Assembly: GCA_030038445.1 (NCBI GenBank)
Contig: JASHOW010000025.1
Span: forward strand, 1,281-65,280
Length of the DNA: 64,000 bases
Reading direction: 5' to 3'
Origin: Nitrosopumilaceae archaeon
GTDB lineage: Archaea > Thermoproteota > Nitrososphaeria > Nitrososphaerales > Nitrosopumilaceae
The translations under genes were made by a program, and so were the position numbers. Shown here piece after piece: positions 1 to 64,000 of the stretch; within the stretch, counting starts at the first letter, position 1, and each line of letters starts with the position of its first letter. The notes beneath the pieces were generated by a model. It did no database searches. It was not told where the DNA came from and saw only the letters and a list, made by a program, of their open reading frames with translations.

Positions 1-347
1 AAACCAGCACCCACTATCCCCCCCACTAGTGCATGGCTGCTTGAAGTCGGTAGTCCCAAAATCCAAGTTATCACATCCCAAACTATGGCACCTACCAAGG
101 CACCTACAACTATGTTGAGTGTTACAAAGTCTGGATTTATGATGCCTTTTCCTATGGTAGTTGCTACAGCTACGCCAAAAAGAAACGGTCCAATGAAGTT
201 AGCAAAGGCTGAGATACCAACTGCCGGAAGTGGCTTTAAGATTCTTGTTCCCACTACAGTAGCAATAGAGTTTGCTGCATCATGAAAGCCGTTTAAGAAA
301 TCAAAAACTAGTGCTGCCACTATGGCTCCAATAGCAAGTCCAATCAT
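1..347 (-). CDS. pitA: PiT-family inorganic phosphate transporter, N-terminal part (runs off window)
   Basis: Manual translation from ATG at 347: MIGLAIGAIVAALVFDFLNGFHDAANSIA..., carrying the PiT signature GxHDxAN; lies next to DUF47. Confidence 0.9.
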   Translation of the reverse strand, partial: MIGLAIGAIVAALVFDFLNGFHDAANSIATVVGTRILKPLPAVGISAFANFIGPFLFGVAVATTIGKGIINPDFVTLNIVVGALVGAIVWDVITWILGLPTSSSHALVGGIVGAG

Positions 348-355
348 ACAAAAGC

Positions 356-988
356 CTATGTGTACTTTAGAACTACGTCTTCTATGGAATCCGCCACATC
401 AAGACATCTATCTGAAGCCTCTTCCAAAGATTCGTAGATGTCTTTTAGTTTTATAATATTTATAACATCAGTTGTCTCCAGCAGTTCCCCCACAGCCTTT
501 CTGTATATATCATCAGCGTTATGCTCTATGACACTGACTGCGCGACAGTGGGCAATTATTGATTTATTGACCTTTAACTTGTTCAGGCTTGTAATCATAA
601 GGTTGATCTCTTTGGCAGCATTTTGTAGCTCCTTTGCTAACTCCAGCATGTATGGAGGTGGCGTTTTTATCTTGAAATTGACAATTCTGCCAGATATGCC
701 TTCAATATAATCAATAATGTCGTCTGTCTTGGAAGCAATACGGGATATATCTTCCCTGTCAAGTGGTGTGATGAATGTTTTATTTAGTTCCTCAAAGACA
801 GAATGTGTCAGTCCGTCAGCTTCTCGTTCTATCTTTTTTATCTGGGTATGATTCTCGTCTAATTTTTCAAAGTTATCAAATATACTTACCAACAGTTTTG
901 CTGCTTCCTCTGCCTTGCATGCCAGAGCGTTTAACAGCGATAAAATTTCCTTTTCGTTGGACTTGATCCAAGTCATCCACTGAGTCAT
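356..988 (-). CDS. DUF47 / PhoU-like phosphate transport regulator
   Basis: Motifs IEREAD...FITPLDREDI and D(R)CLDVAD; directly upstream of PiT. Confidence 0.9.
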   Translation of the reverse strand: MTQWMTWIKSNEKEILSLLNALACKAEEAAKLLVSIFDNFEKLDENHTQIKKIEREADGLTHSVFEELNKTFITPLDREDISRIASKTDDIIDYIEGISGRIVNFKIKTPPPYMLELAKELQNAAKEINLMITSLNKLKVNKSIIAHCRAVSVIEHNADDIYRKAVGELLETTDVINIIKLKDIYESLEEASDRCLDVADSIEDVVLKYT

Positions 989-1119
989 GTGGCTACTCTA
1001 AGATTTCATAGTTAAATGTCTGATGCATATAGGACACATGATCTATATAGTTACAAGATCTGCCTGCGATTCACATGCCTTTCAAAAAACAAATCTAGCC
1101 GTGTTACATAGGTTGATCC

Positions 1120-2052
1120 ATGGCTACATTTTCTGTTGAGGAGCTCAAAGTTCAATACCATTCAAGAAACTCAACTGTAAAAGCTGTGGATGGTGTCTCC
1201 TTTTCTCTTGATGACAAGGAGTCAATTGGGGTAGTGGGTGAGAGTGCATGTGGAAAAAGCACCCTGGGGCTTGCAATTATCAGATCTTCCTCCGGTGGAA
1301 AGATAGTTTCAGGAGACATATTGCTAGATGGCAAGTCCATAGTGAATATGACAGAGGTAGAGTTTACCAAAACAATGCGCTGGAAAGAGATATCCATGGT
1401 CTTTCAAGGAGCAATGAGCTCATTAGATCCCGTCTTTCCAATAAAGCAGCAATTTAAGGAGATCTTGAAGACATATGATTATAATGACAATCATATCAAA
1501 ACAATAGAGAATACCATAGATTTGGTTGGGCTTGATTCATCGGTACTAGACAAATTTCCCCACGAGCTTAGCGGAGGCATGAAACAGAGAGTAGTAATTG
1601 CTATGGCATTGCTTTTAAGGCCAAAACTGATGATTGCCGATGAGCCTACAACTGCACTTGATATGCTTACGCAAGCCCAAGTCCTAGACATTTTTAAAAA
1701 ACTGAAAAAAAATACATCCATCATGTTAATCTCCCATGACCTCGGCATAATCTCTGAGATCGCAGACAAGGTTGCAATAATGTACGCAGGACAGATTGTA
1801 GAATTTGGTACTCTGCAAGAGGTTTACTCAAACCCCAAGCACCCTTATACACAGGCATTGCTCAGATCTGTACCAAAGATCAAGGGTAAATCCGAGATAA
1901 CATCTCTAAAGGGCAATCCACCTAACTTGGTTAGCCCTCCTGCTGGGTGCAGGTTTTATGACAGATGTCCACAAGCAATGGAAAAATGTAAAAAAATGCC
2001 GCCCATGATCAAAATTAAGACAGGATACACATCATGTTGGCTCTATGAATAG
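1120..2052 (+). CDS. dppD: Oligo/dipeptide ABC transporter ATP-binding subunit (DppD/OppD-like)
   Basis: Walker A GESACGKS, LSGGMKQR, DEPT, C-terminal HPYT...GCRF..RC. Confidence 0.85.
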   Translation: MATFSVEELKVQYHSRNSTVKAVDGVSFSLDDKESIGVVGESACGKSTLGLAIIRSSSGGKIVSGDILLDGKSIVNMTEVEFTKTMRWKEISMVFQGAMSSLDPVFPIKQQFKEILKTYDYNDNHIKTIENTIDLVGLDSSVLDKFPHELSGGMKQRVVIAMALLLRPKLMIADEPTTALDMLTQAQVLDIFKKLKKNTSIMLISHDLGIISEIADKVAIMYAGQIVEFGTLQEVYSNPKHPYTQALLRSVPKIKGKSEITSLKGNPPNLVSPPAGCRFYDRCPQAMEKCKKMPPMIKIKTGYTSCWLYE

Positions 2053-2071
2053 AATAAAATAAAAAATTAAT

Positions 2072-2986
2072 CTAGTGAGAATATGTAGTCTGGTTGAGAC
2101 CTGCACCGTTGTAATATGCATTGTATATGTTTAATGCGTTCTGCAATGCCACTTCAGTTCCAGTCTCAATTTGCATATTTCTGTCGTCTGTATTGTGTTC
2201 ATTTGTAGTAGTGCTATTTAGTCCTACATAATTAGTTGAATAGGTTGCCGCAAGTGCCTTGGCATGAATCTCTTGGAATATCTGTATGGCTTTGTTCAGA
2301 GAAGATGCTTCATCTGTGGTCAGCTGTCTACCTTGAGTATTTTCATTTGTAGTACCATTGTATTGTAGATTCAGATATCCAGTATCAATTCTTGCAAGAT
2401 CATTGACAAGTGAAGTTGCCTGTATCTCCATTGCTTCCCTAGTCTTCTCTATCTGGGCCTCTCTATCAGGAGATTGTTCATTTGTAGTACCATTGTCTTG
2501 TAGATTAGTATATGCCTCATCTATTCGTGCCAACGCAGAAACAATAGATTGCGAATCGTTTAACGACACAGATCTTCCTTCAGCAATCAAGGCATTTCTA
2601 TCCCTTCCTTGCTCATCAGTTGTTGTACTATTCAAACCTGTATAGTTTGTCAGTTGCGATGAACTGAGTTGTTGTTCGTAGTACGGACTAAATCCCGACA
2701 TGGCATTCTGTAATGATGCCTGTGAAGCCGCTGGGATATCACGTCCTTTAGTATTCTCATCTGTTGTAGAATAAGATAAGCCTGACCAGTTTCTTTGTGA
2801 TCCGTTCACATCGTTATAGAGGTACTTGTCTGAATAAACCAAAGCAGCAGTTTTCTGAGCAACCAGCTCCCTTTGTTCAATCTGAGACCAAGGATCGTCA
2901 GCAAATGCAACTTTGCTTAGGTAAACAGAACCTCCACCTAGAACTAAACCTACAATCATCACTACGGACAGGAGTCGCATGTTCAC
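2072..2986 (-). CDS. Secreted repeat protein of unknown function
   Basis: Signal peptide plus about five internal repeats of Y-x-x-L-x(2-3)-TT-(D/N)-E. Confidence 0.75.
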   Translation of the reverse strand: MNMRLLSVVMIVGLVLGGGSVYLSKVAFADDPWSQIEQRELVAQKTAALVYSDKYLYNDVNGSQRNWSGLSYSTTDENTKGRDIPAASQASLQNAMSGFSPYYEQQLSSSQLTNYTGLNSTTTDEQGRDRNALIAEGRSVSLNDSQSIVSALARIDEAYTNLQDNGTTNEQSPDREAQIEKTREAMEIQATSLVNDLARIDTGYLNLQYNGTTNENTQGRQLTTDEASSLNKAIQIFQEIHAKALAATYSTNYVGLNSTTTNEHNTDDRNMQIETGTEVALQNALNIYNAYYNGAGLNQTTYSH

Positions 2987-3151
2987 GTTTGAGTATGATA
3001 TATCATAGCCTTTAAAACTTTGCGCTAGTCAGAATTTGACCAAGTGATCGGCCCAGACAGCACTAGTTAGATTATTCTTCTGCCTTCATAGATCTGTTGT
3101 GTGCGACTCTCCGCGTTTTCTTGATATACTTGATAAACAAGTAATGGTACG

Positions 3152-4111
3152 ATGAAAGAGGTTCTTTCCGTGAAGAACTTGGGAAAATACTTTGTAAAAG
3201 GTGAATTTTCTCGTCAAAAAGAGACAATAAGAGCAGTAGATGACGTATCGTTTTCAGTAAAAAAAGGTCAAACACTAGTACTAGCCGGTGAGTCAGGGTC
3301 TGGTAAGACAACCATTGCTCGTTTAATATTACGTGCAATTGAGCCAGATTCAGGCGAGATAGTTTTTGATGGTATCAAAATAGACAACTCCACTACCATA
3401 CTCAAAAAGATGCGAACTGAATGTCAAATGATATACCAAGATCCTTATGCATCGATAGATCCTAGAATGAAGATCTTGGACGCAGTAAGAGAACCGCTAG
3501 ATATACACAACATTGGAAGACCAAATGAGAGAAAAGAATTGGTTTTTTCTGCTCTAAGTGACGTTAAGCTAGATCCACAGGAGATAGCATTAAAATATCC
3601 ACATATGCTATCAGGTGGCCAAAGACAGAGAGTAGCAATTGCCAGATCAATTGCAACCAAGCCCAAATTGGTCATAGCTGATGAACCGGTTTCAATGCTT
3701 GATGTCTCAGTAAGGCTTGGAATTTTAGAATTGATAAAAGAATTGCAGGACAAGCATGATATATCATTTCTATACATAACACATGATCTAGCTACTGCAA
3801 AATATGTTGGACATGAGATTGCAATACTATATCTTGGCAAGATTGTTGAGGCGGGTCCCATCGACGAAGTGTTGTTACAACCAAGACATCCTTACACGCA
3901 AGCACTTCTTGATTCTATTTCGGAGCCAAGTCCTGATAATTTACACAAGGAGAAAAGAATTCGTATCAACGAGCCTCTAAAGATTGACACATACAAAGGA
4001 TGTAGATTTAGAGCAAGATGTCCTTATGCTATTGAAAAATGCAAACAAGAACCCACCCTTGAAGAGGTTGACAATCACAGATACGTTGCTTGTTTTGTAG
4101 AAATAAACTAG
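3152..4111 (+). CDS. dppF: Oligo/dipeptide ABC transporter ATP-binding subunit (DppF/OppF-like)
   Basis: GESGSGKT, LSGGQRQR, DEPV, HPYT, GCRFRARC. Confidence 0.85.
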   Translation: MKEVLSVKNLGKYFVKGEFSRQKETIRAVDDVSFSVKKGQTLVLAGESGSGKTTIARLILRAIEPDSGEIVFDGIKIDNSTTILKKMRTECQMIYQDPYASIDPRMKILDAVREPLDIHNIGRPNERKELVFSALSDVKLDPQEIALKYPHMLSGGQRQRVAIARSIATKPKLVIADEPVSMLDVSVRLGILELIKELQDKHDISFLYITHDLATAKYVGHEIAILYLGKIVEAGPIDEVLLQPRHPYTQALLDSISEPSPDNLHKEKRIRINEPLKIDTYKGCRFRARCPYAIEKCKQEPTLEEVDNHRYVACFVEIN

Positions 4112-7100
4112 TTTGCCACTTGTTGTATACCAGAGATTCTGTGTGACACAACATGGGAAATGCCGTTTCTTGGAAATACACCGTAGATCAGGGTTGCCTT
4201 TTGCACTACGGAGTCCTTTAATGACACCATGATAATCTGACTTCCACCAGATCTGTCTTCTAGTATTCTAGATAGTCTTTCTGTGTTTAGTGCGTCCAAG
4301 TGGGCATCAACTTCGTCAAGTAGATAAAATGGAGAAGGCTTAAGTTTTTGAAGTGCAAGAAGAAATGTAATTGCTGCAAGAGTTTTTTCTCCGCCGCTGA
4401 TTGATGTAGATTCTCGTTTTGGTTTGTCTGGAAACTGTACAAGGTACGAGATGCCTGATGAAAATATATCGTCTTCATTTTGGATTTCAAGCCAAGCATT
4501 TCCACCAGTCATCTTATTAAATATCTCACGAATGTCTTTGTCTACTTTATCATAAGACTCCAAAAATGTTTGCCTCTTGTCCTTGTCTATTTCTTCAATA
4601 AATTTTACTATAGAGTTGCGCTCTGTTTCAAGTTCATTTTTTCTTGTAGACATTGAACGGTATCCTTCTGAGACCTCTACATAAGTCTCAGGCGCTCTGG
4701 TGTTAAGGGAACCAGACATCTTTTTCTTCTCAGCTTCCAGTTCAACAAGGATTTGATCAACATCAAATGATTCAAGCAAGATCTCATAGCCGTATGAAAG
4801 CAGTGTTTTGTGTATTCTTGTCTCATTTTCTCCAAGATCCTTTATGTCACGCAAAATAGAGTCAGACTGTCTTTCCAATCCATTGACCTCTTTTGTTATT
4901 GCCCTCTCGGACTCGTAGAGGCCCTTCAGCTTAGAGTCATATTCTTTGAGTGTTGACACAGAGGTTCCAGACGTGGATATCAATTGTTGTTCTTTTTCTC
5001 TTAATAGCACTAATGATACATCAATGCTTTCCTTTTCCTTTGACAGTACTCTTGATTGCACTTCTAGATCAGACTTTTCATGATTTAGAGAGGATTGTTC
5101 TTCTGACAAGCGCCTCATGTTTGCTTTATGCGAGTTCTCTTCGTTGGTAAGCTCTGTAAGTTTCGTAGTTAATTCACGAAATTCGGTTGAGATAGTACTC
5201 TGTGTACTCAATAGAATAGAACGCTTCTCGTTTAGTGAAGAGATCATGGTAGCTATTCTTCTTTGTTCTTCTTCAGCATAGTTTTCTTTGGTTAGTGCAA
5301 TTCTTTCTTCCAATGATGTGACATAAGATTCAGTTTTTGTAAATTCCACTAATATGCTTTCATCTCTGCGTTGGAGTTGCGATATCCTTGAGAACAGCTG
5401 ATCTAGCGACATAGATATTGTCTTTAATTTTGTTTTTACATCTGTAAGGCTGAGGTCTGTATTAGCAAGCCCCGTCTCTGAAGAATTGTATCTACTCTCT
5501 AGGCTCCTTGTTATCCTCTCGATCTTCTTTATTTGTACTTGCTTATTTTGAATAAATCTCTTTAATAGTTCTAGAGATTGAACCAGTCCGTCTACAGATG
5601 TGCTAAGAAGTATTATTTTTGTAAGATTTGAGATCTTTGAATTCATGTCTACAATCACAGCATTTGCATCTGCCTCAAAGAACTGTCCTTCAAGTGTGAC
5701 TGCCTTGTAGCCTCTTTTTGACAATGCATAGGCTGACTCTTTAGAATTTGCAAGGGCAATATTCCCAAAGATAAAGTTTTTGAGAGGCTCTAGTTTTTCA
5801 TCACATTTTATAAAATCTGAGAGTATTCCAAGTATTCCTTCCTCTTGTTTGATAACCACTTTATGATTTGAAATTGCATCCAAGGGAATAATTCTAATTT
5901 TTGGGAGTTTTTTTTGCTGAGCAAAGTCTGCTATTCCAAGCAGGGTGGCAAAATCATTTACGACAAGCGCCTTTAGCCAATCAGAACCAACGGACAGAAT
6001 TGCCCTCTCATATTGTTTTTCCCATAGTAATAACTCATAGACAAGACCTTGAATCCCTAATCTTTTAGAATCCTCTTTGAGTTTTGCAATTGAGTAATCT
6101 TCATGCATAACTTCCTTCACAACTTTGATCTTTGCTTCATATTGTGCTGCAGCTTTGCTTGCCTTTTCAAAAATTATTGTGGTCTCTTCAATATCTTTTT
6201 CTGCCTTGGTACGTTTTTCGCGCAAATCAGAGAGTCTAGATTTTAGTTCATTTATTGCCAATTCATGGCCTGATCTTACTTGCCTGAGCTTTTGTTCAAG
6301 GTCAAGTAGTTTTGTTTTCTCATCGAGCAATGCAGTTGTCTTGAGTGAATTCTGCTCGATCTTGTTTTTTATGTCTAGCCGTTCATGTTCTAGTTTTGAG
6401 ATAGAAAGTTTTGCGTCATTTAGCGTGCTAGTAAGGTCACGTATTTTTTCGTCAGTTTTGAGTTTGTTACTTGTGACATGAGACTGCTGTCTCAGTGTTT
6501 GGTTTATTTCAGAATCGACAGATGTTAGCTCAGCGTTTGTATTCTTTTTTGATTCATTGATTACTTGTATAGAATTTTTCAGTTCTGTGATTTGTGACTC
6601 TAAAATAAGACGTTGTTCATGAAATTTTTCTAGTTCGGCATGAATTTCTGGCAGCCTAGCATCTACTTGCATAATTCTTCTTGCACCAGTAGCTAGCTTA
6701 CTATTTACCTCTTCAGATTGGTGCATAGCAGTTGAGAGTTCAGAATCTATCTTGGCCTTGGCAATGTTATATGCATTGACCTCTTCCATGAACTTTTGTT
6801 TTTCTTCTTCAATCTTCTTTATTTCCTCTTTTAAGTGGTTACGCTGTTCGTCAAGTTTATCATATTCAGACTGGATTGCATTAAGACTTCGCTCCTTGGA
6901 TATTTTTTGAGCATCGATATCACGTAGTTTATTGGATGCTTGGATGGCATAGAGTCTCTTCAGTTCCCTGTCCAAAAAGTCATACCTTAGCTGACTGTTT
7001 CGTTCTGCCTCCAGCTCATCAATACGTTTCTTTATCTCATCCATCCTAGCAAGTGCTATCTCAAGTCTTCTATCTGCCTCATCAAGTTGTTTTAGTGCTT

Positions 7101-7632
7101 CTGTCTTTTTTTCATCAAAATAGGCAAGTCCTATAATATCTTCAATTATTTTCCTTCTCTCTTCAGCGTTGAACTCTGAGATCCTTGTAATTGTACCTTG
7201 TTGTACTATGTTTAGCTTGTGTATCCCACAGTTTGCTATCTCTAGTAGATCCAAAATGTAATTTCTTAGTACCTTTTTTTGGTTCAGATAGTAGATATTC
7301 TCGCCAGACTCGTCCATTTCCCTTGTTATTGTAACTGTATTTGAGTCAACTGGGATCTTTCTATCAGAGTTATCAAAGTGGCAGCTTACCCGTGCTATCT
7401 TTGCACCATGGTGAGCGTTATCTACATCGTGTAATAACGAACGTAACTTGTCCACCCTCATTACCTTGGGCGAGTTTTCCCCAAGAGCAAAAGAAATTGC
7501 ATCTAGTATGTTGCTTTTACCAGATCCATTGGCACCAGAGATGGCCACAAGGCCTGGCTCAAAGTTGACTAGCGTATTCTTATATCCAAACGATTTGAAC
7601 CCAAAGATCTCCAGTTTGCGTATGTGTACCAA
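4108..7632 (-). CDS. smc: Chromosome segregation protein SMC
   Basis: FKSF...GANGSGKSN, long coiled coils, hinge, ISGGEK, DEVDAHLD; 1174 aa. Confidence 0.97.
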   Translation of the reverse strand: MVHIRKLEIFGFKSFGYKNTLVNFEPGLVAISGANGSGKSNILDAISFALGENSPKVMRVDKLRSLLHDVDNAHHGAKIARVSCHFDNSDRKIPVDSNTVTITREMDESGENIYYLNQKKVLRNYILDLLEIANCGIHKLNIVQQGTITRISEFNAEERRKIIEDIIGLAYFDEKKTEALKQLDEADRRLEIALARMDEIKKRIDELEAERNSQLRYDFLDRELKRLYAIQASNKLRDIDAQKISKERSLNAIQSEYDKLDEQRNHLKEEIKKIEEEKQKFMEEVNAYNIAKAKIDSELSTAMHQSEEVNSKLATGARRIMQVDARLPEIHAELEKFHEQRLILESQITELKNSIQVINESKKNTNAELTSVDSEINQTLRQQSHVTSNKLKTDEKIRDLTSTLNDAKLSISKLEHERLDIKNKIEQNSLKTTALLDEKTKLLDLEQKLRQVRSGHELAINELKSRLSDLREKRTKAEKDIEETTIIFEKASKAAAQYEAKIKVVKEVMHEDYSIAKLKEDSKRLGIQGLVYELLLWEKQYERAILSVGSDWLKALVVNDFATLLGIADFAQQKKLPKIRIIPLDAISNHKVVIKQEEGILGILSDFIKCDEKLEPLKNFIFGNIALANSKESAYALSKRGYKAVTLEGQFFEADANAVIVDMNSKISNLTKIILLSTSVDGLVQSLELLKRFIQNKQVQIKKIERITRSLESRYNSSETGLANTDLSLTDVKTKLKTISMSLDQLFSRISQLQRRDESILVEFTKTESYVTSLEERIALTKENYAEEEQRRIATMISSLNEKRSILLSTQSTISTEFRELTTKLTELTNEENSHKANMRRLSEEQSSLNHEKSDLEVQSRVLSKEKESIDVSLVLLREKEQQLISTSGTSVSTLKEYDSKLKGLYESERAITKEVNGLERQSDSILRDIKDLGENETRIHKTLLSYGYEILLESFDVDQILVELEAEKKKMSGSLNTRAPETYVEVSEGYRSMSTRKNELETERNSIVKFIEEIDKDKRQTFLESYDKVDKDIREIFNKMTGGNAWLEIQNEDDIFSSGISYLVQFPDKPKRESTSISGGEKTLAAITFLLALQKLKPSPFYLLDEVDAHLDALNTERLSRILEDRSGGSQIIMVSLKDSVVQKATLIYGVFPRNGISHVVSHRISGIQQVAN

Positions 7633-7717
7633 TAAAACCTGTGATCATGCATGCGAGATAACAGATTATTGACAAGTTTCGTTGACTAGACTAACAACAA
7701 TATTACTAACGCATGAA

Positions 7718-8782
7718 CTATTTTTCTCGTTTGCCTTCGACAAATTCTGTAAAGGCCTTCTTTGCATCAGTGTATGGCAGCTGTATCGGAGGATGCTTGA
7801 AGCAGTAAGACGAAATACTAGTCATTGGTCCAGAAAGTTTTCGATCTAGTGCTATTTTCAATCCACGTATTGCATCAATCATTATTCCTGCGCTATTGTA
7901 GGCGTCAATTACCTTGAGTTTTAGATCTAGTTTGATAGGTATCTTTCCAAAGTACTTACCTTCTATGTTGATGTAACAGATCTTTTCATTGTCAATGAAA
8001 TCAACATAATCACTCGGGCCTATCCTCATTGGTATGTCATAGTCTGCCATAGCCTTTACTGCACTAGTCTTGCTTATTCTTTTGTCTTCAAGCCTCTCTT
8101 CATCAAGCATATTGTAAAAATCCATGTCGCCCCCAATGTTCAACTGATATGTACCATCCACTAGAACTCCCCTGTCCACAAAGAGCTTGACAAGTGTCTT
8201 GTGAACTACTGTTGCGCCAAGCTGACTCATTACATCGTCTCCCGCCAGAGGAATCTTTTTGTCTGAATACATCTGCTGCCATTTTGGTTCTGATGCGATA
8301 AATACTGGAATAGCGTTAAGAAATCCAATTCCTGCTTCAAGTGCTTGACTCGCATAGTGTCTTACGGCCTCTGTGCTCCCAACAGGAAGGTAATTTACAA
8401 GCATCTCAGCACCGGCATCTTGCAATACTTTTTTTATGTTTACTTCTGGTTCCTGCGAGGGTGTAACTATCCTACTTAGGTGCCTACCCAATCCATCCTT
8501 TGTTGGTCCGCGTTGGACTGTTATCCCTGTATGAGGCACCTCAGCAACTGTTATGGTATTGTTAGGTCTTGCGTATATTGCCTCTGAGATATCTTTCCCA
8601 ACTTTTGTATCTGCAACGTCAAATGCAGCTACTACCTCGATGTCTCTTGGCTCGTATCCACCCAAGTTGTATGCAGTAAGGCCTACATTGTCATGAGGAT
8701 TATCAGTATAGTATTTTGCACCTTGAATTAGTGCAGATGCACAGTTGCCCACACCTGCTATGGCAATCTTGATCTTTCCCAA
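7718..8782 (-). CDS. ino1: Myo-inositol-1-phosphate synthase
   Basis: GVGNCAS, NYLPVGS, GDD.MSQ.GAT, YQLNIGG.MDF. Confidence 0.95.
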   Translation of the reverse strand: MGKIKIAIAGVGNCASALIQGAKYYTDNPHDNVGLTAYNLGGYEPRDIEVVAAFDVADTKVGKDISEAIYARPNNTITVAEVPHTGITVQRGPTKDGLGRHLSRIVTPSQEPEVNIKKVLQDAGAEMLVNYLPVGSTEAVRHYASQALEAGIGFLNAIPVFIASEPKWQQMYSDKKIPLAGDDVMSQLGATVVHKTLVKLFVDRGVLVDGTYQLNIGGDMDFYNMLDEERLEDKRISKTSAVKAMADYDIPMRIGPSDYVDFIDNEKICYINIEGKYFGKIPIKLDLKLKVIDAYNSAGIMIDAIRGLKIALDRKLSGPMTSISSYCFKHPPIQLPYTDAKKAFTEFVEGKREK

Positions 8783-8870
8783 CTTATTCGATAGATACCA
8801 AATTACACCTACATATTAATTGTGATTCGCTCAGGCAGAGGATTTTATATCCCAGAATGAATTGTGACGT

Positions 8871-9809
8871 GTGACAAAATCAGGCAGGCCGGTAAAAGAC
8901 ATCTTGGTAAAAAAAGGTGACACCGTAGATACAATATTTGATCAAATGTCAAAATCTGGCGGATTTGAGTCACGGAATCTTGCTGATGGGTTAAACATTC
9001 TTTGTTCAATGATTGAAGACAAGCAATGTTTGAAGTTCCTATCTTTTGTTGGCGCTGTGGTGTCAACAGGGCTTCGAGGAATAATTACTGACATGGTAAA
9101 AAACAAGATGTGTGATGTTATCATTACCACTTGTGGTGCTCTTGATCATGATATTGCAAGGCATTATTCTGATTATTTGGAGGGATCTTTTACCCTTGAT
9201 GATAGCGAGCTAGCAGACAAGAAAATTCACAGACTGGGAAACGTGTTGGTCCCGCTAAAAAGTTATGGTCCGTTGATTGAAGAAAAGGTTCAATCTTTTT
9301 TACAAAAGGAATATTCAGGTGGAAAAAAGGAAATGTCGACACACGAAGTTTGCAAGGCAATAGGGTCTAACCTTGGAGAGGATTCATTTCTGTATTGGGC
9401 ACACAAAAACAACATACCTGTAGTAGTTCCAGGTATAATGGATGGTGCCGTAGGCAGTCAGATTTGGATGTTTACGCAAAAACATAGTGACTTTAGATTA
9501 AATGTAGCTGCAGATGGAGATTTGTTGTCAGGATTAATCTTCAAGGCAAAAAAATCTGGTGCATTAATGATTGGTGGTGGAATCTCAAAACACCATACGT
9601 TGTGGTGGAATCAATACAGAGATGGATTGGATTATGCGGTGTATATTACAACTGCACAAGAGTTTGATGGAAGTCTAAGCGGCGCACTTGTACGGGAAGC
9701 AATATCATGGGGCAAGGTGACCCAAAATGCAAAACAAACAACCATACATGCAGAAGCAACAACTATTCTTCCATTTCTCTACTCTGCATTGCTTTCCAAG
9801 ATCAAATAG
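8871..9809 (+). CDS. dys: Deoxyhypusine synthase
   Basis: GGGISKHH, DGSLSGA..REAISWGK. Confidence 0.95.
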   Translation: MTKSGRPVKDILVKKGDTVDTIFDQMSKSGGFESRNLADGLNILCSMIEDKQCLKFLSFVGAVVSTGLRGIITDMVKNKMCDVIITTCGALDHDIARHYSDYLEGSFTLDDSELADKKIHRLGNVLVPLKSYGPLIEEKVQSFLQKEYSGGKKEMSTHEVCKAIGSNLGEDSFLYWAHKNNIPVVVPGIMDGAVGSQIWMFTQKHSDFRLNVAADGDLLSGLIFKAKKSGALMIGGGISKHHTLWWNQYRDGLDYAVYITTAQEFDGSLSGALVREAISWGKVTQNAKQTTIHAEATTILPFLYSALLSKIK

Positions 9810-10527
9810 TATAGATATTTTTTTTATATTCCTCTTTGAATCCTAGTTTCAAGTAAAAATCAAGCAATCCATCCAAACCATAAGTCTCAAGCATTAACAA
9901 CTCTAGGTTGCGCCTTTTGACTTCGTTAAGAGCAAAACCAATTAGCGAAGCCGCAAGTCCCTTTCTTCTCATGTCTGGCATAGTTCCAAGGCAGTAAAGT
10001 CCCAATATTGAGTTATTTTCGTACAAGGCCACGCAGGAGCTTGCAGATTTGTCAATGTAATATTCTATTGGGCCAATTGATTGTCTTACAATCTTATCTA
10101 CTGAAGTAATCCAATCATGACAATCATATGCTTGGCAGAATATTGTAGACCACAGCATAGATTCATTGTTTGATATCATGTAAGCAGAAGAGTTTAACGT
10201 CATGTCTGGATTCTTGGTTAGGACATGTTGCGTGTCACGTAGGTGGAAATTTTTTGCAACTAGCTTTTCTTCAAGTTTTTGGTTGTTTAGTGCATATACA
10301 TATGGAATTGTATGGTATCTCCTAGCAAGTGTAACTGCGCCGTCTATTGTCTGGTCGCTTATGCAGGTTAGGTCAGTAAGCTTGTTAAAGAAAATGTCAT
10401 TTGGTAATTCTTCATTGACAAAAAACCTTCCACATTGTAGATTTATCAGATTGCTCCAGAGGACTGTAAAGGCACTGTCAGTTTCCTCTATGCGTACAAT
10501 CAGATCTCTATTCCTAGTACTTGACAT
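9802..10527 (-). CDS. GNAT-family acetyltransferase
   Basis: Acetyl-CoA motif T.PDMRRKGLA and FYLKLGF; overlaps the end of the CysRS-like gene. Confidence 0.8.
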   Translation of the reverse strand: MSSTRNRDLIVRIEETDSAFTVLWSNLINLQCGRFFVNEELPNDIFFNKLTDLTCISDQTIDGAVTLARRYHTIPYVYALNNQKLEEKLVAKNFHLRDTQHVLTKNPDMTLNSSAYMISNNESMLWSTIFCQAYDCHDWITSVDKIVRQSIGPIEYYIDKSASSCVALYENNSILGLYCLGTMPDMRRKGLAASLIGFALNEVKRRNLELLMLETYGLDGLLDFYLKLGFKEEYKKNIYTI

Positions 10528-11660
10528 ATCCGTTCAAAATCATAAGAGCTAAGACTTTTTCCTTCAATTACTTTGGAACACATATTTTCAAATATTTCAA
10601 GTGCTTTTGGGGAATTAAGATCATCATCTAATGCAACAAGGAACTCGTCAAGTAATTTAGAAAGACTTGGATCTGTTTTATTAGATGTCATTGTATTTGT
10701 AAGATAGATTTTGTTCAGAAATGGCTTTTTTTCTGCAATTTGGCTTTCGGTAAAATTCACATCATCGCGATAATGTCTAGAGAACAAGTAAAGACGCAAT
10801 AGATTCTGGCCGTATTTTTGTACCAGATCTCTCGACCACACAACGTTTCCTATTGATTTGGACATCTTTTCGTCATTTGATAGAACTAGTCCCACATGCA
10901 TCCATATCTTAATTGGGTTCTCACATGTTGAAAGCATATTATACTGCGCAAGGTGTGCTTCATGATGCGGATACAAAAGCTCTCTTGCTCCTCCATGTAT
11001 GTCATAATTGATGCCAAAGTTCTCCAATGCAACCGTAGTATCCTGAATATGCCACCATGGGATCCCTTTTCCAAACTTGCTTGGCCACGAGAACTCAAAA
11101 TCTTCTGAACAGTTCCACAACATTATGTCTTCAGGATTCTTCTTGTTAGGTCCCATATCCAGCCTATGAAGTTGGAGTTGGTCTTTTGATTGTTTTGACA
11201 GCATGCCGTATGTTTTGATGTTAGATGTGTCAAGGTATACGTTTCCATTTGCGTAATATGCAACTTTTTGATCAAGCAAGTTGGAAATATGATTCTCTAT
11301 ATGGCAAACATAATCAGAGGCATAGGCAAGCCTGTTAATACTTTTTATATTAAGTAAGAGTAGGTCCTCAGCAAATTTGTTTGCATAAAACCTAGCAATG
11401 AAGGCATAATCTTTGGATTCTGTCCTTGCCTTGTTGAATACGTTCTGATTTATGTCTGTCATGTTTACCAACACATCAGTGGCATATCCTCTTTCATTCA
11501 GATGCCTGCATAGAAGATCATATGTCAGAAAGATCCTTGCGTGGCCAAGATGTGTGTAATCATACAAGGTAGGGCCACAAATGAATACCCTTACAAGATT
11601 TTTCTTGAATGGTTCAAAATTATCTTTATCAGACGAGAAAGAATTGAAGAGTTTGATCAT
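10500..11660 (-). CDS. Cysteinyl-tRNA synthetase-like (class I) paralog, short and with divergent active site
   Basis: CGPTLYD.THLGHAR and KMSKS are present; WHIQD replaces WHIEC, HHEAH replaces HHENE; only 386 aa. Confidence 0.8.
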   Translation of the reverse strand: MIKLFNSFSSDKDNFEPFKKNLVRVFICGPTLYDYTHLGHARIFLTYDLLCRHLNERGYATDVLVNMTDINQNVFNKARTESKDYAFIARFYANKFAEDLLLLNIKSINRLAYASDYVCHIENHISNLLDQKVAYYANGNVYLDTSNIKTYGMLSKQSKDQLQLHRLDMGPNKKNPEDIMLWNCSEDFEFSWPSKFGKGIPWWHIQDTTVALENFGINYDIHGGARELLYPHHEAHLAQYNMLSTCENPIKIWMHVGLVLSNDEKMSKSIGNVVWSRDLVQKYGQNLLRLYLFSRHYRDDVNFTESQIAEKKPFLNKIYLTNTMTSNKTDPSLSKLLDEFLVALDDDLNSPKALEIFENMCSKVIEGKSLSSYDFERICQVLGIEI

Positions 11661-11859
11661 GATTTACTTTGTAGCCCATGGTTTAAAAGATTGTAATTAT
11701 CAGTACGGCAGACTTCATTTCATATACAGTACGGCATGACAATTAGAAGAACCTGAGGTATATATCATATCTGTAAAATTCAGTTAAAATTAGATTATTA
11801 GATCTTGTCTTTAGATTCTGTTGTATTGCAGTGTATACTGACCAAGATTTATGTAAAAT

Positions 11860-12342
11860 ATGGGTTTTAAAAATATGATCAAAATTGAGACAAAGATGCA
11901 GATTGTTGCGTCTCAAGAGAAAGTTTGGAATATCATATCAAAGATAGATGATGACCCGCGTTATTGGAAAGGAATAACTTACATTAGAAACATATCAAAA
12001 AATCGAAATGTCATAACTCGCGAGGTATCACTAGCCAATGGTTCCAAGTGTAATCAAAGAATAACACTCTTTCCAAGAGAAGGGATTCACATACGATACA
12101 CCGGAGGCCCCATGGTAGGTATAAAAGACATTTTGCTAACTGGGATCGGCAATGTTACAATAATTGAAGTTCAGATAGACTGTAGGCTGTCAGGAGTTGT
12201 GCGCTTGATTCCAAAGAGCGTATTAGAAGAATTACAAACAGAATCTGAGTTTGCGTTACAGCTAATCAAAGAAGAGGCCGAAGGAATACCACGTGATATT
12301 TTGGTGAACAGGCAAGAAACTTTGGTGGATAGATCTAATTAA
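11860..12342 (+). CDS. SRPBCC / polyketide-cyclase-like protein
   Basis: N-terminal I.AS.EKVWNIIS.ID..P.YW pattern. Confidence 0.65.
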   Translation: MGFKNMIKIETKMQIVASQEKVWNIISKIDDDPRYWKGITYIRNISKNRNVITREVSLANGSKCNQRITLFPREGIHIRYTGGPMVGIKDILLTGIGNVTIIEVQIDCRLSGVVRLIPKSVLEELQTESEFALQLIKEEAEGIPRDILVNRQETLVDRSN

Positions 12343-13355
12343 TGACAAAAATACATAAGCTCACAGGCATTTTCAGTAAACCTCTGCGTGATGCAGGACC
12401 AACGTCAAAAATGTATAGCAGAGAGGGGATCAGGTGTCAGGTTGCGGGTTGCAAAGGAGGGCCTTTGATCACAGATGATTCAACTGGAGAGATAATCTGC
12501 GGCTTCTGTGGTTCCATATTGGTAGAAAGATTGATTGCTACAGATTTGGAGCGAACAAGGGATCCTGATGAGTTTTTGACCAAAACAAGGACTGGCCCCG
12601 GACAATCGCTGTCAATGTATGACATGGGTATAGCAACCATAATGTCAAACAAAGATGCAATGGGAAAATCCCTTTCAAGCGCTACAAAAAATACGTTTGA
12701 ACGCCTCAAGAGATTAGATAGTAGAAGCAAAACATCAACCAACAGAACACTAAGATCATCTTTGCTCCTACTTGATTTGCTTAAGACCAAACTTGCGATT
12801 CCTGATTCTACAGTAGAAAATGCAGCTTATATCTACAGAAAAGCCATGCAGAAAAAGATCACAATTGGACGAAGTGCAAAGAGCTTAATGTGCGCCTCAA
12901 TCTATGCAGCGTGTAGACAAGCTAGCATTCCAAGATCTATTCATGATATATCACAAGTAACCGGTATTGGTAGAAAAGAAATTAGCCGTGATTATAGGAA
13001 ATTGACTGAAGAACTCAGACTGGACCTAGACCATTGCAATGCGACTGAATTCGTGGCAAAAATTGCAACTGAAGTAAACATAAGCGAGCATATAAGAAGA
13101 GAATCTTTAATGATGCTTCAAAAACTATCAGACAAAGGATTGACCGATGGCAAGAATCCCATGGTTATGGCTGCATCCACATTATACCTGTGCTGCGTAC
13201 GAAATGGCGAATACAAGACACAAACCGAGATTGCAAGGGCAGCTGGAGTAACTGCTGTTTCTGTAAGAGCACGTTATCAAGCTTTGAAAAAAAATCTTGG
13301 GTTTGTCATGGATAATTTACCACACAGAATTGACAACAAAACAATGTTAAACTAG
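12342..13355 (+). CDS. tfb: Transcription initiation factor IIB paralog
   Basis: Zn ribbon (C..GEIICGFCG), cyclin repeats, GKNP, TQ.EIA.AAGVT.VSVR.RY. Confidence 0.92.
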   Translation: MTKIHKLTGIFSKPLRDAGPTSKMYSREGIRCQVAGCKGGPLITDDSTGEIICGFCGSILVERLIATDLERTRDPDEFLTKTRTGPGQSLSMYDMGIATIMSNKDAMGKSLSSATKNTFERLKRLDSRSKTSTNRTLRSSLLLLDLLKTKLAIPDSTVENAAYIYRKAMQKKITIGRSAKSLMCASIYAACRQASIPRSIHDISQVTGIGRKEISRDYRKLTEELRLDLDHCNATEFVAKIATEVNISEHIRRESLMMLQKLSDKGLTDGKNPMVMAASTLYLCCVRNGEYKTQTEIARAAGVTAVSVRARYQALKKNLGFVMDNLPHRIDNKTMLN

Positions 13356-13408
13356 GCGCGTATAACAAAGATGTAGATACTACCATGCATGATCATAATA
13401 ACAGTGAT

Positions 13409-13939
13409 TTATTCAGAAAATTCAAATGAGATTGTATTCTTGTCAGCTTTGATCAGTATTTTTTTATCAAAGACCTCTTGAAACATGAAATCCAGAATTG
13501 TCTTATGATATAACGACCAATTCTTTCCTATATCATGTTTCATGATATATGTATGAGATCCATTCTGCTGCGTATGGCTTACCTGTACAGACGAATTTAT
13601 CATTCTCATTTCAAACCATGACAAAAATGTCTCCAAGTCAAGCTTGCTTTTCATAAATAATGCAATGTCCTTTACTTCATTCTTACCAATTCTAGAAGCA
13701 ACGTCAATTATTTCTTCTTGCTTCATTTTACCAAAAATATGAATAAAAACTCGCTTGTTAATCATTACAAAACCAGATATTGGTTGGTACATATCCCATT
13801 CAAGGAATCGTCGCAATGCTTGGTTCACAAGTGTATTAGTGCTCACTTGTCTATGATTAGATTCTGCACGCAGTTTCTTTAGTATGTCATCGTCTAACCT
13901 AAATGTAATAGTAGACGTTTTCTTTGAAGTTTGGCTCAT
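13409..13939 (-). CDS. Ribbon-helix-helix DNA-binding protein (thaumarchaeal family)
   Basis: N-terminal TITFRLD...S.NTLVNQ.L RHH pattern. Confidence 0.65.
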   Translation of the reverse strand: MSQTSKKTSTITFRLDDDILKKLRAESNHRQVSTNTLVNQALRRFLEWDMYQPISGFVMINKRVFIHIFGKMKQEEIIDVASRIGKNEVKDIALFMKSKLDLETFLSWFEMRMINSSVQVSHTQQNGSHTYIMKHDIGKNWSLYHKTILDFMFQEVFDKKILIKADKNTISFEFSE

Positions 13940-14047
13940 GCCCCTAATTTATGATGGTACGTCTTTTAAGACTTGCAGACCAGAGTTACCTAATAAGAGA
14001 TAAGAGATTGAGGTATCTGGTTTAAAAGTATGTGTCAATTATGATAC

Positions 14048-14764
14048 TTGATGACCAATGAGATAATCGTCCGCGAGATCAAGCCAATCAATATAGAGGG
14101 AGGATACCTCATAGATGGATTTCCTTATGCAGGTTTGGCAAACGCAATAGCTACGGAATCTCTAATAAACACGACATCTCAGTTCGAGTTATCCGGCATA
14201 CTTGACTCAGATCTCTTTCCGCCAATTAGTATCATAAGGGACGAGGTTCCAAATTTTCCTGCTAGAATATTTGTCAATGAGGACCTCAAGGTAGCAATAT
14301 TTTCGTCGTATCTTACACCACATGAATCACTTCATAGAGAAGTTGCAAAAACCATGTTAAAGTGGGCAAATGACCACAAATGCTCCCTCATAGTAAGCAG
14401 TTCTGCAGTCAAGACTGAAGAAAAACCATTTGTGATAGGAGTTTCCAGTACCGAAGATGCAAAAAAGAGACTTGTTGACGCAGGCATACCCATACTCAGA
14501 AATGGAACCGTTCCTGGCATTCCCGGAATTTTGTTAAATGAAGGCGCTGTTACAAAGACCAATGTCATAGTACTCTTGTACAAAGGTCAAGAGACTGGGC
14601 CCGATTTTAGAGCAGGTGCAGAGATTTGCATGGCAATGTCCAAGATAGTTCCAGGCGCTTCATGTGATCTTCGAACCCTGATGAGTGAAGCAGAAAACAT
14701 AGAACAGAATCTAAAGCAGGCAGAACAAGAAGCTGGGCCACTACGAGATGCAATTTACGGATGA
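14048..14764 (+). CDS. PAC2-family proteasome assembly chaperone
   Basis: LIDGFP.AGL...IA, GIPG.LL, GPD.RA. Confidence 0.8.
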   Translation: MMTNEIIVREIKPINIEGGYLIDGFPYAGLANAIATESLINTTSQFELSGILDSDLFPPISIIRDEVPNFPARIFVNEDLKVAIFSSYLTPHESLHREVAKTMLKWANDHKCSLIVSSSAVKTEEKPFVIGVSSTEDAKKRLVDAGIPILRNGTVPGIPGILLNEGAVTKTNVIVLLYKGQETGPDFRAGAEICMAMSKIVPGASCDLRTLMSEAENIEQNLKQAEQEAGPLRDAIYG

Positions 14765-15009
14765 ATTACCAAGAGCGAGAGATCTCAAGAAATAGCCTTG
14801 AAAAGCACCTCAATGTGCTAGACTCTGACGAAGGAATAAGAATAGAAAACAAGCGAGGTTTTATCTTCATCAACAAAACCGCCAAGAGATACTGTGTAGA
14901 CATATCAGAGAACAACCATGAGGAATTTATTTACATGGCTAGCGTCAAGGAAGTCCTAAGTTTTTTATTAGATAAGATAGAGCACTCATCAAAGATTTTT
15001 TCATATTAG
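14761..15009 (+). CDS. Hypothetical protein
   Basis: ATGA overlap with the upstream gene; plausible 82 aa ORF. Confidence 0.55.
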   Translation: MNYQEREISRNSLEKHLNVLDSDEGIRIENKRGFIFINKTAKRYCVDISENNHEEFIYMASVKEVLSFLLDKIEHSSKIFSY

Positions 15010-15024
15010 GTAGACAATACATAG

Positions 15025-15642
15025 ATGACATCGATACTAGAATTTGCGTTAACAGTTATTATAATCTCAGCTTCTGGCGTCATGTCACCAGGACCACTCT
15101 TTGCTGCAAATGTCTCATATGGTACAAGACTTGGTTGGAAGTCAGGAATCAAGATTGCTTACGGACACACGGTAGTTGAACTTCCACTTGTCATACTTCT
15201 TGGTATTGGAGCAATCTCGCTTGTGACATTTCCGCAATTCAGAGAATACATATCCATTCTTGGTGCAATCAGCCTCTTTGCTTTTGCCGGACTCCAGATA
15301 AAAAATGTTTTACAAAGATCATCCACAGATCAGTTGCCAAAACATGGGCCATTTTTTATAGGTGTATTATTTAGTGCGCTTAATCCTTTTTTCTTGATTT
15401 GGTGGTTTACGGTAGGCTTCAAGTTAATTGCTGACGCATTGATACTTTATTCATTTATTGGAATCATCATAATGTTTGGATTTCACATATGGATGGACTA
15501 TGCTTGGCTTGGAACAGTAGGATTCTTATCCAATCGCGGAAAAGCCATACTCTCAACAAAAAACTATAAAATTGTCATGATAATATTGAGTGGAGTTCTA
15601 GTTTATTTTGGAATAGATTTCTTAATTGGAGCAGTCCACTAA
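15025..15642 (+). CDS. LysE-family translocator
   Basis: SGVMSPGP, GH..VE, LNPFF..WW; hydrophobic. Confidence 0.85.
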   Translation: MTSILEFALTVIIISASGVMSPGPLFAANVSYGTRLGWKSGIKIAYGHTVVELPLVILLGIGAISLVTFPQFREYISILGAISLFAFAGLQIKNVLQRSSTDQLPKHGPFFIGVLFSALNPFFLIWWFTVGFKLIADALILYSFIGIIIMFGFHIWMDYAWLGTVGFLSNRGKAILSTKNYKIVMIILSGVLVYFGIDFLIGAVH

Positions 15643-15878
15643 CCGCAATCAAGTATTTCCAGATTCCCCTTACAGTCATTGTCAAATTGTGATATTTCAT
15701 TATTTAATTGAGCACACAGGTCTGGATCTTTTGTTTGATCATATTTTTTGAGTTCTCCAACAATTTCAATCTGCTTTACTGGGCAGGTGTCTGCAATCCC
15801 AGTGCTGTATAGAACAACTATGGCAGCTGTGCCGCACATTACCAAAATGGTGACTTGTTTTAGAAATTTACTAGGCAT
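15639..15878 (-). CDS. Small membrane-anchored hypothetical protein
   Basis: One TM helix followed by a Cys-containing domain; start placed at MPSKF (uncertain). Confidence 0.5.
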   Translation of the reverse strand: MPSKFLKQVTILVMCGTAAIVVLYSTGIADTCPVKQIEIVGELKKYDQTKDPDLCAQLNNEISQFDNDCKGNLEILDCG

Positions 15879-16158
15879 TCTCAGGTCTGGAAACATCAAC
15901 TTCGATTGTTGATACATTTCTTTCTCTTCCATCCTTTGACTCCATTCTTTCAGAAAATATCCTCACGCCACTTACCACGTATCCTACAGCATTCATTCTC
16001 TTAACTATCATTTGTGAGACGTCTACTGCTGCCGTTATGCTCTTACCACGCGCCTTTATTGTCACGGTAGGTTCATTTGCAAGCAATGTCAGAGTGGCAT
16101 TGACGTATGTAAGAATCGTCTTTTTACCAATGAAGACAATATTTGGAGGTCTTGGCAC
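15871..16158 (-). CDS. alba: Alba DNA/RNA-binding protein
   Basis: VFIGKK...IKARGKSI..AVDV...RNVSTIE. Confidence 0.9.
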   Translation of the reverse strand: MPRPPNIVFIGKKTILTYVNATLTLLANEPTVTIKARGKSITAAVDVSQMIVKRMNAVGYVVSGVRIFSERMESKDGRERNVSTIEVDVSRPENA

Positions 16159-16182
16159 AGACCAACTCTTTATGTGTTTTAT

Positions 16183-16443
16183 TTAATGGTTAAGATTCTT
16201 TTTTTCTATATATTTTTCAAGAGTCTTTTCGATATCTTCTGGGCTTGATTGTTTTACTTCTTCAACAATTTCCTTTTCTTCTATTTCATAACAATTTAAG
16301 AGTTCATTTTTATCCTTAAAAAAAAGCATGACTTTTTCTTGATAAATGCAATAGTACAGCTTGTCAATCTCCATTTTTTCTGTCTGTAGTTTAATCCCTT
16401 CCTCACCTATTGAGACTGGATAATCCATGATGTTCATTGACAT
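16183..16443 (-). CDS. Hypothetical protein
   Basis: 86 aa ORF co-oriented with alba. Confidence 0.55.
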   Translation of the reverse strand: MSMNIMDYPVSIGEEGIKLQTEKMEIDKLYYCIYQEKVMLFFKDKNELLNCYEIEEKEIVEEVKQSSPEDIEKTLEKYIEKKNLNH

Positions 16444-16584
16444 AGACAGTATTTAGATGTAATTTGGAAAAAAATTACGAAAAATATAACCATATCAAGA
16501 TATAATGAAAAACGATTGATTTTTGACATTTATTGTTAAAGTGTTCTACAATAACATATTAGTAAAATGACATAGTAGAGATTT

Positions 16585-17679
16585 GTGTCCCATAGAGTTA
16601 TCTTCCATATTGATTTTGATTATTTTTATGCCCAATGCGAGGAATTGAGAAATCCTGAATTGAGAACAAGGCCTGTAGTAGTATGTGTTTTCTCAGACAG
16701 AGGAGGAGATAGTGGCGCCGTTGCAACCTCGAATTACCTAGCCAGAAAATATGGAGTGAAATCTGGAATGCCTATAAAATTTGCAAAAAGAAGACTGGAA
16801 AGTGTTCCAGAAGCCACATTCCTACCTACAGATTTTAATTATTATTCTGAGGTTTCAGAGTCTGCAATGAATTTGATTAGGAGTTATTCTGACGTTTTTG
16901 AGTATGTTGGAAGGGACGAGGCATATCTTGACGTCACAAAGCGAGCAGAAAACGATTTTACAAAGGCCCATCATTTGGCCCAACAATTAAAAAATTTAGT
17001 TCGCAGCAATACAAAGATTTCATCTACTGTAGGGGTATCGTCAAACAAGATTGTCTCAAAAATAGCTTCTGATTTTAAAAAACCAGATGGTTTGACAGTT
17101 GTAGAACCAGACAAGATAGAATCTTTTCTTGATCCATTATCGATCAAAGTCATACCAGGAATAGGTAAAAAATCTGAAGATAAATTTCATGAGATGGGTC
17201 TTCAAACCATATCTGATCTGAAAAAGATAGATGTCTTTACACTCAATGGTCTGTTTGGTCGAAAGACTGGTACGTACATTTACAATGCAGCAAGGGGAAT
17301 TGATGATGAACCGGTATCTCCTAGAGGCGACCCAATACAATACAGCAGAATAGTCACACTAAAGCAAGACACAAAAGACTTTACGTCACTATCAAAAGAT
17401 CTAGAACATCTCTGTACAGAGATACATGAAGCTGTAGTAAAAGACAACCTTGTCTTCAGGTCTGTTGGAATTCAGTTTATCCAAAAAGACCTTTCAAACA
17501 GAACAAAGTCAAAAACATTGAAAAATCCGACAGCAAACCTTGAAGAATTGAAAAAGACAGCCCTTCAGTTACTTAGGGAATCACTTGAGGACCAGAAAAT
17601 GCTTGTAAGAAGGCTTGGTGTTAAGGTATCCGATTTTGCTGAAGTATCTGGACAGGCAGACATTACAAATTTTTTCTAG
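16585..17679 (+). CDS. dinB: Y-family DNA polymerase IV
   Basis: HIDFDYFYAQ, DEAYLD, SDFKKPDG; C-terminal PIP-like QADITNFF. Confidence 0.95.
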   Translation: MSHRVIFHIDFDYFYAQCEELRNPELRTRPVVVCVFSDRGGDSGAVATSNYLARKYGVKSGMPIKFAKRRLESVPEATFLPTDFNYYSEVSESAMNLIRSYSDVFEYVGRDEAYLDVTKRAENDFTKAHHLAQQLKNLVRSNTKISSTVGVSSNKIVSKIASDFKKPDGLTVVEPDKIESFLDPLSIKVIPGIGKKSEDKFHEMGLQTISDLKKIDVFTLNGLFGRKTGTYIYNAARGIDDEPVSPRGDPIQYSRIVTLKQDTKDFTSLSKDLEHLCTEIHEAVVKDNLVFRSVGIQFIQKDLSNRTKSKTLKNPTANLEELKKTALQLLRESLEDQKMLVRRLGVKVSDFAEVSGQADITNFF

Positions 17680-18170
17680 GCCTCTAGTCCCACATGGGTT
17701 GCAAGTCTCTTATGCTCATCCTGTGATATCCACTCCACACGTAAATAATCCATTATCTCCTTAGGCTTCATGCCCAGTCTCTTTGCCTCTTCAACTGATA
17801 CGATGTATGCCTCGATCTCAGTAGGCCTGTCTACATAAGAATATGACTTGTCATATAGGTCAAGACCTTTTCTTTGTTGCTTTACATGTACAAGTTCATG
17901 TACGATATCAAGATACAAGACTATTTTTTCAGAATGTTTAAGATGATTCAGTCCAATCACAATTGTAGCATCTTCATTTTTTACGTGCATATAATGGCTA
18001 TTTGTGTCTACAACTATTTTTGTATTGAAAAAGACATCGTTCAGCTCATTGTTTGAGCTAAAGATCTTTTGTAGAATTTCGGTCTCCTTTAGGCCACCAA
18101 AAATATCTTCTATGTCATAAGTACCTGGATTTATGTCTCTATTGATTTTTATCGTATTCATGTTTTGCAA
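17676..18170 (-). CDS. HExxH-motif hypothetical protein (putative metallopeptidase)
   Basis: VHELVHVKQ...E.EAY. Confidence 0.6.
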   Translation of the reverse strand: MQNMNTIKINRDINPGTYDIEDIFGGLKETEILQKIFSSNNELNDVFFNTKIVVDTNSHYMHVKNEDATIVIGLNHLKHSEKIVLYLDIVHELVHVKQQRKGLDLYDKSYSYVDRPTEIEAYIVSVEEAKRLGMKPKEIMDYLRVEWISQDEHKRLATHVGLEA

Positions 18171-19191
18171 TCTTTACTTCACTTTTTTTTAATCGCCTTG
18201 TTTCTACATATGTGACAATGAGTAGAAAGACAAAGAGCCACGGAAGGAACATTATTTCACCCGCAATACCATGAAATGACTGAAACTCATTTACGTTAGT
18301 TGATACCTTGAGCACAAATAGCGAGAGAGAGAGTATCCTTATCACATTTACCCCAATTGTTCCAATTACCCCAAGTGCAAAATAGCATGCCTTTCTGTTT
18401 CGCGGAATATTCATCTTTAACAAGAACGCCATCATGACAAGTGAGTATATTATCATGCTGTGAACCCCGGCAGATGGCCAGAATACTTGCAGTGCAAAGG
18501 GGCCATGATCTCCACTTAAAAACATGATGTTCCCATGCGCGCTGGCAATTCCCAGATGGAAGGCTGTTATCAAAAAGACATCCAGTTTTACAAGATACGG
18601 AACAACATACTGTAATGGACCAAGAGAGTCATATGGGAAGAATGCGTCAAGTGACAGGATTATTGCCGTACCAGCAGAATAGATTGGGCCTGCTGGAGAT
18701 ATTCTTATCCATCTTTTACCAAATAGTATGGTCAGAGTAATCATAAAGAATGCTGCAATTACAATGAAATCCCACATCCAGTTCCATGAATCCAAAAGCA
18801 ATACGTGAAACTGTGGTGCAATCGAGGCCAGATAGTCTCGTAGTCCATATCCTGTACCTACAAGATATGCAATGGCTGCACCTGCCACTGGAAGTGTGGC
18901 AATGGGTCTTTTCCTTGGAATTTCAAACTTAATTCCTATCAGTTCTGCGGCGATAAATGCCATGGCGAAAAGAAATCCTCCCCTGCCTTGGTTCCAGCCA
19001 AGGCTAAACGTGTCTGGAAAGGCAGCTAATGCAAACATCACTGGGGACGCAATGATCGCTATAGCGATGATCATGCTTCTATTTTGCAATGATTTAGTGC
19101 AAAGCGTGTTCAATAAAAATGCTGTAGTCAGAAATAGTCCTTGATTGATTTTTGTTTTCTTGCTTTTTGTAATCTGCTTCTTGCCAGCCAC
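18139..19191 (-). CDS. artG: Thaumarchaeosortase (exosortase/archaeosortase family); true start probably downstream
   Basis: Multi-TM protein with GWNQGRGG, VFWPSAGVHS, N.IRI, FH..GE. Confidence 0.8.
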   Translation of the reverse strand: MAGKKQITKSKKTKINQGLFLTTAFLLNTLCTKSLQNRSMIIAIAIIASPVMFALAAFPDTFSLGWNQGRGGFLFAMAFIAAELIGIKFEIPRKRPIATLPVAGAAIAYLVGTGYGLRDYLASIAPQFHVLLLDSWNWMWDFIVIAAFFMITLTILFGKRWIRISPAGPIYSAGTAIILSLDAFFPYDSLGPLQYVVPYLVKLDVFLITAFHLGIASAHGNIMFLSGDHGPFALQVFWPSAGVHSMIIYSLVMMAFLLKMNIPRNRKACYFALGVIGTIGVNVIRILSLSLFVLKVSTNVNEFQSFHGIAGEIMFLPWLFVFLLIVTYVETRRLKKSEVKIAKHEYDKNQ

Positions 19192-20288
19192 TCCTTTTTA
19201 TCTATGCTGAGGCCTTTACATGCAAGATCCAATCCCTCTTCAAAAGTATATACTAGAACTGGTTTTTGTTTTAGCGCCATTCTTACTCCCTCTCTTACCT
19301 GCCATACTCCAACTGGAACTGTGTATTCTGGCCTTATCTCCCGAAGCACCATCACACCAGCTTGGATTTTGTTTGCCAAGAGATATTCTGCCACTGCAAG
19401 CCTAGAAGCAAAATGTGCACCTGCAGTCTCTGGATAATGTGAAAGGCCATTCATTCCTTCAAAATCAGAGCCAAACCCTATGTTTCCATCTTGATCATAC
19501 CATGCTTCCTGCATCTCAAACATCCACCTGCTTGGGAATAGGATTATGGCATACAGGTTACCCAGATGTTCAAAAGTGAAAAGGCAATAGATGTCAATCT
19601 CTGTAAAAGTAATTATCTCTTCAAGTAGAGATTTTGATATCATATCATCAGTTGCAGTTATACTCCACCTAGTTGGAACAAGCTTGCGGTTTTTTCCAAA
19701 CATGCCTATGCTGAAGCATTTCTGAATTTTGCTTATCTCAATTCCTCTGTTGTAGAGCTCAAGGACGGCATCTTGCGACAGAATGTCCTTATCATAGAAC
19801 ATCTTTTGGATGCTCCTGTCTGACGATGAATTTGAAAACTTGGCAGTTTTTATCTCTCCAACAGGTCCAAATGGCGCATTTTCTGAATCTACAAACGAGT
19901 ATGCCCTAGTGTTTTTTACAAATTCTAGCTCGGAATCGGTAGAGTGCGTTGACATTGCGAGATCCTGCAAACTTTCGATGTATCTTCCCTGAGGCATGCT
20001 TACCTTGATTGGTTGTATTCCTCTTATCAGCGACAGTCTATAGTTGACAATATCTTCCAAGCTCTTTCCAATCCAAGATTCCGGCATATCCATGACCTGC
20101 GTATCCCCGTGAACCGGCGGTACCAGTGGGCCCACCAGAACCTTGGGATATCCATAAGAGCCGACAAAGACCGAAGGCGGGCTAGAGCCTTCCACATAGT
20201 TTGAGGAGAAGAGATTGGCATATTTTGAGAGATATTCGTTCCAGTTTGATTCTATTGCTTTTCTTACATCAGCAGCTTTTCTGCTCAC
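19128..20288 (-). CDS. nreA: Nre-family archaeal DNA repair protein
   Basis: GSSPPSVFVG.YGYP, LVPTRWSITA.D, PVGVWQVRE; C-terminal PIP box QKSIKDYF. Confidence 0.88.
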   Translation of the reverse strand: MSRKAADVRKAIESNWNEYLSKYANLFSSNYVEGSSPPSVFVGSYGYPKVLVGPLVPPVHGDTQVMDMPESWIGKSLEDIVNYRLSLIRGIQPIKVSMPQGRYIESLQDLAMSTHSTDSELEFVKNTRAYSFVDSENAPFGPVGEIKTAKFSNSSSDRSIQKMFYDKDILSQDAVLELYNRGIEISKIQKCFSIGMFGKNRKLVPTRWSITATDDMISKSLLEEIITFTEIDIYCLFTFEHLGNLYAIILFPSRWMFEMQEAWYDQDGNIGFGSDFEGMNGLSHYPETAGAHFASRLAVAEYLLANKIQAGVMVLREIRPEYTVPVGVWQVREGVRMALKQKPVLVYTFEEGLDLACKGLSIDKKEWLARSRLQKARKQKSIKDYF

Positions 20289-20375
20289 CGATTTTTTGGA
20301 TCCTTTGTGGCTAATAACATGTATGTTACAATCTCTTTTGAGTTATATTCAGCTATTTCTAACGAATAACAAAAA

Positions 20376-20762
20376 TTGGCAGACTCGGAAGCTTTTGGAA
20401 TAGAGAAGGGTTTTGGGAAACAAGCAGTGGATTGGATGAATGAAGAGGCCAAGAAAGCCAAGTGGAAATTTGAAGCAAGACTATACAACTATGAGGTAGC
20501 TACCAAAAATTTTGGTACGTTTGAGATGTTTTCATGGATTGGAGATCCAAAGGCTGCACGTGAGTTGATCATCAAGGCAAGCAAGAGGTTTAAGATCAAG
20601 GTGATAGAAGGAGGATACAAAACAAGGCAACTGATTGTCAAAGTTATACGTAATGAATACGGAATGGTACGAAAAGGAGACCGTGTGATCGGACAGATAG
20701 AATTTTCGTCATCACGGCTGACACAGAGCAAGTGGGCAATAACCAAAGAAGAACGAAAGTAA
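20376..20762 (+). CDS. Conserved hypothetical protein
   Basis: 128 aa ORF that fills the gap between convergent and divergent genes. Confidence 0.6.
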   Translation: MADSEAFGIEKGFGKQAVDWMNEEAKKAKWKFEARLYNYEVATKNFGTFEMFSWIGDPKAARELIIKASKRFKIKVIEGGYKTRQLIVKVIRNEYGMVRKGDRVIGQIEFSSSRLTQSKWAITKEERK

Positions 20763-20763
20763 G

Positions 20764-21339
20764 TCAGGGTCTTGAGTCTAGTTCTGACTTGGCAAGCAGT
20801 TGGGCCACTCTCAGTGGCTCTGGAACCGCTCCCTGCAACGTAAACGTATCAAGAAGTTTTCTTGCTTCGTTTATTTCACAGCCCTCTATGCGTACGTAAA
20901 TGTCATATTTTGTGTGCAAGGACATCTTTGTTCTGGGGCCTAGTTTATCATACTGCATCGTCTTAGATTTATAAGAATCTGGAAAGTGGTGTTTGATTGC
21001 ATCTTCAATGCCGTCAGATTCTTCGTATGTCACGCCAATAACTGGCACCTTGATGTCTTTCCACAGTTTTTTGATGTCTATTATATTGTACATGGAGATT
21101 ATCAGTCCAGAGAGTAGTATGAAGCTGATGTCTTGACGGGCAAGTCTTTCATACATTGAAAGTATCACATTTGTTGCGTCGTCACCCTCAATCGTTGCCT
21201 TACCAAAGACAAATCCATCTATTACAAAATCCCTTCTCATAACAACTCCAGCCAAGTTAGATGTCATATCTGTCTCTCTGAAGCTCTCCGCCACAGCAAG
21301 CCCCCGTAGACCTTTCTTCTCAAGGTGTATGTGATTCAT
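20764..21339 (-). CDS. DUF99 / endonuclease V-like (endonuclease dU) protein
   Basis: GVVMR.D..IDG, GDDAT, PEPLRVA. Confidence 0.8.
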   Translation of the reverse strand: MNHIHLEKKGLRGLAVAESFRETDMTSNLAGVVMRRDFVIDGFVFGKATIEGDDATNVILSMYERLARQDISFILLSGLIISMYNIIDIKKLWKDIKVPVIGVTYEESDGIEDAIKHHFPDSYKSKTMQYDKLGPRTKMSLHTKYDIYVRIEGCEINEARKLLDTFTLQGAVPEPLRVAQLLAKSELDSRP

Positions 21340-21531
21340 TGTTGCTTCTTTTTGTAAATTTTTTATAAACTAGTGAGACTATGACAATGAAGATGGCGGT
21401 AATTGATGACCATGAAACAAATGCGACGGTATCAAAATTAGGCATGTACATCACGGATACCCAATAGAGATATTTTAGTCAATGTAGGCACCTAGCATTC
21501 CCAAATCGGTTTTCAGATATACCTGGCCAAA

Positions 21532-22455
21532 CTATCCAGTAATTGGTCCACTGCCTACTATTCGTATAGTCTGTGATTCTGGTTTTAGAATAACACAGAT
21601 CTCATTTTTTGTAAATGCTACTGGTTTGTTAAGAGAAAGTTTCATAGGAGTAATTGATATTATCTTAGCTGCCCTTGTCTGCAGCCCTACATTGACAAGA
21701 AATGTCTGGTTTTCGGCTAGGTTATCTTTAAAGAATTTATTTTGCATGTAATCCAGTACAATATTCTGCGATATGCTAATTTCATCACCGCCCATGTACA
21801 ACTGATCACCTCTTTGTACATCATCAGATGTTACCCCTTTTACAGCAAGCCCAACGCGAGCAGGCGACATGGCCTCTTCTACGGGGTCGTCATGCATCTG
21901 GATTGACTTGACCATAACCTCGTCTCCTTTTGGTAACAGTTTGAGCTTGTCATATGCCTTGACCATACCCTGAGTTACCTTGCCAAGTATGACGGTACCT
22001 ACACCTTTTACGTCAAAACAATGGTCAATCGGAATCCTTAGCGTGCCATCTTGTGAAACAGGTTCTAGTAGGTCCATCTCTTTTTTGAGATCATCTAGTT
22101 CTACCATCTTGTATTGTTCTACGACTGTTCCTTTTATCATCAAGAGAAGTTTTTCCCTGTCCACGTCATAAGAATGGGTCAGTAGCCCCTTGTTTTTCTT
22201 TAGAACATCAAGGGCAACTATTTGCTCTCCGGTAAACTTGTCAAGCTTTGATACGTGAAAAATGACATACTCGCCCATGTTTATGGCCTGAAGAAGTGGA
22301 GGTATCTTCTCTGGAAAGCCTGTTGGCAGAGTCCATGTTTTTACGGCGCCTGTCTCCTTTTTGTCATATATCGTAATATCAGTGGATGTTCCTTTCTTTC
22401 CAAAATCCTTGGCCATGGCTTCGTCTCCAAGTAGTGTATAGTTGATAGACTTCAT
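21532..22455 (-). CDS. EF-Tu/SelB domain II-containing protein with degenerate G domain
   Basis: IDHCFDVKGVGTVILG, VKSIQMHD, ARVGLA; no P-loop. Confidence 0.8.
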   Translation of the reverse strand: MKSINYTLLGDEAMAKDFGKKGTSTDITIYDKKETGAVKTWTLPTGFPEKIPPLLQAINMGEYVIFHVSKLDKFTGEQIVALDVLKKNKGLLTHSYDVDREKLLLMIKGTVVEQYKMVELDDLKKEMDLLEPVSQDGTLRIPIDHCFDVKGVGTVILGKVTQGMVKAYDKLKLLPKGDEVMVKSIQMHDDPVEEAMSPARVGLAVKGVTSDDVQRGDQLYMGGDEISISQNIVLDYMQNKFFKDNLAENQTFLVNVGLQTRAAKIISITPMKLSLNKPVAFTKNEICVILKPESQTIRIVGSGPITG

Positions 22456-22573
22456 TTTATTTGTGAGGACTCCAACTAGTAAAATGTCTTGTGGAAACAT
22501 CAAAGCAGTCAACCGCGTAAAAAAGCCATATTGTGTTTAAGATGAAAAATAGAATATCTTTCGAAGTTACAAA

Positions 22574-22888
22574 CTAGACAACGCCTACTTCATGTAGTGT
22601 AATTAGACCATTATCCCCAATAATCGCTTTGATTGCTGGCAATATAATTTCAATTTTTTTCAGCTCATCAATCACCTCTATTAATAATGGCATGTTAACT
22701 GATATTCCGTCTATCTGAAAATTGGATTTTCCACGTTTACCATATCCAGCTACTCCCGTCCATACTGTAGCTCCAGATATTTTTCCGTTCTTTAGAATAT
22801 CTAATACTAAGTTATGTACGCGTTTTCCATTGAAAGTGTCGTTGCGTTTGATTCGAATCACAAGCGACCACATTTCTAGAGTTCTCAT
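22574..22888 (-). CDS. DUF190 PII-like protein (usual CrcB partner)
   Basis: GATVW.G.AGYG, S..MPLLIEVID; ATGA overlap with crcB. Confidence 0.9.
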   Translation of the reverse strand: MRTLEMWSLVIRIKRNDTFNGKRVHNLVLDILKNGKISGATVWTGVAGYGKRGKSNFQIDGISVNMPLLIEVIDELKKIEIILPAIKAIIGDNGLITLHEVGVV

Positions 22889-23274
22889 CTAAATCCTCCT
22901 CCTAAGATTACGCTTACCAAAGTCTTGCCACCAAATATAGCGCCCAACGACAGCCCTACATTAGACAGTATATTAATTGCCACCATTAGGTATTGTTTAT
23001 TATCAATTAGGTTTGAGGCCTCAAGGGCAAATGAGGACATTGTGGTCAACCCTCCACAAAACCCTATTGCCACAAGTAATGCATATCGCTGATCAAGATT
23101 CCATTGTTGAGAGAAAACTGCAAAGGCTCCAAGAATAAAACTTCCAATGATATTTACCAACAGCACGTTTATAGAAAATGTTCCTAGTAAGAGTGGAGAT
23201 TTTGTTATGCCATACCGTAGAAAAACTCCCGATACTCCGCCAGCTGCAAGAAACAAGATTTCTATCATTTTCAT
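22885..23274 (-). CDS. crcB: Fluoride channel Fluc/CrcB
   Basis: GG..G..LRY, VN..GSF, GFCGGLTTMSSF; four TM helices. Confidence 0.95.
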   Translation of the reverse strand: MKMIEILFLAAGGVSGVFLRYGITKSPLLLGTFSINVLLVNIIGSFILGAFAVFSQQWNLDQRYALLVAIGFCGGLTTMSSFALEASNLIDNKQYLMVAINILSNVGLSLGAIFGGKTLVSVILGGGFR

Positions 23275-23276
23275 AT

Positions 23277-23564
23277 CTACTCATCAATATTCTTACTTAA
23301 ATTTGCTATCTGAAAACCCGTAATATGATGTGCGATTTTTTCGATTTGAGTTTCTGGAGTTAACTTTATTTGATGGTGATTTTTATCAAACGTTTTTCTG
23401 TACATTATTGAAGATCCTCTTTTACTTTTGGACTTACAGGTAGAATCATTTTCATTCCTTTTCCATGGCATATCGACCTTTTCTTTATTAATCCTGTTGT
23501 AACATCTAGTTACCTTGAATTTTGACTTGGTTTTCTGATGGCTTGGTGCATCACCTTGACTCAA
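23277..23564 (-). CDS. Basic hypothetical (spacer/coupling) ORF upstream of crcB
   Basis: TTGA overlap with the upstream HTH gene; ends 2 nt before the crcB ATG. Confidence 0.4.
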   Translation of the reverse strand: MSQGDAPSHQKTKSKFKVTRCYNRINKEKVDMPWKRNENDSTCKSKSKRGSSIMYRKTFDKNHHQIKLTPETQIEKIAHHITGFQIANLSKNIDE

Positions 23565-23812
23565 TCCTGCACAACCTCCGAAAATTTGAGATTGTATTTT
23601 GCCACTCTTCTGCGTCTCTCACCAATGATGTAGGTCTTTCTTATTACTCCTTGCCTTACCATGCTTTCTATTATTCTGTATGCTGTGCTTGAAGGGATCG
23701 CAAGCTCCAAGCTAATCTGAGAAACTGTCTTTGCATTATTTTGTATTGAGGTTCTAATGAGGTTGTTATATCTGGTTTCTTGTCTGCCTATTCTAGACAT
23801 GTTCCATATCAT
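23561..23812 (-). CDS. Small winged-helix (HTH) regulator
   Basis: KT.SQIS.EL.IP.STAYR; paralog of 31943-32176 and 50441-50731. Confidence 0.7.
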   Translation of the reverse strand: MIWNMSRIGRQETRYNNLIRTSIQNNAKTVSQISLELAIPSSTAYRIIESMVRQGVIRKTYIIGERRRRVAKYNLKFSEVVQD

Positions 23813-23939
23813 AACACAAAAATGTCATAACTTGTCGAGTCTTAACACACCGTTTTCTGTATTGTGTTCTGTTTTATTGTAAGAACAAGTAAAAAACTGG
23901 TTTTTTCTGTCCTTTCTCTCTGATAATACAAATCCTGTT

Positions 23940-25493
23940 TCATATTGGAGACTTCTTAAGCGTTGTGTCAGTTTTTGCAGCTACAGGTCTATAACCTACA
24001 TACTTTTTCCTTCTCACGTGTTTAATGGTATATACGGCTGCCACCGCAACCGCAGCTGGTACAAAGAACAGAGGCATCAGCCAAAAATTCACATCACTAT
24101 TTCTTGCAGGCTCTACCATGGGCATATTCATGTCTGAGTTTGTACCGTTTCCAGGCTTAACTATGGTTGTAAACTGAACATCCTGACCACTATGTGCAAT
24201 GTCAGAAAAATCAAATGTTACGGGGCCAGGATTACTGAATGTAAAATACTGATATGCCCCACCAAACTGTGTAGACTCTTCGATGTGATAGAGTTGCTGT
24301 CCGCCCTGAGTAATAGTAAAGATATAGTGAGCTGGTATTGCCTCGTTTTGTATGTTGTCGTATATTTGGTAAATGAATATTATCTGCTGTCCGGTTGTAA
24401 TGTAATGCGGCTCCCAGTCAAGGTCCAACTCATATGCCCTATCAGGAGTGAATCGTACGACTGGAAACTTCATGATCTGATTTCCGAAAGCGTCAGTGGG
24501 TACAAGTGCTGCTGGTTGTACAATTACATATCCCTGCATCCATGGATGAATCTCACAGAAATACTCGAATGTTCCAGAACGTGTGAACTTTTGAGTCCAA
24601 GACCCTCCAATTGGAATGGTACCGCTGTCAAAGAGGCCATCGGGTTGTCCAACTCCATTGCCAAGAAGACCAGCCCTGCCTACAGAGTGACCGCTTGTTA
24701 CAGTATGGACCTCCTTGTCTTGATTTATCCAAGTTACATTCTGATTTACTCCAATTGTGATAACGGATGGTTCATACCACATGGGAGCAGCAGTATTGTA
24801 GTTTGGATCATATGCCCCATAGGGGATCGTAACTACCTGATTTGTTCCTTTAGGCGCATCTGATACTGCAATGCGTGCACTGTACTTCGCGCCAAGCGTT
24901 ATACTGAGTATCTCGTTTGGCCCCTTCCATTCAGCGGAGCTTATATCAGGAGGACCGGCGCCGTACAGCTGGATCTGAAAGTTGACTGGGCTTACGTTCT
25001 GAAGTGGGTCAGTCACCTGTATGTCTGTACCAGTGACTGCAACTGCAGTCTCGTTTGAGATTATCAAGACGCCGTTGCCTTCCATCTGTTGTGCCCTTAT
25101 CCCATAATTCTCATACGGAATCAGATTTCCATTCGAATCTGTAAATTTTATTTGCAATGCAAGTGACTGGTCTGCCTCTATTGGGGTCGATGTAATGGTA
25201 GCACGAACAGAACCGTCAGATGAGACTGCAGTTCCTTCAATCAGTTGGTGGCTGTTAGTTCCTTGCTGTGCTACTATCTGAGGGCTGTAATACCCTGTCT
25301 GTGCAAAGGCAGATTCCTGCACCAGATACAAACTAAACAGCATGACTATGATCACGCCTCCCAGAAGAGACCTCTTGAGGATCTCATTAGGTCTGACATG
25401 TACAAGCAGGCATAAACCTCTCAATAGACTAATATCATTCTCCCTACGATTTCTTTGTTTTTTGTTCATTGATATATCTACCCCCAATTCCAT
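23940..25493 (-). CDS. Membrane-anchored cupredoxin (plastocyanin-like) protein with N-terminal extension
   Basis: HTVTSG...FDSG...YFCEIHPWM; signal peptide preceded by ~40 extra aa; C-terminal TM. Alternative start at 25469. Confidence 0.85.
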   Translation of the reverse strand: MELGVDISMNKKQRNRRENDISLLRGLCLLVHVRPNEILKRSLLGGVIIVMLFSLYLVQESAFAQTGYYSPQIVAQQGTNSHQLIEGTAVSSDGSVRATITSTPIEADQSLALQIKFTDSNGNLIPYENYGIRAQQMEGNGVLIISNETAVAVTGTDIQVTDPLQNVSPVNFQIQLYGAGPPDISSAEWKGPNEILSITLGAKYSARIAVSDAPKGTNQVVTIPYGAYDPNYNTAAPMWYEPSVITIGVNQNVTWINQDKEVHTVTSGHSVGRAGLLGNGVGQPDGLFDSGTIPIGGSWTQKFTRSGTFEYFCEIHPWMQGYVIVQPAALVPTDAFGNQIMKFPVVRFTPDRAYELDLDWEPHYITTGQQIIFIYQIYDNIQNEAIPAHYIFTITQGGQQLYHIEESTQFGGAYQYFTFSNPGPVTFDFSDIAHSGQDVQFTTIVKPGNGTNSDMNMPMVEPARNSDVNFWLMPLFFVPAAVAVAAVYTIKHVRRKKYVGYRPVAAKTDTTLKKSPI

Positions 25494-25496
25494 TAG

Positions 25497-25558
25497 GTAG
25501 ACATTATTAGCGCCTTCTGGAGCAGTTTAGGAATCATTCCACGGCTAATGTCATAGCC
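25497..25558 (-). ncRNA. Fluoride (crcB) riboswitch aptamer, copy 1
   Basis: Minus strand GGCTATGACATTAGCC...TAAACTGC...GCTAATAATGTCTAC; P1, P2 and the GACATT/AATGTC pseudoknot match the crcB consensus. Confidence 0.9.
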
Positions 25559-25766
25559 TACAGCTTTTCCATCTATGTATCTACTATTAAGGATTTTCAT
25601 GATCCGTTTTTCGACACTTTCTTTACTAACATTAGACAGACAAAGAGGAGTAAAGATACGTGTTTGTTTTCTATCTTGAGTATGAGATCATACAACATAG
25701 AAAAACAATGCTGCAAAAATAAAGAAAAATAAATTATTCAAATTTAAATGAAAACATGTGTTAGAA

Positions 25767-26768
25767 TTAAATTCTAAAGGTTTGAGCAGAATCGTCTTCA
25801 AAAGACATATCGTCCTGAAACAATCTTGTTCGTAACTCTTTGTACCTGTTTCTCACAGTAACTTCAGTTACGCCAGATGCGCCTGCAATATTTTTCTGAG
25901 TTATTTTATTACCATTCATCATACAAGAAAGATACAATGCGGATGCTGCAAAACCAAGCGGATCTTTGCCAACAACAATATTAAATTCAGTTGCGCGTTG
26001 AATAATTTCTAGTGCTTTACGCTTTGTCTTTTCATTTATGTTGGTTTTACTTGCAATTCTTGCTACGCATTTCGTGGGATCTGCTATAGGCATTTTAAGA
26101 TCTAGTTCTCTGAGAATCAACCTGTAACATGCTGCCATCATTTTTTTGTTCACGTTAATTTCCTTTGAAATATCTTTTAGACTACGTGGAGTTTCAGTGT
26201 ATCTACATGCGGCGTAAAGAGAGGCGCCAAGTATCCCAGAAATGCTTCTACCTCTAGTCAGACCTTTATCGACCGCCTTTCTGTAAATATATGCAGCTTG
26301 TTCCAATATAACATACGAAAGTCCTAGTGAGTCTTTTAAGCGATCAAGCAAAGTAAAAGCTATACGAAGGTTTTTACTGTACATAGTATCAGTTTGACTA
26401 CGGCTATCCCACTTTCGTAGTCTTTCAATTGCATATTTCATGGGTGCAGAAAGTGGCCTGCCAAACGCATCTTTATCTACAGTACCAATAATGGTTGCAA
26501 GACCCATGTCATGTTTTGCAAGTGAATAGTGAGAACCGCTTCTAGCATTTCTGACATCATCATTGGACGGAACTCTTTCGGGTCCCAAGTCCTCAATTCT
26601 TTCTATCAGAACAAACCCACAATTATTACAGATTAATTCACCAGTTTCTGCATCAGCTATTATAATTCCTTTTTTACAGAAGAAGCAGCTTCGTTCCGCC
26701 TTGTTAATTTTGGTTAATTGTCTCGTTTTTGGATCTCCGGTGATCTCCATGTCATCATATGATGCCAT
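25767..26768 (-). CDS. tfb: Transcription initiation factor IIB paralog, downstream of a riboswitch
   Basis: C..C...GELICNNCG, HDMGLAT, GKDP, GVTEVTVRNRY. Confidence 0.93.
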   Translation of the reverse strand: MASYDDMEITGDPKTRQLTKINKAERSCFFCKKGIIIADAETGELICNNCGFVLIERIEDLGPERVPSNDDVRNARSGSHYSLAKHDMGLATIIGTVDKDAFGRPLSAPMKYAIERLRKWDSRSQTDTMYSKNLRIAFTLLDRLKDSLGLSYVILEQAAYIYRKAVDKGLTRGRSISGILGASLYAACRYTETPRSLKDISKEINVNKKMMAACYRLILRELDLKMPIADPTKCVARIASKTNINEKTKRKALEIIQRATEFNIVVGKDPLGFAASALYLSCMMNGNKITQKNIAGASGVTEVTVRNRYKELRTRLFQDDMSFEDDSAQTFRI

Positions 26769-26870
26769 TTATCTTACATCCAAGATTAATGCACGATCAA
26801 CATCATCAACAATACAACGGCATTCATCGTCAGATTTATTTTGTGATTTTTTTATCATCATGTCCACCAT
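26769..26870 (-). CDS. Riboswitch leader ORF (33 aa) abutting tfb
   Basis: Manual translation MVDMMIKKSQNKSDDECRCIVDDVDRALILDVR*; TAA is immediately followed by the tfb ATG. Confidence 0.5.
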   Translation of the reverse strand: MVDMMIKKSQNKSDDECRCIVDDVDRALILDVR

Positions 26871-26877
26871 TATGCTG

Positions 26878-26943
26878 GTAGACATTATCAGCATCGCACG
26901 ATGCAGTTAAGGAGCTAGTTACTCCATGGCTAATGCCATAGCC
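26878..26943 (-). ncRNA. Fluoride riboswitch aptamer, copy 2
   Basis: GGCTATGGCATTAGCC...TTAACTGCATCGTGCGATGCTGATAATGTCTAC. Confidence 0.9.
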
Positions 26944-27051
26944 GCGTTCCATACTCAGGTGACAATATTAAATCTTATGAATGCATACGATCTTCGTCAT
27001 GATTACAAAATAGTATCATCGGTTTTTTAGTCGGAATTACGAAATAAGGTT

Positions 27052-27855
27052 TTGATGCTACAAATAGATGCAATATTTTCTGATTATGATGGTACGCTAA
27101 GCCCTTTTGCCGTAAACCGAGATAATGCACTAGTTCCGAGGCCATTGTACAAAACCCTTAGCATCGTTTCAAAAAAAATTCCTTTTTGTATCATCACTAC
27201 AAAGACTGTAAATTACATACAAGACAAGATAGAATTTTGTAAAGGAGTAGCAGGTATTGGAGGTTTGGAGATAAGCATTGGCGCCAAGATGATTTATCCA
27301 AGTGTATCTAGCCATACAAGAAAATCAATTCTTACTGTCTTTGATTTTGCAAGATCAGTCATGCATGATATGAAAGATGTGTTGTTGGAAGAAAAGAAAA
27401 CTGCAGGAGGAGAACTGCTAGGCTTTACAGTAGACTGGAGATTATCAAAAAATTGGGATTCATATAAAGAAGTAGTAAGACCACTGATACAAAAATCTAA
27501 GAGAGACGGTTTGTTTGTTCTAACCTATAGAGACCACCCATTTTTTGATGTATATGTTAAAAAACCAGACAAGGGAAAGGCACTGATTAAACTCAAAAAA
27601 GAACTACGCATAAATGGAAACATACTCTATCTTGGAGATTCGGAGAACGATAGCACGGCCTTCGAAAAAAGTGGCGTATCCATAGGAATTACACGAGAGG
27701 AAGTCAAACCACTCCTAAACTGCGAGTATCTTTTACCATATGATAATCTTAATGCTGCTCTACGAACACTCGTTAAAAACAACATGATATTTGATCCTGT
27801 GTTATTAAATTTAAAAAGAAATTCCACTTATGATTACACAAGCGATAAACAATAG
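27052..27855 (+). CDS. HAD-superfamily (IIB-like) phosphatase
   Basis: DYDGTL motif I, DKGKAL, GDSEND motif IV. Confidence 0.88.
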   Translation: MMLQIDAIFSDYDGTLSPFAVNRDNALVPRPLYKTLSIVSKKIPFCIITTKTVNYIQDKIEFCKGVAGIGGLEISIGAKMIYPSVSSHTRKSILTVFDFARSVMHDMKDVLLEEKKTAGGELLGFTVDWRLSKNWDSYKEVVRPLIQKSKRDGLFVLTYRDHPFFDVYVKKPDKGKALIKLKKELRINGNILYLGDSENDSTAFEKSGVSIGITREEVKPLLNCEYLLPYDNLNAALRTLVKNNMIFDPVLLNLKRNSTYDYTSDKQ

Positions 27856-27935
27856 CAAGTAAAAGTACGCCTGATAAAAATAAGAAAGATCAAAGATTGT
27901 ACCTACTATCATAATACTAGTAACTGAAGAAAAAA

Positions 27936-28577
27936 CTAGCCAAACATGACCCATCGTGTTAGTGAACGACGGCGCCTTCTTCGAGAAGAGGCCTCATCTC
28001 TTTTGAAAAAGAGCATAAAATTACTTGTTCTAGTATTTTTTATTGGAGCGTCTAGTTTCGGATAATTTGAATATTTGAAGCTAGAACAAGACAATGAGAA
28101 TACTTTGGCAAATAAATTTGGAACATTGGCGCTTCTCCATCTCACACATATTTCTCTTCCATTATTAATATGTCCAAATAATTCATGTGGATCGATGACT
28201 GAAATTTCTGGTTGGTCATATTCTAAAGACATAGAAGCTTGAGATATCGTTTCCACTCCAGGTAATTTTCCTGATTCATCAGTAAGAAATCTTGATAGAA
28301 ATGCTATAACGTGGTCTGAAAAAGATTTGTTCAAACTTTGTGCTTCTACATGATCATACTTGTTACAAAGATCGGGAAGTTCAGTATAATGAATTACTCT
28401 CCATGCAGATTCTTTATCTGTTTTATTTGACAGGCATGATATCAAATAATCAGAATCTCCTCTCCATGCAAGCCAGAGCTTTTTAGCTTCATCAAGTGCT
28501 ATCTCGGTTGGAAGTTTGAAATGGGCATAAATTCGTGTAGCCTGTGTCTCAAACTTTTTTTCCGAGTCTATGATCAT
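27936..28577 (-). CDS. Hypothetical protein
   Basis: 213 aa ORF with no recognised motif; Arg-rich tail. Confidence 0.5.
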   Translation of the reverse strand: MIIDSEKKFETQATRIYAHFKLPTEIALDEAKKLWLAWRGDSDYLISCLSNKTDKESAWRVIHYTELPDLCNKYDHVEAQSLNKSFSDHVIAFLSRFLTDESGKLPGVETISQASMSLEYDQPEISVIDPHELFGHINNGREICVRWRSANVPNLFAKVFSLSCSSFKYSNYPKLDAPIKNTRTSNFMLFFKRDEASSRRRRRRSLTRWVMFG

Positions 28578-28829
28578 ATACTACAAAATATTTATTTATT
28601 AGATTTAGGAACTTTTCTTAAATTTTTTTAATCTTCAAGTCATGAGTGTTCTATGAGTTAATATTGCCTAATCTCGTTTTTTCAAAATATTAACAGATGT
28701 TTTCAAGATGAAAAATGTAGAAGTATCTACAAAAATGAGAATCATACGACAAAGAAGAGAGAACCATCAAACTAAACAATGAGAAACAGAAGTGTTATAA
28801 GATTTTCAATTCTTAAATCATATAGAAAC

Positions 28830-30068
28830 ATGCCCAAGATAACCTCAATTAGTGGAACAGTTGTTTACAATAGCAGAGGGCACAAGACAATCGAGGTTAG
28901 TGTAATTTCTGACAACAAGTATCTTGGAAGAGTTTGTGCGCCGTCAGGAGCAAGTGTAGGTAAACATGAAGCAATAAATTTTCCAGACAATAATCCTCAA
29001 AAAAGCCTCGATATATTACGATCAAACGAAAAAAAGTTCATAGGGCTTGATCCCTCTGACTTGAAATCAATTCATGAGACATTGAGAAAAATAGATTCGA
29101 CTACAAATTATTCAGAGATCGGTGGGGCCGTTGCATTTTCTCTGACTATTGCATCAACAGAGTCAGCGGCAAGATCAGAAGGAGTTCCATTATTCAAGAT
29201 ATTGACCAAAGACGCTCATCTTAGACTACCATTTCCATTAGGCAATATTTTAGGCGGTGGTGCTCACGCCGGTATAGGAACCCCAGACATTCAAGAGATA
29301 TTGGTTTGTGCCATAGGATCAAAAACAATACGTGAATCTGCAGAAACAAATTTTTTGATACATCAAGAGCTTGGAAAGATGTTAGAGAGACATGATGCCA
29401 AGTTTACAAGAGGGAGGGGGGATGAAGGGGCATGGGCACCAAGAATAAACAATGACAAGGCTGTAGAATACTGTGCAGATACATGTGAAAAGTTGGGATA
29501 CACACTGGGTAAAGAAGTCTCATTGGGAATAGATTTTGCATCTTCGGTATTATGGAACGAGAAAAGGGGAAAATACGTCTATTCTAGACAAGGCATAGAA
29601 AGATCTCCAGAACAACAAATAGAATTTGTTTCAGAGATGATAAAAAAATACAAACTTGTTTGTGTGGAAGATCCAGTTCACGAAGACGCATTTGAAGACA
29701 TGGCAGAATTAACAAAAAAATTTCCGCGTATTCTTATAATTGGGGACGACATTGTGGTTACAAACCAAACACGACTGTCAAAGGCCATAAATACAAAATC
29801 ATGCAATGCTGTAATACTAAAGGTAAATCAGGCGGGAAGCCTGTATGATGCACTAGAATTTGCAAAATTGGCAAATAAAAACAACATGAAATTGATCACC
29901 TCACACAGATCTGGCGAGTCAACAGATAGCCACATATCTCACATAGGTCTTGCCACAAAATCAAATATGCTCAAAGTAGGTGTTGTGGGAGGAGAAAGAG
30001 TGGCCAAGATCAACGAATTGATTCGCATTTCTGAAGAAAATAACATACACAACATGGCAAATATTTGA
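28830..30068 (+). CDS. eno: Enolase (probably an extra copy)
   Basis: NSRG..T, APSGAS.G.HEA, GDEG, KVNQ.G, SHRSGES; start placed at MPKI. Confidence 0.95.
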   Translation: MPKITSISGTVVYNSRGHKTIEVSVISDNKYLGRVCAPSGASVGKHEAINFPDNNPQKSLDILRSNEKKFIGLDPSDLKSIHETLRKIDSTTNYSEIGGAVAFSLTIASTESAARSEGVPLFKILTKDAHLRLPFPLGNILGGGAHAGIGTPDIQEILVCAIGSKTIRESAETNFLIHQELGKMLERHDAKFTRGRGDEGAWAPRINNDKAVEYCADTCEKLGYTLGKEVSLGIDFASSVLWNEKRGKYVYSRQGIERSPEQQIEFVSEMIKKYKLVCVEDPVHEDAFEDMAELTKKFPRILIIGDDIVVTNQTRLSKAINTKSCNAVILKVNQAGSLYDALEFAKLANKNNMKLITSHRSGESTDSHISHIGLATKSNMLKVGVVGGERVAKINELIRISEENNIHNMANI

Positions 30069-30163
30069 TGAATCATTTACAATTAAGACGAACTATCAAA
30101 CATTAATGAACATATAGGATCTTGATATCTAAAAAAACGTTTTTGAATAATGGTGAGTGCTCT

Positions 30164-30427
30164 TTACCAATACGCGCTCTCGCTTTCAGTTGCTGTATTT
30201 TTTCTATCCATAGTGACATATTTTCTTATCTCATCAAGATCTTTGAATATTCCCTCAGGGGCAAAAACTGAAGGAGTCTTTGTAGTTGGGAGATCACCGC
30301 AGCAGCTTTCAGCAAATTTCCTCACATCATACTCCACATACTCAATCCCATTGCTTTTCAGAAGCATCATAGCTTGCTGAGATTTTTCCGAACCATCTAC
30401 CAAAAGAATTGGTTTGCGCTGCATCAT
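30164..30427 (-). CDS. Glutaredoxin-like small protein
   Basis: LL..NGIEY.EYDV...TPSVF pattern; no CxxC in the canonical position. Confidence 0.5.
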   Translation of the reverse strand: MMQRKPILLVDGSEKSQQAMMLLKSNGIEYVEYDVRKFAESCCGDLPTTKTPSVFAPEGIFKDLDEIRKYVTMDRKNTATESESAYW

Positions 30428-30662
30428 AAGAATTAAAGGATCTACAAAAATTAAGTCTTGTTAGAGTTAGTCACAGATGAGATATCATCTCCTAGTGTAT
30501 TGTACTATAGGTGATTATCTGTACCCAATAGAGAATGGAGGTATTTTCATATAATATTAATGATATACAGGACTTCTAACACAATTATTTAAAACTCAAC
30601 CCTCATTATCTGTGGCATACTTTTAACAGAATTTAATAATTGGAGGAATATGAGGTATCTCA

Positions 30663-31247
30663 ATGACCAAAGGTGAAGTTCCAAACATCGTAGCCCTCGA
30701 AGTCCTAAAAAAGAACGGTGTGAATGTAGACAAACTCAAAGAACTACTGACTAAAGGAGTAGGTGCAGAGTTTACGACATACTACTATTATACCATACTC
30801 CGAATGCACTGTACAGGACTTGAGGGAGAAGGAATAAAGGAAATCGTAGAAGATGCTAGAATAGAGGACAGAAATCACTTTGAAGCAATGGTACCCAGAC
30901 TGTACGAATTGGGTGGAAGCCTACCAAGAGACATTAGAAAGTTTGCTGACCAAGCAGGTTGTCCAGATGCTTACCTACCAGACAACTGGGAAGATATCAA
31001 TTCCATCCTGAAGGTATTGCTAGAGGCAGAACAATGTGCAATACGTTCATGGGGTGAGGTCTGTGATATGACTGCAGGGAAGGACCCAAGAACATATGAC
31101 ATTGCCCAAAGAATAATGCAGGAAGAAGTCGAACACGAAGCATGGTTCATAGAATTGTTATCAAAGAGACCATCAGGACACTTTAGAAGAAAGTTTGCTG
31201 GACAGTCTCCGCACACTGGATCGCAAGGCGGTCTGATACACCTCTAA
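30663..31247 (+). CDS. dps: DPS-like (DpsL) ferritin-superfamily protein
   Basis: [39 protein letters not shown]. Confidence 0.92.
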
Positions 31248-31283
31248 GAATTAAATATTTTCCAATTTTTTTAATTTTTAGTC

Positions 31284-31661
31284 ATGAAAGATACCATAAA
31301 GGAAGAACGATATCCAGTTTGCAAAAGCGCGGAACTTGCAGATAACACCATGAGGAAGATAACTGTGGATACGATAGATCTGCTAGTGGGAAGAAAGAAT
31401 GGAAAATTGTTTGCATGTGACAATTTCTGCCCTCACAAAGGTGCATCTCTTTCAAAGGGTCACTTTAATGGAGACAACATTGTATGCTATATGCACGGAT
31501 ATGAATACAACCTTTTTACAGGCAAGCTAGAGAAAATGACGTCATGGAAAAAGGAAGACACTTGGGTTGAACAAGATGCGGAGTGGAGAAAATCTGGGGA
31601 TTTGATTTTGTATCCCATATCAGAAGAGGACGGAATGATTTATGTCAAAAAGCCAGGTTAG
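31284..31661 (+). CDS. Rieske [2Fe-2S] protein
   Basis: CPH...C.MHG ligand set. Confidence 0.85.
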   Translation: MKDTIKEERYPVCKSAELADNTMRKITVDTIDLLVGRKNGKLFACDNFCPHKGASLSKGHFNGDNIVCYMHGYEYNLFTGKLEKMTSWKKEDTWVEQDAEWRKSGDLILYPISEEDGMIYVKKPG

Positions 31662-31942
31662 TTTCAGAAGCACATAGTGCAAGAAAGACGTAAATTGAAT
31701 AATCTTTTTCAAATCGTTTGATCTTAATTTTAACAAGCATTGTGCACCCATAAGGTAGAACAGTGTAGCAAATATGCAACCATAAACAAGAAACTGTTCA
31801 CAGTCTTACCGTCACGATGTAGAAATACGACCATCGCGCGCAGACAATAAACAGATAATCCACTCGCAGGTGTTGCATTTCTGTTAAGTCAATTAGCTTT
31901 GTTCATAATGTGGCATCTAATCTTAAAATCATACAATCATTT

Positions 31943-32176
31943 TCATATTGACAGACTGTATACTGCAACCCTCTTTCGATTTTTCCCAATAACATATCTT
32001 ATTTTCACGTATTTTAATTCGGCCAGTCTTTTAACTAATCTATATACCGTGCTTAGTGGAATGTCTGTTTTTTCACTGATAGTATTGATAGTTTTTTCAT
32101 TACTTCTTAATGATTCTATAATAAGTTTGTAGTATCTGCCTTGTATTCCAATATTTTTATCATTTTTATTTATCAT
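31943..32176 (-). CDS. Small winged-helix (HTH) regulator directly downstream of a riboswitch
   Basis: KTI..ISEKTDIPLSTVYR.V..L. Confidence 0.75.
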   Translation of the reverse strand: MINKNDKNIGIQGRYYKLIIESLRSNEKTINTISEKTDIPLSTVYRLVKRLAELKYVKIRYVIGKNRKRVAVYSLSI

Positions 32177-32193
32177 GTCTACTAATCCTCCAT

Positions 32194-32256
32194 GTAGACA
32201 TTATCAGCATCGCGCGATGCAGTTTAGGAGCTTATTCCATGGCTAATGCCATAGCC
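32194..32256 (-). ncRNA. Fluoride riboswitch aptamer, copy 3
   Basis: GGCTATGGCATTAGCCATGGAATAAGCTCCTAAACTGCATCGCGCGATGCTGATAATGTCTAC. Confidence 0.92.
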
Positions 32257-32367
32257 AACAGGTTAAAAATCCGAAATAGTAGATTTAAACTTTCAGACAT
32301 GTATACGAAATGGAGTTTCAAACCATAATCAATGTAAAATCCTAAATCAGAGAAATTTTAATTAGAT

Positions 32368-32793
32368 TTGAGCATAATGCCCGTACAGAAGATAATGATA
32401 GGATATGATGGTTCTGAATCATCCGAACGTGCATTAGAGTTAGCTATAGATTTGGCAAAACAATGTGATGCTGAGATACACCTTGTATTTGTAGTTAATG
32501 AACCAACAGGTATGATGAATCCCATTCCTGATGAAGTGTACCAATCTCTTGTAAATATTGGAGAGAGGACCCTGCTAAATGCGATACAACAGGTAAAAAA
32601 ACAGTTTTTAAAATACATAACACATTTAGAGACTGGTAACTCTGGAGAGAAATTATTAGAGCTCGCAGACGAGATTAAGCCAGATTTGATAATAATTGGT
32701 GCCATCAAGCATTCATCTTCTGAGAAATTACTTGGTACAGTCTCATCTCATTTCTTAAAATCTAGAAAACACCCTATTCTTTTAGTACCGTAA
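32368..32793 (+). CDS. Universal stress protein (UspA family)
   Basis: KIMIGYDGSE.S.RAL, DLIIIG, LLGTVS, PILLV. Confidence 0.9.
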   Translation: MSIMPVQKIMIGYDGSESSERALELAIDLAKQCDAEIHLVFVVNEPTGMMNPIPDEVYQSLVNIGERTLLNAIQQVKKQFLKYITHLETGNSGEKLLELADEIKPDLIIIGAIKHSSSEKLLGTVSSHFLKSRKHPILLVP

Positions 32794-32795
32794 AA

Positions 32796-34832
32796 CTACA
32801 TTATCACAAAAAAAGTATACAGCATGACAAAAATGAATGCTACCATAATGTAGATAAGATATACAAATAACTTGCCTGGCATTATCTTTCTGGCAGCATG
32901 ATATGAGAGAGAAAGAGCATATTTTGTCAGTAGGTCATAAAGTTTTTTGAAAACATCCAAAACTTCTAGTTCTACGATGTATTCTTCTGGAGAAAGAATC
33001 ACAGGACGGCGAATGGCACCTACTTGTATTATCCTCTCTTTTGTCCTAAATAGAAAACTTAGCATGATTCTGATCGGAGTACTATAACCAAATGAGTTGT
33101 ATAATTCAAAAGTACTGGTTGGTTGGTTCTGCCCACTAAACCATCCATATGTTTTTCTTATCTTCCATTTTGCGCCCCACCGCGTTATGGCATATGGTAT
33201 AACTAAAAGACATAACATGAAGATTGCTACAAATGTAGGAGAGAAGCCTCCAAATGGACTTCCAGATAAGATTACAAAATGTGCCGGAATTCCCAAGAGA
33301 CCAGTAACAAAGATATCAAACGTTTTTTCTCGCAAGATCTGGTTTGCGCCGCTTGATGCAAGAAGAAATATTCCTGGTGCCAAAACTCCCAATGCGATTA
33401 TAAGAATTAGAAAATAGTACGAGCTTGCGCGTATGATCGGCATCTTCTTGATGTTGTTATTACCATTAGATTCAACCATCCCGGATAACAATACTCCAAA
33501 TCCATACACCTTTGTCATCGCTATAATTACTACTCCAGTAGCCAGAGCCACTATTGCTCCAATTATAGTGCCAACAATTTGGCTAGTAGTGTCGCCAAAT
33601 CTAAACGATTGAAATAATGACTCTAGTATCATCCATTCAGAAACAAACCCTGCAAGTGGTGGAACTGCTGCCAGTGAAAGTATGGTAGCCATCCCTGCCA
33701 GATATGTACCATCTTTTGCTGCCTTTGTTGAAGATCGATTGTTAAGATCAAAACTCTCTTTGAGTTTACTTTTCCACCCCATTATGAGGAATAACGAAGC
33801 TTTTGAAATAGAGTGAGAAAAGGCATGATATAGTGCTGCAATAAGAGCAAACCCACTGAGTAATGGCAGATTATAATATGACGCTAGTATATAGACGCCT
33901 ACTGCTACTATAATTAGTCCATTATTTTCTATTGTACTATACGCTGGTAGACCCTTAGAATGTTCTGATACGGAAGCAAAAAGAGCCCCCAATAACGCAG
34001 AGATTCCACCAATAACAAGTGTAATCCAACCCCACCACAGTTCGGAGTGGCCAAGATGTGACAAGATGTTGATGTAGCCATAAACACCCATGAGCGTCAG
34101 AGTAGCAGAGAGGATTGCAGATGCATTAGATGGAGCATTAGAGTGAGCGATTGGCAGCCATTCACTCATATGAAATGGCGCAATCCCCATCTTCAGTCCA
34201 AACCCTACAAGAGATGCAACAAATATCCATGAGAGGGTAATTTCACTTGCATGAATCGTGGAAGTCGAAAGAAAGTTAAAACTGCCTACTGATGAAAACA
34301 TGCCCACAAATGCTAGCATGACAAAAACTGTACTTGCTTCTCCAAAACCTAGAAAGAGAAAGGCAGCTTTTCGTATTACATCAGGTTTGCCTCTTCCTTG
34401 TAGGATCATGAAAAATGCACTTATGGTCATAGATTCCCAACCCACTAGGAATGAAATTGCATCACCTGCCAGAATTATAATCACCATAGAAAACATTGTA
34501 AGAACAAGTAATGACGATAATCCATTAGGATAGTCATCATATCGTAATGAGTACAGACATGTTCCAAACCATACAAGGCAAGAAATGAGCAGGAACAAAG
34601 AATTGAATGGAGTTAACAAAAATTCAAATGAGCTATTTTGTGTTACCTGCCACAAGACAAGATCAATTCTGTTAGCACCACCAAGCAACATCCATAATGA
34701 AAGAGATATCCCAAGTGCAGAACCTATTGTTCCCAATACATAACAAAAGATCTTTGAAATGCGTCCAATAGCAACAGCTGTGGCAAATGATACAAAGACT
34801 CCAAAAAGAATGATGACGGGTAGATAATCCAA
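32796..34832 (-). CDS. hyfB: HyfB/NuoL-like proton-translocating membrane subunit
   Basis: GWESM, K.G..PFH..WLP.AH..APS, AYSTIEN, PPL.GFVSEW. Confidence 0.85.
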   Translation of the reverse strand: MDYLPVIILFGVFVSFATAVAIGRISKIFCYVLGTIGSALGISLSLWMLLGGANRIDLVLWQVTQNSSFEFLLTPFNSLFLLISCLVWFGTCLYSLRYDDYPNGLSSLLVLTMFSMVIIILAGDAISFLVGWESMTISAFFMILQGRGKPDVIRKAAFLFLGFGEASTVFVMLAFVGMFSSVGSFNFLSTSTIHASEITLSWIFVASLVGFGLKMGIAPFHMSEWLPIAHSNAPSNASAILSATLTLMGVYGYINILSHLGHSELWWGWITLVIGGISALLGALFASVSEHSKGLPAYSTIENNGLIIVAVGVYILASYYNLPLLSGFALIAALYHAFSHSISKASLFLIMGWKSKLKESFDLNNRSSTKAAKDGTYLAGMATILSLAAVPPLAGFVSEWMILESLFQSFRFGDTTSQIVGTIIGAIVALATGVVIIAMTKVYGFGVLLSGMVESNGNNNIKKMPIIRASSYYFLILIIALGVLAPGIFLLASSGANQILREKTFDIFVTGLLGIPAHFVILSGSPFGGFSPTFVAIFMLCLLVIPYAITRWGAKWKIRKTYGWFSGQNQPTSTFELYNSFGYSTPIRIMLSFLFRTKERIIQVGAIRRPVILSPEEYIVELEVLDVFKKLYDLLTKYALSLSYHAARKIMPGKLFVYLIYIMVAFIFVMLYTFFVIM

Positions 34833-34836
34833 GGAT

Positions 34837-35619
34837 CTAAGTTTCTCCTTTTGATTTTATCATGTCTGTCTCCTGTCCTTTTACACATCTGTCCATGCAT
34901 AGTAACAAGCCCTCTAAGATCTGAATAGGAGTAGGCGGACAACCTGGAACAATTACATCTGTTGGTATCACATCTTGTACTGGGGAAACAAAACTTTCAG
35001 TGTCTTTGAATACTCCCCCGCTAATAGCACATGCTCCAATTGAAATCACAAATTTTGGCTCTGGCATGCTTTCGTAGGTTTGTTTCAAGACGTTTGTCAT
35101 GGCTTTATTTAATGCACCCACAACAACAAGTACATCTGCGTGTTTGGGTGAATTAGTAAAAAAGATCCCCAGTCTTGTCAGGTCATAATATGGATTAGCA
35201 AGATTTAGTACCTCAATGTTGCATGCATTACACGAACCTACATCTATCATCAAAATGTGAAATGATTTCTGAAATGTTTTTGCCTTTGTCTTAAAGGCGG
35301 CATAGAGGTCTTTATTTGCATCTTTATTTTGCAAGATTTTTGCCTGTAGTGCAGTTTTCCTAGATTTTGTACCATCCTCAAAGAAAAATGAGGCGTCAGA
35401 GCAACGCCTACAGTATATACATTTTCCAAGATCTATATTTGCCTCGTTTTCTATTGCTCCAGTAGGACACAGTTCTTTACCTACGGTCCAATTTGATTCC
35501 TGTACAGAAGTGGGTGGGACAGATTTTAGCGGTATCTCTTCTGGGGTTGGTTCCTTCTTAGGATATTTGGTAGTCAGTATTCCATTTTTAATTCCATGTA
35601 GAACCCAGAACTTGACCAA
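34837..35619 (-). CDS. Fused 4Fe-4S (HyfH/NuoI-like) and small subunit (HyfI/NuoB-like)
   Basis: CPTGAI, CIYCRRC, GSCNAC..E, GACA.SGG, PGCPP. Confidence 0.85.
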   Translation of the reverse strand: MVKFWVLHGIKNGILTTKYPKKEPTPEEIPLKSVPPTSVQESNWTVGKELCPTGAIENEANIDLGKCIYCRRCSDASFFFEDGTKSRKTALQAKILQNKDANKDLYAAFKTKAKTFQKSFHILMIDVGSCNACNIEVLNLANPYYDLTRLGIFFTNSPKHADVLVVVGALNKAMTNVLKQTYESMPEPKFVISIGACAISGGVFKDTESFVSPVQDVIPTDVIVPGCPPTPIQILEGLLLCMDRCVKGQETDMIKSKGET

Positions 35620-35628
35620 TTTTTCACC

Positions 35629-36966
35629 TCACCGATCCGAATCCGCATATGAAAGGCCATAACTTTCATACGCAAATTGAAAGTCGGTAAACACGTTACC
35701 CTCCAAACTCTTTGCAAGTGGTAACCAGTTGACTAGGGAAGATGGCCTCATGTGTAGTAATTTAATTCGACCTGTTTTATCTATCTGAACTGCATGAATT
35801 AGATCGCCACTTGGACTTTCAATTCTACAGAATGAAAAAGATGCTTGTTCATCATATCGCTCGGAAGAAACATCCAGTTTGCTTGGTGCATGACCATCAA
35901 CTGGCATCTTGTCCAAGAGTTGTTCTAATAGGAATACACTAGACTGGATTTCGTGAATTCTAACCATCGTCCTAGCCATGGTGTCCCCTTCTTCATCAGT
36001 CTTTAAATCTACAAAGACATCATTGTATGGCTCTATAGGATACGTCAGCCTATCATCCCATTCTATTGCTGAAGCTCGTGCGGACGGACCAACAGCTCCC
36101 ATTTTTAACGCATCTTGATTTGATAATCTTGCAGTATTTTGTAACCTATCTAGAAATATTCTAGAAGAAAGAAAATAAGTTACAAGATTAGAAAACTTGT
36201 TTGTTATTTCTTTGATCTCGTTTAAAAGTGATCTTCTCTCTTCCTTTGAGAGAAGATTGTGAGAGACGCCACCGACTCTGTTAAATCCAAATAGATACCT
36301 ATGACCAAAATATTTTGCATTAATTCGAAGTACTCTCTCTTTTAACACATGTGTTTCAGCAGCCGAGACATTTTGAGTAGCAGCCTCAGACAGGCGACCA
36401 AAGACATGCAGGTGGTTGTAGATTCTTTCTAGTTCAATTGCTATGGCTCTAATCCATTTCGACCTTGAGGGCACTTCCAGATTCAAAATAGTTTCCACTG
36501 CTGTTACAAAACATGTCGAGTATGATGCAGAAAAATTTCCAGCGGATCTTTCTATTAAAAGTAATGCATCATTAGGCTGCATTCCAATTACTTTTCTTTC
36601 GATTCCTCGTTTTTTGAAATTGATTTGTGGTATGATTTTGACAATGCGTTCACCGTACGTTATTAATTTAAATCCTCCAGATTCTGGTACTCCAGAGCTT
36701 ACTGGGCCATAGGGAAAAGCAAAGATTCCATACCCTTCGACTTTTCCTCCCATATCGAGGTCTATCTGATGTCCAGGCTGTACATCTTTAAGGAATATTT
36801 CTGATTCTTCACCAAGTCTGAGAGGAATATCACTTAGGATTGTTTTTCTGTTTTCAATATCTGATAGTAATGCCAGTGTCCTTCCATCTATTTCAAATAT
36901 AGATGAGATTTGGACATTAGTGTTGATCTCGGCAACTTGTTTTTGTATAACAAAATTAGGAATCAT
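35629..36966 (-). CDS. Hydrogenase large-subunit homolog (HyfG/HycE/NuoD-like) lacking Ni-binding cysteines (Ehr type)
   Basis: GPV..G..E, ELERIYNHL, E.P.G; L1 site reads ERSAGNFS and L2 site reads YGLSYADSDR. Confidence 0.85.
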   Translation of the reverse strand: MIPNFVIQKQVAEINTNVQISSIFEIDGRTLALLSDIENRKTILSDIPLRLGEESEIFLKDVQPGHQIDLDMGGKVEGYGIFAFPYGPVSSGVPESGGFKLITYGERIVKIIPQINFKKRGIERKVIGMQPNDALLLIERSAGNFSASYSTCFVTAVETILNLEVPSRSKWIRAIAIELERIYNHLHVFGRLSEAATQNVSAAETHVLKERVLRINAKYFGHRYLFGFNRVGGVSHNLLSKEERRSLLNEIKEITNKFSNLVTYFLSSRIFLDRLQNTARLSNQDALKMGAVGPSARASAIEWDDRLTYPIEPYNDVFVDLKTDEEGDTMARTMVRIHEIQSSVFLLEQLLDKMPVDGHAPSKLDVSSERYDEQASFSFCRIESPSGDLIHAVQIDKTGRIKLLHMRPSSLVNWLPLAKSLEGNVFTDFQFAYESYGLSYADSDR

Positions 36967-36983
36967 TTTGCACTCTCCATTTT

Positions 36984-38456
36984 TTATTTCATTCCTGATA
37001 CAGCATGGAGAAATATAGGAAACATGTAAATCCCAATCACTAAAGATATGCCAAGATTTATCATAGGAATCAAAATAGAAAGTCGATTTTCTTTTTTAGG
37101 TTTTGAAATCGACTTCCCTTCATAGTCATGAACAGACAATGTGGAATTTTGAGAAGATTCTTCTGTAGATACGTTAGTCTGTTGACCAAAGACCATCAAA
37201 GTTGTCTGCCTATTCAGGCCAATGAAGGCGTAGATATAGATGACGGCAAGAATTATTGTTAATAGAAAATTTCCAGACAACATTGCTTGCGACATGATCA
37301 TGAATTCACCTAAGAAGACGCCGAAGGGTGGAGCTCCTGTAACTGACAGACAAGAGAGAGTGAAAAGATATCCTGTAGATTTCAGTCTATGAATAACACC
37401 TTGGATATCACTCATTTTTGTAGTATTGTACTCAGCAACCATATTTCCAGAAGAATAGAAAGCAGCAGACTTGGCAAAAGCGTGAGATACTATCTGAATA
37501 ATTGCTCCAAGAATCCCAATTCCTCCAAGCGCAATACCAACTAGGATTATTCCCATATTTTCCATGCTTGAATATGCTAACATTCTTTTGTAGTTTCGCT
37601 GATGTCCAATTATTATTGCGGCAATTAGAGATGTCATGACACCAAAGCCTATCACTAAATTTTGCAGATCAGCAAATGTAGTGGTTCCTTGTAAGAGAAC
37701 AAACGTTCTACTAAAGGCATAAAGTGAAGTTGGTAGAAGAACAGCCGAGAACATGGCGCTGATTGGCGACGGTGCTTCGCTATGTGCATCTGGGAGCCAT
37801 GCATGCATTGGCGCAATTCCTGCCTTTGTGCCATACCCCACAAGCGCAAATCCGACTGCCATAGACATGATCATTAGGTTTTTTGGTGGCTGGTGCAATA
37901 ATGTAGAAAATTGCAATGTTCCCTGAGAAGAGAATACAAATATGACAGATAGGAGAGATATCACAAGCCCAGCTGAAACTATCAGTGTATACCTCCATGC
38001 TGCCTCTATACTTGTTCGTTCCCTCTCAAGTGCTATCAGCAGAGCGCTGGTAACAGTGGTTGCCTCTACTGCAAGCCAGACAAAGCCCAGATCATTTACT
38101 GTAACGGCAAGAAGCATAGTAAAGGCAAAAAGATTCATCAGGCAATAATACCACCTAAATCGAAGAAAGGATTCTTTTATTCTCTTCAGGTAAAAGATAG
38201 AATATGCAACTGACGTTAGAAAAATAGCAGATATCGTTATTGACATTATCCTAGTCAAGCCATCAACATAGAAGTAACCGTACGTTCCAGAAGGTTCTGA
38301 AATTAATATGATAAGAGAGGCAGTAACAGATATGGCAGCCATGACAAGCGAAGATACCATTTCCACGCCTTTCTTAGGTAATAATGAAATTAACGCTCCA
38401 GATAATGGAGCTCCTAATAATATTAAAAGTAAAAATTCAGGTCCCATCTCAACCAC
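36984..38456 (-). CDS. hyfF: HyfF/NuoN-like membrane subunit
   Basis: EATT..SA, EAAWRY, GYGTK.G.APMH.WLPDAHSEAP, KRMLAYSS.E. Confidence 0.88.
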   Translation of the reverse strand: MVEMGPEFLLLILLGAPLSGALISLLPKKGVEMVSSLVMAAISVTASLIILISEPSGTYGYFYVDGLTRIMSITISAIFLTSVAYSIFYLKRIKESFLRFRWYYCLMNLFAFTMLLAVTVNDLGFVWLAVEATTVTSALLIALERERTSIEAAWRYTLIVSAGLVISLLSVIFVFSSQGTLQFSTLLHQPPKNLMIMSMAVGFALVGYGTKAGIAPMHAWLPDAHSEAPSPISAMFSAVLLPTSLYAFSRTFVLLQGTTTFADLQNLVIGFGVMTSLIAAIIIGHQRNYKRMLAYSSMENMGIILVGIALGGIGILGAIIQIVSHAFAKSAAFYSSGNMVAEYNTTKMSDIQGVIHRLKSTGYLFTLSCLSVTGAPPFGVFLGEFMIMSQAMLSGNFLLTIILAVIYIYAFIGLNRQTTLMVFGQQTNVSTEESSQNSTLSVHDYEGKSISKPKKENRLSILIPMINLGISLVIGIYMFPIFLHAVSGMK

Positions 38457-39108
38457 TCAACTGATCCAGATCCGATGGTTCTAGTGTTTTGAATGCATCT
38501 CTTTGCGCAGAAAGAATAACGCCGATGATCACAACTCCCATCACATCAAGCACTACAGCAAATTCCGTTAAGAGCTGTATTCCTGGGGCAATCAAAGCTC
38601 CCATATACAAAATACCATTTTCTTCTTGTATGTATCCGCACATTTGTGTAAGCGAGTTTTTTCTTGTAATAATCAGAAGAAATCCGAGTAAAAGAAGAAC
38701 GAATGGAATCGATATTTCAGGATTTGAAAAATATGGCAACACAACAGATTTGAATATAGCATATCCAATTATGATGATGATAATGCCTGTCAATACAAGT
38801 GACGGAGTTTTCTGGCTTGTACCAGTTTCTCTAAGCTTATGTCTGAAGTGTTTTACTTGGTAGAGCATAACTAACGGAAACACAATGCCACGCATGACTC
38901 CTGTTATAATAGCAAGGTAGAGGAGATTCAGATCGTCTGTGTGTAAAAACAAAATAACTATGAGTGCAGTAATTAGTAGGGATTGGATTGCTATGGCACG
39001 TATTGTTGGATCTACAAAGGATTGACCTTGCATATAGAGACTAGACAGGAGTACAGATATTCCTAGAAAACCTACTATTTCCTCGTAAAATGGAACTACA
39101 AAGACCAA
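38449..39108 (-). CDS. hyfE: HyfE-like membrane subunit
   Basis: Seven TM helices, Q..GY..EENG, E..V.LD. Confidence 0.8.
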   Translation of the reverse strand: MVFVVPFYEEIVGFLGISVLLSSLYMQGQSFVDPTIRAIAIQSLLITALIVILFLHTDDLNLLYLAIITGVMRGIVFPLVMLYQVKHFRHKLRETGTSQKTPSLVLTGIIIIIIGYAIFKSVVLPYFSNPEISIPFVLLLLGFLLIITRKNSLTQMCGYIQEENGILYMGALIAPGIQLLTEFAVVLDVMGVVIIGVILSAQRDAFKTLEPSDLDQLSG

Positions 39109-39109
39109 T

Positions 39110-40075
39110 TTACGTCACTTTTCCTCCTAAAAATAGCGCAAGAATGGAAAGTAATGCTAAACTAAAGGAAATTGAGAGAAAATCCAATATTTTGAAGAGG
39201 CGCAGCTTGGCAAATGTTTCTTCTATTATAACTATAATAACAATCAGGGCAAGCAGTTTAAAAAACAGGGTACCAACTGAATAAAGTGCGCCAGTTACAC
39301 TTACATCCCCAGACATCCACCAGGGAATAACGAATACATTAAGAAACACAGCCATCAAAAGAAATTGTTTCATGTATCCTCCCCATCTTGATATGGCAAG
39401 CAGTTTGCCGGAATATTCTATTACCTTCGCATCATCTATCATGCCAAATTCTACAAGACCTGAGCTTTCTACTGGGAGTCTTCCTGTTTCAACTAAGATT
39501 AGCATGAAGAAGGCAGCCATAACAAGGATATGAGTAGCAGAAAGATACCAAGAGGCAGAACTTGCCAATAGATTGTTTGTCGTATACGGATTGTTTGTAC
39601 CTGTAATCATGGCAACTGCAATGAAGATCATGATTAGTGTTGGTTCCGCCAATGCGGTAAATGAAGCGCTACGGCTTGCGCCCATTGTTGAATAATTAGT
39701 ACGAGCATCTATTGCGGCTATAATACTAATTACACCTGCAAACCCAAACATGAGAGCTCCTCCAAGTAGATCCAACAATATACCATATGGAAGAGGATAT
39801 GGTGTCACGATAGGAACTACTAGAGAGATTACTAGATATGCCACAAATGAAACTAGGGGAGCTATGACAAAGAACGATGATGATTTTTCAGGTACAACAA
39901 CTTCTTTTCTTAGAAGTTTAGATAGATCATAATACGGTTGAAAGATTGATGGGCCATGTTTGGATTCAATCATGGATTTTAAACGATTTATGATTCCAGC
40001 AATTAAAGGAGAAAGAAACAACACTGTACCAATTTGAATTATATTTATCAGTTGAAGCGTGATTGGGTCACTCAT
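39110..40075 (-). CDS. hyfC: HyfC/HycD/NuoH-like membrane subunit
   Basis: GPSIFQPYYDL.KL..KE, GASR, ETGRLPV, EYSG. Confidence 0.88.
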   Translation of the reverse strand: MSDPITLQLINIIQIGTVLFLSPLIAGIINRLKSMIESKHGPSIFQPYYDLSKLLRKEVVVPEKSSSFFVIAPLVSFVAYLVISLVVPIVTPYPLPYGILLDLLGGALMFGFAGVISIIAAIDARTNYSTMGASRSASFTALAEPTLIMIFIAVAMITGTNNPYTTNNLLASSASWYLSATHILVMAAFFMLILVETGRLPVESSGLVEFGMIDDAKVIEYSGKLLAISRWGGYMKQFLLMAVFLNVFVIPWWMSGDVSVTGALYSVGTLFFKLLALIVIIVIIEETFAKLRLFKILDFLSISFSLALLSILALFLGGKVT

Positions 40076-40257
40076 TTTTTGTCACCTTTTTTAAAAGAAT
40101 GATTTATTCTATATGCGACAATATATTTTGAAGTAGGTTGCTCAATAATAAAATCATCGTATATTGAATTCAATCTCTCGTTATAATCCAATATACTATA
40201 GTCAAGCATCCATGTCTCCAGTATTTTTTGATTTTGGTTCACTTTTGATCTTTCCAC
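40072..40257 (-). CDS. Riboswitch leader ORF (61 aa) coupled to hyfC
   Basis: GTG start 5 nt after the aptamer; ATGA overlap with hyfC. Confidence 0.5.
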   Translation of the reverse strand: MERSKVNQNQKILETWMLDYSILDYNERLNSIYDDFIIEQPTSKYIVAYRINHSFKKGDKK

Positions 40258-40262
40258 TATCT

Positions 40263-40322
40263 GGAGACATTATCATCCCTTTAGGGCAGTTTAGACGTAT
40301 AGTCAAGGCGAATGTCATCGCC
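40263..40322 (-). ncRNA. Fluoride riboswitch aptamer, copy 4
   Basis: GGCGATGACATTCGCC...TAAACTGCCCTAAAGGGATGATAATGTCTCC; canonical GGCG/CGCC P1. Confidence 0.88.
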
Positions 40323-40542
40323 CTATTGAATTAGTAATGGTGCCTAGCTAAGATTAAAAATGTTGCTCTGAAAGAATTCATTAACTAATCTGATCCTATT
40401 TGTCATTCATCCTTGTTTAAGTATATAACTCATTTTTCTCATAAGGTACGAAAGGTTTTCCGGCGATTTTATCCGCGTCCATATCACACATAACTCTCAG
40501 ATTTAAAAGATAGATTTAACATGTTGTAAACCAACTTTAGTA

Positions 40543-40890
40543 GTGTATTTTATGACTAATGACCCAAATGTTTTAAAGAACCAGACAAAAATGTGGCGTC
40601 TTTTGATCCAGTTTAGGAAAACCGATAAGATTGGAGATGCATTATTAAGAACCGAGTTGATGGCATTATTCAAAAAAGCTGACATATCTGGTGCAACCGA
40701 ATGGTCTGGAATAGGCGGGTATGGTAAACATGGAAAATACTACCAACAACAAGAAGGAATATCAATGGATGCTCCAATGATGTTAGAAGTAATTGACGAA
40801 GTTTCTAAGATCAAGATAATTTTACCAATGCTCAAGGATATTGTAAATGATCATGGATTGATTAGTATCCACGAAGTCATTGTAGTTTAA
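40543..40890 (+). CDS. Second DUF190 PII-like protein
   Basis: ISGAT.W.G.GGYG, S.DAPMMLEVID. Confidence 0.85.
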   Translation: MYFMTNDPNVLKNQTKMWRLLIQFRKTDKIGDALLRTELMALFKKADISGATEWSGIGGYGKHGKYYQQQEGISMDAPMMLEVIDEVSKIKIILPMLKDIVNDHGLISIHEVIVV

Positions 40891-41016
40891 AGGGACTTTT
40901 TATTGAGAAATTAAGAGAGCGCCTATCGTACAAATCGTAGATGTACGATATCATTTACAGATATGTTTTCTTACTAGTTGAAAAACAGGTGATTTTATAA
41001 TGACATAAAATTATCG

Positions 41017-41613
41017 TCAAGATTTGTTTGCATGTATGTCATCAAGAGAAAAGCCATGTCGAAAAGTCTCATTTTTTTCTGCAAGAGATAAGAGAAGTTT
41101 CTTATCATCTTCTTCTAATCTGATAAAACAATCTTTAGCACCACTACCCATACCATACGCAAAATCAGGCGATAGGTAAGAAAAATCAAAGATAATTTTC
41201 CTCATATTTGATTTTAGTTTGTAGAAATTATAGCCTATGGCATATCCCATCTTGGTTGCAATGAAGGAGTCATTTTTTGCAAGTTCAATCAAACTTAACA
41301 TTGATTCTATGGTAATCTTTCTCATGTGGTTTCCAAGACTGCTGCAGAATTTGTTTGCCACTTCATGATTTGATTTGCACAGATCTAATACGATTTTTTT
41401 TGTCTGATCACGTGCATTTGCAAACTTCCATCCTGCCCCTTGTCCAAACGCTCCTGCAAATACTTTGTTTGTATCTATCAATCCTATCACGCTACGTCGT
41501 ATTCCCTCTGATAACCTATCAAAGATAGACCCATAATAGAATCCAAGTTCATAATCTAATTCAGGATCAAATCCTGCAGTTACAAGTAACGAACCTTTTG
41601 AATTTTTATTCAT
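41017..41613 (-). CDS. Helical-repeat hypothetical protein
   Basis: About four repeats of F/IA..(L/M)G..xG..F..(L). Confidence 0.55.
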   Translation of the reverse strand: MNKNSKGSLLVTAGFDPELDYELGFYYGSIFDRLSEGIRRSVIGLIDTNKVFAGAFGQGAGWKFANARDQTKKIVLDLCKSNHEVANKFCSSLGNHMRKITIESMLSLIELAKNDSFIATKMGYAIGYNFYKLKSNMRKIIFDFSYLSPDFAYGMGSGAKDCFIRLEEDDKKLLLSLAEKNETFRHGFSLDDIHANKS

Positions 41614-41623
41614 ATCTAGTCAT

Positions 41624-41764
41624 TTATTGTTTGGCATATTGATCAAGGTTGAAAATACTTTCAGAACCGCAGCTTGGGCAATTCCACACTATCCTAGTTC
41701 CTATATACTTTGAATATACAACGCCACAATGTGCACATACTCTAAGGCTACTGGTCTTAACCAT
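41624..41764 (-). CDS. Small Zn-ribbon protein (46 aa, not in the ORF track)
   Basis: MVKTSSLRVCAHCGVVYSKYIGTRIVWNCPSCGSESIFNLDQYAKQ*; overlaps the ferredoxin stop. Confidence 0.65.
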   Translation of the reverse strand: MVKTSSLRVCAHCGVVYSKYIGTRIVWNCPSCGSESIFNLDQYAKQ

Positions 41765-42257
41765 CTTTGTATGCCTCTGCTGCTTTTTTATGAACTTCTA
41801 AATTAGCTTGGTCTACCTTGATTGCCTGTGTTGGACACACTGTAACACATGCCATACACCATATACAGTCGTGTTCTCTTACGGGCTCTGATTTATCAGT
41901 AAAATCTTTACGCTCATCTCTTACACAGCTACCTGTTCCAGCGCTAGTACCATTGATCATCTGTTCTGCAGGAATATCATTTTCTGTTCTGTACCACTGA
42001 TAGACCTGAACAGGGCATACATCTATACAACCTCCATCTGCAATACATGAATCCCAATCAACTGCTACAGAAGTACCATGCACACCCAAAGGAACAAGCC
42101 GTTCTCCCCTTTTTTCATAGTCAGCCATTACCTTAGGTTCGGAAGCCGCCTCTGCTTCTTTTCCAGGGCCCCAAACAAAATAGAAATTTTTTCCATTATC
42201 ATTATTGCGTTTCCCTATCACACGATAATTATCTGGAAATTTTAGATCAATTGGCAT
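41757..42257 (-). CDS. Dicluster ferredoxin (thaumarchaeal type)
   Basis: CIADGGCIDVCP and CIWCMACVTVCP. Confidence 0.9.
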   Translation of the reverse strand: MPIDLKFPDNYRVIGKRNNDNGKNFYFVWGPGKEAEAASEPKVMADYEKRGERLVPLGVHGTSVAVDWDSCIADGGCIDVCPVQVYQWYRTENDIPAEQMINGTSAGTGSCVRDERKDFTDKSEPVREHDCIWCMACVTVCPTQAIKVDQANLEVHKKAAEAYKDG

Positions 42258-42328
42258 TATTCTTTGCCTCCAAAAACTTGTTGTTAACTTCTTTTACTGT
42301 AACACAGAATACAGCGGTTTCATATTCG

Positions 42329-42847
42329 TTATTTTGCATTGTGTTTCATCTCACTTTGGTTAAATTTTATTTTGATTAAATTTGATATTAAAAATGCTAG
42401 TTGAAATACGTTAAGATCTTTTTGTACAAAGACAGATAGAATTTCCTCGCTTATGGGAAAATCTATTGATACCAATTTGTCTGAGTACGATATAGTGAAG
42501 TTTATTGCACCAAAGTATTTGTCGTATGCTTTTTTCATCCTATTTCCTAATGCAATCTGTGCAAGTAGGATTTCTTGTTCTTTCGGATCTAAGATTTCCC
42601 ATTGTATTTTTTTATTTTGTACAAGCACTGTTCCTTTGAAATCTATTATTCCAGCAAATATTATTTTATGATCAAGGTTGATAATTTCATTACAGATAGA
42701 TTCCAGCATATCGGTTTGAATCAATTCGGTTCTTTGTTTGATTGAGTTAATACTATTGTCATGTGCTATAGTTGAAGATACTAGGCCGTTATGACAGTCC
42801 ATACTGGTTTTTCTCCTCTCTATTCTTGATTTTGATTTTTTATTCAT
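42329..42847 (-). CDS. Roadblock/longin-like thaumarchaeal domain protein with ~46 aa N-terminal extension
   Basis: C.EI..LD..I.FAGIID..G...D..FG pattern; directly downstream of a riboswitch. Confidence 0.6.
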   Translation of the reverse strand: MNKKSKSRIERRKTSMDCHNGLVSSTIAHDNSINSIKQRTELIQTDMLESICNEIINLDHKIIFAGIIDFKGTVLVQNKKIQWEILDPKEQEILLAQIALGNRMKKAYDKYFGAINFTISYSDKLVSIDFPISEEILSVFVQKDLNVFQLAFLISNLIKIKFNQSEMKHNAK

Positions 42848-42867
42848 TGGTCTACCTGCTTTGCATT

Positions 42868-42965
42868 GGTAGACATTATCAGCTTCTTCTAGAGCAGTTT
42901 AGGATTCTCCATGGCTAATGTCCTAGCCTAATCTAATATATCATCATTCACATTTTTAAAGTTTT
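42868..42965. repeat. 98-bp direct repeat (promoter plus riboswitch), first copy
   Basis: Matches 46366-46463 with one mismatch (42951 C versus 46449 T). Confidence 0.9.
42869..42928 (-). ncRNA. Fluoride riboswitch aptamer, copy 5 (conserved U7 replaced by G)
   Basis: GGCTAGGACATTAGCC...TAAACTGCTCTAGAAGAAGCTGATAATGTCTAC. Confidence 0.82.
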
Positions 42966-43190
42966 TTGTCATTGTAACAATTCGATTTGAAATACTGAAT
43001 TCTTTTCCATTGTTATTGTAATAACTAAGATCTAGGGTAGATAAAACAAGAAAAGAACCAAATGGTAAACTATTCATCTAGACATAGATCAATTCTTTGA
43101 TATTGGTATTAGAGAATCTACATAAACGGCATGATGTGGCAATACAAAAAACCATGAAAAATGATTTTTTGGTTAGTAAAATTCATCGTC

Positions 43191-43697
43191 TTAATGATGT
43201 GCCCCAAATTTTTCCATGCCTCTACTGTAGAAATCAAGAAACGCCTCGAAATCTACAGGCTCGTCTAAAATTTCTGCCATCTTTATTACTTTATCTACTA
43301 CAACAGCACACTGTTGTCTGAAATTATTCTCATTAAATTCTATTACAGTCAATTTTGTCTTTATACTTTGTATTTCCTCTAGATTATCATTAACTATCAG
43401 TATAACTTTCAATCCTTTTCCTTGTGCATAGCCTATTTCCTGATTAATCAGACTTGAATTAAGAAAATCCGAAGTAAGAACCGCAATAAAGCAGATGGAT
43501 AAGCGAATCATATCTTTTATTTCGTCAAAAATAAAATTACCATAAGATTCACTATTTGACATATAAGCCCCAAATCCTTTTTCCCCGAGCATATGTTCTA
43601 AAACAGACGCTTTTTCACAATCTTCTTTGGCATAACATACAAATACTTTAAATTTATGGTGCGGTTTCTCTGGTTTTCCTGTATTACCTTGACTCAA
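43191..43697 (-). CDS. Stand-alone TIR-domain protein
   Basis: KVFVCYA.ED, FIAVLT.DF..S...NQEIGYA with the putative catalytic Glu. Confidence 0.8.
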   Translation of the reverse strand: MSQGNTGKPEKPHHKFKVFVCYAKEDCEKASVLEHMLGEKGFGAYMSNSESYGNFIFDEIKDMIRLSICFIAVLTSDFLNSSLINQEIGYAQGKGLKVILIVNDNLEEIQSIKTKLTVIEFNENNFRQQCAVVVDKVIKMAEILDEPVDFEAFLDFYSRGMEKFGAHH

Positions 43698-43801
43698 TTT
43701 TTATCTCCTCTGTTACAATTAGACTTAGCATTTGGCAAGTGCGATCTATAGTCACAGCTAAGTTTTTTGTAAGAAAAATTTGTACCCAGTTTGTATTTCA
43801 T
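43694..43801 (-). CDS. Riboswitch leader ORF (35 aa) coupled to the TIR gene
   Basis: MKYKLGTNFSYKKLSCDYRSHLPNAKSNCNRGDKN*; TTGA overlap with the TIR start. Confidence 0.45.
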   Translation of the reverse strand: MKYKLGTNFSYKKLSCDYRSHLPNAKSNCNRGDKN

Positions 43802-43827
43802 TTGTCTATCTACCTAAATCCCATTCG

Positions 43828-43892
43828 GCAGACATCATCAGCACCTTTTCGGGAGCGGTTTTGGCTTTTACACCAAGGCTAATGTCATAGCC
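43828..43892 (-). ncRNA. Fluoride riboswitch aptamer, copy 6
   Basis: GGCTATGACATTAGCC...AAAACCGCTCCCGAAAAGGTGCTGATGATGTCTGC. Confidence 0.88.
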
Positions 43893-44190
43893 ACTTTTTA
43901 TTCGCTAGATGATTTTTTAAGTTTTGCTATATGTCAGAATTTGTTGCGATTTCATTTTGAAATCATGGGTTTTGATCAGAGCTGCAAACTAATCTTTTAA
44001 TTCTACAGATAGAAGTAATATTTTCTAACTAGGATGGAGAACCTATAACGTATAGAAAAGATCTATAGTGGAAAAAGTCCAGGAGACAGAATCGTATTCC
44101 ACGTAAGAGGAGAACTAAACAGTTTATGTCAGTAAGATGGACTAGTTCTCAGATAAATGTTCATCAAGACAAAAATAACTTGGTTTCGAA

Positions 44191-45360
44191 TTATTTTGTT
44201 TTAGCAAGTATTACTGCTCCAGCCAAGCTAAATAGTGCCGCGAATCCAAAACCATACGATGGAGAAAATACAGTCCACAACACGCCTACTATGGTACTTG
44301 ATACAAAATCACCTAATCCATTCACAGTGCCTAGAACGCCATAACCTATTGTAACGGATTTCTTTTCTAACATACCTCCCGATACGGCTCCTTCAAGTGC
44401 GTCTACTCCAGATACATATAGTCCTGAAATTGAAAAGAGTACGACAAATGTCCAAATATCTGGATGTAGGAAAATAAAGCCCACAAAACATATAGTAGCT
44501 AGTAGATATGTTGTGACTAGAACTCTCTTCCTTCCCATTCTGTCTCCAAGATAGCCTAACGGGAAAGATGCGGCTGCATAGACCACATTTCTTACAATGT
44601 AAAAAGATGCAGACAATATTGATGCTTTCAATAAACCAAATTCTGGGGTTAGACTAGTTGTAGCATAGAGTATAAGTAATGTAGGGGCAAAATCACCTAC
44701 TCCGAATATACCCACCCCAAGCAAAAAGTTTTTGAAATTCTTTGGTAGATCTCGCATACTTGAGAAGAATCTCACATTATCATTTTTTTTGGCAAATTTA
44801 TCTTTGACAAAAAATGCAAAGAGAAGTGCGGCAAATACTGCAGGTATGACAGAATACCACATGATCTCTCGGTAATTAATAAGTGGAAGTATTACAAGAG
44901 CGGCTACTGGTCCACATATAGCACCAAGTGTATCGCCTGCTCTGTGTAACCCAAATGCCTTACCAAGATCGTTTGCATCAACAGACTCTACCAGAATTGC
45001 ATCGCGTGGAGGACCTCTAATTCCCCTCCCAAACCATCCAAGTACACGCCCAAATAGTACTTGCAAGAAACCTGAGGAAGTCGCCATAATTATTGGCATC
45101 AAGGATGTCAATAGATAACCCAAGACACTGAACTGTTTCTTCTTCCCTACCTTGTCAGAATAATAGCCAGATCCCATCTTAGTGAAGCTTGATGCTGCAT
45201 CAGATGCTCCCTCTATCAATCCCAAGGCAGCTGCACCTATGCCCATCGTTGCGAGAAAAGCCGGCAGTATAACAGTGACTGCCTCATGACTAAAGTCACT
45301 TAAGAAACTTGTGGCACTCATAGATGCCACATTCCTATTAAGCCAGTTTGTTTTTTTCAT
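44191..45360 (-). CDS. MFS transporter
   Basis: Twelve TM helices, G..SDKVG.K, GRGIRGPPRDA, G.LGDRMGRK. Confidence 0.92.
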   Translation of the reverse strand: MKKTNWLNRNVASMSATSFLSDFSHEAVTVILPAFLATMGIGAAALGLIEGASDAASSFTKMGSGYYSDKVGKKKQFSVLGYLLTSLMPIIMATSSGFLQVLFGRVLGWFGRGIRGPPRDAILVESVDANDLGKAFGLHRAGDTLGAICGPVAALVILPLINYREIMWYSVIPAVFAALLFAFFVKDKFAKKNDNVRFFSSMRDLPKNFKNFLLGVGIFGVGDFAPTLLILYATTSLTPEFGLLKASILSASFYIVRNVVYAAASFPLGYLGDRMGRKRVLVTTYLLATICFVGFIFLHPDIWTFVVLFSISGLYVSGVDALEGAVSGGMLEKKSVTIGYGVLGTVNGLGDFVSSTIVGVLWTVFSPSYGFGFAALFSLAGAVILAKTK

Positions 45361-45520
45361 AATTGATTATTACTGTCACTTGTTGTAGAATCACGCGAAA
45401 CAACACAAAAACCATTCGCGATATGTTAATGGAGAAACGAGTATTCCTCAAAGTACGTGATTCGTCCAAAGTGTATCTCATTTTTACTATATTTTTATCC
45501 AACATGTACCTAGATTCCAT
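45338..45520 (-). CDS. Riboswitch leader ORF (60 aa) overlapping the MFS start
   Basis: ATG 3 nt after the aptamer; 23-nt overlap with the MFS gene. Confidence 0.45.
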   Translation of the reverse strand: MESRYMLDKNIVKMRYTLDESRTLRNTRFSINISRMVFVLFRVILQQVTVIINYEKNKLA

Positions 45521-45523
45521 CAG

Positions 45524-45591
45524 ATAGACATTATTAGCAGAGCATCTTTGCGAGCAGTTTAGGAGCTTATTCCATGGCTAATGCCATAGCC
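45524..45591 (-). ncRNA. Fluoride riboswitch aptamer, copy 7
   Basis: GGCTATGGCATTAGCCATGGAATAAGCTCCTAAACTGC...GCTAATAATGTCTAT; first 38 nt identical to copy 3. Confidence 0.88.
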
Positions 45592-45702
45592 TACTTAAGT
45601 AGCTTTTAGCATTACTTTTAATCTTTCTTTTTTGTAAATTTTTGTCCAGATTATGTGTGTATTAATTCCATGTCTTTCCAAAGATCCAGATTAAGAAAAC
45701 TG

Positions 45703-45903
45703 CTATGAATCTTCCCATTGAATCTCATCTAATATTTGGTGGATCTCTTTTTCATAAGAGAGAGTTAACTTTCCATTCATTTTCAGTACAAAGTTTTCTG
45801 CCCAGCTTTGTGCTGCCCACAAAGCAGCCTCTTTTCCCAATTTAGGATGTTTTGTACGATAATATTCATATTGTTTTCTTATTCCTTTTTCAAGGTCTTT
45901 CAT
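45703..45903 (-). CDS. Small hypothetical protein
   Basis: ATGA overlap with the AsnC-like gene. Confidence 0.55.
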   Translation of the reverse strand: MKDLEKGIRKQYEYYRTKHPKLGKEAALWAAQSWAENFVLKMNGKLTLSYEKEIHQILDEIQWEDS

Positions 45904-46166
45904 ATCATCGTCTTACCTTCTTGTTCTTCGTTGACCAACATGGTTGTAGTTGAGGTTATCTTGTCGATTTTTCTAATTTCTTTGAGAATGTCTTTCATAT
46001 CATTCATGCTATTGCATTCTGCTCTTACGACTATATCATATACGCCGTTTACTCCTTGTATTTCGTATTTTACAGATTGATCATTCCTGTTGATTCCTTT
46101 GATTGTTCTGATTATTTCAACCTCCGAACCCGGATTATTAGTTAATAAGATGTACACAACTGTCAT
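45900..46166 (-). CDS. Lrp/AsnC ligand-binding (RAM) domain protein
   Basis: YILL...PG.E.E, V.GVYDIVV, IRKID.I.ST.TM; start placed at MTVVY. Confidence 0.8.
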   Translation of the reverse strand: MTVVYILLTNNPGSEVEIIRTIKGINRNDQSVKYEIQGVNGVYDIVVRAECNSMNDMKDILKEIRKIDKITSTTTMLVNEEQEGKTMI

Positions 46167-46363
46167 GTTTTTCCCCTTAGAAATGTGCTCAAGATGGACT
46201 TTGAAGGCTGTTTGAACGTACAACAAAAATAAGACTCGAGATGTTTGCTATGTAGTTTGATTTGTGAAAAGACATAACTTTTTAATGATAAAATATTTTG
46301 ATTACATGTTCCTCCTACTATGCTTGAATTTAGTTCTTTCATGCTATCTACCCATTTTTTCAT
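46163..46363 (-). CDS. Riboswitch leader ORF (66 aa) coupled to the AsnC-like gene
   Basis: ATG 3 nt after the aptamer; ATGA overlap at 46163-46166. Confidence 0.5.
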   Translation of the reverse strand: MKKWVDSMKELNSSIVGGTCNQNILSLKSYVFSQIKLHSKHLESYFCCTFKQPSKSILSTFLRGKT

Positions 46364-46365
46364 TC

Positions 46366-46463
46366 GGTAGACATTATCAGCTTCTTCTAGAGCAGTTTAG
46401 GATTCTCCATGGCTAATGTCCTAGCCTAATCTAATATATCATCATTCATATTTTTAAAGTTTT
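46366..46463. repeat. 98-bp direct repeat (promoter plus riboswitch), second copy
   Basis: 97/98 identical to 42868-42965. Confidence 0.9.
46367..46426 (-). ncRNA. Fluoride riboswitch aptamer, copy 8 (identical to copy 5)
   Basis: Same sequence as 42869-42928. Confidence 0.82.
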
Positions 46464-46576
46464 GTAGACTGAATTGGATTCGATTTAATTTGAAATACAC
46501 GTATTTTTTATCAAGTTACTATCATGATCATAATTGTTACATTTCAGATTATTACGTGAAGTTATCATCACTAAAA

Positions 46577-47376
46577 TTAACTCCTCGAATATGTTCCTAT
46601 TAACAATGTTTCATTGATAATATGTCCTGTCATGGTTTGTTCCAGATCACTTCGTGTCGCATTTTGATCAAGATTAAGAACGATATCTAAAGCATATAAT
46701 GTAAAGAAATACCTATGAATGCCAGATGGCGGGCATGGCCCTTTGTATCCGATCGTTCCGGCACTTGTCATTCCCTGAGGAAATGACATGTTCTCTCCTC
46801 CAGTAAACACCGTCTTGTTTACTGGGATATTCCATACAACCCAATGCGTAAATGGGCCTCTTGGTGCATTAACATCCACTACAGTAAGCGCAAGACTTTT
46901 CGCGGTTTGCGGAACCCCTGATATTGTTAGAGGCGGGGACGTGCTATTTCCATCACATGTATATTGTGATGGAATGGTGTCATTATTTTCAAAAGCAGGA
47001 CTAGATAGTTCAAAAATTTGAACAGGTTTTAGTTGAATAATATTTTTCTGCACCAAGTATGAGAGTCCTTTTACAAAATCATCATTCCCATAGTTCCGTT
47101 TGCCCACCAGCCAGCATTGTTTCTAACCCACGTTGGAATCTGCTGCACTCCAGGAGTTGCAGTAGAGTTTGCTTGTGTAGGTATCTGGATTATTCCTTGC
47201 TGTATCAGGTATTGTATTCCCTTGACAAAATCTGAATCACCCACTTGCCCTTGGTACCACCATTTGGCAGTGTTTTTTACCCATAGCGGTATCTGGATTG
47301 CGTCAGCGTGAGAATTCACAAGAGATATTGTAAAAAATACAATAACAAAAAATGCCATACAAACAGAGAGTTGCAC
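46577..47376 (-). pseudogene. Frameshifted secreted protein: WVKNxAxWW repeats plus YbhB/YbcL (PEBP) domain
   Basis: Two overlapping ORFs join into ...WWANGTMG/NDDFVKGLSYL... if one A is added near 47085; PEBP motifs FTHWVVWNIP and GPCPP.G.HRY. Confidence 0.75.
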
Positions 47377-47480
47377 GGAAAAGATAGAACCTACTTTTAA
47401 ATAAATTAATTCTGGATTACACTATATTAAGGAGACCTCAGATTACAAAATTTTAATAGAATTATAGATAAACCACAGTT

Positions 47481-48557
47481 ATGACAGTAGACGTAATCAG
47501 AACAATCAACAGGGTAGGCAAGTGGTCTTTGAACAGGGCAATTGGAAGAAGACGGCCCCTCATTGCAGTATTTAGTCTCACACATTATTGCAACTATTAC
47601 TGTCCCATGTGCCCATTTGGAGATTCAGACAAGCAGGGTCAGCTAAAACTCGCAAGCAAGAACGATCTTACTACCGACCAGTGGAAGAAGATATTTGACA
47701 AGGTTGCACAATATTGTATTTGGTCTATAGTAGAGGGCGGAGAACCCACAAGCAGGCCGGATTTTATGGAGCTTATTCGCCACCTTTACAGCCTCAAGTT
47801 ACCAATTACGCTGATTACAAACTGTTCTCTGCTGCACACCATAGACCTTGATGAGCTAAAAAAATACATCCAGTTCATCACGTGTAGTATAGATTCAGTC
47901 TTTGAGGAATCCTACTGTAAGGTTAGAGGGGTTATCCCACAGACGTATCAACGTGTCATGCAAAATCTGCGACTATTGACAGAACTCAAGGTGCCGCATT
48001 ATTTCAATTCCGTCATAACCAAGTTTAATACAAAAGAATTCATTGACAAGTCGTATTTTAGAAGAGCAAAGGAACTTGGTGTAAATGCTGTCTCCTTGAC
48101 TTTTGTAGAAGACAGATCAGATGTTGATTACTCTTTGCTGCCAGACAGAGATACCATTGTGAAGGTTTGCAAGAGCGTGTTAGAACACATACAGAGCAAG
48201 GAAGATCCACAGGTGATGATCCCTCCTCAGTATTTCGAACAGATAATAGAGCATGGAAGAGGAATGTATGACGAGTGTGGTGTGTGGAAGAGCATCTTTG
48301 TAAATGGCAACGGCACTGTCATGGTGCCGTGCTGGAAATATAGCAAGCCGGAAAACACATACAGCCTTCTTGAAAAGAGTGTAGATGAGATTTGGAGTGC
48401 GCCACAGTGGGAGATTGCAAAAACATGTCATGATTGCGAGGTATTGGGATGCATATGGTATTCCTCTCAGCCTGTGACCACATTTGCCCAAAACTATATG
48501 CGTGGATTATCCAAGATGATAAGCCAGCGCGCTCCTGAGATGTCATCACAGATCTAG
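47481..48557 (+). CDS. Radical SAM protein with C-terminal Cys-rich (SPASM/twitch-like) domain
   Basis: CNYYCPMC, GGEP, C-terminal cysteines. Confidence 0.88.
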   Translation: MTVDVIRTINRVGKWSLNRAIGRRRPLIAVFSLTHYCNYYCPMCPFGDSDKQGQLKLASKNDLTTDQWKKIFDKVAQYCIWSIVEGGEPTSRPDFMELIRHLYSLKLPITLITNCSLLHTIDLDELKKYIQFITCSIDSVFEESYCKVRGVIPQTYQRVMQNLRLLTELKVPHYFNSVITKFNTKEFIDKSYFRRAKELGVNAVSLTFVEDRSDVDYSLLPDRDTIVKVCKSVLEHIQSKEDPQVMIPPQYFEQIIEHGRGMYDECGVWKSIFVNGNGTVMVPCWKYSKPENTYSLLEKSVDEIWSAPQWEIAKTCHDCEVLGCIWYSSQPVTTFAQNYMRGLSKMISQRAPEMSSQI

Positions 48558-49432
48558 ATGCTACCCTTTTGCGCCACAATCAAGTCTACTTTGTAATTTA
48601 GACTCAGCCTTGAATTTACGTTTAATCTCCAGGGAATGTAGTTTGGGCGACTTGTGCCTTGTATTAATTTAAAGCCAATATCACGTACATGCGATCTTAG
48701 CTCTTCTGGGCTTGTTCTGAGTTTTACTGAGTTTTCCCCACGCTCAAAATCATATGGGTCAGAGAGAATAAGAAATTTTTCTGCTTGATACGAAATGGTT
48801 TGTAAGAGATCTCTGGGCTCGACGATGTCAAGCAAGTTCAGTGCAATTACTAGATCAAATTTTTGTCTACCAAACGGCGGATTTAGTGAGTCAGATACAA
48901 TAAAATCGGAGTTTTTTCTTTGTTGTCTTTTTGCTTCCAAGATTCCATAAAATGATTTATCAATTCCAAACACATACCGGTTTCTTTTTGCAGACTCTGA
49001 CGCTATGCGCCCAATGGAGCAGCCATGTTCTAGCACCATGCTACATGCAGGCATCTTTTTCATAGAATTTTTCACACTGGTATAGAACTTTGATCTTATG
49101 CTTTGTTTGTAGATTCCAACCCATCTTCTCTCCAGCTCAGATGTATCTTTAGGTGCATGTTTTATTTTTTTTAATGTATTTTTGACAAAGAATTTCATCT
49201 TGTCAGACTTTGCCATCAACATCAGTTGTCCCCCCAGTGTCATTCTAACTGATAGATACGATGCAAAATCTTTCAATACAAAAGGCACAGAAGATATTAC
49301 AGGATATACTGCCATACAGTTGGTACAATTAAGAAATCCCTCTAGGAGTTCATCACCGGAGACCAATGATACAACTGACAGGCCGGAATTACAGTTTACA
49401 CATTTGAGATATTTTGTTGTAAAGTCAAACAA
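48554..49432 (-). CDS. SAM-dependent methyltransferase with Trm112-like Zn domain
   Basis: C..C...C..C..YPV...VP; VLEHGCSIG; PF...FDLVI. Confidence 0.8.
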   Translation of the reverse strand: MFDFTTKYLKCVNCNSGLSVVSLVSGDELLEGFLNCTNCMAVYPVISSVPFVLKDFASYLSVRMTLGGQLMLMAKSDKMKFFVKNTLKKIKHAPKDTSELERRWVGIYKQSIRSKFYTSVKNSMKKMPACSMVLEHGCSIGRIASESAKRNRYVFGIDKSFYGILEAKRQQRKNSDFIVSDSLNPPFGRQKFDLVIALNLLDIVEPRDLLQTISYQAEKFLILSDPYDFERGENSVKLRTSPEELRSHVRDIGFKLIQGTSRPNYIPWRLNVNSRLSLNYKVDLIVAQKGSI

Positions 49433-49475
49433 TAAAATTCTGTAAACATGTCACGGATTAAATTCATACCGATAT

Positions 49476-50291
49476 TTACTCATGGATCTTATTTTCTTGA
49501 AACGAACCAGAGTTGTACCAGCAATACCTGAAATAATCAAGGCACCACTCGTGAAATAGAGAGTCTTTGCTATAGAACATCTCCCTCATGTCTGCAATAC
49601 CATCTAGTGTTGGAAAGCCAACACATGCCTCCTTCTCGTTTAATACCACCACCACATTAGTTTCAGCTCTCATCCTCCGCTCTACCAAGCCCTTGTTTAT
49701 CAAATCCTTTAGACCTAGTTTATCAAGCAATTCCCTTCTGCCCTTTGGAACAATGACAGATTCAGAAAAGATGTAATGCAATTGGATTCCTTTTCTTACT
49801 TTGGTCAAAAGGGGCTCTACCAGATCAAGTGGTACTTCGGTGAAAATCTCATATACAAACTCGTCTGCATTTTTGTAAATTGCTTTCCACTGTTCAAGAA
49901 CCTTAACAAATCCTTTAATTGGTTGCCCACCTGCAAGAGCCCCTATTCTCTGTATAAACTTCATTGGTATATCTCCAAAGTTATGATTCTCAAAGTGTTT
50001 TCTGTTCTTAGATAGAAAAAGCAAGGCAGGAACCTGCGTGCATATGGTTTTGCCATATGTTGTAAGGTCATACATGCCATCCCTATCTTTTGCGATAAGT
50101 CCCGCATTTACAAGTCGTTCAAAATTCCTATGAACTTCTTGTACTGTTACATGCAGTTCCTTTGCCATACTTGAGATCTTTGATTTTTTTTCCAAAAGTT
50201 TGAACAGTATATTTAGGCGCTGTTTGCTTGCAAGTTCAAGAAAGTCATTTGCGGCATTTTCATATATATCAGTCACGCCAAAAATGCACAA
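49476..50291 (-). CDS. ArsR-like HTH transcriptional regulator (thaumarchaeal family)
   Basis: LAS.QRL.IL...E.HRN..RL...GLI..LT.YG. Confidence 0.75.
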   Translation of the reverse strand: MCIFGVTDIYENAANDFLELASKQRLNILFKLLEKKSKISSMAKELHVTVQEVHRNFERLVNAGLIAKDRDGMYDLTTYGKTICTQVPALLFLSKNRKHFENHNFGDIPMKFIQRIGALAGGQPIKGFVKVLEQWKAIYKNADEFVYEIFTEVPLDLVEPLLTKVRKGIQLHYIFSESVIVPKGRRELLDKLGLKDLINKGLVERRMRAETNVVVVLNEKEACVGFPTLDGIADMREMFYSKDSLFHEWCLDYFRYCWYNSGSFQENKIHE

Positions 50292-50440
50292 AGTTATTTA
50301 TCTAAATCTTTGCTCTTATGCAATAATGGTTTCTTTTCAGATCATGACAGAAAAGATCTTTAGTGAATTTTTATGCAAGAATCAGCTTGATATATAAAAA
50401 ACTAAGTTAACTTAGTTACGTAATCCATTAAATTGCAGAA

Positions 50441-50731
50441 GTGAAACTAGTAGCGATGTTAGAAGTTCAAAGCAGCAATGACAGAGAGATACAGGAACTC
50501 TTGTCAGACAAATGCAACAGAATGATCCTTGAATCAATCAAGACAGTCCCAAAATCTACAAGCCAGATCTGCGTAGAATGCAACATACCTACGAGTACGG
50601 CATACAGAAAGATGCAGAAATTATTAGATTTCAAAACAATACGCAGAATGGGGACAATAAATGAGTTTGGTAAGAGAGAGGTACTTTACAAGAGTAATTT
50701 TTTTGTGCTGAAAAACATCTTAAACTGGTGA
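50441..50731 (+). CDS. Small winged-helix (HTH) regulator
   Basis: R.ILESI...PKS..QI..E.NIP.STAYRK. Confidence 0.7.
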   Translation: MKLVAMLEVQSSNDREIQELLSDKCNRMILESIKTVPKSTSQICVECNIPTSTAYRKMQKLLDFKTIRRMGTINEFGKREVLYKSNFFVLKNILNW

Positions 50732-50771
50732 CCTTGTTAAATTAAAATACAGTACTGTTTTTTGACAGATC

Positions 50772-51140
50772 GTGATCACGGTTAACTGCCGAGATATCCC
50801 TTCAATAAAATCTTCATTGGCAGTATACGCCTCCGATAAGGTAGGGGCAGTTCCAGCCTTAAAGTTGCACGAGTTTGTTCTTGCGCCCATAGAAGACGAG
50901 AAGATAAACCCCTCAGATGTGATCACGGCAATCAAGATGTTTCTTGCATCCATTGGATGCGAAAGGCACTTTGCGGTAATACAAAAAAATGATATTATTA
51001 CAGTGGTGTCATTGGATGGATACAAGCTGGAATCTGTCCCACAGGGAAGATCTGATCAGTTTTTCTCATGCATTCACTGTGGTCATGTTACCCAGTTTGA
51101 GACAGTTCACAATAACCATATGAAGATCCATTACCTATGA
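50772..51140 (+). CDS. Hypothetical protein with C-terminal C2H2 zinc finger
   Basis: CIHCG.........H.KIH. Confidence 0.6.
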   Translation: MITVNCRDIPSIKSSLAVYASDKVGAVPALKLHEFVLAPIEDEKINPSDVITAIKMFLASIGCERHFAVIQKNDIITVVSLDGYKLESVPQGRSDQFFSCIHCGHVTQFETVHNNHMKIHYL

Positions 51141-51202
51141 GATTCTCTGAGACACAAGATTAGATGAAAAATCAATTTTATGGTGCCTGAGATTTGCTTT
51201 GA

Positions 51203-51487
51203 TTAGTTGACAATTACGTCGTAAAACATGGGTTTTGGTGGTGACTCCATATACGAATGACCCTTTGACTGGATCCTAAAATGCTCTTGTGTTTGATGCA
51301 TCTTCTCAAACTTTTCTTGATTTTCAAACTCCACCAGCATGACGTGCTTGCCAGTGCGGGTAACCAATAGTCTTCTATTAATGAACCCGTCAAACTTTGC
51401 AAGATCCTTATTGGATTCATTGACCCATTTCTTGAACTCGTCTTCCATTCCCTTTTTTAGTTGAACCTCAACTACTACTACGAACAC
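51203..51487 (-). CDS. Antibiotic biosynthesis monooxygenase (ABM) family protein
   Basis: K.G.E.EF...GF...LL...E.F....EH pattern. Confidence 0.7.
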   Translation of the reverse strand: MFVVVVEVQLKKGMEDEFKKWVNESNKDLAKFDGFINRRLLVTRTGKHVMLVEFENQEKFEKMHQTQEHFRIQSKGHSYMESPPKPMFYDVIVN

Positions 51488-51562
51488 AGGATTCTTCGAT
51501 GACTAAAGGATTTAAGAGGATTTCTAATATTCCCATATCTTGCCAGTAAGACACACTCAATA

Positions 51563-51853
51563 ATGCTAAATACAGGATTACGTTCGATCAGATACATGAA
51601 TGAGCGGCTTTTAATATTTGGAGGGATTGCGGCCGCAATAGCAGTTATGACCACGATCGTATTCCCGTTTTGGAATCTTATTCCAAACATGGTAACTGAA
51701 ACTGTCACGGTAAAGGCCGTGGACCAAGGCGGTTGTTATGTTCAGACTCATGATGGTTTTGTCATAAAGATACCTCCATGCAATGCACAGCCTGGACAGA
51801 ACATCACGGCAACGTTTGACGGCAAGGTAAGAGACCGAGAAAAACAGATCTAG
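51563..51853 (+). CDS. Small membrane-anchored hypothetical protein
   Basis: N-terminal TM helix plus small beta domain. Confidence 0.55.
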   Translation: MLNTGLRSIRYMNERLLIFGGIAAAIAVMTTIVFPFWNLIPNMVTETVTVKAVDQGGCYVQTHDGFVIKIPPCNAQPGQNITATFDGKVRDREKQI

Positions 51854-51859
51854 TAAAAA

Positions 51860-52216
51860 TTAAAGCAATTTTAGGCTTTGAGTAACTTTATCAATCATAT
51901 CCTCTGGGGCAGGGCCTATAGAGATGCAAGTTATTGTACCGGGCGCGATTTGTGTATGACCAGCATCTGTAACCTCAGACCATGGCAAGCTAAGAGAGAT
52001 AGCATGTCTTTTCACATCCTCCAATTCTGAAAGACTTGACACCTTGAGTACTACCTTTTCTTGGCCAGATTCCTGCCATGCATCATACCATCCTCTGTTT
52101 AATTTCCTTACATGCTCTGCGCCAAGTACACATGCGTGACCCACCTGAGCCGCAATCTTTCCAGTTCCCATGCCAAGGTCTCTTCTCACGACTATTACCT
52201 GTTTTATGATACCCAT
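51860..52216 (-). CDS. pth2: Peptidyl-tRNA hydrolase Pth2
   Basis: VR.DL.M..GKIAAQ..HA, DAGHTQI..GT.T...IGP. Confidence 0.95.
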   Translation of the reverse strand: MGIIKQVIVVRRDLGMGTGKIAAQVGHACVLGAEHVRKLNRGWYDAWQESGQEKVVLKVSSLSELEDVKRHAISLSLPWSEVTDAGHTQIAPGTITCISIGPAPEDMIDKVTQSLKLL

Positions 52217-52367
52217 ATCAATTCTGAATAATTATAGCACATGTTAAACTTTTGAATTATTCCATATCAAGTAGAAACCTATACTAACATTCTGTTAGTA
52301 TAGGGGAGTTTGTTTTATTGTTACATACATGAGATTATATTCTAAAGGTCAGATGAAATGATCAAAA

Positions 52368-52517
52368 ATGGAAACCATACAAAGAATAATCAGGCCGTTG
52401 TGTTCTTACTGCAACGCAGAGATGAGATTTGTTGAAGGCGATGTCATATTTGGTGACAAGTGGTTCCACAGAGATTGTGCGTTACAATATAGATTCAAGC
52501 GCAATTCTACAGTGTAG
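52368..52517 (+). CDS. Small CxxC...HxxC zinc-finger protein (49 aa, not in the ORF track)
   Basis: METIQRIIRPLCSYCNAEMRFVEGDVIFGDKWFHRDCALQYRFKRNSTV*. Confidence 0.6.
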   Translation: METIQRIIRPLCSYCNAEMRFVEGDVIFGDKWFHRDCALQYRFKRNSTV

Positions 52518-52580
52518 AAAGATACGAACGGTTTTGTTGCATGATGTTTGATATAAATAATTGATAAAAAGTAACAAGCC

Positions 52581-53717
52581 ATGGATTATGACGTAGTTGT
52601 TGCTGGTGGTAGCGTGGCAGGTCTCTTGTGCGCAAGAGAGATCGCTTCGCAAGGTCACAAAGTTATGGTAATAGAGGAGGATTATGAGATAGGAACACCC
52701 GAACACTGTGGTGGCCTTGTAAGCATACCAGCAATGGATGAGCTTGGAGTAATCCCGATGAGGGCTACGCTTGACAACAAGATAAGGTCAGCACGCATAA
52801 TATCTCCGTCCGGAAAAGACTTTACGCTTGATGCAAGACCGCAACAGGTCATAGTGCTTGACAGAAGAGAATTCGATAAACAAATTGCACACCAAGCCAA
52901 GATCAATGGAGCTGAGATACGGGTTAGAACATCGCTCAGAGAGATAACAAAAGAAGGTGTCAGGACCAGCGATGGCGAGATCAAATGTAAAACAATTGTT
53001 GATGCAAGAGGAGTCTCATCTTTAATTCACAAGGATCGCACAGGTACATTGCAATCAGCACAATATGAGGTATATGCAGATTGGATTGACAAAGAGCGAG
53101 TAGAGGTGTATCTTGATCAAGAAAAATATCCAGGGTTTTTTGCATGGGTAATACCAACAAGACATGATGAAGCAAAGGTGGGCGTTGCTGGAAAAGGAAT
53201 CAATGCAGCTACAGCACTGGAGGAATTTTTAAGACAAAAGGGGAGATACTCTAGCATAAGGAAGATATTTGCGCCAATATGGGTAAAGGGGCCAATCAAG
53301 GAGTTTGTTACAAGAAACGTGGTGATAGTGGGAGATGCCGCAGGGCAGGCAAAGCCCACCACTGCAGGAGGAATCTACTCCTCAGGGTTTGGAGGCATAT
53401 TAGCAGGAAATGCCATATCACAATTTTTAAAATCTGGAAAAGAGGAAAAATTGCAAAGATACCAAAAAGAATGGTCAGATAAATTTGGAAAAGAGTTTGA
53501 CCAAATGCTCCTTGCTAGATCCATTCTTGAGAGGCTTGATAACAAGTCGATCAATAGCCTTTTTGGATCAATAACTCCCGAAGTGTTAAATGAGATTTCA
53601 AAAGAGGGAAGTTTTGATTTTCATACAATATCAGTTGCAAAACTTTTGGGAGTAAAGGGATCTGCAAAAGCTGTTCAGACTATTTTGGGAAATGAGTTAA
53701 GAAGATTACTAAGCTAA
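52581..53717 (+). CDS. Geranylgeranyl reductase-family FAD oxidoreductase
   Basis: DVVVAGG..AG, P.HCGG, WVIP, GDAAGQ.KP.T.GGI. Confidence 0.85.
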   Translation: MDYDVVVAGGSVAGLLCAREIASQGHKVMVIEEDYEIGTPEHCGGLVSIPAMDELGVIPMRATLDNKIRSARIISPSGKDFTLDARPQQVIVLDRREFDKQIAHQAKINGAEIRVRTSLREITKEGVRTSDGEIKCKTIVDARGVSSLIHKDRTGTLQSAQYEVYADWIDKERVEVYLDQEKYPGFFAWVIPTRHDEAKVGVAGKGINAATALEEFLRQKGRYSSIRKIFAPIWVKGPIKEFVTRNVVIVGDAAGQAKPTTAGGIYSSGFGGILAGNAISQFLKSGKEEKLQRYQKEWSDKFGKEFDQMLLARSILERLDNKSINSLFGSITPEVLNEISKEGSFDFHTISVAKLLGVKGSAKAVQTILGNELRRLLS

Positions 53718-53767
53718 ACATACATTAATTGACAAGATATAAATTCGGTGTAAAGTCAGTTTTATAC

Positions 53768-53947
53768 ATGTCATCATCTATTGCTTTGCCAGTGTGCAGT
53801 TCTTGCCATAGGCCAATAATGCCTAATGATAAATGCGTAAAATTCAACTGCCCAAGCTGTGGTTCCGTTTTGCTTTGGAGATGCGAGAGCTGTAGAGATG
53901 CTGCAAGAACATATACGTGCAAGTCATGTAATTTTGAAGGACCATAA
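53768..53947 (+). CDS. DUF1610 zinc-ribbon protein
   Basis: C..C, FNCPSCG, RC..CR, C..C.FEGP; usual position upstream of EF-1beta. Confidence 0.85.
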   Translation: MSSSIALPVCSSCHRPIMPNDKCVKFNCPSCGSVLLWRCESCRDAARTYTCKSCNFEGP

Positions 53948-53952
53948 AGGAA

Positions 53953-54234
53953 ATGCCACGATTAGCATTACGTGCAAAGATTTTACCAACAGGAACTGAG
54001 GTCGATCTTGATAACGTAGCCAAGAAGATAGGCTCGTCCTTAAAGGATGGAATAACACTTGCAAAATATACAAAAGAACCACTTGCTTTTGGTCTTTACT
54101 TTATCAATGCAGAATTCTCCCTAGATGACAAGGAAGGACAGATGGATTCGCTTGAAAATAGCGTCCGCTCTATTGAAGGCGTAGGAGAGTTCGAAGTACT
54201 AGGAATAAGCCGAGCTTCTGTAGACGCAAAGTAG
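53953..54234 (+). CDS. ef1b: Translation elongation factor 1-beta
   Basis: KILP...VDL, EPLAFGL. Confidence 0.9.
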   Translation: MPRLALRAKILPTGTEVDLDNVAKKIGSSLKDGITLAKYTKEPLAFGLYFINAEFSLDDKEGQMDSLENSVRSIEGVGEFEVLGISRASVDAK

Positions 54235-54244
54235 GTGCAACCCA

Positions 54245-56413
54245 ATGAGAAAAGACGAGCTACTACAAATGCGCGTCGGAGAAGCCAAACAGAGAGATGT
54301 AGGCAAAAGGCGCGCAAGGATAGAACCAGAAGCCATGGAATTTTTAAAAGTTGCACCTGGCGACATGATAGAAATAATAGGGAAAAAATCCAGTTGTGCA
54401 ATAGTTTGGCCTGCTGACGATGACAACAAAGCACCAGACATGGTAAGAGTAGATGGTCAGACAAGAAAGAACATTGGCGTCGGAATAAATGACTTGGTTA
54501 ATGTTAGAAAGGTGGTTGCCAAACCAGCAAAGACTGTTGTTCTCATGCCAGTCAATGGAAACGTTACCGTAGACAAGGAATTTACTGATTTTGTTAAAAA
54601 TAGACTAAAGGGCTTACCGTTGTCAGAAGGTGACGAGATATCGGTGATGATCCTTGGAAATTCCATGGACTTTAAGATACACAAGATTGCACCAAAGAGT
54701 GTTGTAAAAATAGAACGAAACACATCTCTTACCATCTTAACTGAGACATCAGTCGACAAAAAAGTCAGAGTCACATACGAGGAGATAGGCGGTCTTAGAG
54801 CGCAGATAAACAGGATGCGCGAGATTGTGGAACTTCCCTTAAAGCATCCTGAAGTCTTTAGCAGACTAAACATAGAGCCACACAGTGGAATTCTTTTGTA
54901 TGGCCCTCCGGGATGCGGAAAGACATTGATTGCCAAGGTGCTTGCAAGTGAATCAGAAGCCAACTTTTATTCTATAAATGGTCCTGAGATAATGAACAAG
55001 TACTACGGCGAGACAGAGGCAAGGCTTAGGGACATATTCAAGGAAGCAAAGGACAATGCTCCAAGTGTAATATTTATTGATGAGATTGATGCAATTGCTC
55101 CAAAAAGAGAAGAAGCTTACGGTGACGTTGAGAAAAGAGTCGTAGCACAGCTATTGGCATTGATGGACGGTCTTACAGACAGAGGCAATGTCATAGTATT
55201 AGGGGCAACAAACAGGCCAGAGAGTGTAGACCCCGCTCTACGAAGACCAGGAAGGTTTGACAGAGAGATTGAGATTGCGGTGCCAAATGCAGACGGTAGA
55301 CTAGAGATCCTTCAGATTCATACAAGGGGAATGCCGCTTGCAGAAGACATTGATCTGAAGACATTGGCAGCAGAACTTCATGGCTACACAGGTGCAGACA
55401 TCAAATCACTCTGCAGAGAAGCTGCCATGCAGGCACTCAGAGTCTTTTTGCCTGAGCTTGACATGGAAACTGAAAAGATATCTTCTGAGATTTTGCAAAA
55501 GATAGCAATACACCTGCATGACTTTTACGATGCAATGCATGAGATTGTTCCCACAGCAATGAGAGAGTTTTACGTGGAAAGCCCAAAAATATGGTGGAAG
55601 GATGTTGGTGGACTGGATGATGCAAAAAGGACATTAAATGATAACTTGATAATGGCAATAAAGGAGCCAGCAAAGTTTCAGAAGATGGGAATCAAGCCCC
55701 CCAAGGGAGCACTACTCTATGGACCACCAGGCTGTGGAAAAACATTGCTTGCAAGAGCATTAGCAACAGAAAGTGGAGGCAATATGATACTTGTAAGAGG
55801 CGCAGAGATACTCTCAAAGTGGGTAGGAGAATCTGAAAAAGCGATAAGGGAGATATTCAGGAAGGCAAAGGCATCTTCACCATGTATCATAATATTTGAT
55901 GAACTGGATTCTTTGGCAAGATCAAAATCACTTGATGAAGGCGGGGTGGGAGAGAGATTGCTCAGCCAGTTGCTTACAGAAATGGAAGATGGTGGAGCTT
56001 CAAGAGTTATAGTTGTTGGAATTTCTAACAGGCCAGACTTGATAGACCCATCATTGCTCAGGCCAGGACGCTTAGATTTGATACTCTTCATCCCACCGCC
56101 AGAAGAAAAGGGAAGATTTGAGATAATCAAGGCACTTACGCGACAGATGCCTCTGGCTGGAGATGTAGACTTGAAAGAGATTGCACTTGCAACAAAGGGA
56201 TATACTGGAGCTGACCTAGTTGCCGTATGTAGGGAGGCTGCTGTGCAGGCAATGCGAAACAGCACTCCGAAGATAGATGCCGCTGATTTTTCTGCCTCAC
56301 TAAAAGTTATCAAACCGTCCATCACCAAAGGCGTAGAAGACTGGTACTCATCAATCAAAGACAATATATCATACGCCTTGCCAAAGCCAATAGACAAGGC
56401 GTTTTATGGTTAA
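54245..56413 (+). CDS. cdc48: CDC48/VCP AAA+ ATPase
   Basis: Two GPPGCGKT AAA modules plus N domain. Confidence 0.97.
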   Translation: MRKDELLQMRVGEAKQRDVGKRRARIEPEAMEFLKVAPGDMIEIIGKKSSCAIVWPADDDNKAPDMVRVDGQTRKNIGVGINDLVNVRKVVAKPAKTVVLMPVNGNVTVDKEFTDFVKNRLKGLPLSEGDEISVMILGNSMDFKIHKIAPKSVVKIERNTSLTILTETSVDKKVRVTYEEIGGLRAQINRMREIVELPLKHPEVFSRLNIEPHSGILLYGPPGCGKTLIAKVLASESEANFYSINGPEIMNKYYGETEARLRDIFKEAKDNAPSVIFIDEIDAIAPKREEAYGDVEKRVVAQLLALMDGLTDRGNVIVLGATNRPESVDPALRRPGRFDREIEIAVPNADGRLEILQIHTRGMPLAEDIDLKTLAAELHGYTGADIKSLCREAAMQALRVFLPELDMETEKISSEILQKIAIHLHDFYDAMHEIVPTAMREFYVESPKIWWKDVGGLDDAKRTLNDNLIMAIKEPAKFQKMGIKPPKGALLYGPPGCGKTLLARALATESGGNMILVRGAEILSKWVGESEKAIREIFRKAKASSPCIIIFDELDSLARSKSLDEGGVGERLLSQLLTEMEDGGASRVIVVGISNRPDLIDPSLLRPGRLDLILFIPPPEEKGRFEIIKALTRQMPLAGDVDLKEIALATKGYTGADLVAVCREAAVQAMRNSTPKIDAADFSASLKVIKPSITKGVEDWYSSIKDNISYALPKPIDKAFYG

Positions 56414-56416
56414 GAT

Positions 56417-56737
56417 ATGACAACTATGCCACTTAGAAACTCAGTATATGAGATAGTAAGAAACTCTGGTTCCATGACAGACTCGGAGCTCTCAAAGGCG
56501 TTGATAAAAGCAGGAATATCCATTCCAGAAGACGAGTTTAACAAGACACTTTTGAATCTTGAAATTTATGGGCTTGTCAAGGTCACATGGTTAACAAAAG
56601 ATGAGAGGCGAATCGAGATTGCCGAGAAAGAAGAAGATGAAGACGAGATAGAAAAACAGAACAGGGAAAACCTAGAAAAAGAATATGAGGCCGGGTTTCC
56701 AGGTGTCGTACAGGATATACAGGAAGAAGAGGAATAG
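56417..56737 (+). CDS. Conserved hypothetical winged-helix-like protein with acidic tail
   Basis: FNK.LL.LEI.GL.KV; follows cdc48. Confidence 0.6.
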   Translation: MTTMPLRNSVYEIVRNSGSMTDSELSKALIKAGISIPEDEFNKTLLNLEIYGLVKVTWLTKDERRIEIAEKEEDEDEIEKQNRENLEKEYEAGFPGVVQDIQEEEE

Positions 56738-56738
56738 A

Positions 56739-57665
56739 TTATCTTAACACCGGAATGTGAAAAGCCGCATCAAGTGCAATTCCGACAAATATTATTGTAA
56801 GGTACGGCGCAGTAACCTTGTAAGCTTTCCATGCAAAGTCTGAAGTTGGAGTCTTTGTCAGTTTGTAATGGTACAACAACATAAGGCCCCCTGAGACTGC
56901 CGCAACTACGAGATAAACATAGCCTAGCCCAAATGCCACAAGTGCCAATGAATATGGAAGTAGTATTGCCGTGTTGACAAGTATGTACTTGGATGTCTTT
57001 TGCATTCCAATTAATACCGGCAACATTGGAACATGTGCTTCTGCATAATCGTCGCGGATCTTCATTGCAAGGCACCAAAAATGAGAAGGTGTCCATACAA
57101 AGACTAGAATTCCGACAAGTGCTCCCAACATATCCATAGAGCCTGTTGCTGCAGACCATCCAGCCATAGATGCACAGCTACCAGCAAATCCGCCAATCAC
57201 AATGTTTGAAGAGTTTGTTCGCTTGAGCCATGCAGTATACACTATCACATAAAAGAAGACTCCAAGAGCAATGAAAAATGTTGAAAGCGGGTTTAGGGTA
57301 AACCAAGCGTAAATTACAGAGATCGCACTTACAACTAGACCATATATCAACACATTTCTTGCAGACATTCTTCCAGATGGGATTGGCCGTTTACTAGTTC
57401 GCTTCATCAACGGATCAATATCTCTGTCATAATAGTGGTTAAGAGCGCTGGATCCTGCAGAAGAGAGCGATCCAGCTATAATGATGTGTAAAAGACTTAC
57501 ATAGTTAAGTTGTGGGCCTATTAGCTTACTTGCGGCGTACATCGATGTTACTGCAGTAATCACAAGTAAAACTACGATACGTGGTTTGGATATCTCTAGT
57601 ATTTCTTTTAATCCCACTAACCATAGAGGGACTTTTGGGAATTTAATTTCTTCGAAGTTTGCCAT
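56739..57665 (-). CDS. cyoE: Protoheme IX farnesyltransferase (heme o synthase)
   Basis: KPRI, N..YDRDID..M.RT..RPIP.G, WTP.HFW, DY....VPMLP. Confidence 0.93.
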   Translation of the reverse strand: MANFEEIKFPKVPLWLVGLKEILEISKPRIVVLLVITAVTSMYAASKLIGPQLNYVSLLHIIIAGSLSSAGSSALNHYYDRDIDPLMKRTSKRPIPSGRMSARNVLIYGLVVSAISVIYAWFTLNPLSTFFIALGVFFYVIVYTAWLKRTNSSNIVIGGFAGSCASMAGWSAATGSMDMLGALVGILVFVWTPSHFWCLAMKIRDDYAEAHVPMLPVLIGMQKTSKYILVNTAILLPYSLALVAFGLGYVYLVVAAVSGGLMLLYHYKLTKTPTSDFAWKAYKVTAPYLTIIFVGIALDAAFHIPVLR

Positions 57666-57705
57666 TCATAGTTCAAAAGAATTAAGTACCTCACTTAATC
57701 GAACT

Positions 57706-58812
57706 ATGACGATGAGTGACTGGGATCTCATGATGCCTGGCATGGGACTGACCTCTATTGGTCTTGGAGGAGTCATTTTATCTTACCTTGGAATTGCCAA
57801 TACCTTCCTTACCGGGATGCAAGCTCTTTCAGGCTTGACCATGGTCATGGGCCTAGTGTTTCTTGCTGCTGGAATCTTAAACGGCGGAGTTTCAACTAGT
57901 GGAAGAGCCAAGGCAACAACTCTTGTCATCTTTGGCATTGCAGGCTCGGTGGCAGGATATGCACTTAGCCTAAATACAGTCATAACATCGTTGCCAAGAT
58001 TTATCGGACTTTTAATCATCATAATCATACCAACCATTGTTATAGCATTTGCTTCCATGAGGATGCCGAAATACTTCAAGCCAATAGCAGTAATATTCGT
58101 AGCAGCAATGGCGGTGGGCATAGGGTCTTACACTGCGTTTGGGTTTATGGGACCTGGTGCGCAGTTCTTTTTGAATGCACAACAGAACGGGACAAACTCT
58201 ACTAGTGCTTCCAACCAGACTTTGCCAACAGCTCCTGTGATACCAGTAGAGATTCCAGTAAATGCATCAATCAAAGGAAATCCAAACTTTACGCCAAACA
58301 CTGTCACCGTTCCAAAAGGTGATATCATAGAGTGGACAAATAATGACACAGTACCACACACTGTCACCAGTGCTCCTGATGGCTCTGTATTTGATTCAAG
58401 TCTGATTGCAGCAGGCAAGACATTTTCACTTGATACATCAAAACTAAATGCCACAGAATACGACTACATGTGTACAGTGCATCCATTTATGACAGGCAAG
58501 ATAGTGATAACACAACCAGTAATCTCAAACGTTACAATCTCAAAGGGGGCATCTACACAGAGTGCTGGACAGAAATACTTTGACCCAGCAAGCCTACCCG
58601 TAAAAGTTGGAACAACTGTCATATGGACAAATCAGGATGCTGCAGCACACACTGTTACAAGCGGTGATCCCACTGCTGGACCCTCTGGAACATTTGACTC
58701 TGGATTGATAAAACCTGGCAACACATTCAAGTATACGTTTTCAGATGCAGGCACAGTATCATACTTCTGCTCAGTTCATCCATGGATGACTGGAAAAGTA
58801 ATAGTAGGATGA
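57706..58812 (+). CDS. Membrane protein with two C-terminal cupredoxin domains
   Basis: Five TM helices and two copies of HTVTS...C..HP.M; start placed at MTMSDW. Confidence 0.85.
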   Translation: MTMSDWDLMMPGMGLTSIGLGGVILSYLGIANTFLTGMQALSGLTMVMGLVFLAAGILNGGVSTSGRAKATTLVIFGIAGSVAGYALSLNTVITSLPRFIGLLIIIIIPTIVIAFASMRMPKYFKPIAVIFVAAMAVGIGSYTAFGFMGPGAQFFLNAQQNGTNSTSASNQTLPTAPVIPVEIPVNASIKGNPNFTPNTVTVPKGDIIEWTNNDTVPHTVTSAPDGSVFDSSLIAAGKTFSLDTSKLNATEYDYMCTVHPFMTGKIVITQPVISNVTISKGASTQSAGQKYFDPASLPVKVGTTVIWTNQDAAAHTVTSGDPTAGPSGTFDSGLIKPGNTFKYTFSDAGTVSYFCSVHPWMTGKVIVG

Positions 58813-59222
58813 CATTACAAAAAAAGATAGTCTTTTCCAAAAATCACGTAGCGACACTAAAAAAGCACGCGATACAAAACAAACCAAACGAGTCTTGTGC
58901 CATATTGTTTGGAAACAATGACGACAGACAATTTTTGATAAAAGATATTTTTTTGACGAAAAACTCCAAACCGTCTCCAGTCAATTTCGCCATATCAAAC
59001 GAAGAACTCATACAGGCATATCAAGAGGCAGAGAAGAGAGGCTTGGAAGTAATAGCAATCTTTCATTCGCACCCTGACTCGGTGGCATATCCGTCTTCTA
59101 CCGACCTTCAATACATGCAGATAAACCCTGTGCCGTGGGTTATCTACTCAAATGCAAGCAATGAATTGATGGCCTATATTTTAGAATCAACGATAATACC
59201 GCTTGATGTGACAATCATTTAA
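58809..59222 (+). CDS. Mov34/MPN/JAMM metalloprotease
   Basis: PNESC and HSHP...YPS..D motif. Confidence 0.88.
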   Translation: MTLQKKIVFSKNHVATLKKHAIQNKPNESCAILFGNNDDRQFLIKDIFLTKNSKPSPVNFAISNEELIQAYQEAEKRGLEVIAIFHSHPDSVAYPSSTDLQYMQINPVPWVIYSNASNELMAYILESTIIPLDVTII

Positions 59223-59226
59223 GCGC

Positions 59227-59376
59227 CTATTGTTTGTGTATGTTCTTTTTATGGCGCTCAAAATGTTCCTTGTCTACAAAGGTTGCGCTGCAATCCTTAC
59301 ACTTGAATTCGGCTTTTTGGCCCCACAACAGAGAGGTAATACAACAAGTTACGTAAAAGGATTCTGTGTATGGCAT
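59227..59376 (-). CDS. Small C2H2 zinc-finger protein (true start possibly TTG near 59328)
   Basis: ...FKCKDCSATFVDKEHFERHKKNIHKQ*. Confidence 0.65.
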   Translation of the reverse strand: MPYTESFYVTCCITSLLWGQKAEFKCKDCSATFVDKEHFERHKKNIHKQ

Positions 59377-59403
59377 TGACCGTTTAATACATTAGTAAAG
59401 AGA

Positions 59404-59793
59404 TCATTTGAGTCTGAAGGTGGCCCTTGTTCCAGCGCGTATATTTTTGATAGACTTGTTGCCTGTATACGTTATCTTTCCTATCACATTTACAGGCGAG
59501 TATGGTCTTATCTCACCTTTTTTCCCTATTGGAGTAGGGCCAAAAAATAGACATATTGCATTTCCAGGAAGCCAGTAAGCTACATCCATTAGATCCACCA
59601 AAGGTTTGGAGTTTTCTTCACTTGCATCTATTGGAATCTTGTCTGTGTACAGTTCCTCGCCCCAAACATTTATTCCAATATCAATTGGGAGGCAATTTAG
59701 AAACGACTTGACTGTCTTTGGAGCAATTTCATCATCTAATTCTAGGACAATGTTCTTGATCTCTGGAAGATCGACTACGACTTTGTGTATCAC
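59404..59793 (-). CDS. Cyclophilin-like fold protein (DUF369)
   Basis: APKT, WGEELY, VAYW.PG.AICLFFG.TP. Confidence 0.85.
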   Translation of the reverse strand: MIHKVVVDLPEIKNIVLELDDEIAPKTVKSFLNCLPIDIGINVWGEELYTDKIPIDASEENSKPLVDLMDVAYWLPGNAICLFFGPTPIGKKGEIRPYSPVNVIGKITYTGNKSIKNIRAGTRATFRLK

Positions 59794-59846
59794 AATAAAA
59801 AGCAGTATGATTTAGAATAAATAGCCCTTTTCTGCCCATCAGAAAT

Positions 59847-60104
59847 ATGGAAATTCATGTATATGATACATACGTGGAGGCAAAGGACGGACATACAATG
59901 CATTTTGATGTCATTACAAGTGTAAAGGATCACCAAAAAGCAATCCAGTATGCAAAAGAATGGTTAAAGACCATTGGCGAAGGAGAATCAAAGGTAACAA
60001 CAGAAGAGTGCCAATTCTGTCACTCACAGGGTGCTCCGCCGCCAATTGCCAACGAGATCCAAAAAAAGGGATACTTTATCCAGAAGATGGAAGGCTGTCC
60101 GTAG
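59847..60104 (+). CDS. DUF2024-family protein
   Basis: VYDTYV..KDG.TMHFDV, C.FCH. Confidence 0.8.
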   Translation: MEIHVYDTYVEAKDGHTMHFDVITSVKDHQKAIQYAKEWLKTIGEGESKVTTEECQFCHSQGAPPPIANEIQKKGYFIQKMEGCP

Positions 60105-60161
60105 CGCTATCTTTTCAATTTTTTAACCTCTACTATTTTTGAAAACTCTTTATCTTGTCTT

Positions 60162-60374
60162 ATGTTATCTTGGTTTGTGGTAACCAACAGCAAATATAAC
60201 AAATTAACAGTGGAAGGCGAGATCCAGACCAAATGGATATGCGGCTGTTTTGAGACAGTAGACGGTTTCTTCAAGTTTTGCTCAGAGCACAGTGATGCCA
60301 TGAAGCGAACCATAGAAGCTCAGATAGATGAGCTTGACATGACCATAGTGGTAGACGACAAGGGCCACAGCTAG
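60162..60374 (+). CDS. Small Cys/His-containing hypothetical protein
   Basis: W.CGC...FC.EH motif. Confidence 0.5.
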   Translation: MLSWFVVTNSKYNKLTVEGEIQTKWICGCFETVDGFFKFCSEHSDAMKRTIEAQIDELDMTIVVDDKGHS

Positions 60375-62467
60375 AGTATCAGTATTGCAACAAATGCTGA
60401 CACAAATACTATGGCTACAGTATTTAGCAACTTTATGACTGTATTGAGGGCAGGACCTGCAGTGTCTTTGTATGGGTCCCCTATCACGTCTCCTACAATG
60501 GCAATCTTGTGTTCTTCTGTGCCCTTCTTTCCCTTTATCTCCATGTACTTTTTTGCATTATCCCATGCACCTCCAGTATTTGCAAGGTGGAAGGCAAGGA
60601 AAATTCCGGTGATGACTGCACCCATTAGTAGTCCTACTACGGCTGGAGGCCCAATTATCACGCCCAGAACAATAGGAGCTGCAATAGTAATGGCAGCAGA
60701 CTTCCACAGTTCCCGCAACGATGCCACAGTTGCAACATCGACACATTTGGCATAGTCTGGCTTGGTCTTGTAGGTCAAAATATCTGGCGATTCCTTGAAC
60801 TGCCTTCTTATCTCCTCGACCATCTTTGATGCTGCCCTTGCTACTGCGGCTATCAGTTGATTTGTAATGAAAAATGGCAACAGTCCGCCAACCAATAGTC
60901 CTATCACCACCGCTGGATTTGATAGGCTGTAGTTTAGCGCATAATGAACCGTGCTTGTTGGGTCATGTCTTATTATTTTATTGCCAACAAAATCAAATAT
61001 CTTTCCTGCTTCATACTGGAACGCTTGGATCATTGCTAATGCCGCAAGTCCTGCACTGGCAATTGCAAACCCCTTGGTAACAGCTTTTGTGGTGTTTCCT
61101 ACTGCATCAATCTCATCAGTAACCTTGCGGTTCTCCTCTCCCATTCCTGTCATCTCCACAATTCCTCCCGCGTTGTCACTAATTGGACCAAACGCGTCTA
61201 TACTCAATACAATGCCAGCCAAGCTAAGCATTGCCATCGCAGTAAGCGATGTACCAAAGACGCCGTACAAGACTATCTGCGACTGGTCAGCCTGCATTCC
61301 TTGTGCCGCAGATGATACAATCACATATGAGATGGCAAGTGAGACTACGATTGCAATCATGAAAGGCCCAGTGGAGCGCATACCTTGTATTATTCCCATC
61401 AGTGTAAGTGACGCATATCCCCACTTGGCAGAGCCCTCTATTTCTTGCACAGGTTTGAACCGGTAGCTTGTAAAGTAGTCAGTTATCCTCTGTATCACAG
61501 GTACCAGAATAACTCCGACAACCGTACTGCCAAACATTGCGTACGATAATGCGGAATGATCAAGAAATACATACGTAAAGACAAAATTAAGTATAATGGC
61601 AATTGCTGCAGAGACATAAAATGCCCGTGCCAATGGCTTGTTGACATCGTCTATTTTTCTTGGGCCTATCGTGGCAATTCCTATAATTGATGCAATCAGC
61701 CCTGACGCACCGATAAACATTGGATACAAGAGGTTTTGCCCGCTTCCAATTAGTGCGGCAAGCAACAGAGAGGCAAGCATTGTAACAATGTATGATTCAT
61801 AGATATCAGAACCCATACCGGCCGCATCTCCTACATTGTCACCAACATTGTCTGCAATTGTGGCCGGATTTCTCGGGTCATCCTCTGGTATGTTTGCCTC
61901 AACCTTTCCTACAAGATCTGCGCCCATATCAGCTGCCTTTGTGAATATTCCTCCCCCTACCCTGATGAAAAGTGCAATCAGGCTTGCACCAATTCCCACA
62001 CCGGCTATAGTTATTGGGCTTCGAAAGAAAAAATACAACAAAGTAATTGCAAGCAGAGCCATTGCTGGAACCACCAAACCTACTGTGGCACCGCCGCGAA
62101 ATGCAAGCGCAAAGGTGTGCCCAAGTCCTTGTCCTGACGAGTTTGCTGCCCTGACTGCTGCCTTGACTGTAATCTTGAGCGCTATGATACCAGCTACTGC
62201 AGAGAGGCTTGCTCCGACTGCAAAGGCAATGCCGTTTGAGGCTCCAATTGCCACGCCAATTATTACTGCAATCCCTATGGCAATTGGAACAACTATCTTA
62301 AATTCACGCTTGAGAAATGCCATTGCACCCTCCTTGACGGCATCTGAGATCTCAAGCATCTGCTGGGTTCCAGGTTTTTGTTTTGAGACCCAGCTTGCAA
62401 GCACCGCAGCAACTACAAAGGAGATAACAGAGGCGCCAATAGGTACGGCAACCTCTTTTAACGTCAT
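60371..62467 (-). CDS. hppA: Membrane H+-translocating pyrophosphatase, K+-independent type
   Basis: D.GADLVGKVE, EDDPRN, DNVGDNVGD; GNTTKA carries the Lys that marks K+ independence. Confidence 0.95.
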   Translation of the reverse strand: MTLKEVAVPIGASVISFVVAAVLASWVSKQKPGTQQMLEISDAVKEGAMAFLKREFKIVVPIAIGIAVIIGVAIGASNGIAFAVGASLSAVAGIIALKITVKAAVRAANSSGQGLGHTFALAFRGGATVGLVVPAMALLAITLLYFFFRSPITIAGVGIGASLIALFIRVGGGIFTKAADMGADLVGKVEANIPEDDPRNPATIADNVGDNVGDAAGMGSDIYESYIVTMLASLLLAALIGSGQNLLYPMFIGASGLIASIIGIATIGPRKIDDVNKPLARAFYVSAAIAIILNFVFTYVFLDHSALSYAMFGSTVVGVILVPVIQRITDYFTSYRFKPVQEIEGSAKWGYASLTLMGIIQGMRSTGPFMIAIVVSLAISYVIVSSAAQGMQADQSQIVLYGVFGTSLTAMAMLSLAGIVLSIDAFGPISDNAGGIVEMTGMGEENRKVTDEIDAVGNTTKAVTKGFAIASAGLAALAMIQAFQYEAGKIFDFVGNKIIRHDPTSTVHYALNYSLSNPAVVIGLLVGGLLPFFITNQLIAAVARAASKMVEEIRRQFKESPDILTYKTKPDYAKCVDVATVASLRELWKSAAITIAAPIVLGVIIGPPAVVGLLMGAVITGIFLAFHLANTGGAWDNAKKYMEIKGKKGTEEHKIAIVGDVIGDPYKDTAGPALNTVIKLLNTVAIVFVSAFVAILIL

Positions 62468-62553
62468 CCAAAAGTTAGAGTTTAGATGAGGTATTTATGT
62501 AAATTTATCCTGTTTTTTTTATATAATGTTATAATGTACTATCTAAAACAGGT

Positions 62554-62931
62554 TTAGGTTAAATTTTTTGCCCTTTTCCTGTATGGTTTGAAATTTTTTC
62601 CTGCCAGTCCCTGCCGTACAAGCCTGTTAAAGCGCTTCCCATGGCTCAGGTACGGAAATCTCATGTGTACCAGTTCATGCACTATAGTATTTTCCAAAGT
62701 CTTGTCATCAGGTATCTTTCTGATGTTGATAAATACCAAATTGTGCTGCATGTATGATACGCCCAGATACTTGTAGGCCGATGTCCTTCTTCCTTGTGTT
62801 ATCGCCTTTGGCATCTCAAGAACCTCCTTTGTAGTCAACAGCACCTTTGGCTCTTGTATCCCAAACCGGCAAGAATAGATCCCAACTTTTTCCAGTATCC
62901 CAAGCCTCAGATCCGAATCTACCCTCATCAT
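62554..62931 (-). CDS. HExxH metallopeptidase-like hypothetical protein
   Basis: VHELVH......H...F. Confidence 0.65.
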   Translation of the reverse strand: MMRVDSDLRLGILEKVGIYSCRFGIQEPKVLLTTKEVLEMPKAITQGRRTSAYKYLGVSYMQHNLVFINIRKIPDDKTLENTIVHELVHMRFPYLSHGKRFNRLVRQGLAGKNFKPYRKRAKNLT

Positions 62932-63281
62932 TTTAGAGATATTATCAACTCGGTTTAATTGGAATTGTCAAATATCGTGCCAAGGTTTGTGGATTTTTAC
63001 AGCATTACCAAAAAAGTAGTTATACAGGGTCAGAAATTATGTAGCTTCATCACAGATCATACAGCCACCGTATCATCATACCCTAAGATAATACAACTTT
63101 TTTACGCCATAAAAACAATCTCTGTGTACCCCACAACGAGATCTGCAAATATTGACACCCCATGACAATGCCTTTATCAGCATGTGTGCATGTTGGCAGA
63201 TCGAACATATTGCAAGAAATTGCAATAGATGCAGATCCATAGATAACATTAAAGTTTAGATGCAAGCCCATTAGAGCATAG

Positions 63282-63860
63282 TTGTTGAAGTCTTTTGTGT
63301 TGTATCTTGTGGCATCCATATTGATAATCATCTCATTGACTACGCTGACGCCAATATCTTTTGTGCATGCACAGATTCAAAACAGCACGGCTCAGAACAT
63401 GACACAAAATGGCGTGATGATGCAGTTTGACTATTCGCCTTCCAGTCCCATAATCAACAACTATACACGCCTGTCCTTTAACGTGATAAACATGACAACA
63501 GGCAAGCCAGTTCAGAACTACGTAGGCTCAGTTACAATAGGCAATGTTGTTGGGTTTACCGGCGGAAGTGGCTACTATAACTTTAGCAAGATAACTGTGC
63601 CAAATGGAAACTTTACCGTAAGTTACGCATTTCCAAACGATGGACTCTTTCCTATATTTTTCCGTGCAGATTATCCAACGTCAGCATATGGACCTGGAAG
63701 TCCAATTGCAATAGGAGAGTTCAAGGTCATCGTACCTGCCCCAAGCGTTTTTCCAAGTGACTCCAATACCATCATCTATATCGGAGTGGGAATAGCCGCA
63801 GTTGGTGGGGGAGTAGCAGTAGTGCTCATGCAAAAGAAAAAAGCCGGCACCACCCAGTGA
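63282..63860 (+). CDS. Secreted, membrane-anchored hypothetical protein
   Basis: Signal peptide, C-terminal TM helix and basic tail. Confidence 0.65.
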   Translation: MLKSFVLYLVASILIIISLTTLTPISFVHAQIQNSTAQNMTQNGVMMQFDYSPSSPIINNYTRLSFNVINMTTGKPVQNYVGSVTIGNVVGFTGGSGYYNFSKITVPNGNFTVSYAFPNDGLFPIFFRADYPTSAYGPGSPIAIGEFKVIVPAPSVFPSDSNTIIYIGVGIAAVGGGVAVVLMQKKKAGTTQ

Positions 63861-64000
63861 TGATAATTCATCTTTGAAAAATTTTAATCATATCATCATG
63901 TCCATTATTTTTTTTACACTTTGTCGTGCCTTGTCATTTACTGTTACTATGACCAAGCCCTCATTTGGTTGTCCATACATGACGACAGAGTTTTCTGGAG

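Follow-up and report, generated by a model that had tools for sequence, protein, structure and literature searches.

How can a riboswitch that sits beside one start codon govern genes whose own start codons lie beyond it? The question is raised by a 64,000-nucleotide stretch of a 1.49-Mb Nitrosopumilaceae MAG (hereafter the window), in which eight matches to the fluoride riboswitch family RF01734 lie within 21 kb, all on the minus strand, and these eight are the only ones in the MAG. An earlier sequence-only reading had suggested that the switches act through short, mutually unrelated leader ORFs coupled to cargo genes. Half of the aptamers (RS2, RS3, RS4, and RS6; 36.4–40.2 bits) reach the curated gathering score of the RF01734 covariance model, 34 bits, and the other four (RS1, RS5, RS7, and RS8) fall under it, at 28.4–32.5 bits with E-values of 4e-5 to 8e-4. 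In all eight, model positions 1–64 are aligned, an extra, lineage-specific hairpin follows P1, and the P1 loop (GACAU or GGCAU) is complementary to the 3′ tail AUGUC, a pseudoknot pair that co-varies relative to the Rfam consensus GGaGU/ACUCC; the P1 loop of RS5 and RS8 carries AGG where the consensus is AUG. Each unit consists of a TATA/BRE-like box, an aptamer that starts about 25 nt downstream, and an expression platform, and elsewhere in the genus the same cassette precedes the fluoride-toxicity gene crcB, either directly or via leaders. Judged by their sequences, the eight window elements are very probably fluoride riboswitches.

The aptamer 3′ tail (AUGUCUACC), which doubles as a pseudoknot strand, has an alternative partner in a downstream anti-tail (GGUAGACA; GGUAGAC), whose end lies 0–6 nt upstream of an AUG. 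Each of the 59 distinct platform sequences in the genus is predicted to form a tail/anti-tail hairpin, with a median dG of −12.5 kcal/mol and a median z of −5.3 against shuffles, and the two strands are paired in 93.8% of the cells scored, versus 28–46% when the partner is slid. The predicted helix covers four of the five pseudoknot nucleotides and, three outliers in the genus excepted, the AUG lies 0–6 nt 3′ of the helix or within it. Covariation in the helix is modest, comprising a few double compensatory changes and the RS4 variant CUCCAG/CUGGAG (itself compensatory when set against the genus consensus); this limited support reflects a nearly invariant helix, and the count is conservative, with a few rows misaligned by MAFFT. 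The weakest helix (−4.6 kcal/mol) belongs to RS7, as does the weakest aptamer. The alternative helix is thus predicted to use part of the aptamer and to occlude the initiation region, as in a sequestering translational riboswitch. Codons 2–8 after the platform AUG are 67% A, compared with 35% in a set of 785 long genomic ORFs, which explains the recurrent "MNKK" starts. In a genome-wide search for SD motifs, meant to show whether the anti-tail might also serve as an SD, GAGG, GGAG, GTGA, and AGGT were enriched only about twofold, the MAG being without a 16S 3′ end for comparison.

Three of the copies (RS1, RS3, and RS5) open directly into a protein, and the other five are followed by a short relay ORF and then by a cargo gene (Table 1). 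The five stop/start geometries described in the sequence-only reading are present (TAA-ATG at RS2, ATGA at RS4 and RS8, TTGA at RS6, and a 23-nt overlap at RS7). The leader lengths that it gave for RS2, RS4, RS7, and RS8 (33, 61, 60, and 66 aa) have the right frame and stop but use in-frame starts upstream of the conserved AUG; counted from this AUG, which lies immediately 3′ of the anti-tail and is conserved throughout the genus, those of RS2, RS4, RS6, RS7, and RS8 measure 30, 45, 35, 55, and 59 aa. The least canonical junction is that of RS7, where MFS could also start 7 or 16 nt past the leader stop. Behind the RS4 leader, the six cargo genes encode NADHdh, an unassigned protein of 219 aa, Proton_antipo_M, Complex1_49kDa, Oxidored_q6, and a second Proton_antipo_M. 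The in-frame MNKK extensions that had been noticed at copies 1 and 5 were likewise recovered, in the 509-aa cupredoxin protein of RS1 and in the RS5 protein, whose match to the DUF6659 Pfam family starts at residue 47. In another genome of the genus, G032, the counterpart of the RS5 extension is a separate 54-aa leader that overlaps its DUF6659 cargo by 17 nt. The riboswitch island of the window also encodes an enolase and a HAD phosphatase.

Table 1. Riboswitches, relay ORFs, and cargo genes, in window coordinates.
Feature	Position	Strand	Remarks
RS1 fluoride aptamer	25491..25567	-	31.1 bits; TATA-like box near 25590; anti-tail 25483-25476; platform AUG 25469
Cupredoxin-domain protein, 509 aa	23940..25469	-	Fused to RS1 platform AUG; N-terminus MNKK; stop overlaps next ORF (ATGA)
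RS2 fluoride aptamer	26872..26952	-	38.6 bits; TATA-like box near 26972; tail/anti-tail helix 26885-26860 encloses AUG
RS2 relay ORF	26769..26870	-	33 aa (AUG 26870) or 30 aa (AUG 26861), same frame; TAA, then TFB ATG 26768
TFB (TFIIB repeats and Zn ribbon), RS2 cargo	25767..26768	-	
RS3 fluoride aptamer	32188..32265	-	36.4 bits; TATA-like box near 32289
Winged-helix protein, 77 aa	31943..32176	-	Direct fusion to RS3 platform AUG, without leader
RS4 fluoride aptamer	40257..40331	-	38.5 bits; TATA-like box near 40360; tail CUCCAG, not CUACC
RS4 remodelled platform	40212..40270	-	Tail pairs over 10 bp with anti-tail (CUGGAGACAU) 44 nt downstream
RS4 relay ORF	40072..40257	-	45 aa (AUG 40209) or 61 aa (GUG 40257), same frame; ATGA 40075-40072 with hyfC-like start
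Group-4-hydrogenase/complex-I-like membrane complex, RS4 cargo	32796..40075	-	Six co-oriented genes
RS5 fluoride aptamer	42863..42937	-	32.5 bits
DUF6659 protein, 172 aa	42329..42847	-	In-frame fusion to RS5 AUG via 46-aa extension
RS6 fluoride aptamer	43822..43901	-	40.2 bits; TATA-like box near 43920
RS6 relay ORF, 35 aa	43694..43801	-	TTGA overlap with TIR gene
TIR-domain protein, RS6 cargo	43191..43697	-	
RS7 fluoride aptamer	45518..45600	-	28.4 bits, weakest of the eight
RS7 relay ORF	45338..45520	-	55 aa (AUG 45505) or 60 aa (AUG 45520); 23-nt overlap with longest MFS frame
MFS transporter, RS7 cargo	44191..45360	-	Longest-frame ATG 45360
RS8 fluoride aptamer	46361..46435	-	32.2 bits
RS8 relay ORF	46163..46363	-	59 aa (AUG 46342) or 66 aa (AUG 46363); ATGA overlap with AsnC-like gene
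AsnC/Lrp ligand-domain protein, RS8 cargo	45900..46166	-	88 aa from ATG 46166; then 66-aa ORF 45703-45903

The same two arrangements recur across the genus. A survey of 63 genomes yielded 74 riboswitch instances, a count that overstates their independence, the genomes being related: 42 are direct fusions, 28 consist of a leader and a cargo, and four are of other kinds (two are cut off by contig ends, another is the 77-aa RS3 protein, and the last is a truncated gene), and no clearly uncoupled leader was found among the 74. In each of the five window cases, and in 28 cases across the genus, the leader starts at the platform AUG. Over the 1079 codons of 28 non-duplicate genus leaders there is not a single in-frame stop, compared with 105 and 96 in the other two frames. 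The leader stop and cargo start are offset by −4 nt in 19 of the 28, by −1 in two, and by 0, +1, or +3 in three, the remaining four offsets being −11, −17, +7 (RS7; −23 on the longest frame), and +14; among closely spaced same-strand ORF pairs of the genome, a rough tally puts 18% at −4 and 2% at −1. When the window leaders were shuffled, a stop fell within −25 to +20 nt of the cargo start with P = 0.006–0.098 for each of the five (product ~1e-8), and the corresponding product for 14 diverged leaders is ~1e-19, with short leaders (12–20 codons) individually non-significant. The stop/start geometry exceeds chance.

What is conserved is the frame and not the peptide. Between diverged leader pairs pN is 0.36–0.56, compared with 0.07–0.20 in their cargo; the hyf leader retains 21% amino-acid identity versus 87% in its cargo, and crcB leaders are 18–52% identical versus 70–81% for crcB itself. 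Such leader pairs are near saturation (45–60% nucleotide identity), yet they stay open and end at the cargo start, as the sequence-only reading had anticipated for orthologous loci: the amino-acid sequence drifts while frame and stop position persist. Its statement that the leaders share no obvious sequence also stands across different cargos, and all that they have in common is the A-rich first codons encoded by the cassette; they are otherwise unrelated in sequence and vary in length between 13 and 66 aa. No conserved run of regulatory codons and no conserved leader peptide was found across the leaders. A single cargo, crcB, is reached via at least eight leader forms (16–66 aa) and is fused directly in four genomes. 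Taken together, these comparisons support the view that the leaders behave as coupling ORFs.

The mechanism that we consider probable from these data is a translational ON switch whose signal would be handed to non-fused cargo by termination-reinitiation via the relay ORF. With fluoride absent, a tail/anti-tail hairpin of 8–10 bp would block the initiation region; with fluoride present, the pseudoknot would hold the tail, the anti-tail would be freed, and ribosomes would start at the single platform AUG. Because the switch would gate only this one AUG, a cargo would have to be either fused to it or fed by a relay. Fusion would suit proteins that tolerate a Lys/Asn-rich N-terminus, such as signal-anchored secreted proteins, and any other cargo would be reached by ribosomes that terminate at the end of a short relay ORF and reinitiate at the cargo start on which it closes (ATGA, TTGA, or TAATG-type). 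The relay peptide would not be a selected product, and nothing would be kept beyond a frame that stays open and the place where it stops. We infer both the response to fluoride and the translation of the leaders, and the conservation of frame without that of peptide points to cargo expression that depends on leader translation. Coupling through unfolding of the leader RNA was considered and rejected, the cargo initiation regions giving no signal of being buried in leader structure relative to shuffled leader bodies.

Several features of the leaders bear on other explanations. SD-like motifs (GGUGA, GAGGAG, and GGGG) lie 8–10 nt upstream of the RS4, RS6, and RS8 cargo starts, and the predicted occlusion of these three initiation regions is no greater than in shuffled leader bodies, so that an independent, switch-insensitive initiation of the cargo is conceivable. 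These non-occluded starts would fit leaders that are decaying remnants or chance ORFs without a role, the cargo initiating alone whether or not under riboswitch control, as would the short leaders that lack significance individually and those crcB leaders that clearly descend from a first cistron since deleted. We nevertheless hold this account to be quite unlikely: frames at 45–60% nucleotide identity would hardly remain open up to the cargo start, nor would every one of the crcB leader forms reach crcB without an uncoupled leader appearing anywhere in the survey, and the shuffle result for the 14 diverged leaders also speaks against it. Slightly less improbable, though still unlikely, is a relay at the level of the transcript, in which leader translation keeps a ribosome behind RNA polymerase and shields the nascent RNA from premature termination or decay of the FttA/aCPSF1 type. 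Polarity in archaeal operons is established, a frame open as far as the cargo is equally required, so that the frame, divergence, and shuffle results fit just as well, and SD-like motifs at the cargo would suit de novo initiation on a protected transcript. The exact placement of stop on start is what such protection leaves unexplained, since it would be nearly as good with the ribosome stopping 10–30 nt short, whereas the −4 offset far outnumbers its genomic baseline; the two processes are in any case compatible.

That the leaders encode functional micro-proteins, for instance small peptides that serve the fluoride response in the membrane or as regulators, we regard as very improbable. The AsnC and TIR leaders do keep some residues between genomes (39–59% amino-acid identity, dN/dS 0.26–0.59), and the RS7 leader has a hydrophobic stretch. 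Against this, leaders of different cargos show no similarity, crcB is served by unrelated ones, and the stretch that is fused at RS5 is a separate ORF in G032. The five window leaders, compared with the whole genome and all fetched loci, gave one match, that of the AsnC leader to its G032 counterpart (E 7e-4), and thus none has a homologue in its own genome; the MFS and AsnC leaders have no homologue among 5.8 billion protein clusters searched at similar lengths.

Where the relays under the favored termination-reinitiation mechanism come from can be traced in part. Several crcB leaders are remnants of a former first cistron, preserving its N-terminus and, in one of them, its C-terminus as well; that cistron already had an ATGA overlap with crcB, so the junction was inherited and not newly evolved. 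The proposal that intervening DNA is kept open and offers a possible route to de novo peptides is not borne out in that form. For the MFS and hyf-like cargos, no pre-capture state (a cargo orthologue without a riboswitch) was found in the 63 genus genomes: the MFS cargo has no orthologue in the other 62 (best 32–40% identity), and G032 is the only one to share the hyf-like operon (87% identity), with the riboswitch and leader present there as well. The idea of a portable cassette that captures genes fares better in one respect, the promoter-aptamer-AUG architecture with A-rich first codons preceding at least 12 unrelated cargo families and similarity between cassettes not tracking cargo. It fares worse in another: the promoter and aptamer of RS5 and RS8 are 93% identical over the aligned promoter-to-tail stretch, but this near-identity ends at the aptamer tail, leaving the anti-tail and AUG outside. 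The pair was for this reason rejected as proof of whole-cassette transposition, and its pattern resembles gene conversion among cassettes already present, not the capture of a new gene.

The principle of a riboswitch-gated relay is already known from ppe2 of Mycobacterium tuberculosis, and the present loci would be an archaeal, fluoride-sensing, multi-copy variant of it. At ppe2, a B12 riboswitch hides the region where translation of a short uORF, uPPE2, begins (Kipkorir et al., 2024; PMC11260477). This uORF overlaps the ppe2 start by AUGA, and experiments showed that the cargo needs uORF translation and is expressed mainly through termination-reinitiation, for which the uORF serves as a "landing pad" (PMC11260477). 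Both systems place the leader AUG in a riboswitch-controlled region and the leader stop across or against the cargo start; whereas ppe2/uPPE2 is a bacterial, B12-sensing OFF switch at a single locus, demonstrated by experiment, the putative relays described here are archaeal, belong to a predicted fluoride-sensing ON switch, and number 28 leader cases with many unrelated cargos, with comparative evidence that only frame and stop position are conserved. In Haloferax volcanii, termination-reinitiation is strict at such overlaps and is lost with gaps of ~20 nt, and at −4/−1 overlaps in both H. volcanii and E. coli short 3′ regions of the upstream gene suffice for coupling (PMC6728339; PMC10666635). 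Those pairs share the stop/start geometry seen here (ATGA, TGATG-type) but join two real genes, often subunits of one complex, whereas a relay ORF is short and non-conserved, its sole role being apparently to link a gated AUG to a gene.

In trpL-type attenuation and in the mgtA Mg2+ riboswitch with mgtL, leaders sense via specific codons and act through alternative terminator hairpins. The present relays resemble them as short ORFs in a regulatory 5′ leader, translation of which affects downstream genes in those systems, and differ in showing no conserved codon pattern or peptide and in ending on the cargo start instead of upstream of a terminator. To our knowledge, archaeal RNA polymerase does not use hairpin terminators of the bacterial type, which makes translational control the likely route. 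Relative to the known crcB motif (RF01734), the aptamer match and the typical genes (crcB, a nearby enolase, and a formate-hydrogenlyase-like complex) are familiar, and loci of DHVE2, Thermoplasmata, Nitrospira, Verrucomicrobiota, and Spirochaetales show the hyf-like association too; the eight copies in 21 kb, the extra hairpin after P1, the conserved AUG-proximal tail/anti-tail platform, and a cargo that includes TFB, TIR, AsnC-like, and wHTH proteins set the window apart.

Natural riboswitch control of archaeal genes is almost unstudied. The fluoride riboswitch of Thermococcus kodakarensis is described as the sole natural archaeal example characterized by experiment (PMC8241225). A broader picture that we offer tentatively is that the fluoride regulon may grow by recombining a modular unit (promoter, aptamer, tail/anti-tail helix, AUG, and A-rich codons), each recruitment or cistron loss leaving a translated spacer selected solely as an open frame that ends on the next start. 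Relay ORFs might then be a general and predictable by-product of archaeal translational riboswitches, for which hairpin terminator platforms are lacking, and might form a standing pool of translated, unconstrained peptides for new proteins or N-terminal extensions, as the DUF6659 fusion and its separate G032 leader could illustrate. The loci suggest a testable rule, namely one gated AUG to which genes are either fused or connected through a relay ORF ending on their start codon. This rule singles out the small ORFs downstream of riboswitches that merit annotation and are expected to be translated, explains Lys/Asn-rich N-termini as a feature of the RNA level, and comes with dozens of natural variants (fusion, relay, and relic) for dissecting archaeal termination-reinitiation. 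For the organism itself, such a regulon would place general and specific transcription factors (TFB, wHTH, and AsnC-like proteins) under direct ion sensing.

An Rfam scan of the window returned eight fluoride aptamers (RF01734; riboswitches RS1-RS8), all on the minus strand, and none elsewhere in the genome (1.49 Mb in 130 contigs, 89.7% complete). RS2, RS3, RS4, and RS6 exceed the Rfam gathering score (36.4-40.2 bits), and RS1, RS5, RS7, and RS8 lie under it (28.4-32.5 bits, E 4e-5 to 8e-4). Within a genus sample of 63 species, most members carry 1-3 fluoride riboswitches per genome, and an expanded cluster is found only in the present genome (eight) and in another Nitrosopumilaceae MAG, G032 (seven by Rfam). 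Interspersed among the units, on the opposite strand, are genes for an enolase, a HAD phosphatase, a ferritin-like protein, and a Rieske protein. Among the other 62 genus genomes, none has an orthologue of the MFS gene and only G032 shares the hyf-like operon; the cargos (the genes located behind each switch) are therefore accessory genes, probably acquired horizontally.

Riboswitch units and associated features, in window coordinates; cargos from Pfam, leader lengths counted from the conserved platform AUG
Feature	Position	Strand	Cargo	Leader/cargo junction	Leader (aa)
All eight aptamers, with extra hairpin	25491-46435	minus			
RS1			cupredoxin protein	direct fusion	
RS1 cupredoxin gene and region downstream	22574-25469			cupredoxin stop overlaps next small ORF by ATGA	
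RS2			TFB	leader TAA, then immediately ATG	30
RS3			77-aa winged-helix protein	direct fusion	
RS4			hyf/complex-I-like membrane complex, six genes	ATGA	45
hyf-like operon	32796-40075				
RS5	42863-42937	minus	DUF6659 protein, then ferredoxin	direct fusion	
ATTTCAAA ... AAATCG motif, RS5	about 42975-43000	minus			
RS6			TIR protein	TTGA	35
ATTTCAAA ... AAATCG motif, RS6	about 43935-43960	minus			
RS7			MFS transporter	23-nt overlap with longest MFS frame; other starts at +7, +16	55
MFS gene	44191-45360				
RS8	46361-46435	minus	AsnC/Lrp-domain protein	ATGA	59
ATTTCAAA ... AAATCG motif, RS8	about 46475-46500	minus			

Alignment of the eight units gives the order TATA/BRE-like box, aptamer, platform, with the box (AAAnnTTTAAAAA-like) conserved about 25 nt 5' of the aptamer. 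The aptamer's 3' tail (AUGUCUACC) pairs with the P1 loop in the ligand-stabilised pseudoknot (GACAU with AUGUC); its complement, the anti-tail GGUAGAC, recurs 12-20 nt downstream (44 nt in RS4) and is followed after 0-6 nt by an AUG. Because the tail is used in both the pseudoknot and the anti-tail hairpin, the two structures are mutually exclusive. In a genus-wide collection of 74 instances, structure prediction gives this hairpin as the minimum-energy fold for 59/59 distinct platform sequences (median dG -12.5 kcal/mol, median z -5.3). When 56 sequences were aligned with RS4 left out, 93.8% of helix cells paired, versus 28-46% with the partner slid, and a few double compensatory changes were present; RS4 contributes a further compensatory pair (CUCCAG/CUGGAG). 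The RS4 platform is remodelled: the AUG of the G032 hyf cassette corresponds in RS4 to a GUG within the 44-nt loop, an AUG directly follows the new anti-tail, and the candidate starts all share one frame.

Several further features accompany these units. Genus aptamers, including those at loci L004-L060, have one additional small hairpin, located between P1 and the AAAC linker and seen as an insertion in Rfam alignments. The stem of this hairpin co-varies (GGA/UCC, GAC/GUC, GAAAU/AUUUC, GGAC/GUCC, GGU/ACC), and the hairpin is apparently a lineage-specific extension of the fluoride aptamer. In RS5 and RS8, AGG replaces the AUG of the conserved P1-loop motif (GGCUAGGACAUU). RS5, RS6, and RS8 share the motif ATTTCAAA ... 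AAATCG, located 30-40 nt 5' of the TATA-like box, to which one of the switch-controlled regulators (TFB, wHTH, or AsnC-like) may bind; RS5 and RS8 are recent copies, so it represents only about two independent occurrences. The consensus tail/anti-tail loop of the genus (L005-L057) holds a mini-ORF, AUG GAA AUU AAA UAG, with its stop inside the anti-tail, and the AUG of this mini-ORF is in frame with the leader in RS7 and RS8.

The sequence-only reading had reported five stop/start junctions between short leader ORFs and their cargos, and all are present as described; the frames and stops of its leaders also hold, and its longer lengths use in-frame upstream starts. Past the platform AUG, codons 2-8 contain 67% A, versus 35% across 785 long genomic ORFs, of which only 0.8% attain that level. 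Thus, the Lys-rich extension beginning MNKK, noted in the sequence-only reading, is best explained at the RNA level, as a feature of the cassette that is incidentally translated; in the RS5 protein, the DUF6659 domain begins at residue 47 (Pfam).

Shuffling of the window leaders gave P = 0.015, 0.006, 0.098, 0.029, and 0.046 for a stop falling between -25 and +20 nt relative to the cargo start. Across the genus, where every non-duplicate instance was classified without selection, 42 of the 74 are fused directly to a protein of 100 aa or longer and 28 have a leader ahead of a cargo that is 70 aa or longer. Of the other four, two run into the end of a contig, one is RS3 with its 77-aa protein, and one precedes a truncated gene in a genome that is unpublished (L004); no clearly uncoupled switch was seen among the 74. 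The 28 leaders comprise 1079 codons with 0 in-frame stops, versus 105 and 96 in the other frames, and overlap the cargo by exactly 4 nt in 19 cases and by 1 nt in two, set against a genome baseline of 18% and 2%, estimated roughly from 459 same-strand ORF pairs with close spacing. Because the genomes are related, these counts overstate independence. For 14 leaders picked as mutually diverged, the joint shuffle probability is near 1e-19. Removing the genomes flagged as unpublished (G011, G012, G019, G028, and G034) leaves 25 leaders with the same pattern, and no conclusion depends on them alone; beyond the truncated case, they supply one of four direct crcB fusions (L060), a direct fusion of the 346-aa family (L027), two of three 20-aa crcB leaders (L011 and L035), and one of three TIR leaders plus a direct fusion (L016).

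The sequence-only reading had predicted an open frame without amino-acid conservation, and leaders indeed drift much faster than their cargos. Among cargos with a leader in two genomes, hyf is 87% identical at the amino-acid level and its leader 21%; the corresponding values are 65% and 41% for TFB (leaders of 30 and 47 aa), 69% and 51% for AsnC, and 70-81% and 18-52% for the 30-aa group of crcB leaders. In diverged pairs, pN is 0.36-0.56 for leaders versus 0.07-0.20 for cargos. In four genomes crcB is joined directly to the platform AUG, and elsewhere it sits behind leaders of at least eight forms (16-66 aa), nearly always with ATGA on its start. DUF6659 is a separate gene in G032, with a 54-aa leader and a 17-nt overlap, versus an in-frame fusion in the present genome; a frame change therefore interconverts the two states.

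Some leaders have a traceable origin. In many genomes the switch is placed to drive a signal-anchored protein of about 390, 346, or 494 aa, and an ATGA overlap joins the stop of this cistron to crcB or to whichever gene comes next; in relatives, crcB either overlaps the first cistron directly (ATGA) or lies beyond a 35-50 nt stretch. Several crcB leaders start with the recognisable N-terminus of such proteins, and the L046 leader combines the first 17 residues of the 390-aa protein with its last few, retaining the inherited ATGA junction. Such crcB leaders are what is left of a first cistron that was deleted, not new ORFs from intergenic DNA, and the proposal that intervening DNA was kept open is not borne out for them. 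No relatives of the five window leaders were found in the genome or the collected loci, except the G032 counterpart of the AsnC leader, and the MFS and AsnC leaders have no match among entries of similar length in a 5.8-billion-cluster protein collection.

The same architecture, including the A-rich first codons, precedes at least 12 unrelated cargo families in the genus, and similarity among cassettes does not track cargo. For example, the G006 TIR cassette is 84% identical to a G032 cassette ahead of a 192-aa protein, and the nearest relative of the G032 TFB cassette is a G033 cupredoxin cassette. The RS5 and RS8 cassettes are 93% identical, with identity stopping at the tail and excluding anti-tail and AUG, and three G032 cassettes have an identical tail-loop-anti-tail segment with differing aptamers, a pattern resembling gene conversion, in which existing cassettes swap sub-segments. 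This pattern agrees with modular evolution but does not prove that an entire cassette moved in front of a new gene, as the proposal of a portable, gene-capturing cassette would have it.

The best-supported reading is that the fluoride riboswitch would act as a translational ON switch gating a single AUG, and that unfused cargos would receive ribosomes from the leader by termination-reinitiation. The window junctions have the same geometry as overlapping gene pairs of Haloferax volcanii, in which coupling was shown experimentally and is abolished by gaps of about 20 nt (PMC6728339, PMC10666635). The entire proposed arrangement has a demonstrated precedent in the B12 riboswitch of M. tuberculosis ppe2, whose uORF serves as a "landing pad" and meets the cargo in an AUGA overlap (PMC11260477); the present system is archaeal and a predicted fluoride-sensing ON switch. 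The four aptamers under the Rfam threshold and the weak RS7 tail/anti-tail helix count against this model.

The cargos may also initiate independently, since SD-like motifs precede the RS4 (GGUGA), RS6 (GAGGAG), and RS8 (GGGG) cargo starts, for which structure prediction gives no particular occlusion. A role at the transcript level, with leader translation averting premature termination or decay, would account for the open frame but not for the precision of the stops, and we consider it improbable. That the leaders encode functional micro-peptides is unlikely, given that they lack conservation and are interchangeable.

Fluoride aptamers also precede hyf genes elsewhere. In another Nitrososphaerota-like MAG (L076:2105-2500), small ORFs of about 75 and 27 aa come in succession after an aptamer, and the 27-aa ORF overlaps the GTG start of a hyfC-like gene (protein 81% identical) by GTGA, a two-step relay. 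Aptamers ahead of hyfC-like genes (44-47% identical) occur in Spirochaetales, DHVE2, Thermoplasmata, Verrucomicrobiota, and Nitrospira MAGs, as Rfam matches in L092, L095, and L099 and, in L093, L094, and L096-L098, only as a P1-like motif. The association of the membrane complex with fluoride therefore extends across domains. A 2017 survey counted one riboswitch in Thaumarchaeota (PMC5473149); beyond that count, our literature search found nothing on fluoride riboswitches of ammonia-oxidising archaea, and nothing on relay ORFs behind archaeal riboswitches. The proposed mechanism belongs to a class already known from Mycobacterium, and what would be new is an archaeal, predicted fluoride-sensing ON switch, whose dozens of natural versions jointly reveal what selection acts on.

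What the first reader, a model, noticed from the sequence alone, without database searches (positions are those of the whole stretch)
32796..40322. Ni-less hydrogenase-related (Ehr/Hyf-like) complex under fluoride control
Seen: a six-gene operon in the order hyfC, hyfE, hyfF, large subunit, fused FeS/small subunit, hyfB, downstream of switch 4. The large subunit lacks both CxxC motifs (ERSAGNFS; GLSYADSDR), and there are no hyp maturation genes in the window. Known: such Ehr complexes lack a NiFe site and have no established function. Inference: a redox-driven ion pump that counters HF-driven cytoplasmic acidification or supports F- export, possibly acquired from other acidophiles.
Basis: partly seen in the sequence, partly recalled or inferred. 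Interest (0 to 1): 0.8.

Follow-up and report, generated by a model that had tools for sequence, protein, structure and literature searches.

The report
Fluoride-switched nickel-free hydrogenase-like membrane complex
An acid-soil ammonia-oxidising archaeon has six genes for a hydrogenase/complex-I-like membrane machine that cannot bind nickel-iron and sits behind a fluoride-sensing RNA switch; the same pairing in distant archaea gives this orphan enzyme class a testable role in fluoride stress.

Summary
On the minus strand, 32796-40075, lie hyfC-, hyfE-, hyfF-like genes, a large subunit, a fused FeS/small subunit and a hyfB-like gene. An Rfam-scoring fluoride aptamer lies at 40257-40331.

- **No nickel-iron site.** All four NiFe cysteines of the large subunit are replaced. 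HypA, HypC and HypD were not found in the 89.7%-complete genome.
- **Probably still a redox-linked ion translocator.** Eight FeS cysteines and the antiporter Glu/Lys residues are invariant in about 60-75 relatives.
- **The fluoride link is conserved, but not everywhere.** An aptamer lies directly before hyfC in 44 of 54 related loci: all 38 Thermoplasmata, Archaeoglobaceae and one bacterium, but only 2 of 12 Nitrososphaerota.
- **The operon is accessory here.** In the window's family it was found in 1 of 200 sampled genomes. It is nested among Nitrososphaerota sequences, so transfer from another phylum is not supported.

The pump role (proton extrusion against the HF acid load) is inferred, not shown.

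The association of fluoride riboswitches with "formate hydrogen lyase" genes has been published since 2010, and Ehr complexes in ammonia oxidisers are known. I found no paper joining the two. This scan has reported the same theme before in at least 20 other genomes.

The parts
40257..40331 (-). Fluoride riboswitch aptamer (crcB motif). P1 is GGCG/CGCC, the pseudoknot is GACAU/AUGUC, and there is an extra linker hairpin GAC/GUC.
   Evidence: Rfam RF01734 38.5 bits, above the gathering score. The structure covaries across 36 related aptamers: 94% of cells are paired and the pseudoknot is 100% paired.
40212..40270 (-). Predicted expression platform. The aptamer's 3' pseudoknot strand AUGUCUCCAG (40270-40261) can instead pair with CUGGAGACAU (40221-40212), which holds a GGAG Shine-Dalgarno-like site just before the leader AUG.
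   Evidence: Read from the sequence. The 10-bp helix appears in the minimum-energy fold. Analogous sequestering hairpins occur in L009 and L028. Function is inferred.
40072..40209 (-). Leader ORF of 45 codons counted from the in-frame ATG at 40209; the ORF is open from GTG 40257. Its TGA stop overlaps the hyfC ATG (ATGA at 40075-40072).
   Evidence: no Pfam or NCBIfam match. L009 has an unrelated 48-codon leader that also overlaps the hyfC start, so the leader probably serves translational coupling. Inferred.
39110..40075 (-). HyfC/NuoH-like membrane subunit (321 aa)
   Evidence: PF00146 E 6.5e-32. Conserved charged residues are shared with NuoH and HyfC.
38449..39108 (-). HyfE-like membrane subunit (219 aa)
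   Evidence: NCBIfam 'hydrogenase 4 membrane subunit' E 1.9e-19, below the curated cut-off. 25% identity to E. coli HyfE, E 7e-10.
36984..38456 (-). HyfF-like antiporter-type subunit (490 aa)
   Evidence: PF00361 E 1.7e-49. E131, K211, K329 and E384 are invariant in 61 relatives, at the NuoL/M/N key positions.
35629..36966 (-). Large subunit (445 aa), NuoD/[NiFe]-hydrogenase fold, without NiFe ligands
   Evidence: PF00346 and PF00374. Nearest solved chains are MbhL 6cfw (3.6e-39) and HycE 7z0s (3.6e-30). The four Cys positions hold A/F/S/D. The quinone-site His and Tyr of NuoCD are absent (P94, G143). E95 is kept.
34837..35619 (-). Small subunit (260 aa): a NuoB-like domain with the four ligands of the proximal [4Fe-4S] cluster, plus an N-terminal CP...CxxCxxC motif for one more cluster
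   Evidence: PF01058 E 2.6e-29. All 8 Cys are invariant in 74 of 74 family members. There is a weak match to the E. coli HyfH cluster motif.
32796..34832 (-). HyfB-like antiporter-type subunit (678 aa)
   Evidence: PF00361; NCBIfam 'hydrogenase 4 subunit B' E 1.5e-114, below the curated cut-off. E133, K214, K344 and E399 are invariant in 63 relatives.
32368..32793 (+). Convergent universal stress protein (Usp) gene that ends 2 nt from the hyfB stop; probable partner of the complex
   Evidence: PF00582 E 7.9e-23. A Usp homologue lies in the same convergent position in 50 related loci across Nitrososphaerota and Thermoplasmata. A role as partner is inferred.
41757..42257 (-). 2x[4Fe-4S] ferredoxin in the neighbouring riboswitch unit; candidate electron donor
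   Evidence: Fer4 families. Homologues lie next to the operon in L009 (66%, behind a divergent aptamer) and in Nitrosocosmicus L010 (62%). It was not found beside the Thermoplasmata operons. The donor role is inferred.

Best explanation
The operon encodes a six-subunit Ehr-type complex: a descendant of group-4 energy-converting hydrogenases that has lost the NiFe site.

**What is shown**
- The complex keeps the ligands for a short chain of two [4Fe-4S] clusters.
- It keeps a NuoH-like subunit, a HyfE-like subunit and two antiporter-like subunits with the canonical Glu/Lys residues.

**How expression is probably switched (predicted)**
- Without fluoride, the 3' strand of the aptamer's pseudoknot pairs with a downstream GGAG/AUG region and hides it.
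- With fluoride, the pseudoknot forms and a 45-codon leader is translated.
- Ribosomes then pass to hyfC through the overlapping stop and start (ATGA).

**What the complex probably does (inferred)**
- It oxidises a low-potential donor, possibly the neighbouring ferredoxin.
- It uses that energy to expel protons or Na+.
- This would remove the acid load brought in by HF at low external pH, and would restore the membrane potential needed for fluoride export by the CrcB channel encoded 9.5 kb away.

The acceptor at the former NiFe site is unknown.
For: - **Identity of the genes:**
- **Loss of the NiFe ligands and no Hyp genes found:**
- **FeS ligands:** 8 of 8 Cys invariant in 74 relatives.
- **Antiporter residues:** TM5 Glu, TM7 Lys, TM11 Lys and TM12 Glu invariant in both antiporter-like subunits.
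- **Aptamer:** above the Rfam gathering score, with strong covariation in P1 and the pseudoknot.
- **Conserved pairing:** an aptamer directly upstream of hyfC in 44 of 54 loci, in four phylum-level lineages that include a bacterium.
- **Expression platform:** a sequestering hairpin over GGAG/AUG in the window, L009 and L028.
- **Independent recruitment (suggested):** the window and L009 Ehr aptamers carry the genus-type pseudoknot, which suggests recruitment into the fluoride regulon separately from Thermoplasmata.
- **Published background:** fluoride stress acidifies the cytoplasm, and Na+/H+ antiporters are the next most common riboswitch cargo after exporters (PMC11139923).
Against: - There is no experimental evidence for pumping, a donor, an acceptor or fluoride protection.
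- The ferredoxin neighbour is confined to the Nitrosotalea-like and Nitrosocosmicus branch.
- Ten of 12 Nitrososphaerota orthologous operons have no aptamer, even with filters off. The complex therefore also has a role outside fluoride control.
- The large subunit lacks both the hydrogenase ligands and the complex I quinone-site His and Tyr, so no acceptor chemistry can be named.
- Use of Shine-Dalgarno sites in this archaeon was not tested.
Confidence: 0.5

Rival explanations
1. A redox-independent, Mrp-like cation/proton antiporter. The hydrophilic arm would be only a structural relic, and the complex would exchange Na+ (or K+) for H+ during fluoride stress.
For: Two antiporter-like subunits have intact Glu/Lys residues. 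No donor module is in the operon. Na+/H+ antiporters are common fluoride-riboswitch cargo (PMC11139923).
Against: All eight FeS cysteines are invariant in 74 of 74 relatives, and the large subunit is strongly conserved with many invariant polar residues. That is hard to explain for a relic. MrpB, C, E, F and G equivalents are absent from the operon.
Confidence: 0.15
2. The complex is itself the fluoride-removal device: a primary, redox-driven system that extrudes F- or HF. It would stand in for Fluc and CLC-F in lineages that lack them.
For: CrcB was found in only 3 of 50 genomes that carry this clade. The 12 CLCs inspected are of the ordinary GREGP type and were not on the contigs carrying aptamers. 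In many Thermoplasmata the Ehr locus holds most or all of the detected aptamers.
Against: The antiporter-like subunits keep the cation/proton-type Lys/Glu pattern. The window's own genome does have crcB. The genomes are incomplete metagenome bins. MFS and unannotated membrane proteins behind other aptamers could be the exporters.
Confidence: 0.1
3. It runs in reverse or serves metabolism. It would use the large proton gradient of an acidophile to reduce ferredoxin, or bypass a fluoride-sensitive, phosphoryl-transfer-dependent energy step.
For: Ech-type enzymes are reversible (established knowledge). A ferredoxin is co-located and behind its own aptamer. Enolase and a HAD phosphatase lie in the same island.
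Against: Proton influx would worsen the acid load caused by HF. No ferredoxin neighbour was found in Thermoplasmata.
Confidence: 0.1
4. It is a true formate hydrogenlyase or hydrogenase-4, as database names and the riboswitch literature label such genes.
For: JGI and NCBI names are 'Ni,Fe-hydrogenase III large subunit' and 'formate hydrogenlyase'. NCBIfam Hyf models are the best hits but fall below their cut-offs.
Against: None of the four NiFe cysteines is present. No Hyp genes were found. The operon has no HyfA, HyfD, HyfH, HyfJ, protease or formate dehydrogenase.
Confidence: 0.02

Closest known systems
Ehr (energy-converting-hydrogenase-related) complexes, as described by Marreiros, Batista and Pereira 2013 and noted in ammonia-oxidising archaea (PMC10432482; PMC6349859)
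   Same: Homologues of the group-4 hydrogenase large and small subunits, a NuoH-like subunit and antiporter-like subunits. The NiFe-binding cysteines are absent. Function is unknown.
   Different: This clade has its own gene order (C-E-F-large-small-B) and a short 445-aa large subunit with A/F/S/D at the Cys positions. Its small subunit is fused to one extra FeS motif, and a conserved convergent Usp gene follows. It usually has a fluoride riboswitch. The Ehr type common in the same genus (about 545-aa large subunit, order B-C-E-F-large-small) has no aptamer.
Fluoride riboswitch (crcB motif, RF01734) regulon, which includes genes called 'formate hydrogen lyase' (Weinberg 2010, PMC2864571; review PMC11139923)
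   Same: A genuine aptamer sits in the 5' leader of a Hyf-like operon, in an island with crcB, DUF190, enolase, a HAD phosphatase, MFS and Usp genes.
   Different: The literature reads the cargo as a fermentative formate hydrogenlyase. The cargo here cannot bind NiFe and has no formate dehydrogenase. The platform here works through a coupled leader ORF. The Thermoplasmata aptamers before this operon mostly score below Rfam's gathering score (22-36 bits).
E. coli hydrogenase-4 (HyfABCDEFGHIJ) and FHL-1 (PDB 7Z0S); P. furiosus Mbh (6CFW)
   Same: Best sequence relatives among solved structures. HyfB, C, E and F and the large and small subunits have counterparts.
   Different: No NiFe site, no HyfA, HyfD or HyfJ, no separate HyfH, no maturation protease or Hyp system, and a different gene order.
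Respiratory complex I / NDH-1
   Same: NuoB, NuoD, NuoH and NuoL/M/N-type modules. The last Cys position holds Asp, as in NuoCD.
   Different: The quinone-site His and Tyr are absent. There are no NuoA, NuoJ or NuoE/F/G equivalents. The genome has a separate NuoD on another contig.

Membership tests
[NiFe]-hydrogenase group 4 | Large-subunit L1 (RxCGxC) and L2 (DPCxxC) cysteines that bind NiFe | tested here: not met
   A142, F145, S439 and D442 occupy the four positions. No member of the clade has all four.
[NiFe]-hydrogenase group 4 | Hyp maturation genes in the genome | tested here: not met
   HypD, HypC and HypA were not found in the 89.7%-complete assembly. HypB, HypE, HypF and the protease were not searched.
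[NiFe]-hydrogenase group 4 | Small subunit with ligands for the proximal [4Fe-4S] cluster | tested here: met
   C130, C133, C197 and C227 align with the HyfI cysteines, three of them also with NuoB cysteines, and are invariant in 74 of 74.
Ehr complexes | Group-4 hydrogenase-like subunit set (NuoB-, NuoD-, NuoH- and antiporter-like) with the NiFe ligands missing | tested here: met
Formate hydrogenlyase / hydrogenase-4 (Hyf) | HyfA/HycB-type electron-input subunit, a formate dehydrogenase partner, and HyfD, HyfH and HyfJ | tested here: not met
   The operon has six genes only. None of these was seen among the window neighbours I annotated. NCBIfam Hyf equivalog scores fall below their cut-offs.
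Fluoride riboswitch RF01734 | Covariance-model score above gathering, with P1, P2 and the pseudoknot intact | tested here: met
   38.5 bits against 34.
Fluoride riboswitch RF01734 | Fluoride binding and ligand-dependent gene control | not testable with these tools
   Only a predicted alternative hairpin is available.
Respiratory complex I | Quinone-binding His and Tyr in the NuoD-like subunit (E. coli NuoCD H224, Y273; numbering from memory) | tested here: not met
   P94 and G143 align to these positions.
Mrp antiporter | Seven-subunit set MrpA-G | tested here: not met
   Only MrpA/D-like subunits (PF00361) are present.

The most novel reading that the evidence does not exclude
One clade of Ehr complexes is the core fluoride-defence machine of archaea that lack both known fluoride exporters (Fluc/CrcB and CLC-F). 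That would make it a third kind of fluoride-resistance system, driven by redox energy rather than by a channel or a secondary antiporter. It may have been recruited to fluoride riboswitches more than once.
Probability: 0.17. Interest if true: 0.85.

Novelty: new member of a known kind. Interest (0 to 1): 0.55.

Why it matters
- **An open question becomes testable.** The function of Ehr complexes has been unknown since they were first described, and a 2023 review of ammonia oxidisers still says so (PMC10432482). A ligand-specific riboswitch in front of one Ehr clade, in four phylum-level lineages, names the condition under which the complex is wanted.
- **A published reading may need correcting.** The fluoride literature treats this cargo as a fermentative formate hydrogenlyase (PMC11139923). 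The sequences say it cannot make hydrogen.
- **Ecology.** Fluoride is most toxic at low pH. The two congeners that carry the operon also carry seven or eight aptamers, against none to three in the other species sampled. The operon may therefore mark adaptation to fluoride-rich acid soils.

Tried and rejected
- **First covariance model.** R1, built from the eight window aptamers, was too narrow and found only L009. A hand-written regular expression missed the Thermoplasmata variants. Both were replaced by model R2, built from 36 aptamers.
- **Degenerate aptamers.** I looked for them in front of aptamer-less Nitrososphaerota operons with filters off. None was found.
- **A conserved ferredoxin partner.** The motif scan found flanking ferredoxin-type ORFs in only 3 of 75 loci (L009, L015, L024) and tblastn found homologues of the window ferredoxin only in L009 and L010.
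- **Transfer from Thermoplasmata.** Rejected by the tree.
- **A true hydrogenase or FHL.** Rejected by the ligand positions and the failure to find Hyp genes.
- **Other NiFe-less clades.** Whether they too are fluoride-linked was therefore not tested here.
- **Literature.** Baker et al. 2012 could not be read. One search on 'Ehr' returned only health-record papers.
Full report
**1. What is there**

Six tightly packed genes lie on the minus strand:
- 39110-40075: NuoH/HyfC-like
- 38449-39108: HyfE-like
- 36984-38456: HyfF-like
- 35629-36966: NuoD/hydrogenase large subunit
- 34837-35619: NuoB-like small subunit with an N-terminal Cys-rich extension
- 32796-34832: HyfB-like

Rfam places a fluoride aptamer at 40257-40331 on the same strand, at 38.5 bits against a gathering score of 34. 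The window comes from an archaeon, since it encodes TFIIB. All eight RF01734 matches of the 1.49-Mb assembly lie on this contig, within window positions 25.5-46.4 kb.

**2. It is not a hydrogenase**

The nearest solved relatives of the large subunit are P. furiosus MbhL (E 3.6e-39) and E. coli HycE (E 3.6e-30). The four NiFe cysteine positions hold A142, F145, S439 and D442.

- In 73 relatives these positions are A/C/V/S, F/V/Y/L, S/V/A/L and E/D. None of them has all four cysteines.
- The positions that align with the quinone-site His and Tyr of E. coli NuoCD are P94 and G143. The hydrogenase-type Glu (E95) is invariant.
- HypD, HypC and HypA were not found in the 89.7%-complete genome. The only NiFeSe_Hases match is this gene, and a normal NuoD sits on another contig.

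**3. It still looks like a working redox-coupled ion translocator**

- All eight cysteines of the small subunit are invariant in 74 of 74 relatives: four for the proximal cluster and four in the N-terminal CP...CxxCxxC motif.
- Both antiporter-like subunits keep the TM5 Glu, TM7 Lys, TM11 Lys and TM12 Glu in every relative.

These conserved residues show purifying selection. Activity itself is inferred.

**4. The family and its riboswitch**

A profile of the large subunit retrieved 75 loci from species-representative genomes:
- about 20 Nitrososphaerota-type loci
- about 50 Thermoplasmata
- two Archaeoglobaceae
- one Methanobacteriota bin
- the bacterium Mesoaciditoga

The order C-E-F-large-small-B holds in every locus that is long enough.

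I built a covariance model from 36 aptamers. Their P1 and pseudoknot covary strongly: 94% of cells are paired, and a further A-U/G-C pair is kept in all 36. With it I found an aptamer ending within about 160 nt upstream of hyfC in 44 of the 54 loci that include the operon's 5' end:
- 38 of 38 Thermoplasmata
- 2 of 2 Archaeoglobaceae
- the Methanobacteriota bin
- Mesoaciditoga
- only 2 of 12 Nitrososphaerota (L009 and L022), besides the window

Five of the aptamer-less loci were searched again with filters off, and nothing was found. In the Rfam genome search, Thermoplasmata genomes gave at most five RF01734 matches each, most of them one to three, so chance cannot explain the pairing.

**5. 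How the switch probably works**

In the window, the pseudoknot 3' strand AUGUCUCCAG (40270-40261) is perfectly complementary to CUGGAGACAU (40221-40212). That stretch contains GGAG, six nt before an in-frame AUG at 40209.

- The AUG opens a 45-codon leader whose stop overlaps the hyfC start (ATGA).
- L009 has the same logic, with an unrelated 48-codon leader.
- In Thermoplasmata L028 the hairpin hides GGAG directly before the hyfC AUG; for this fragment alone the z-score is -5.5.

I read this as a translational ON switch. That reading is a prediction.

**6. Origin**

The large-subunit tree follows taxonomy. The window is sister to L009, and both sit next to Nitrosocosmicus and Nitrosopolaris inside a Nitrososphaerota clade (SH-aLRT 99). 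Thermoplasmata form a separate clade (SH-aLRT 100).

- In 200 sampled genomes of the window's family, spanning 27 genera, only one other genome has an orthologue. It is a congener and is L009's genome.
- Eleven of 24 congeners carry a different NiFe-less type instead. Its large subunit has about 545 aa, its motifs are ERISGDES and SLDLSYSGND, and its order is B-C-E-F-large-small. No aptamer lies nearby.
- The operon is therefore accessory and was probably acquired, but from within Nitrososphaerota.

Congeners have zero to three aptamers; in the one unit examined (G064) the aptamer precedes a 389-aa gene, crcB and DUF190. The window's genome has eight and L009's has seven. The Ehr aptamers of the window and L009 share the genus-type pseudoknot GACAU/AUGUC rather than the Thermoplasmata GGCGU/ACGCC. 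This hints that the operon was recruited to the fluoride regulon locally. It is an inference: AT-rich composition could mimic it.

The tallies include three unpublished genomes (G061, G062, G069). Each had no orthologue of the large subunit and one aptamer. No conclusion here depends on them.

**7. Context that bears on function**

- A Usp gene converges on hyfB, ending 2 nt from its stop. A Usp homologue is found in the same convergent position in 50 related loci. In Thermoplasmata it has its own aptamer.
- A 2x[4Fe-4S] ferredoxin lies beside the operon in the window, L009 and Nitrosocosmicus, but not in Thermoplasmata.
- CrcB was found in only 3 of 50 genomes of this clade. The 12 CLCs inspected are the ordinary GREGP type. 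The window's genome has one crcB-DUF190 pair at 22574-23274.
- Among the 150 best 50%-identity representatives of the large-subunit profile, only 21 have four cysteines, and the first of them appears at rank 35. The nearest sequence space is mostly NiFe-less.

**8. Interpretation**

The best-supported reading is a fluoride-induced, FeS-dependent cation pump. It would offset the proton load that HF brings into the cell at low pH and help energise fluoride export. The regulation and the conserved machinery are shown or well predicted. The donor, the acceptor, the direction of ion flow and the physiological benefit are inferred.

Four rivals remain: a redox-independent antiporter, a direct fluoride extruder, reverse operation, and a true hydrogenase. 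They are weighed in the rival-explanations section.

**9. Relation to what is known**

- Weinberg et al. 2010 already listed 'formate hydrogen lyase' among crcB-motif genes.
- A 2024 review repeats this and reads it as fermentative metabolism.
- A 2023 review notes Ehr in Nitrosotalea, Nitrososphaera and Nitrosocosmicus, with unknown function.
- I found no paper that joins the two ideas. The library lacks most subscription journals, and Baker et al. 2012 could not be read.
- This scan has reported fluoride-switched Ehr complexes before, in at least 20 other genomes. I did not test those reports.

The finding is a new member of a known association. It is an archaeal, ammonia-oxidiser instance with a leader-ORF platform, and it sharpens a testable hypothesis.

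Noticed in passing
window 25491-46435: All eight fluoride aptamers of the genome lie on the minus strand of one 21-kb island. Sampled congeners have zero to three, and L009's genome has seven.
   Followed up: partly
window 32368-32793; L028:13963-14898 and about 50 other loci: A universal stress protein gene converges on the hyfB stop in nearly every related locus. In Thermoplasmata it is usually a pair of about 150-aa genes behind their own fluoride aptamer; in the pair examined (L028), only the second is Usp-like.
   Followed up: partly
L028:15018-19976 (also L029, L049, L062, L072): In Thermoplasmata a canonical fluoride aptamer precedes a dynamin-like GTPase and two MutS-domain-V proteins. 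This unit may be the 'mutS' association of the riboswitch literature.
   Followed up: no
alignment A4, columns 14 and 70; e.g. L028:6783-6855: The base after GGCG and the base before (A/G)AUGA covary perfectly: A-U in 14 aptamers, G-C in 22. The G-C form lies before Thermoplasmata Ehr operons and mostly scores 22-36 bits, so Rfam's gathering threshold misses most of these aptamers.
   Followed up: partly
genomes G004-G050 (handles of L012-L081): CrcB was not found in 47 of 50 genomes that carry this Ehr clade, although 33 of those 47 gave RF01734 matches (E <= 0.001). The 12 CLC genes inspected are the ordinary GREGP type. The fluoride exporter of these archaea is unidentified.
   Followed up: partly
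L098 (G064:C1:570500-588500), genes at about 7456-15027: Congeners carry a second NiFe-less Hyf-like operon: a large subunit of 544 aa, ERISGDES / SLDLSYSGND, in the order B-C-E-F-large-small. It has no fluoride aptamer and was not found in the window's genome.
   Followed up: partly
window 22574-25567: The aptamer at 25491-25567 is followed by a 517-aa cupredoxin-domain membrane protein, an 83-aa HTH protein, crcB (22885-23274) and DUF190 (22574-22888). Whether these form one transcript is unknown.
   Followed up: no
L028:20144-20842; L034:10096-10941; L100:311-1480: Proteins of 232, 281 and 389 aa with no Pfam match lie directly behind fluoride aptamers. They are possible unknown fluoride-response or export proteins.
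   Followed up: no
window 40543-40890: A second DUF190 (PII-like, usually a crcB partner) gene lies divergent from the Ehr operon's promoter region, with no crcB beside it.
   Followed up: no
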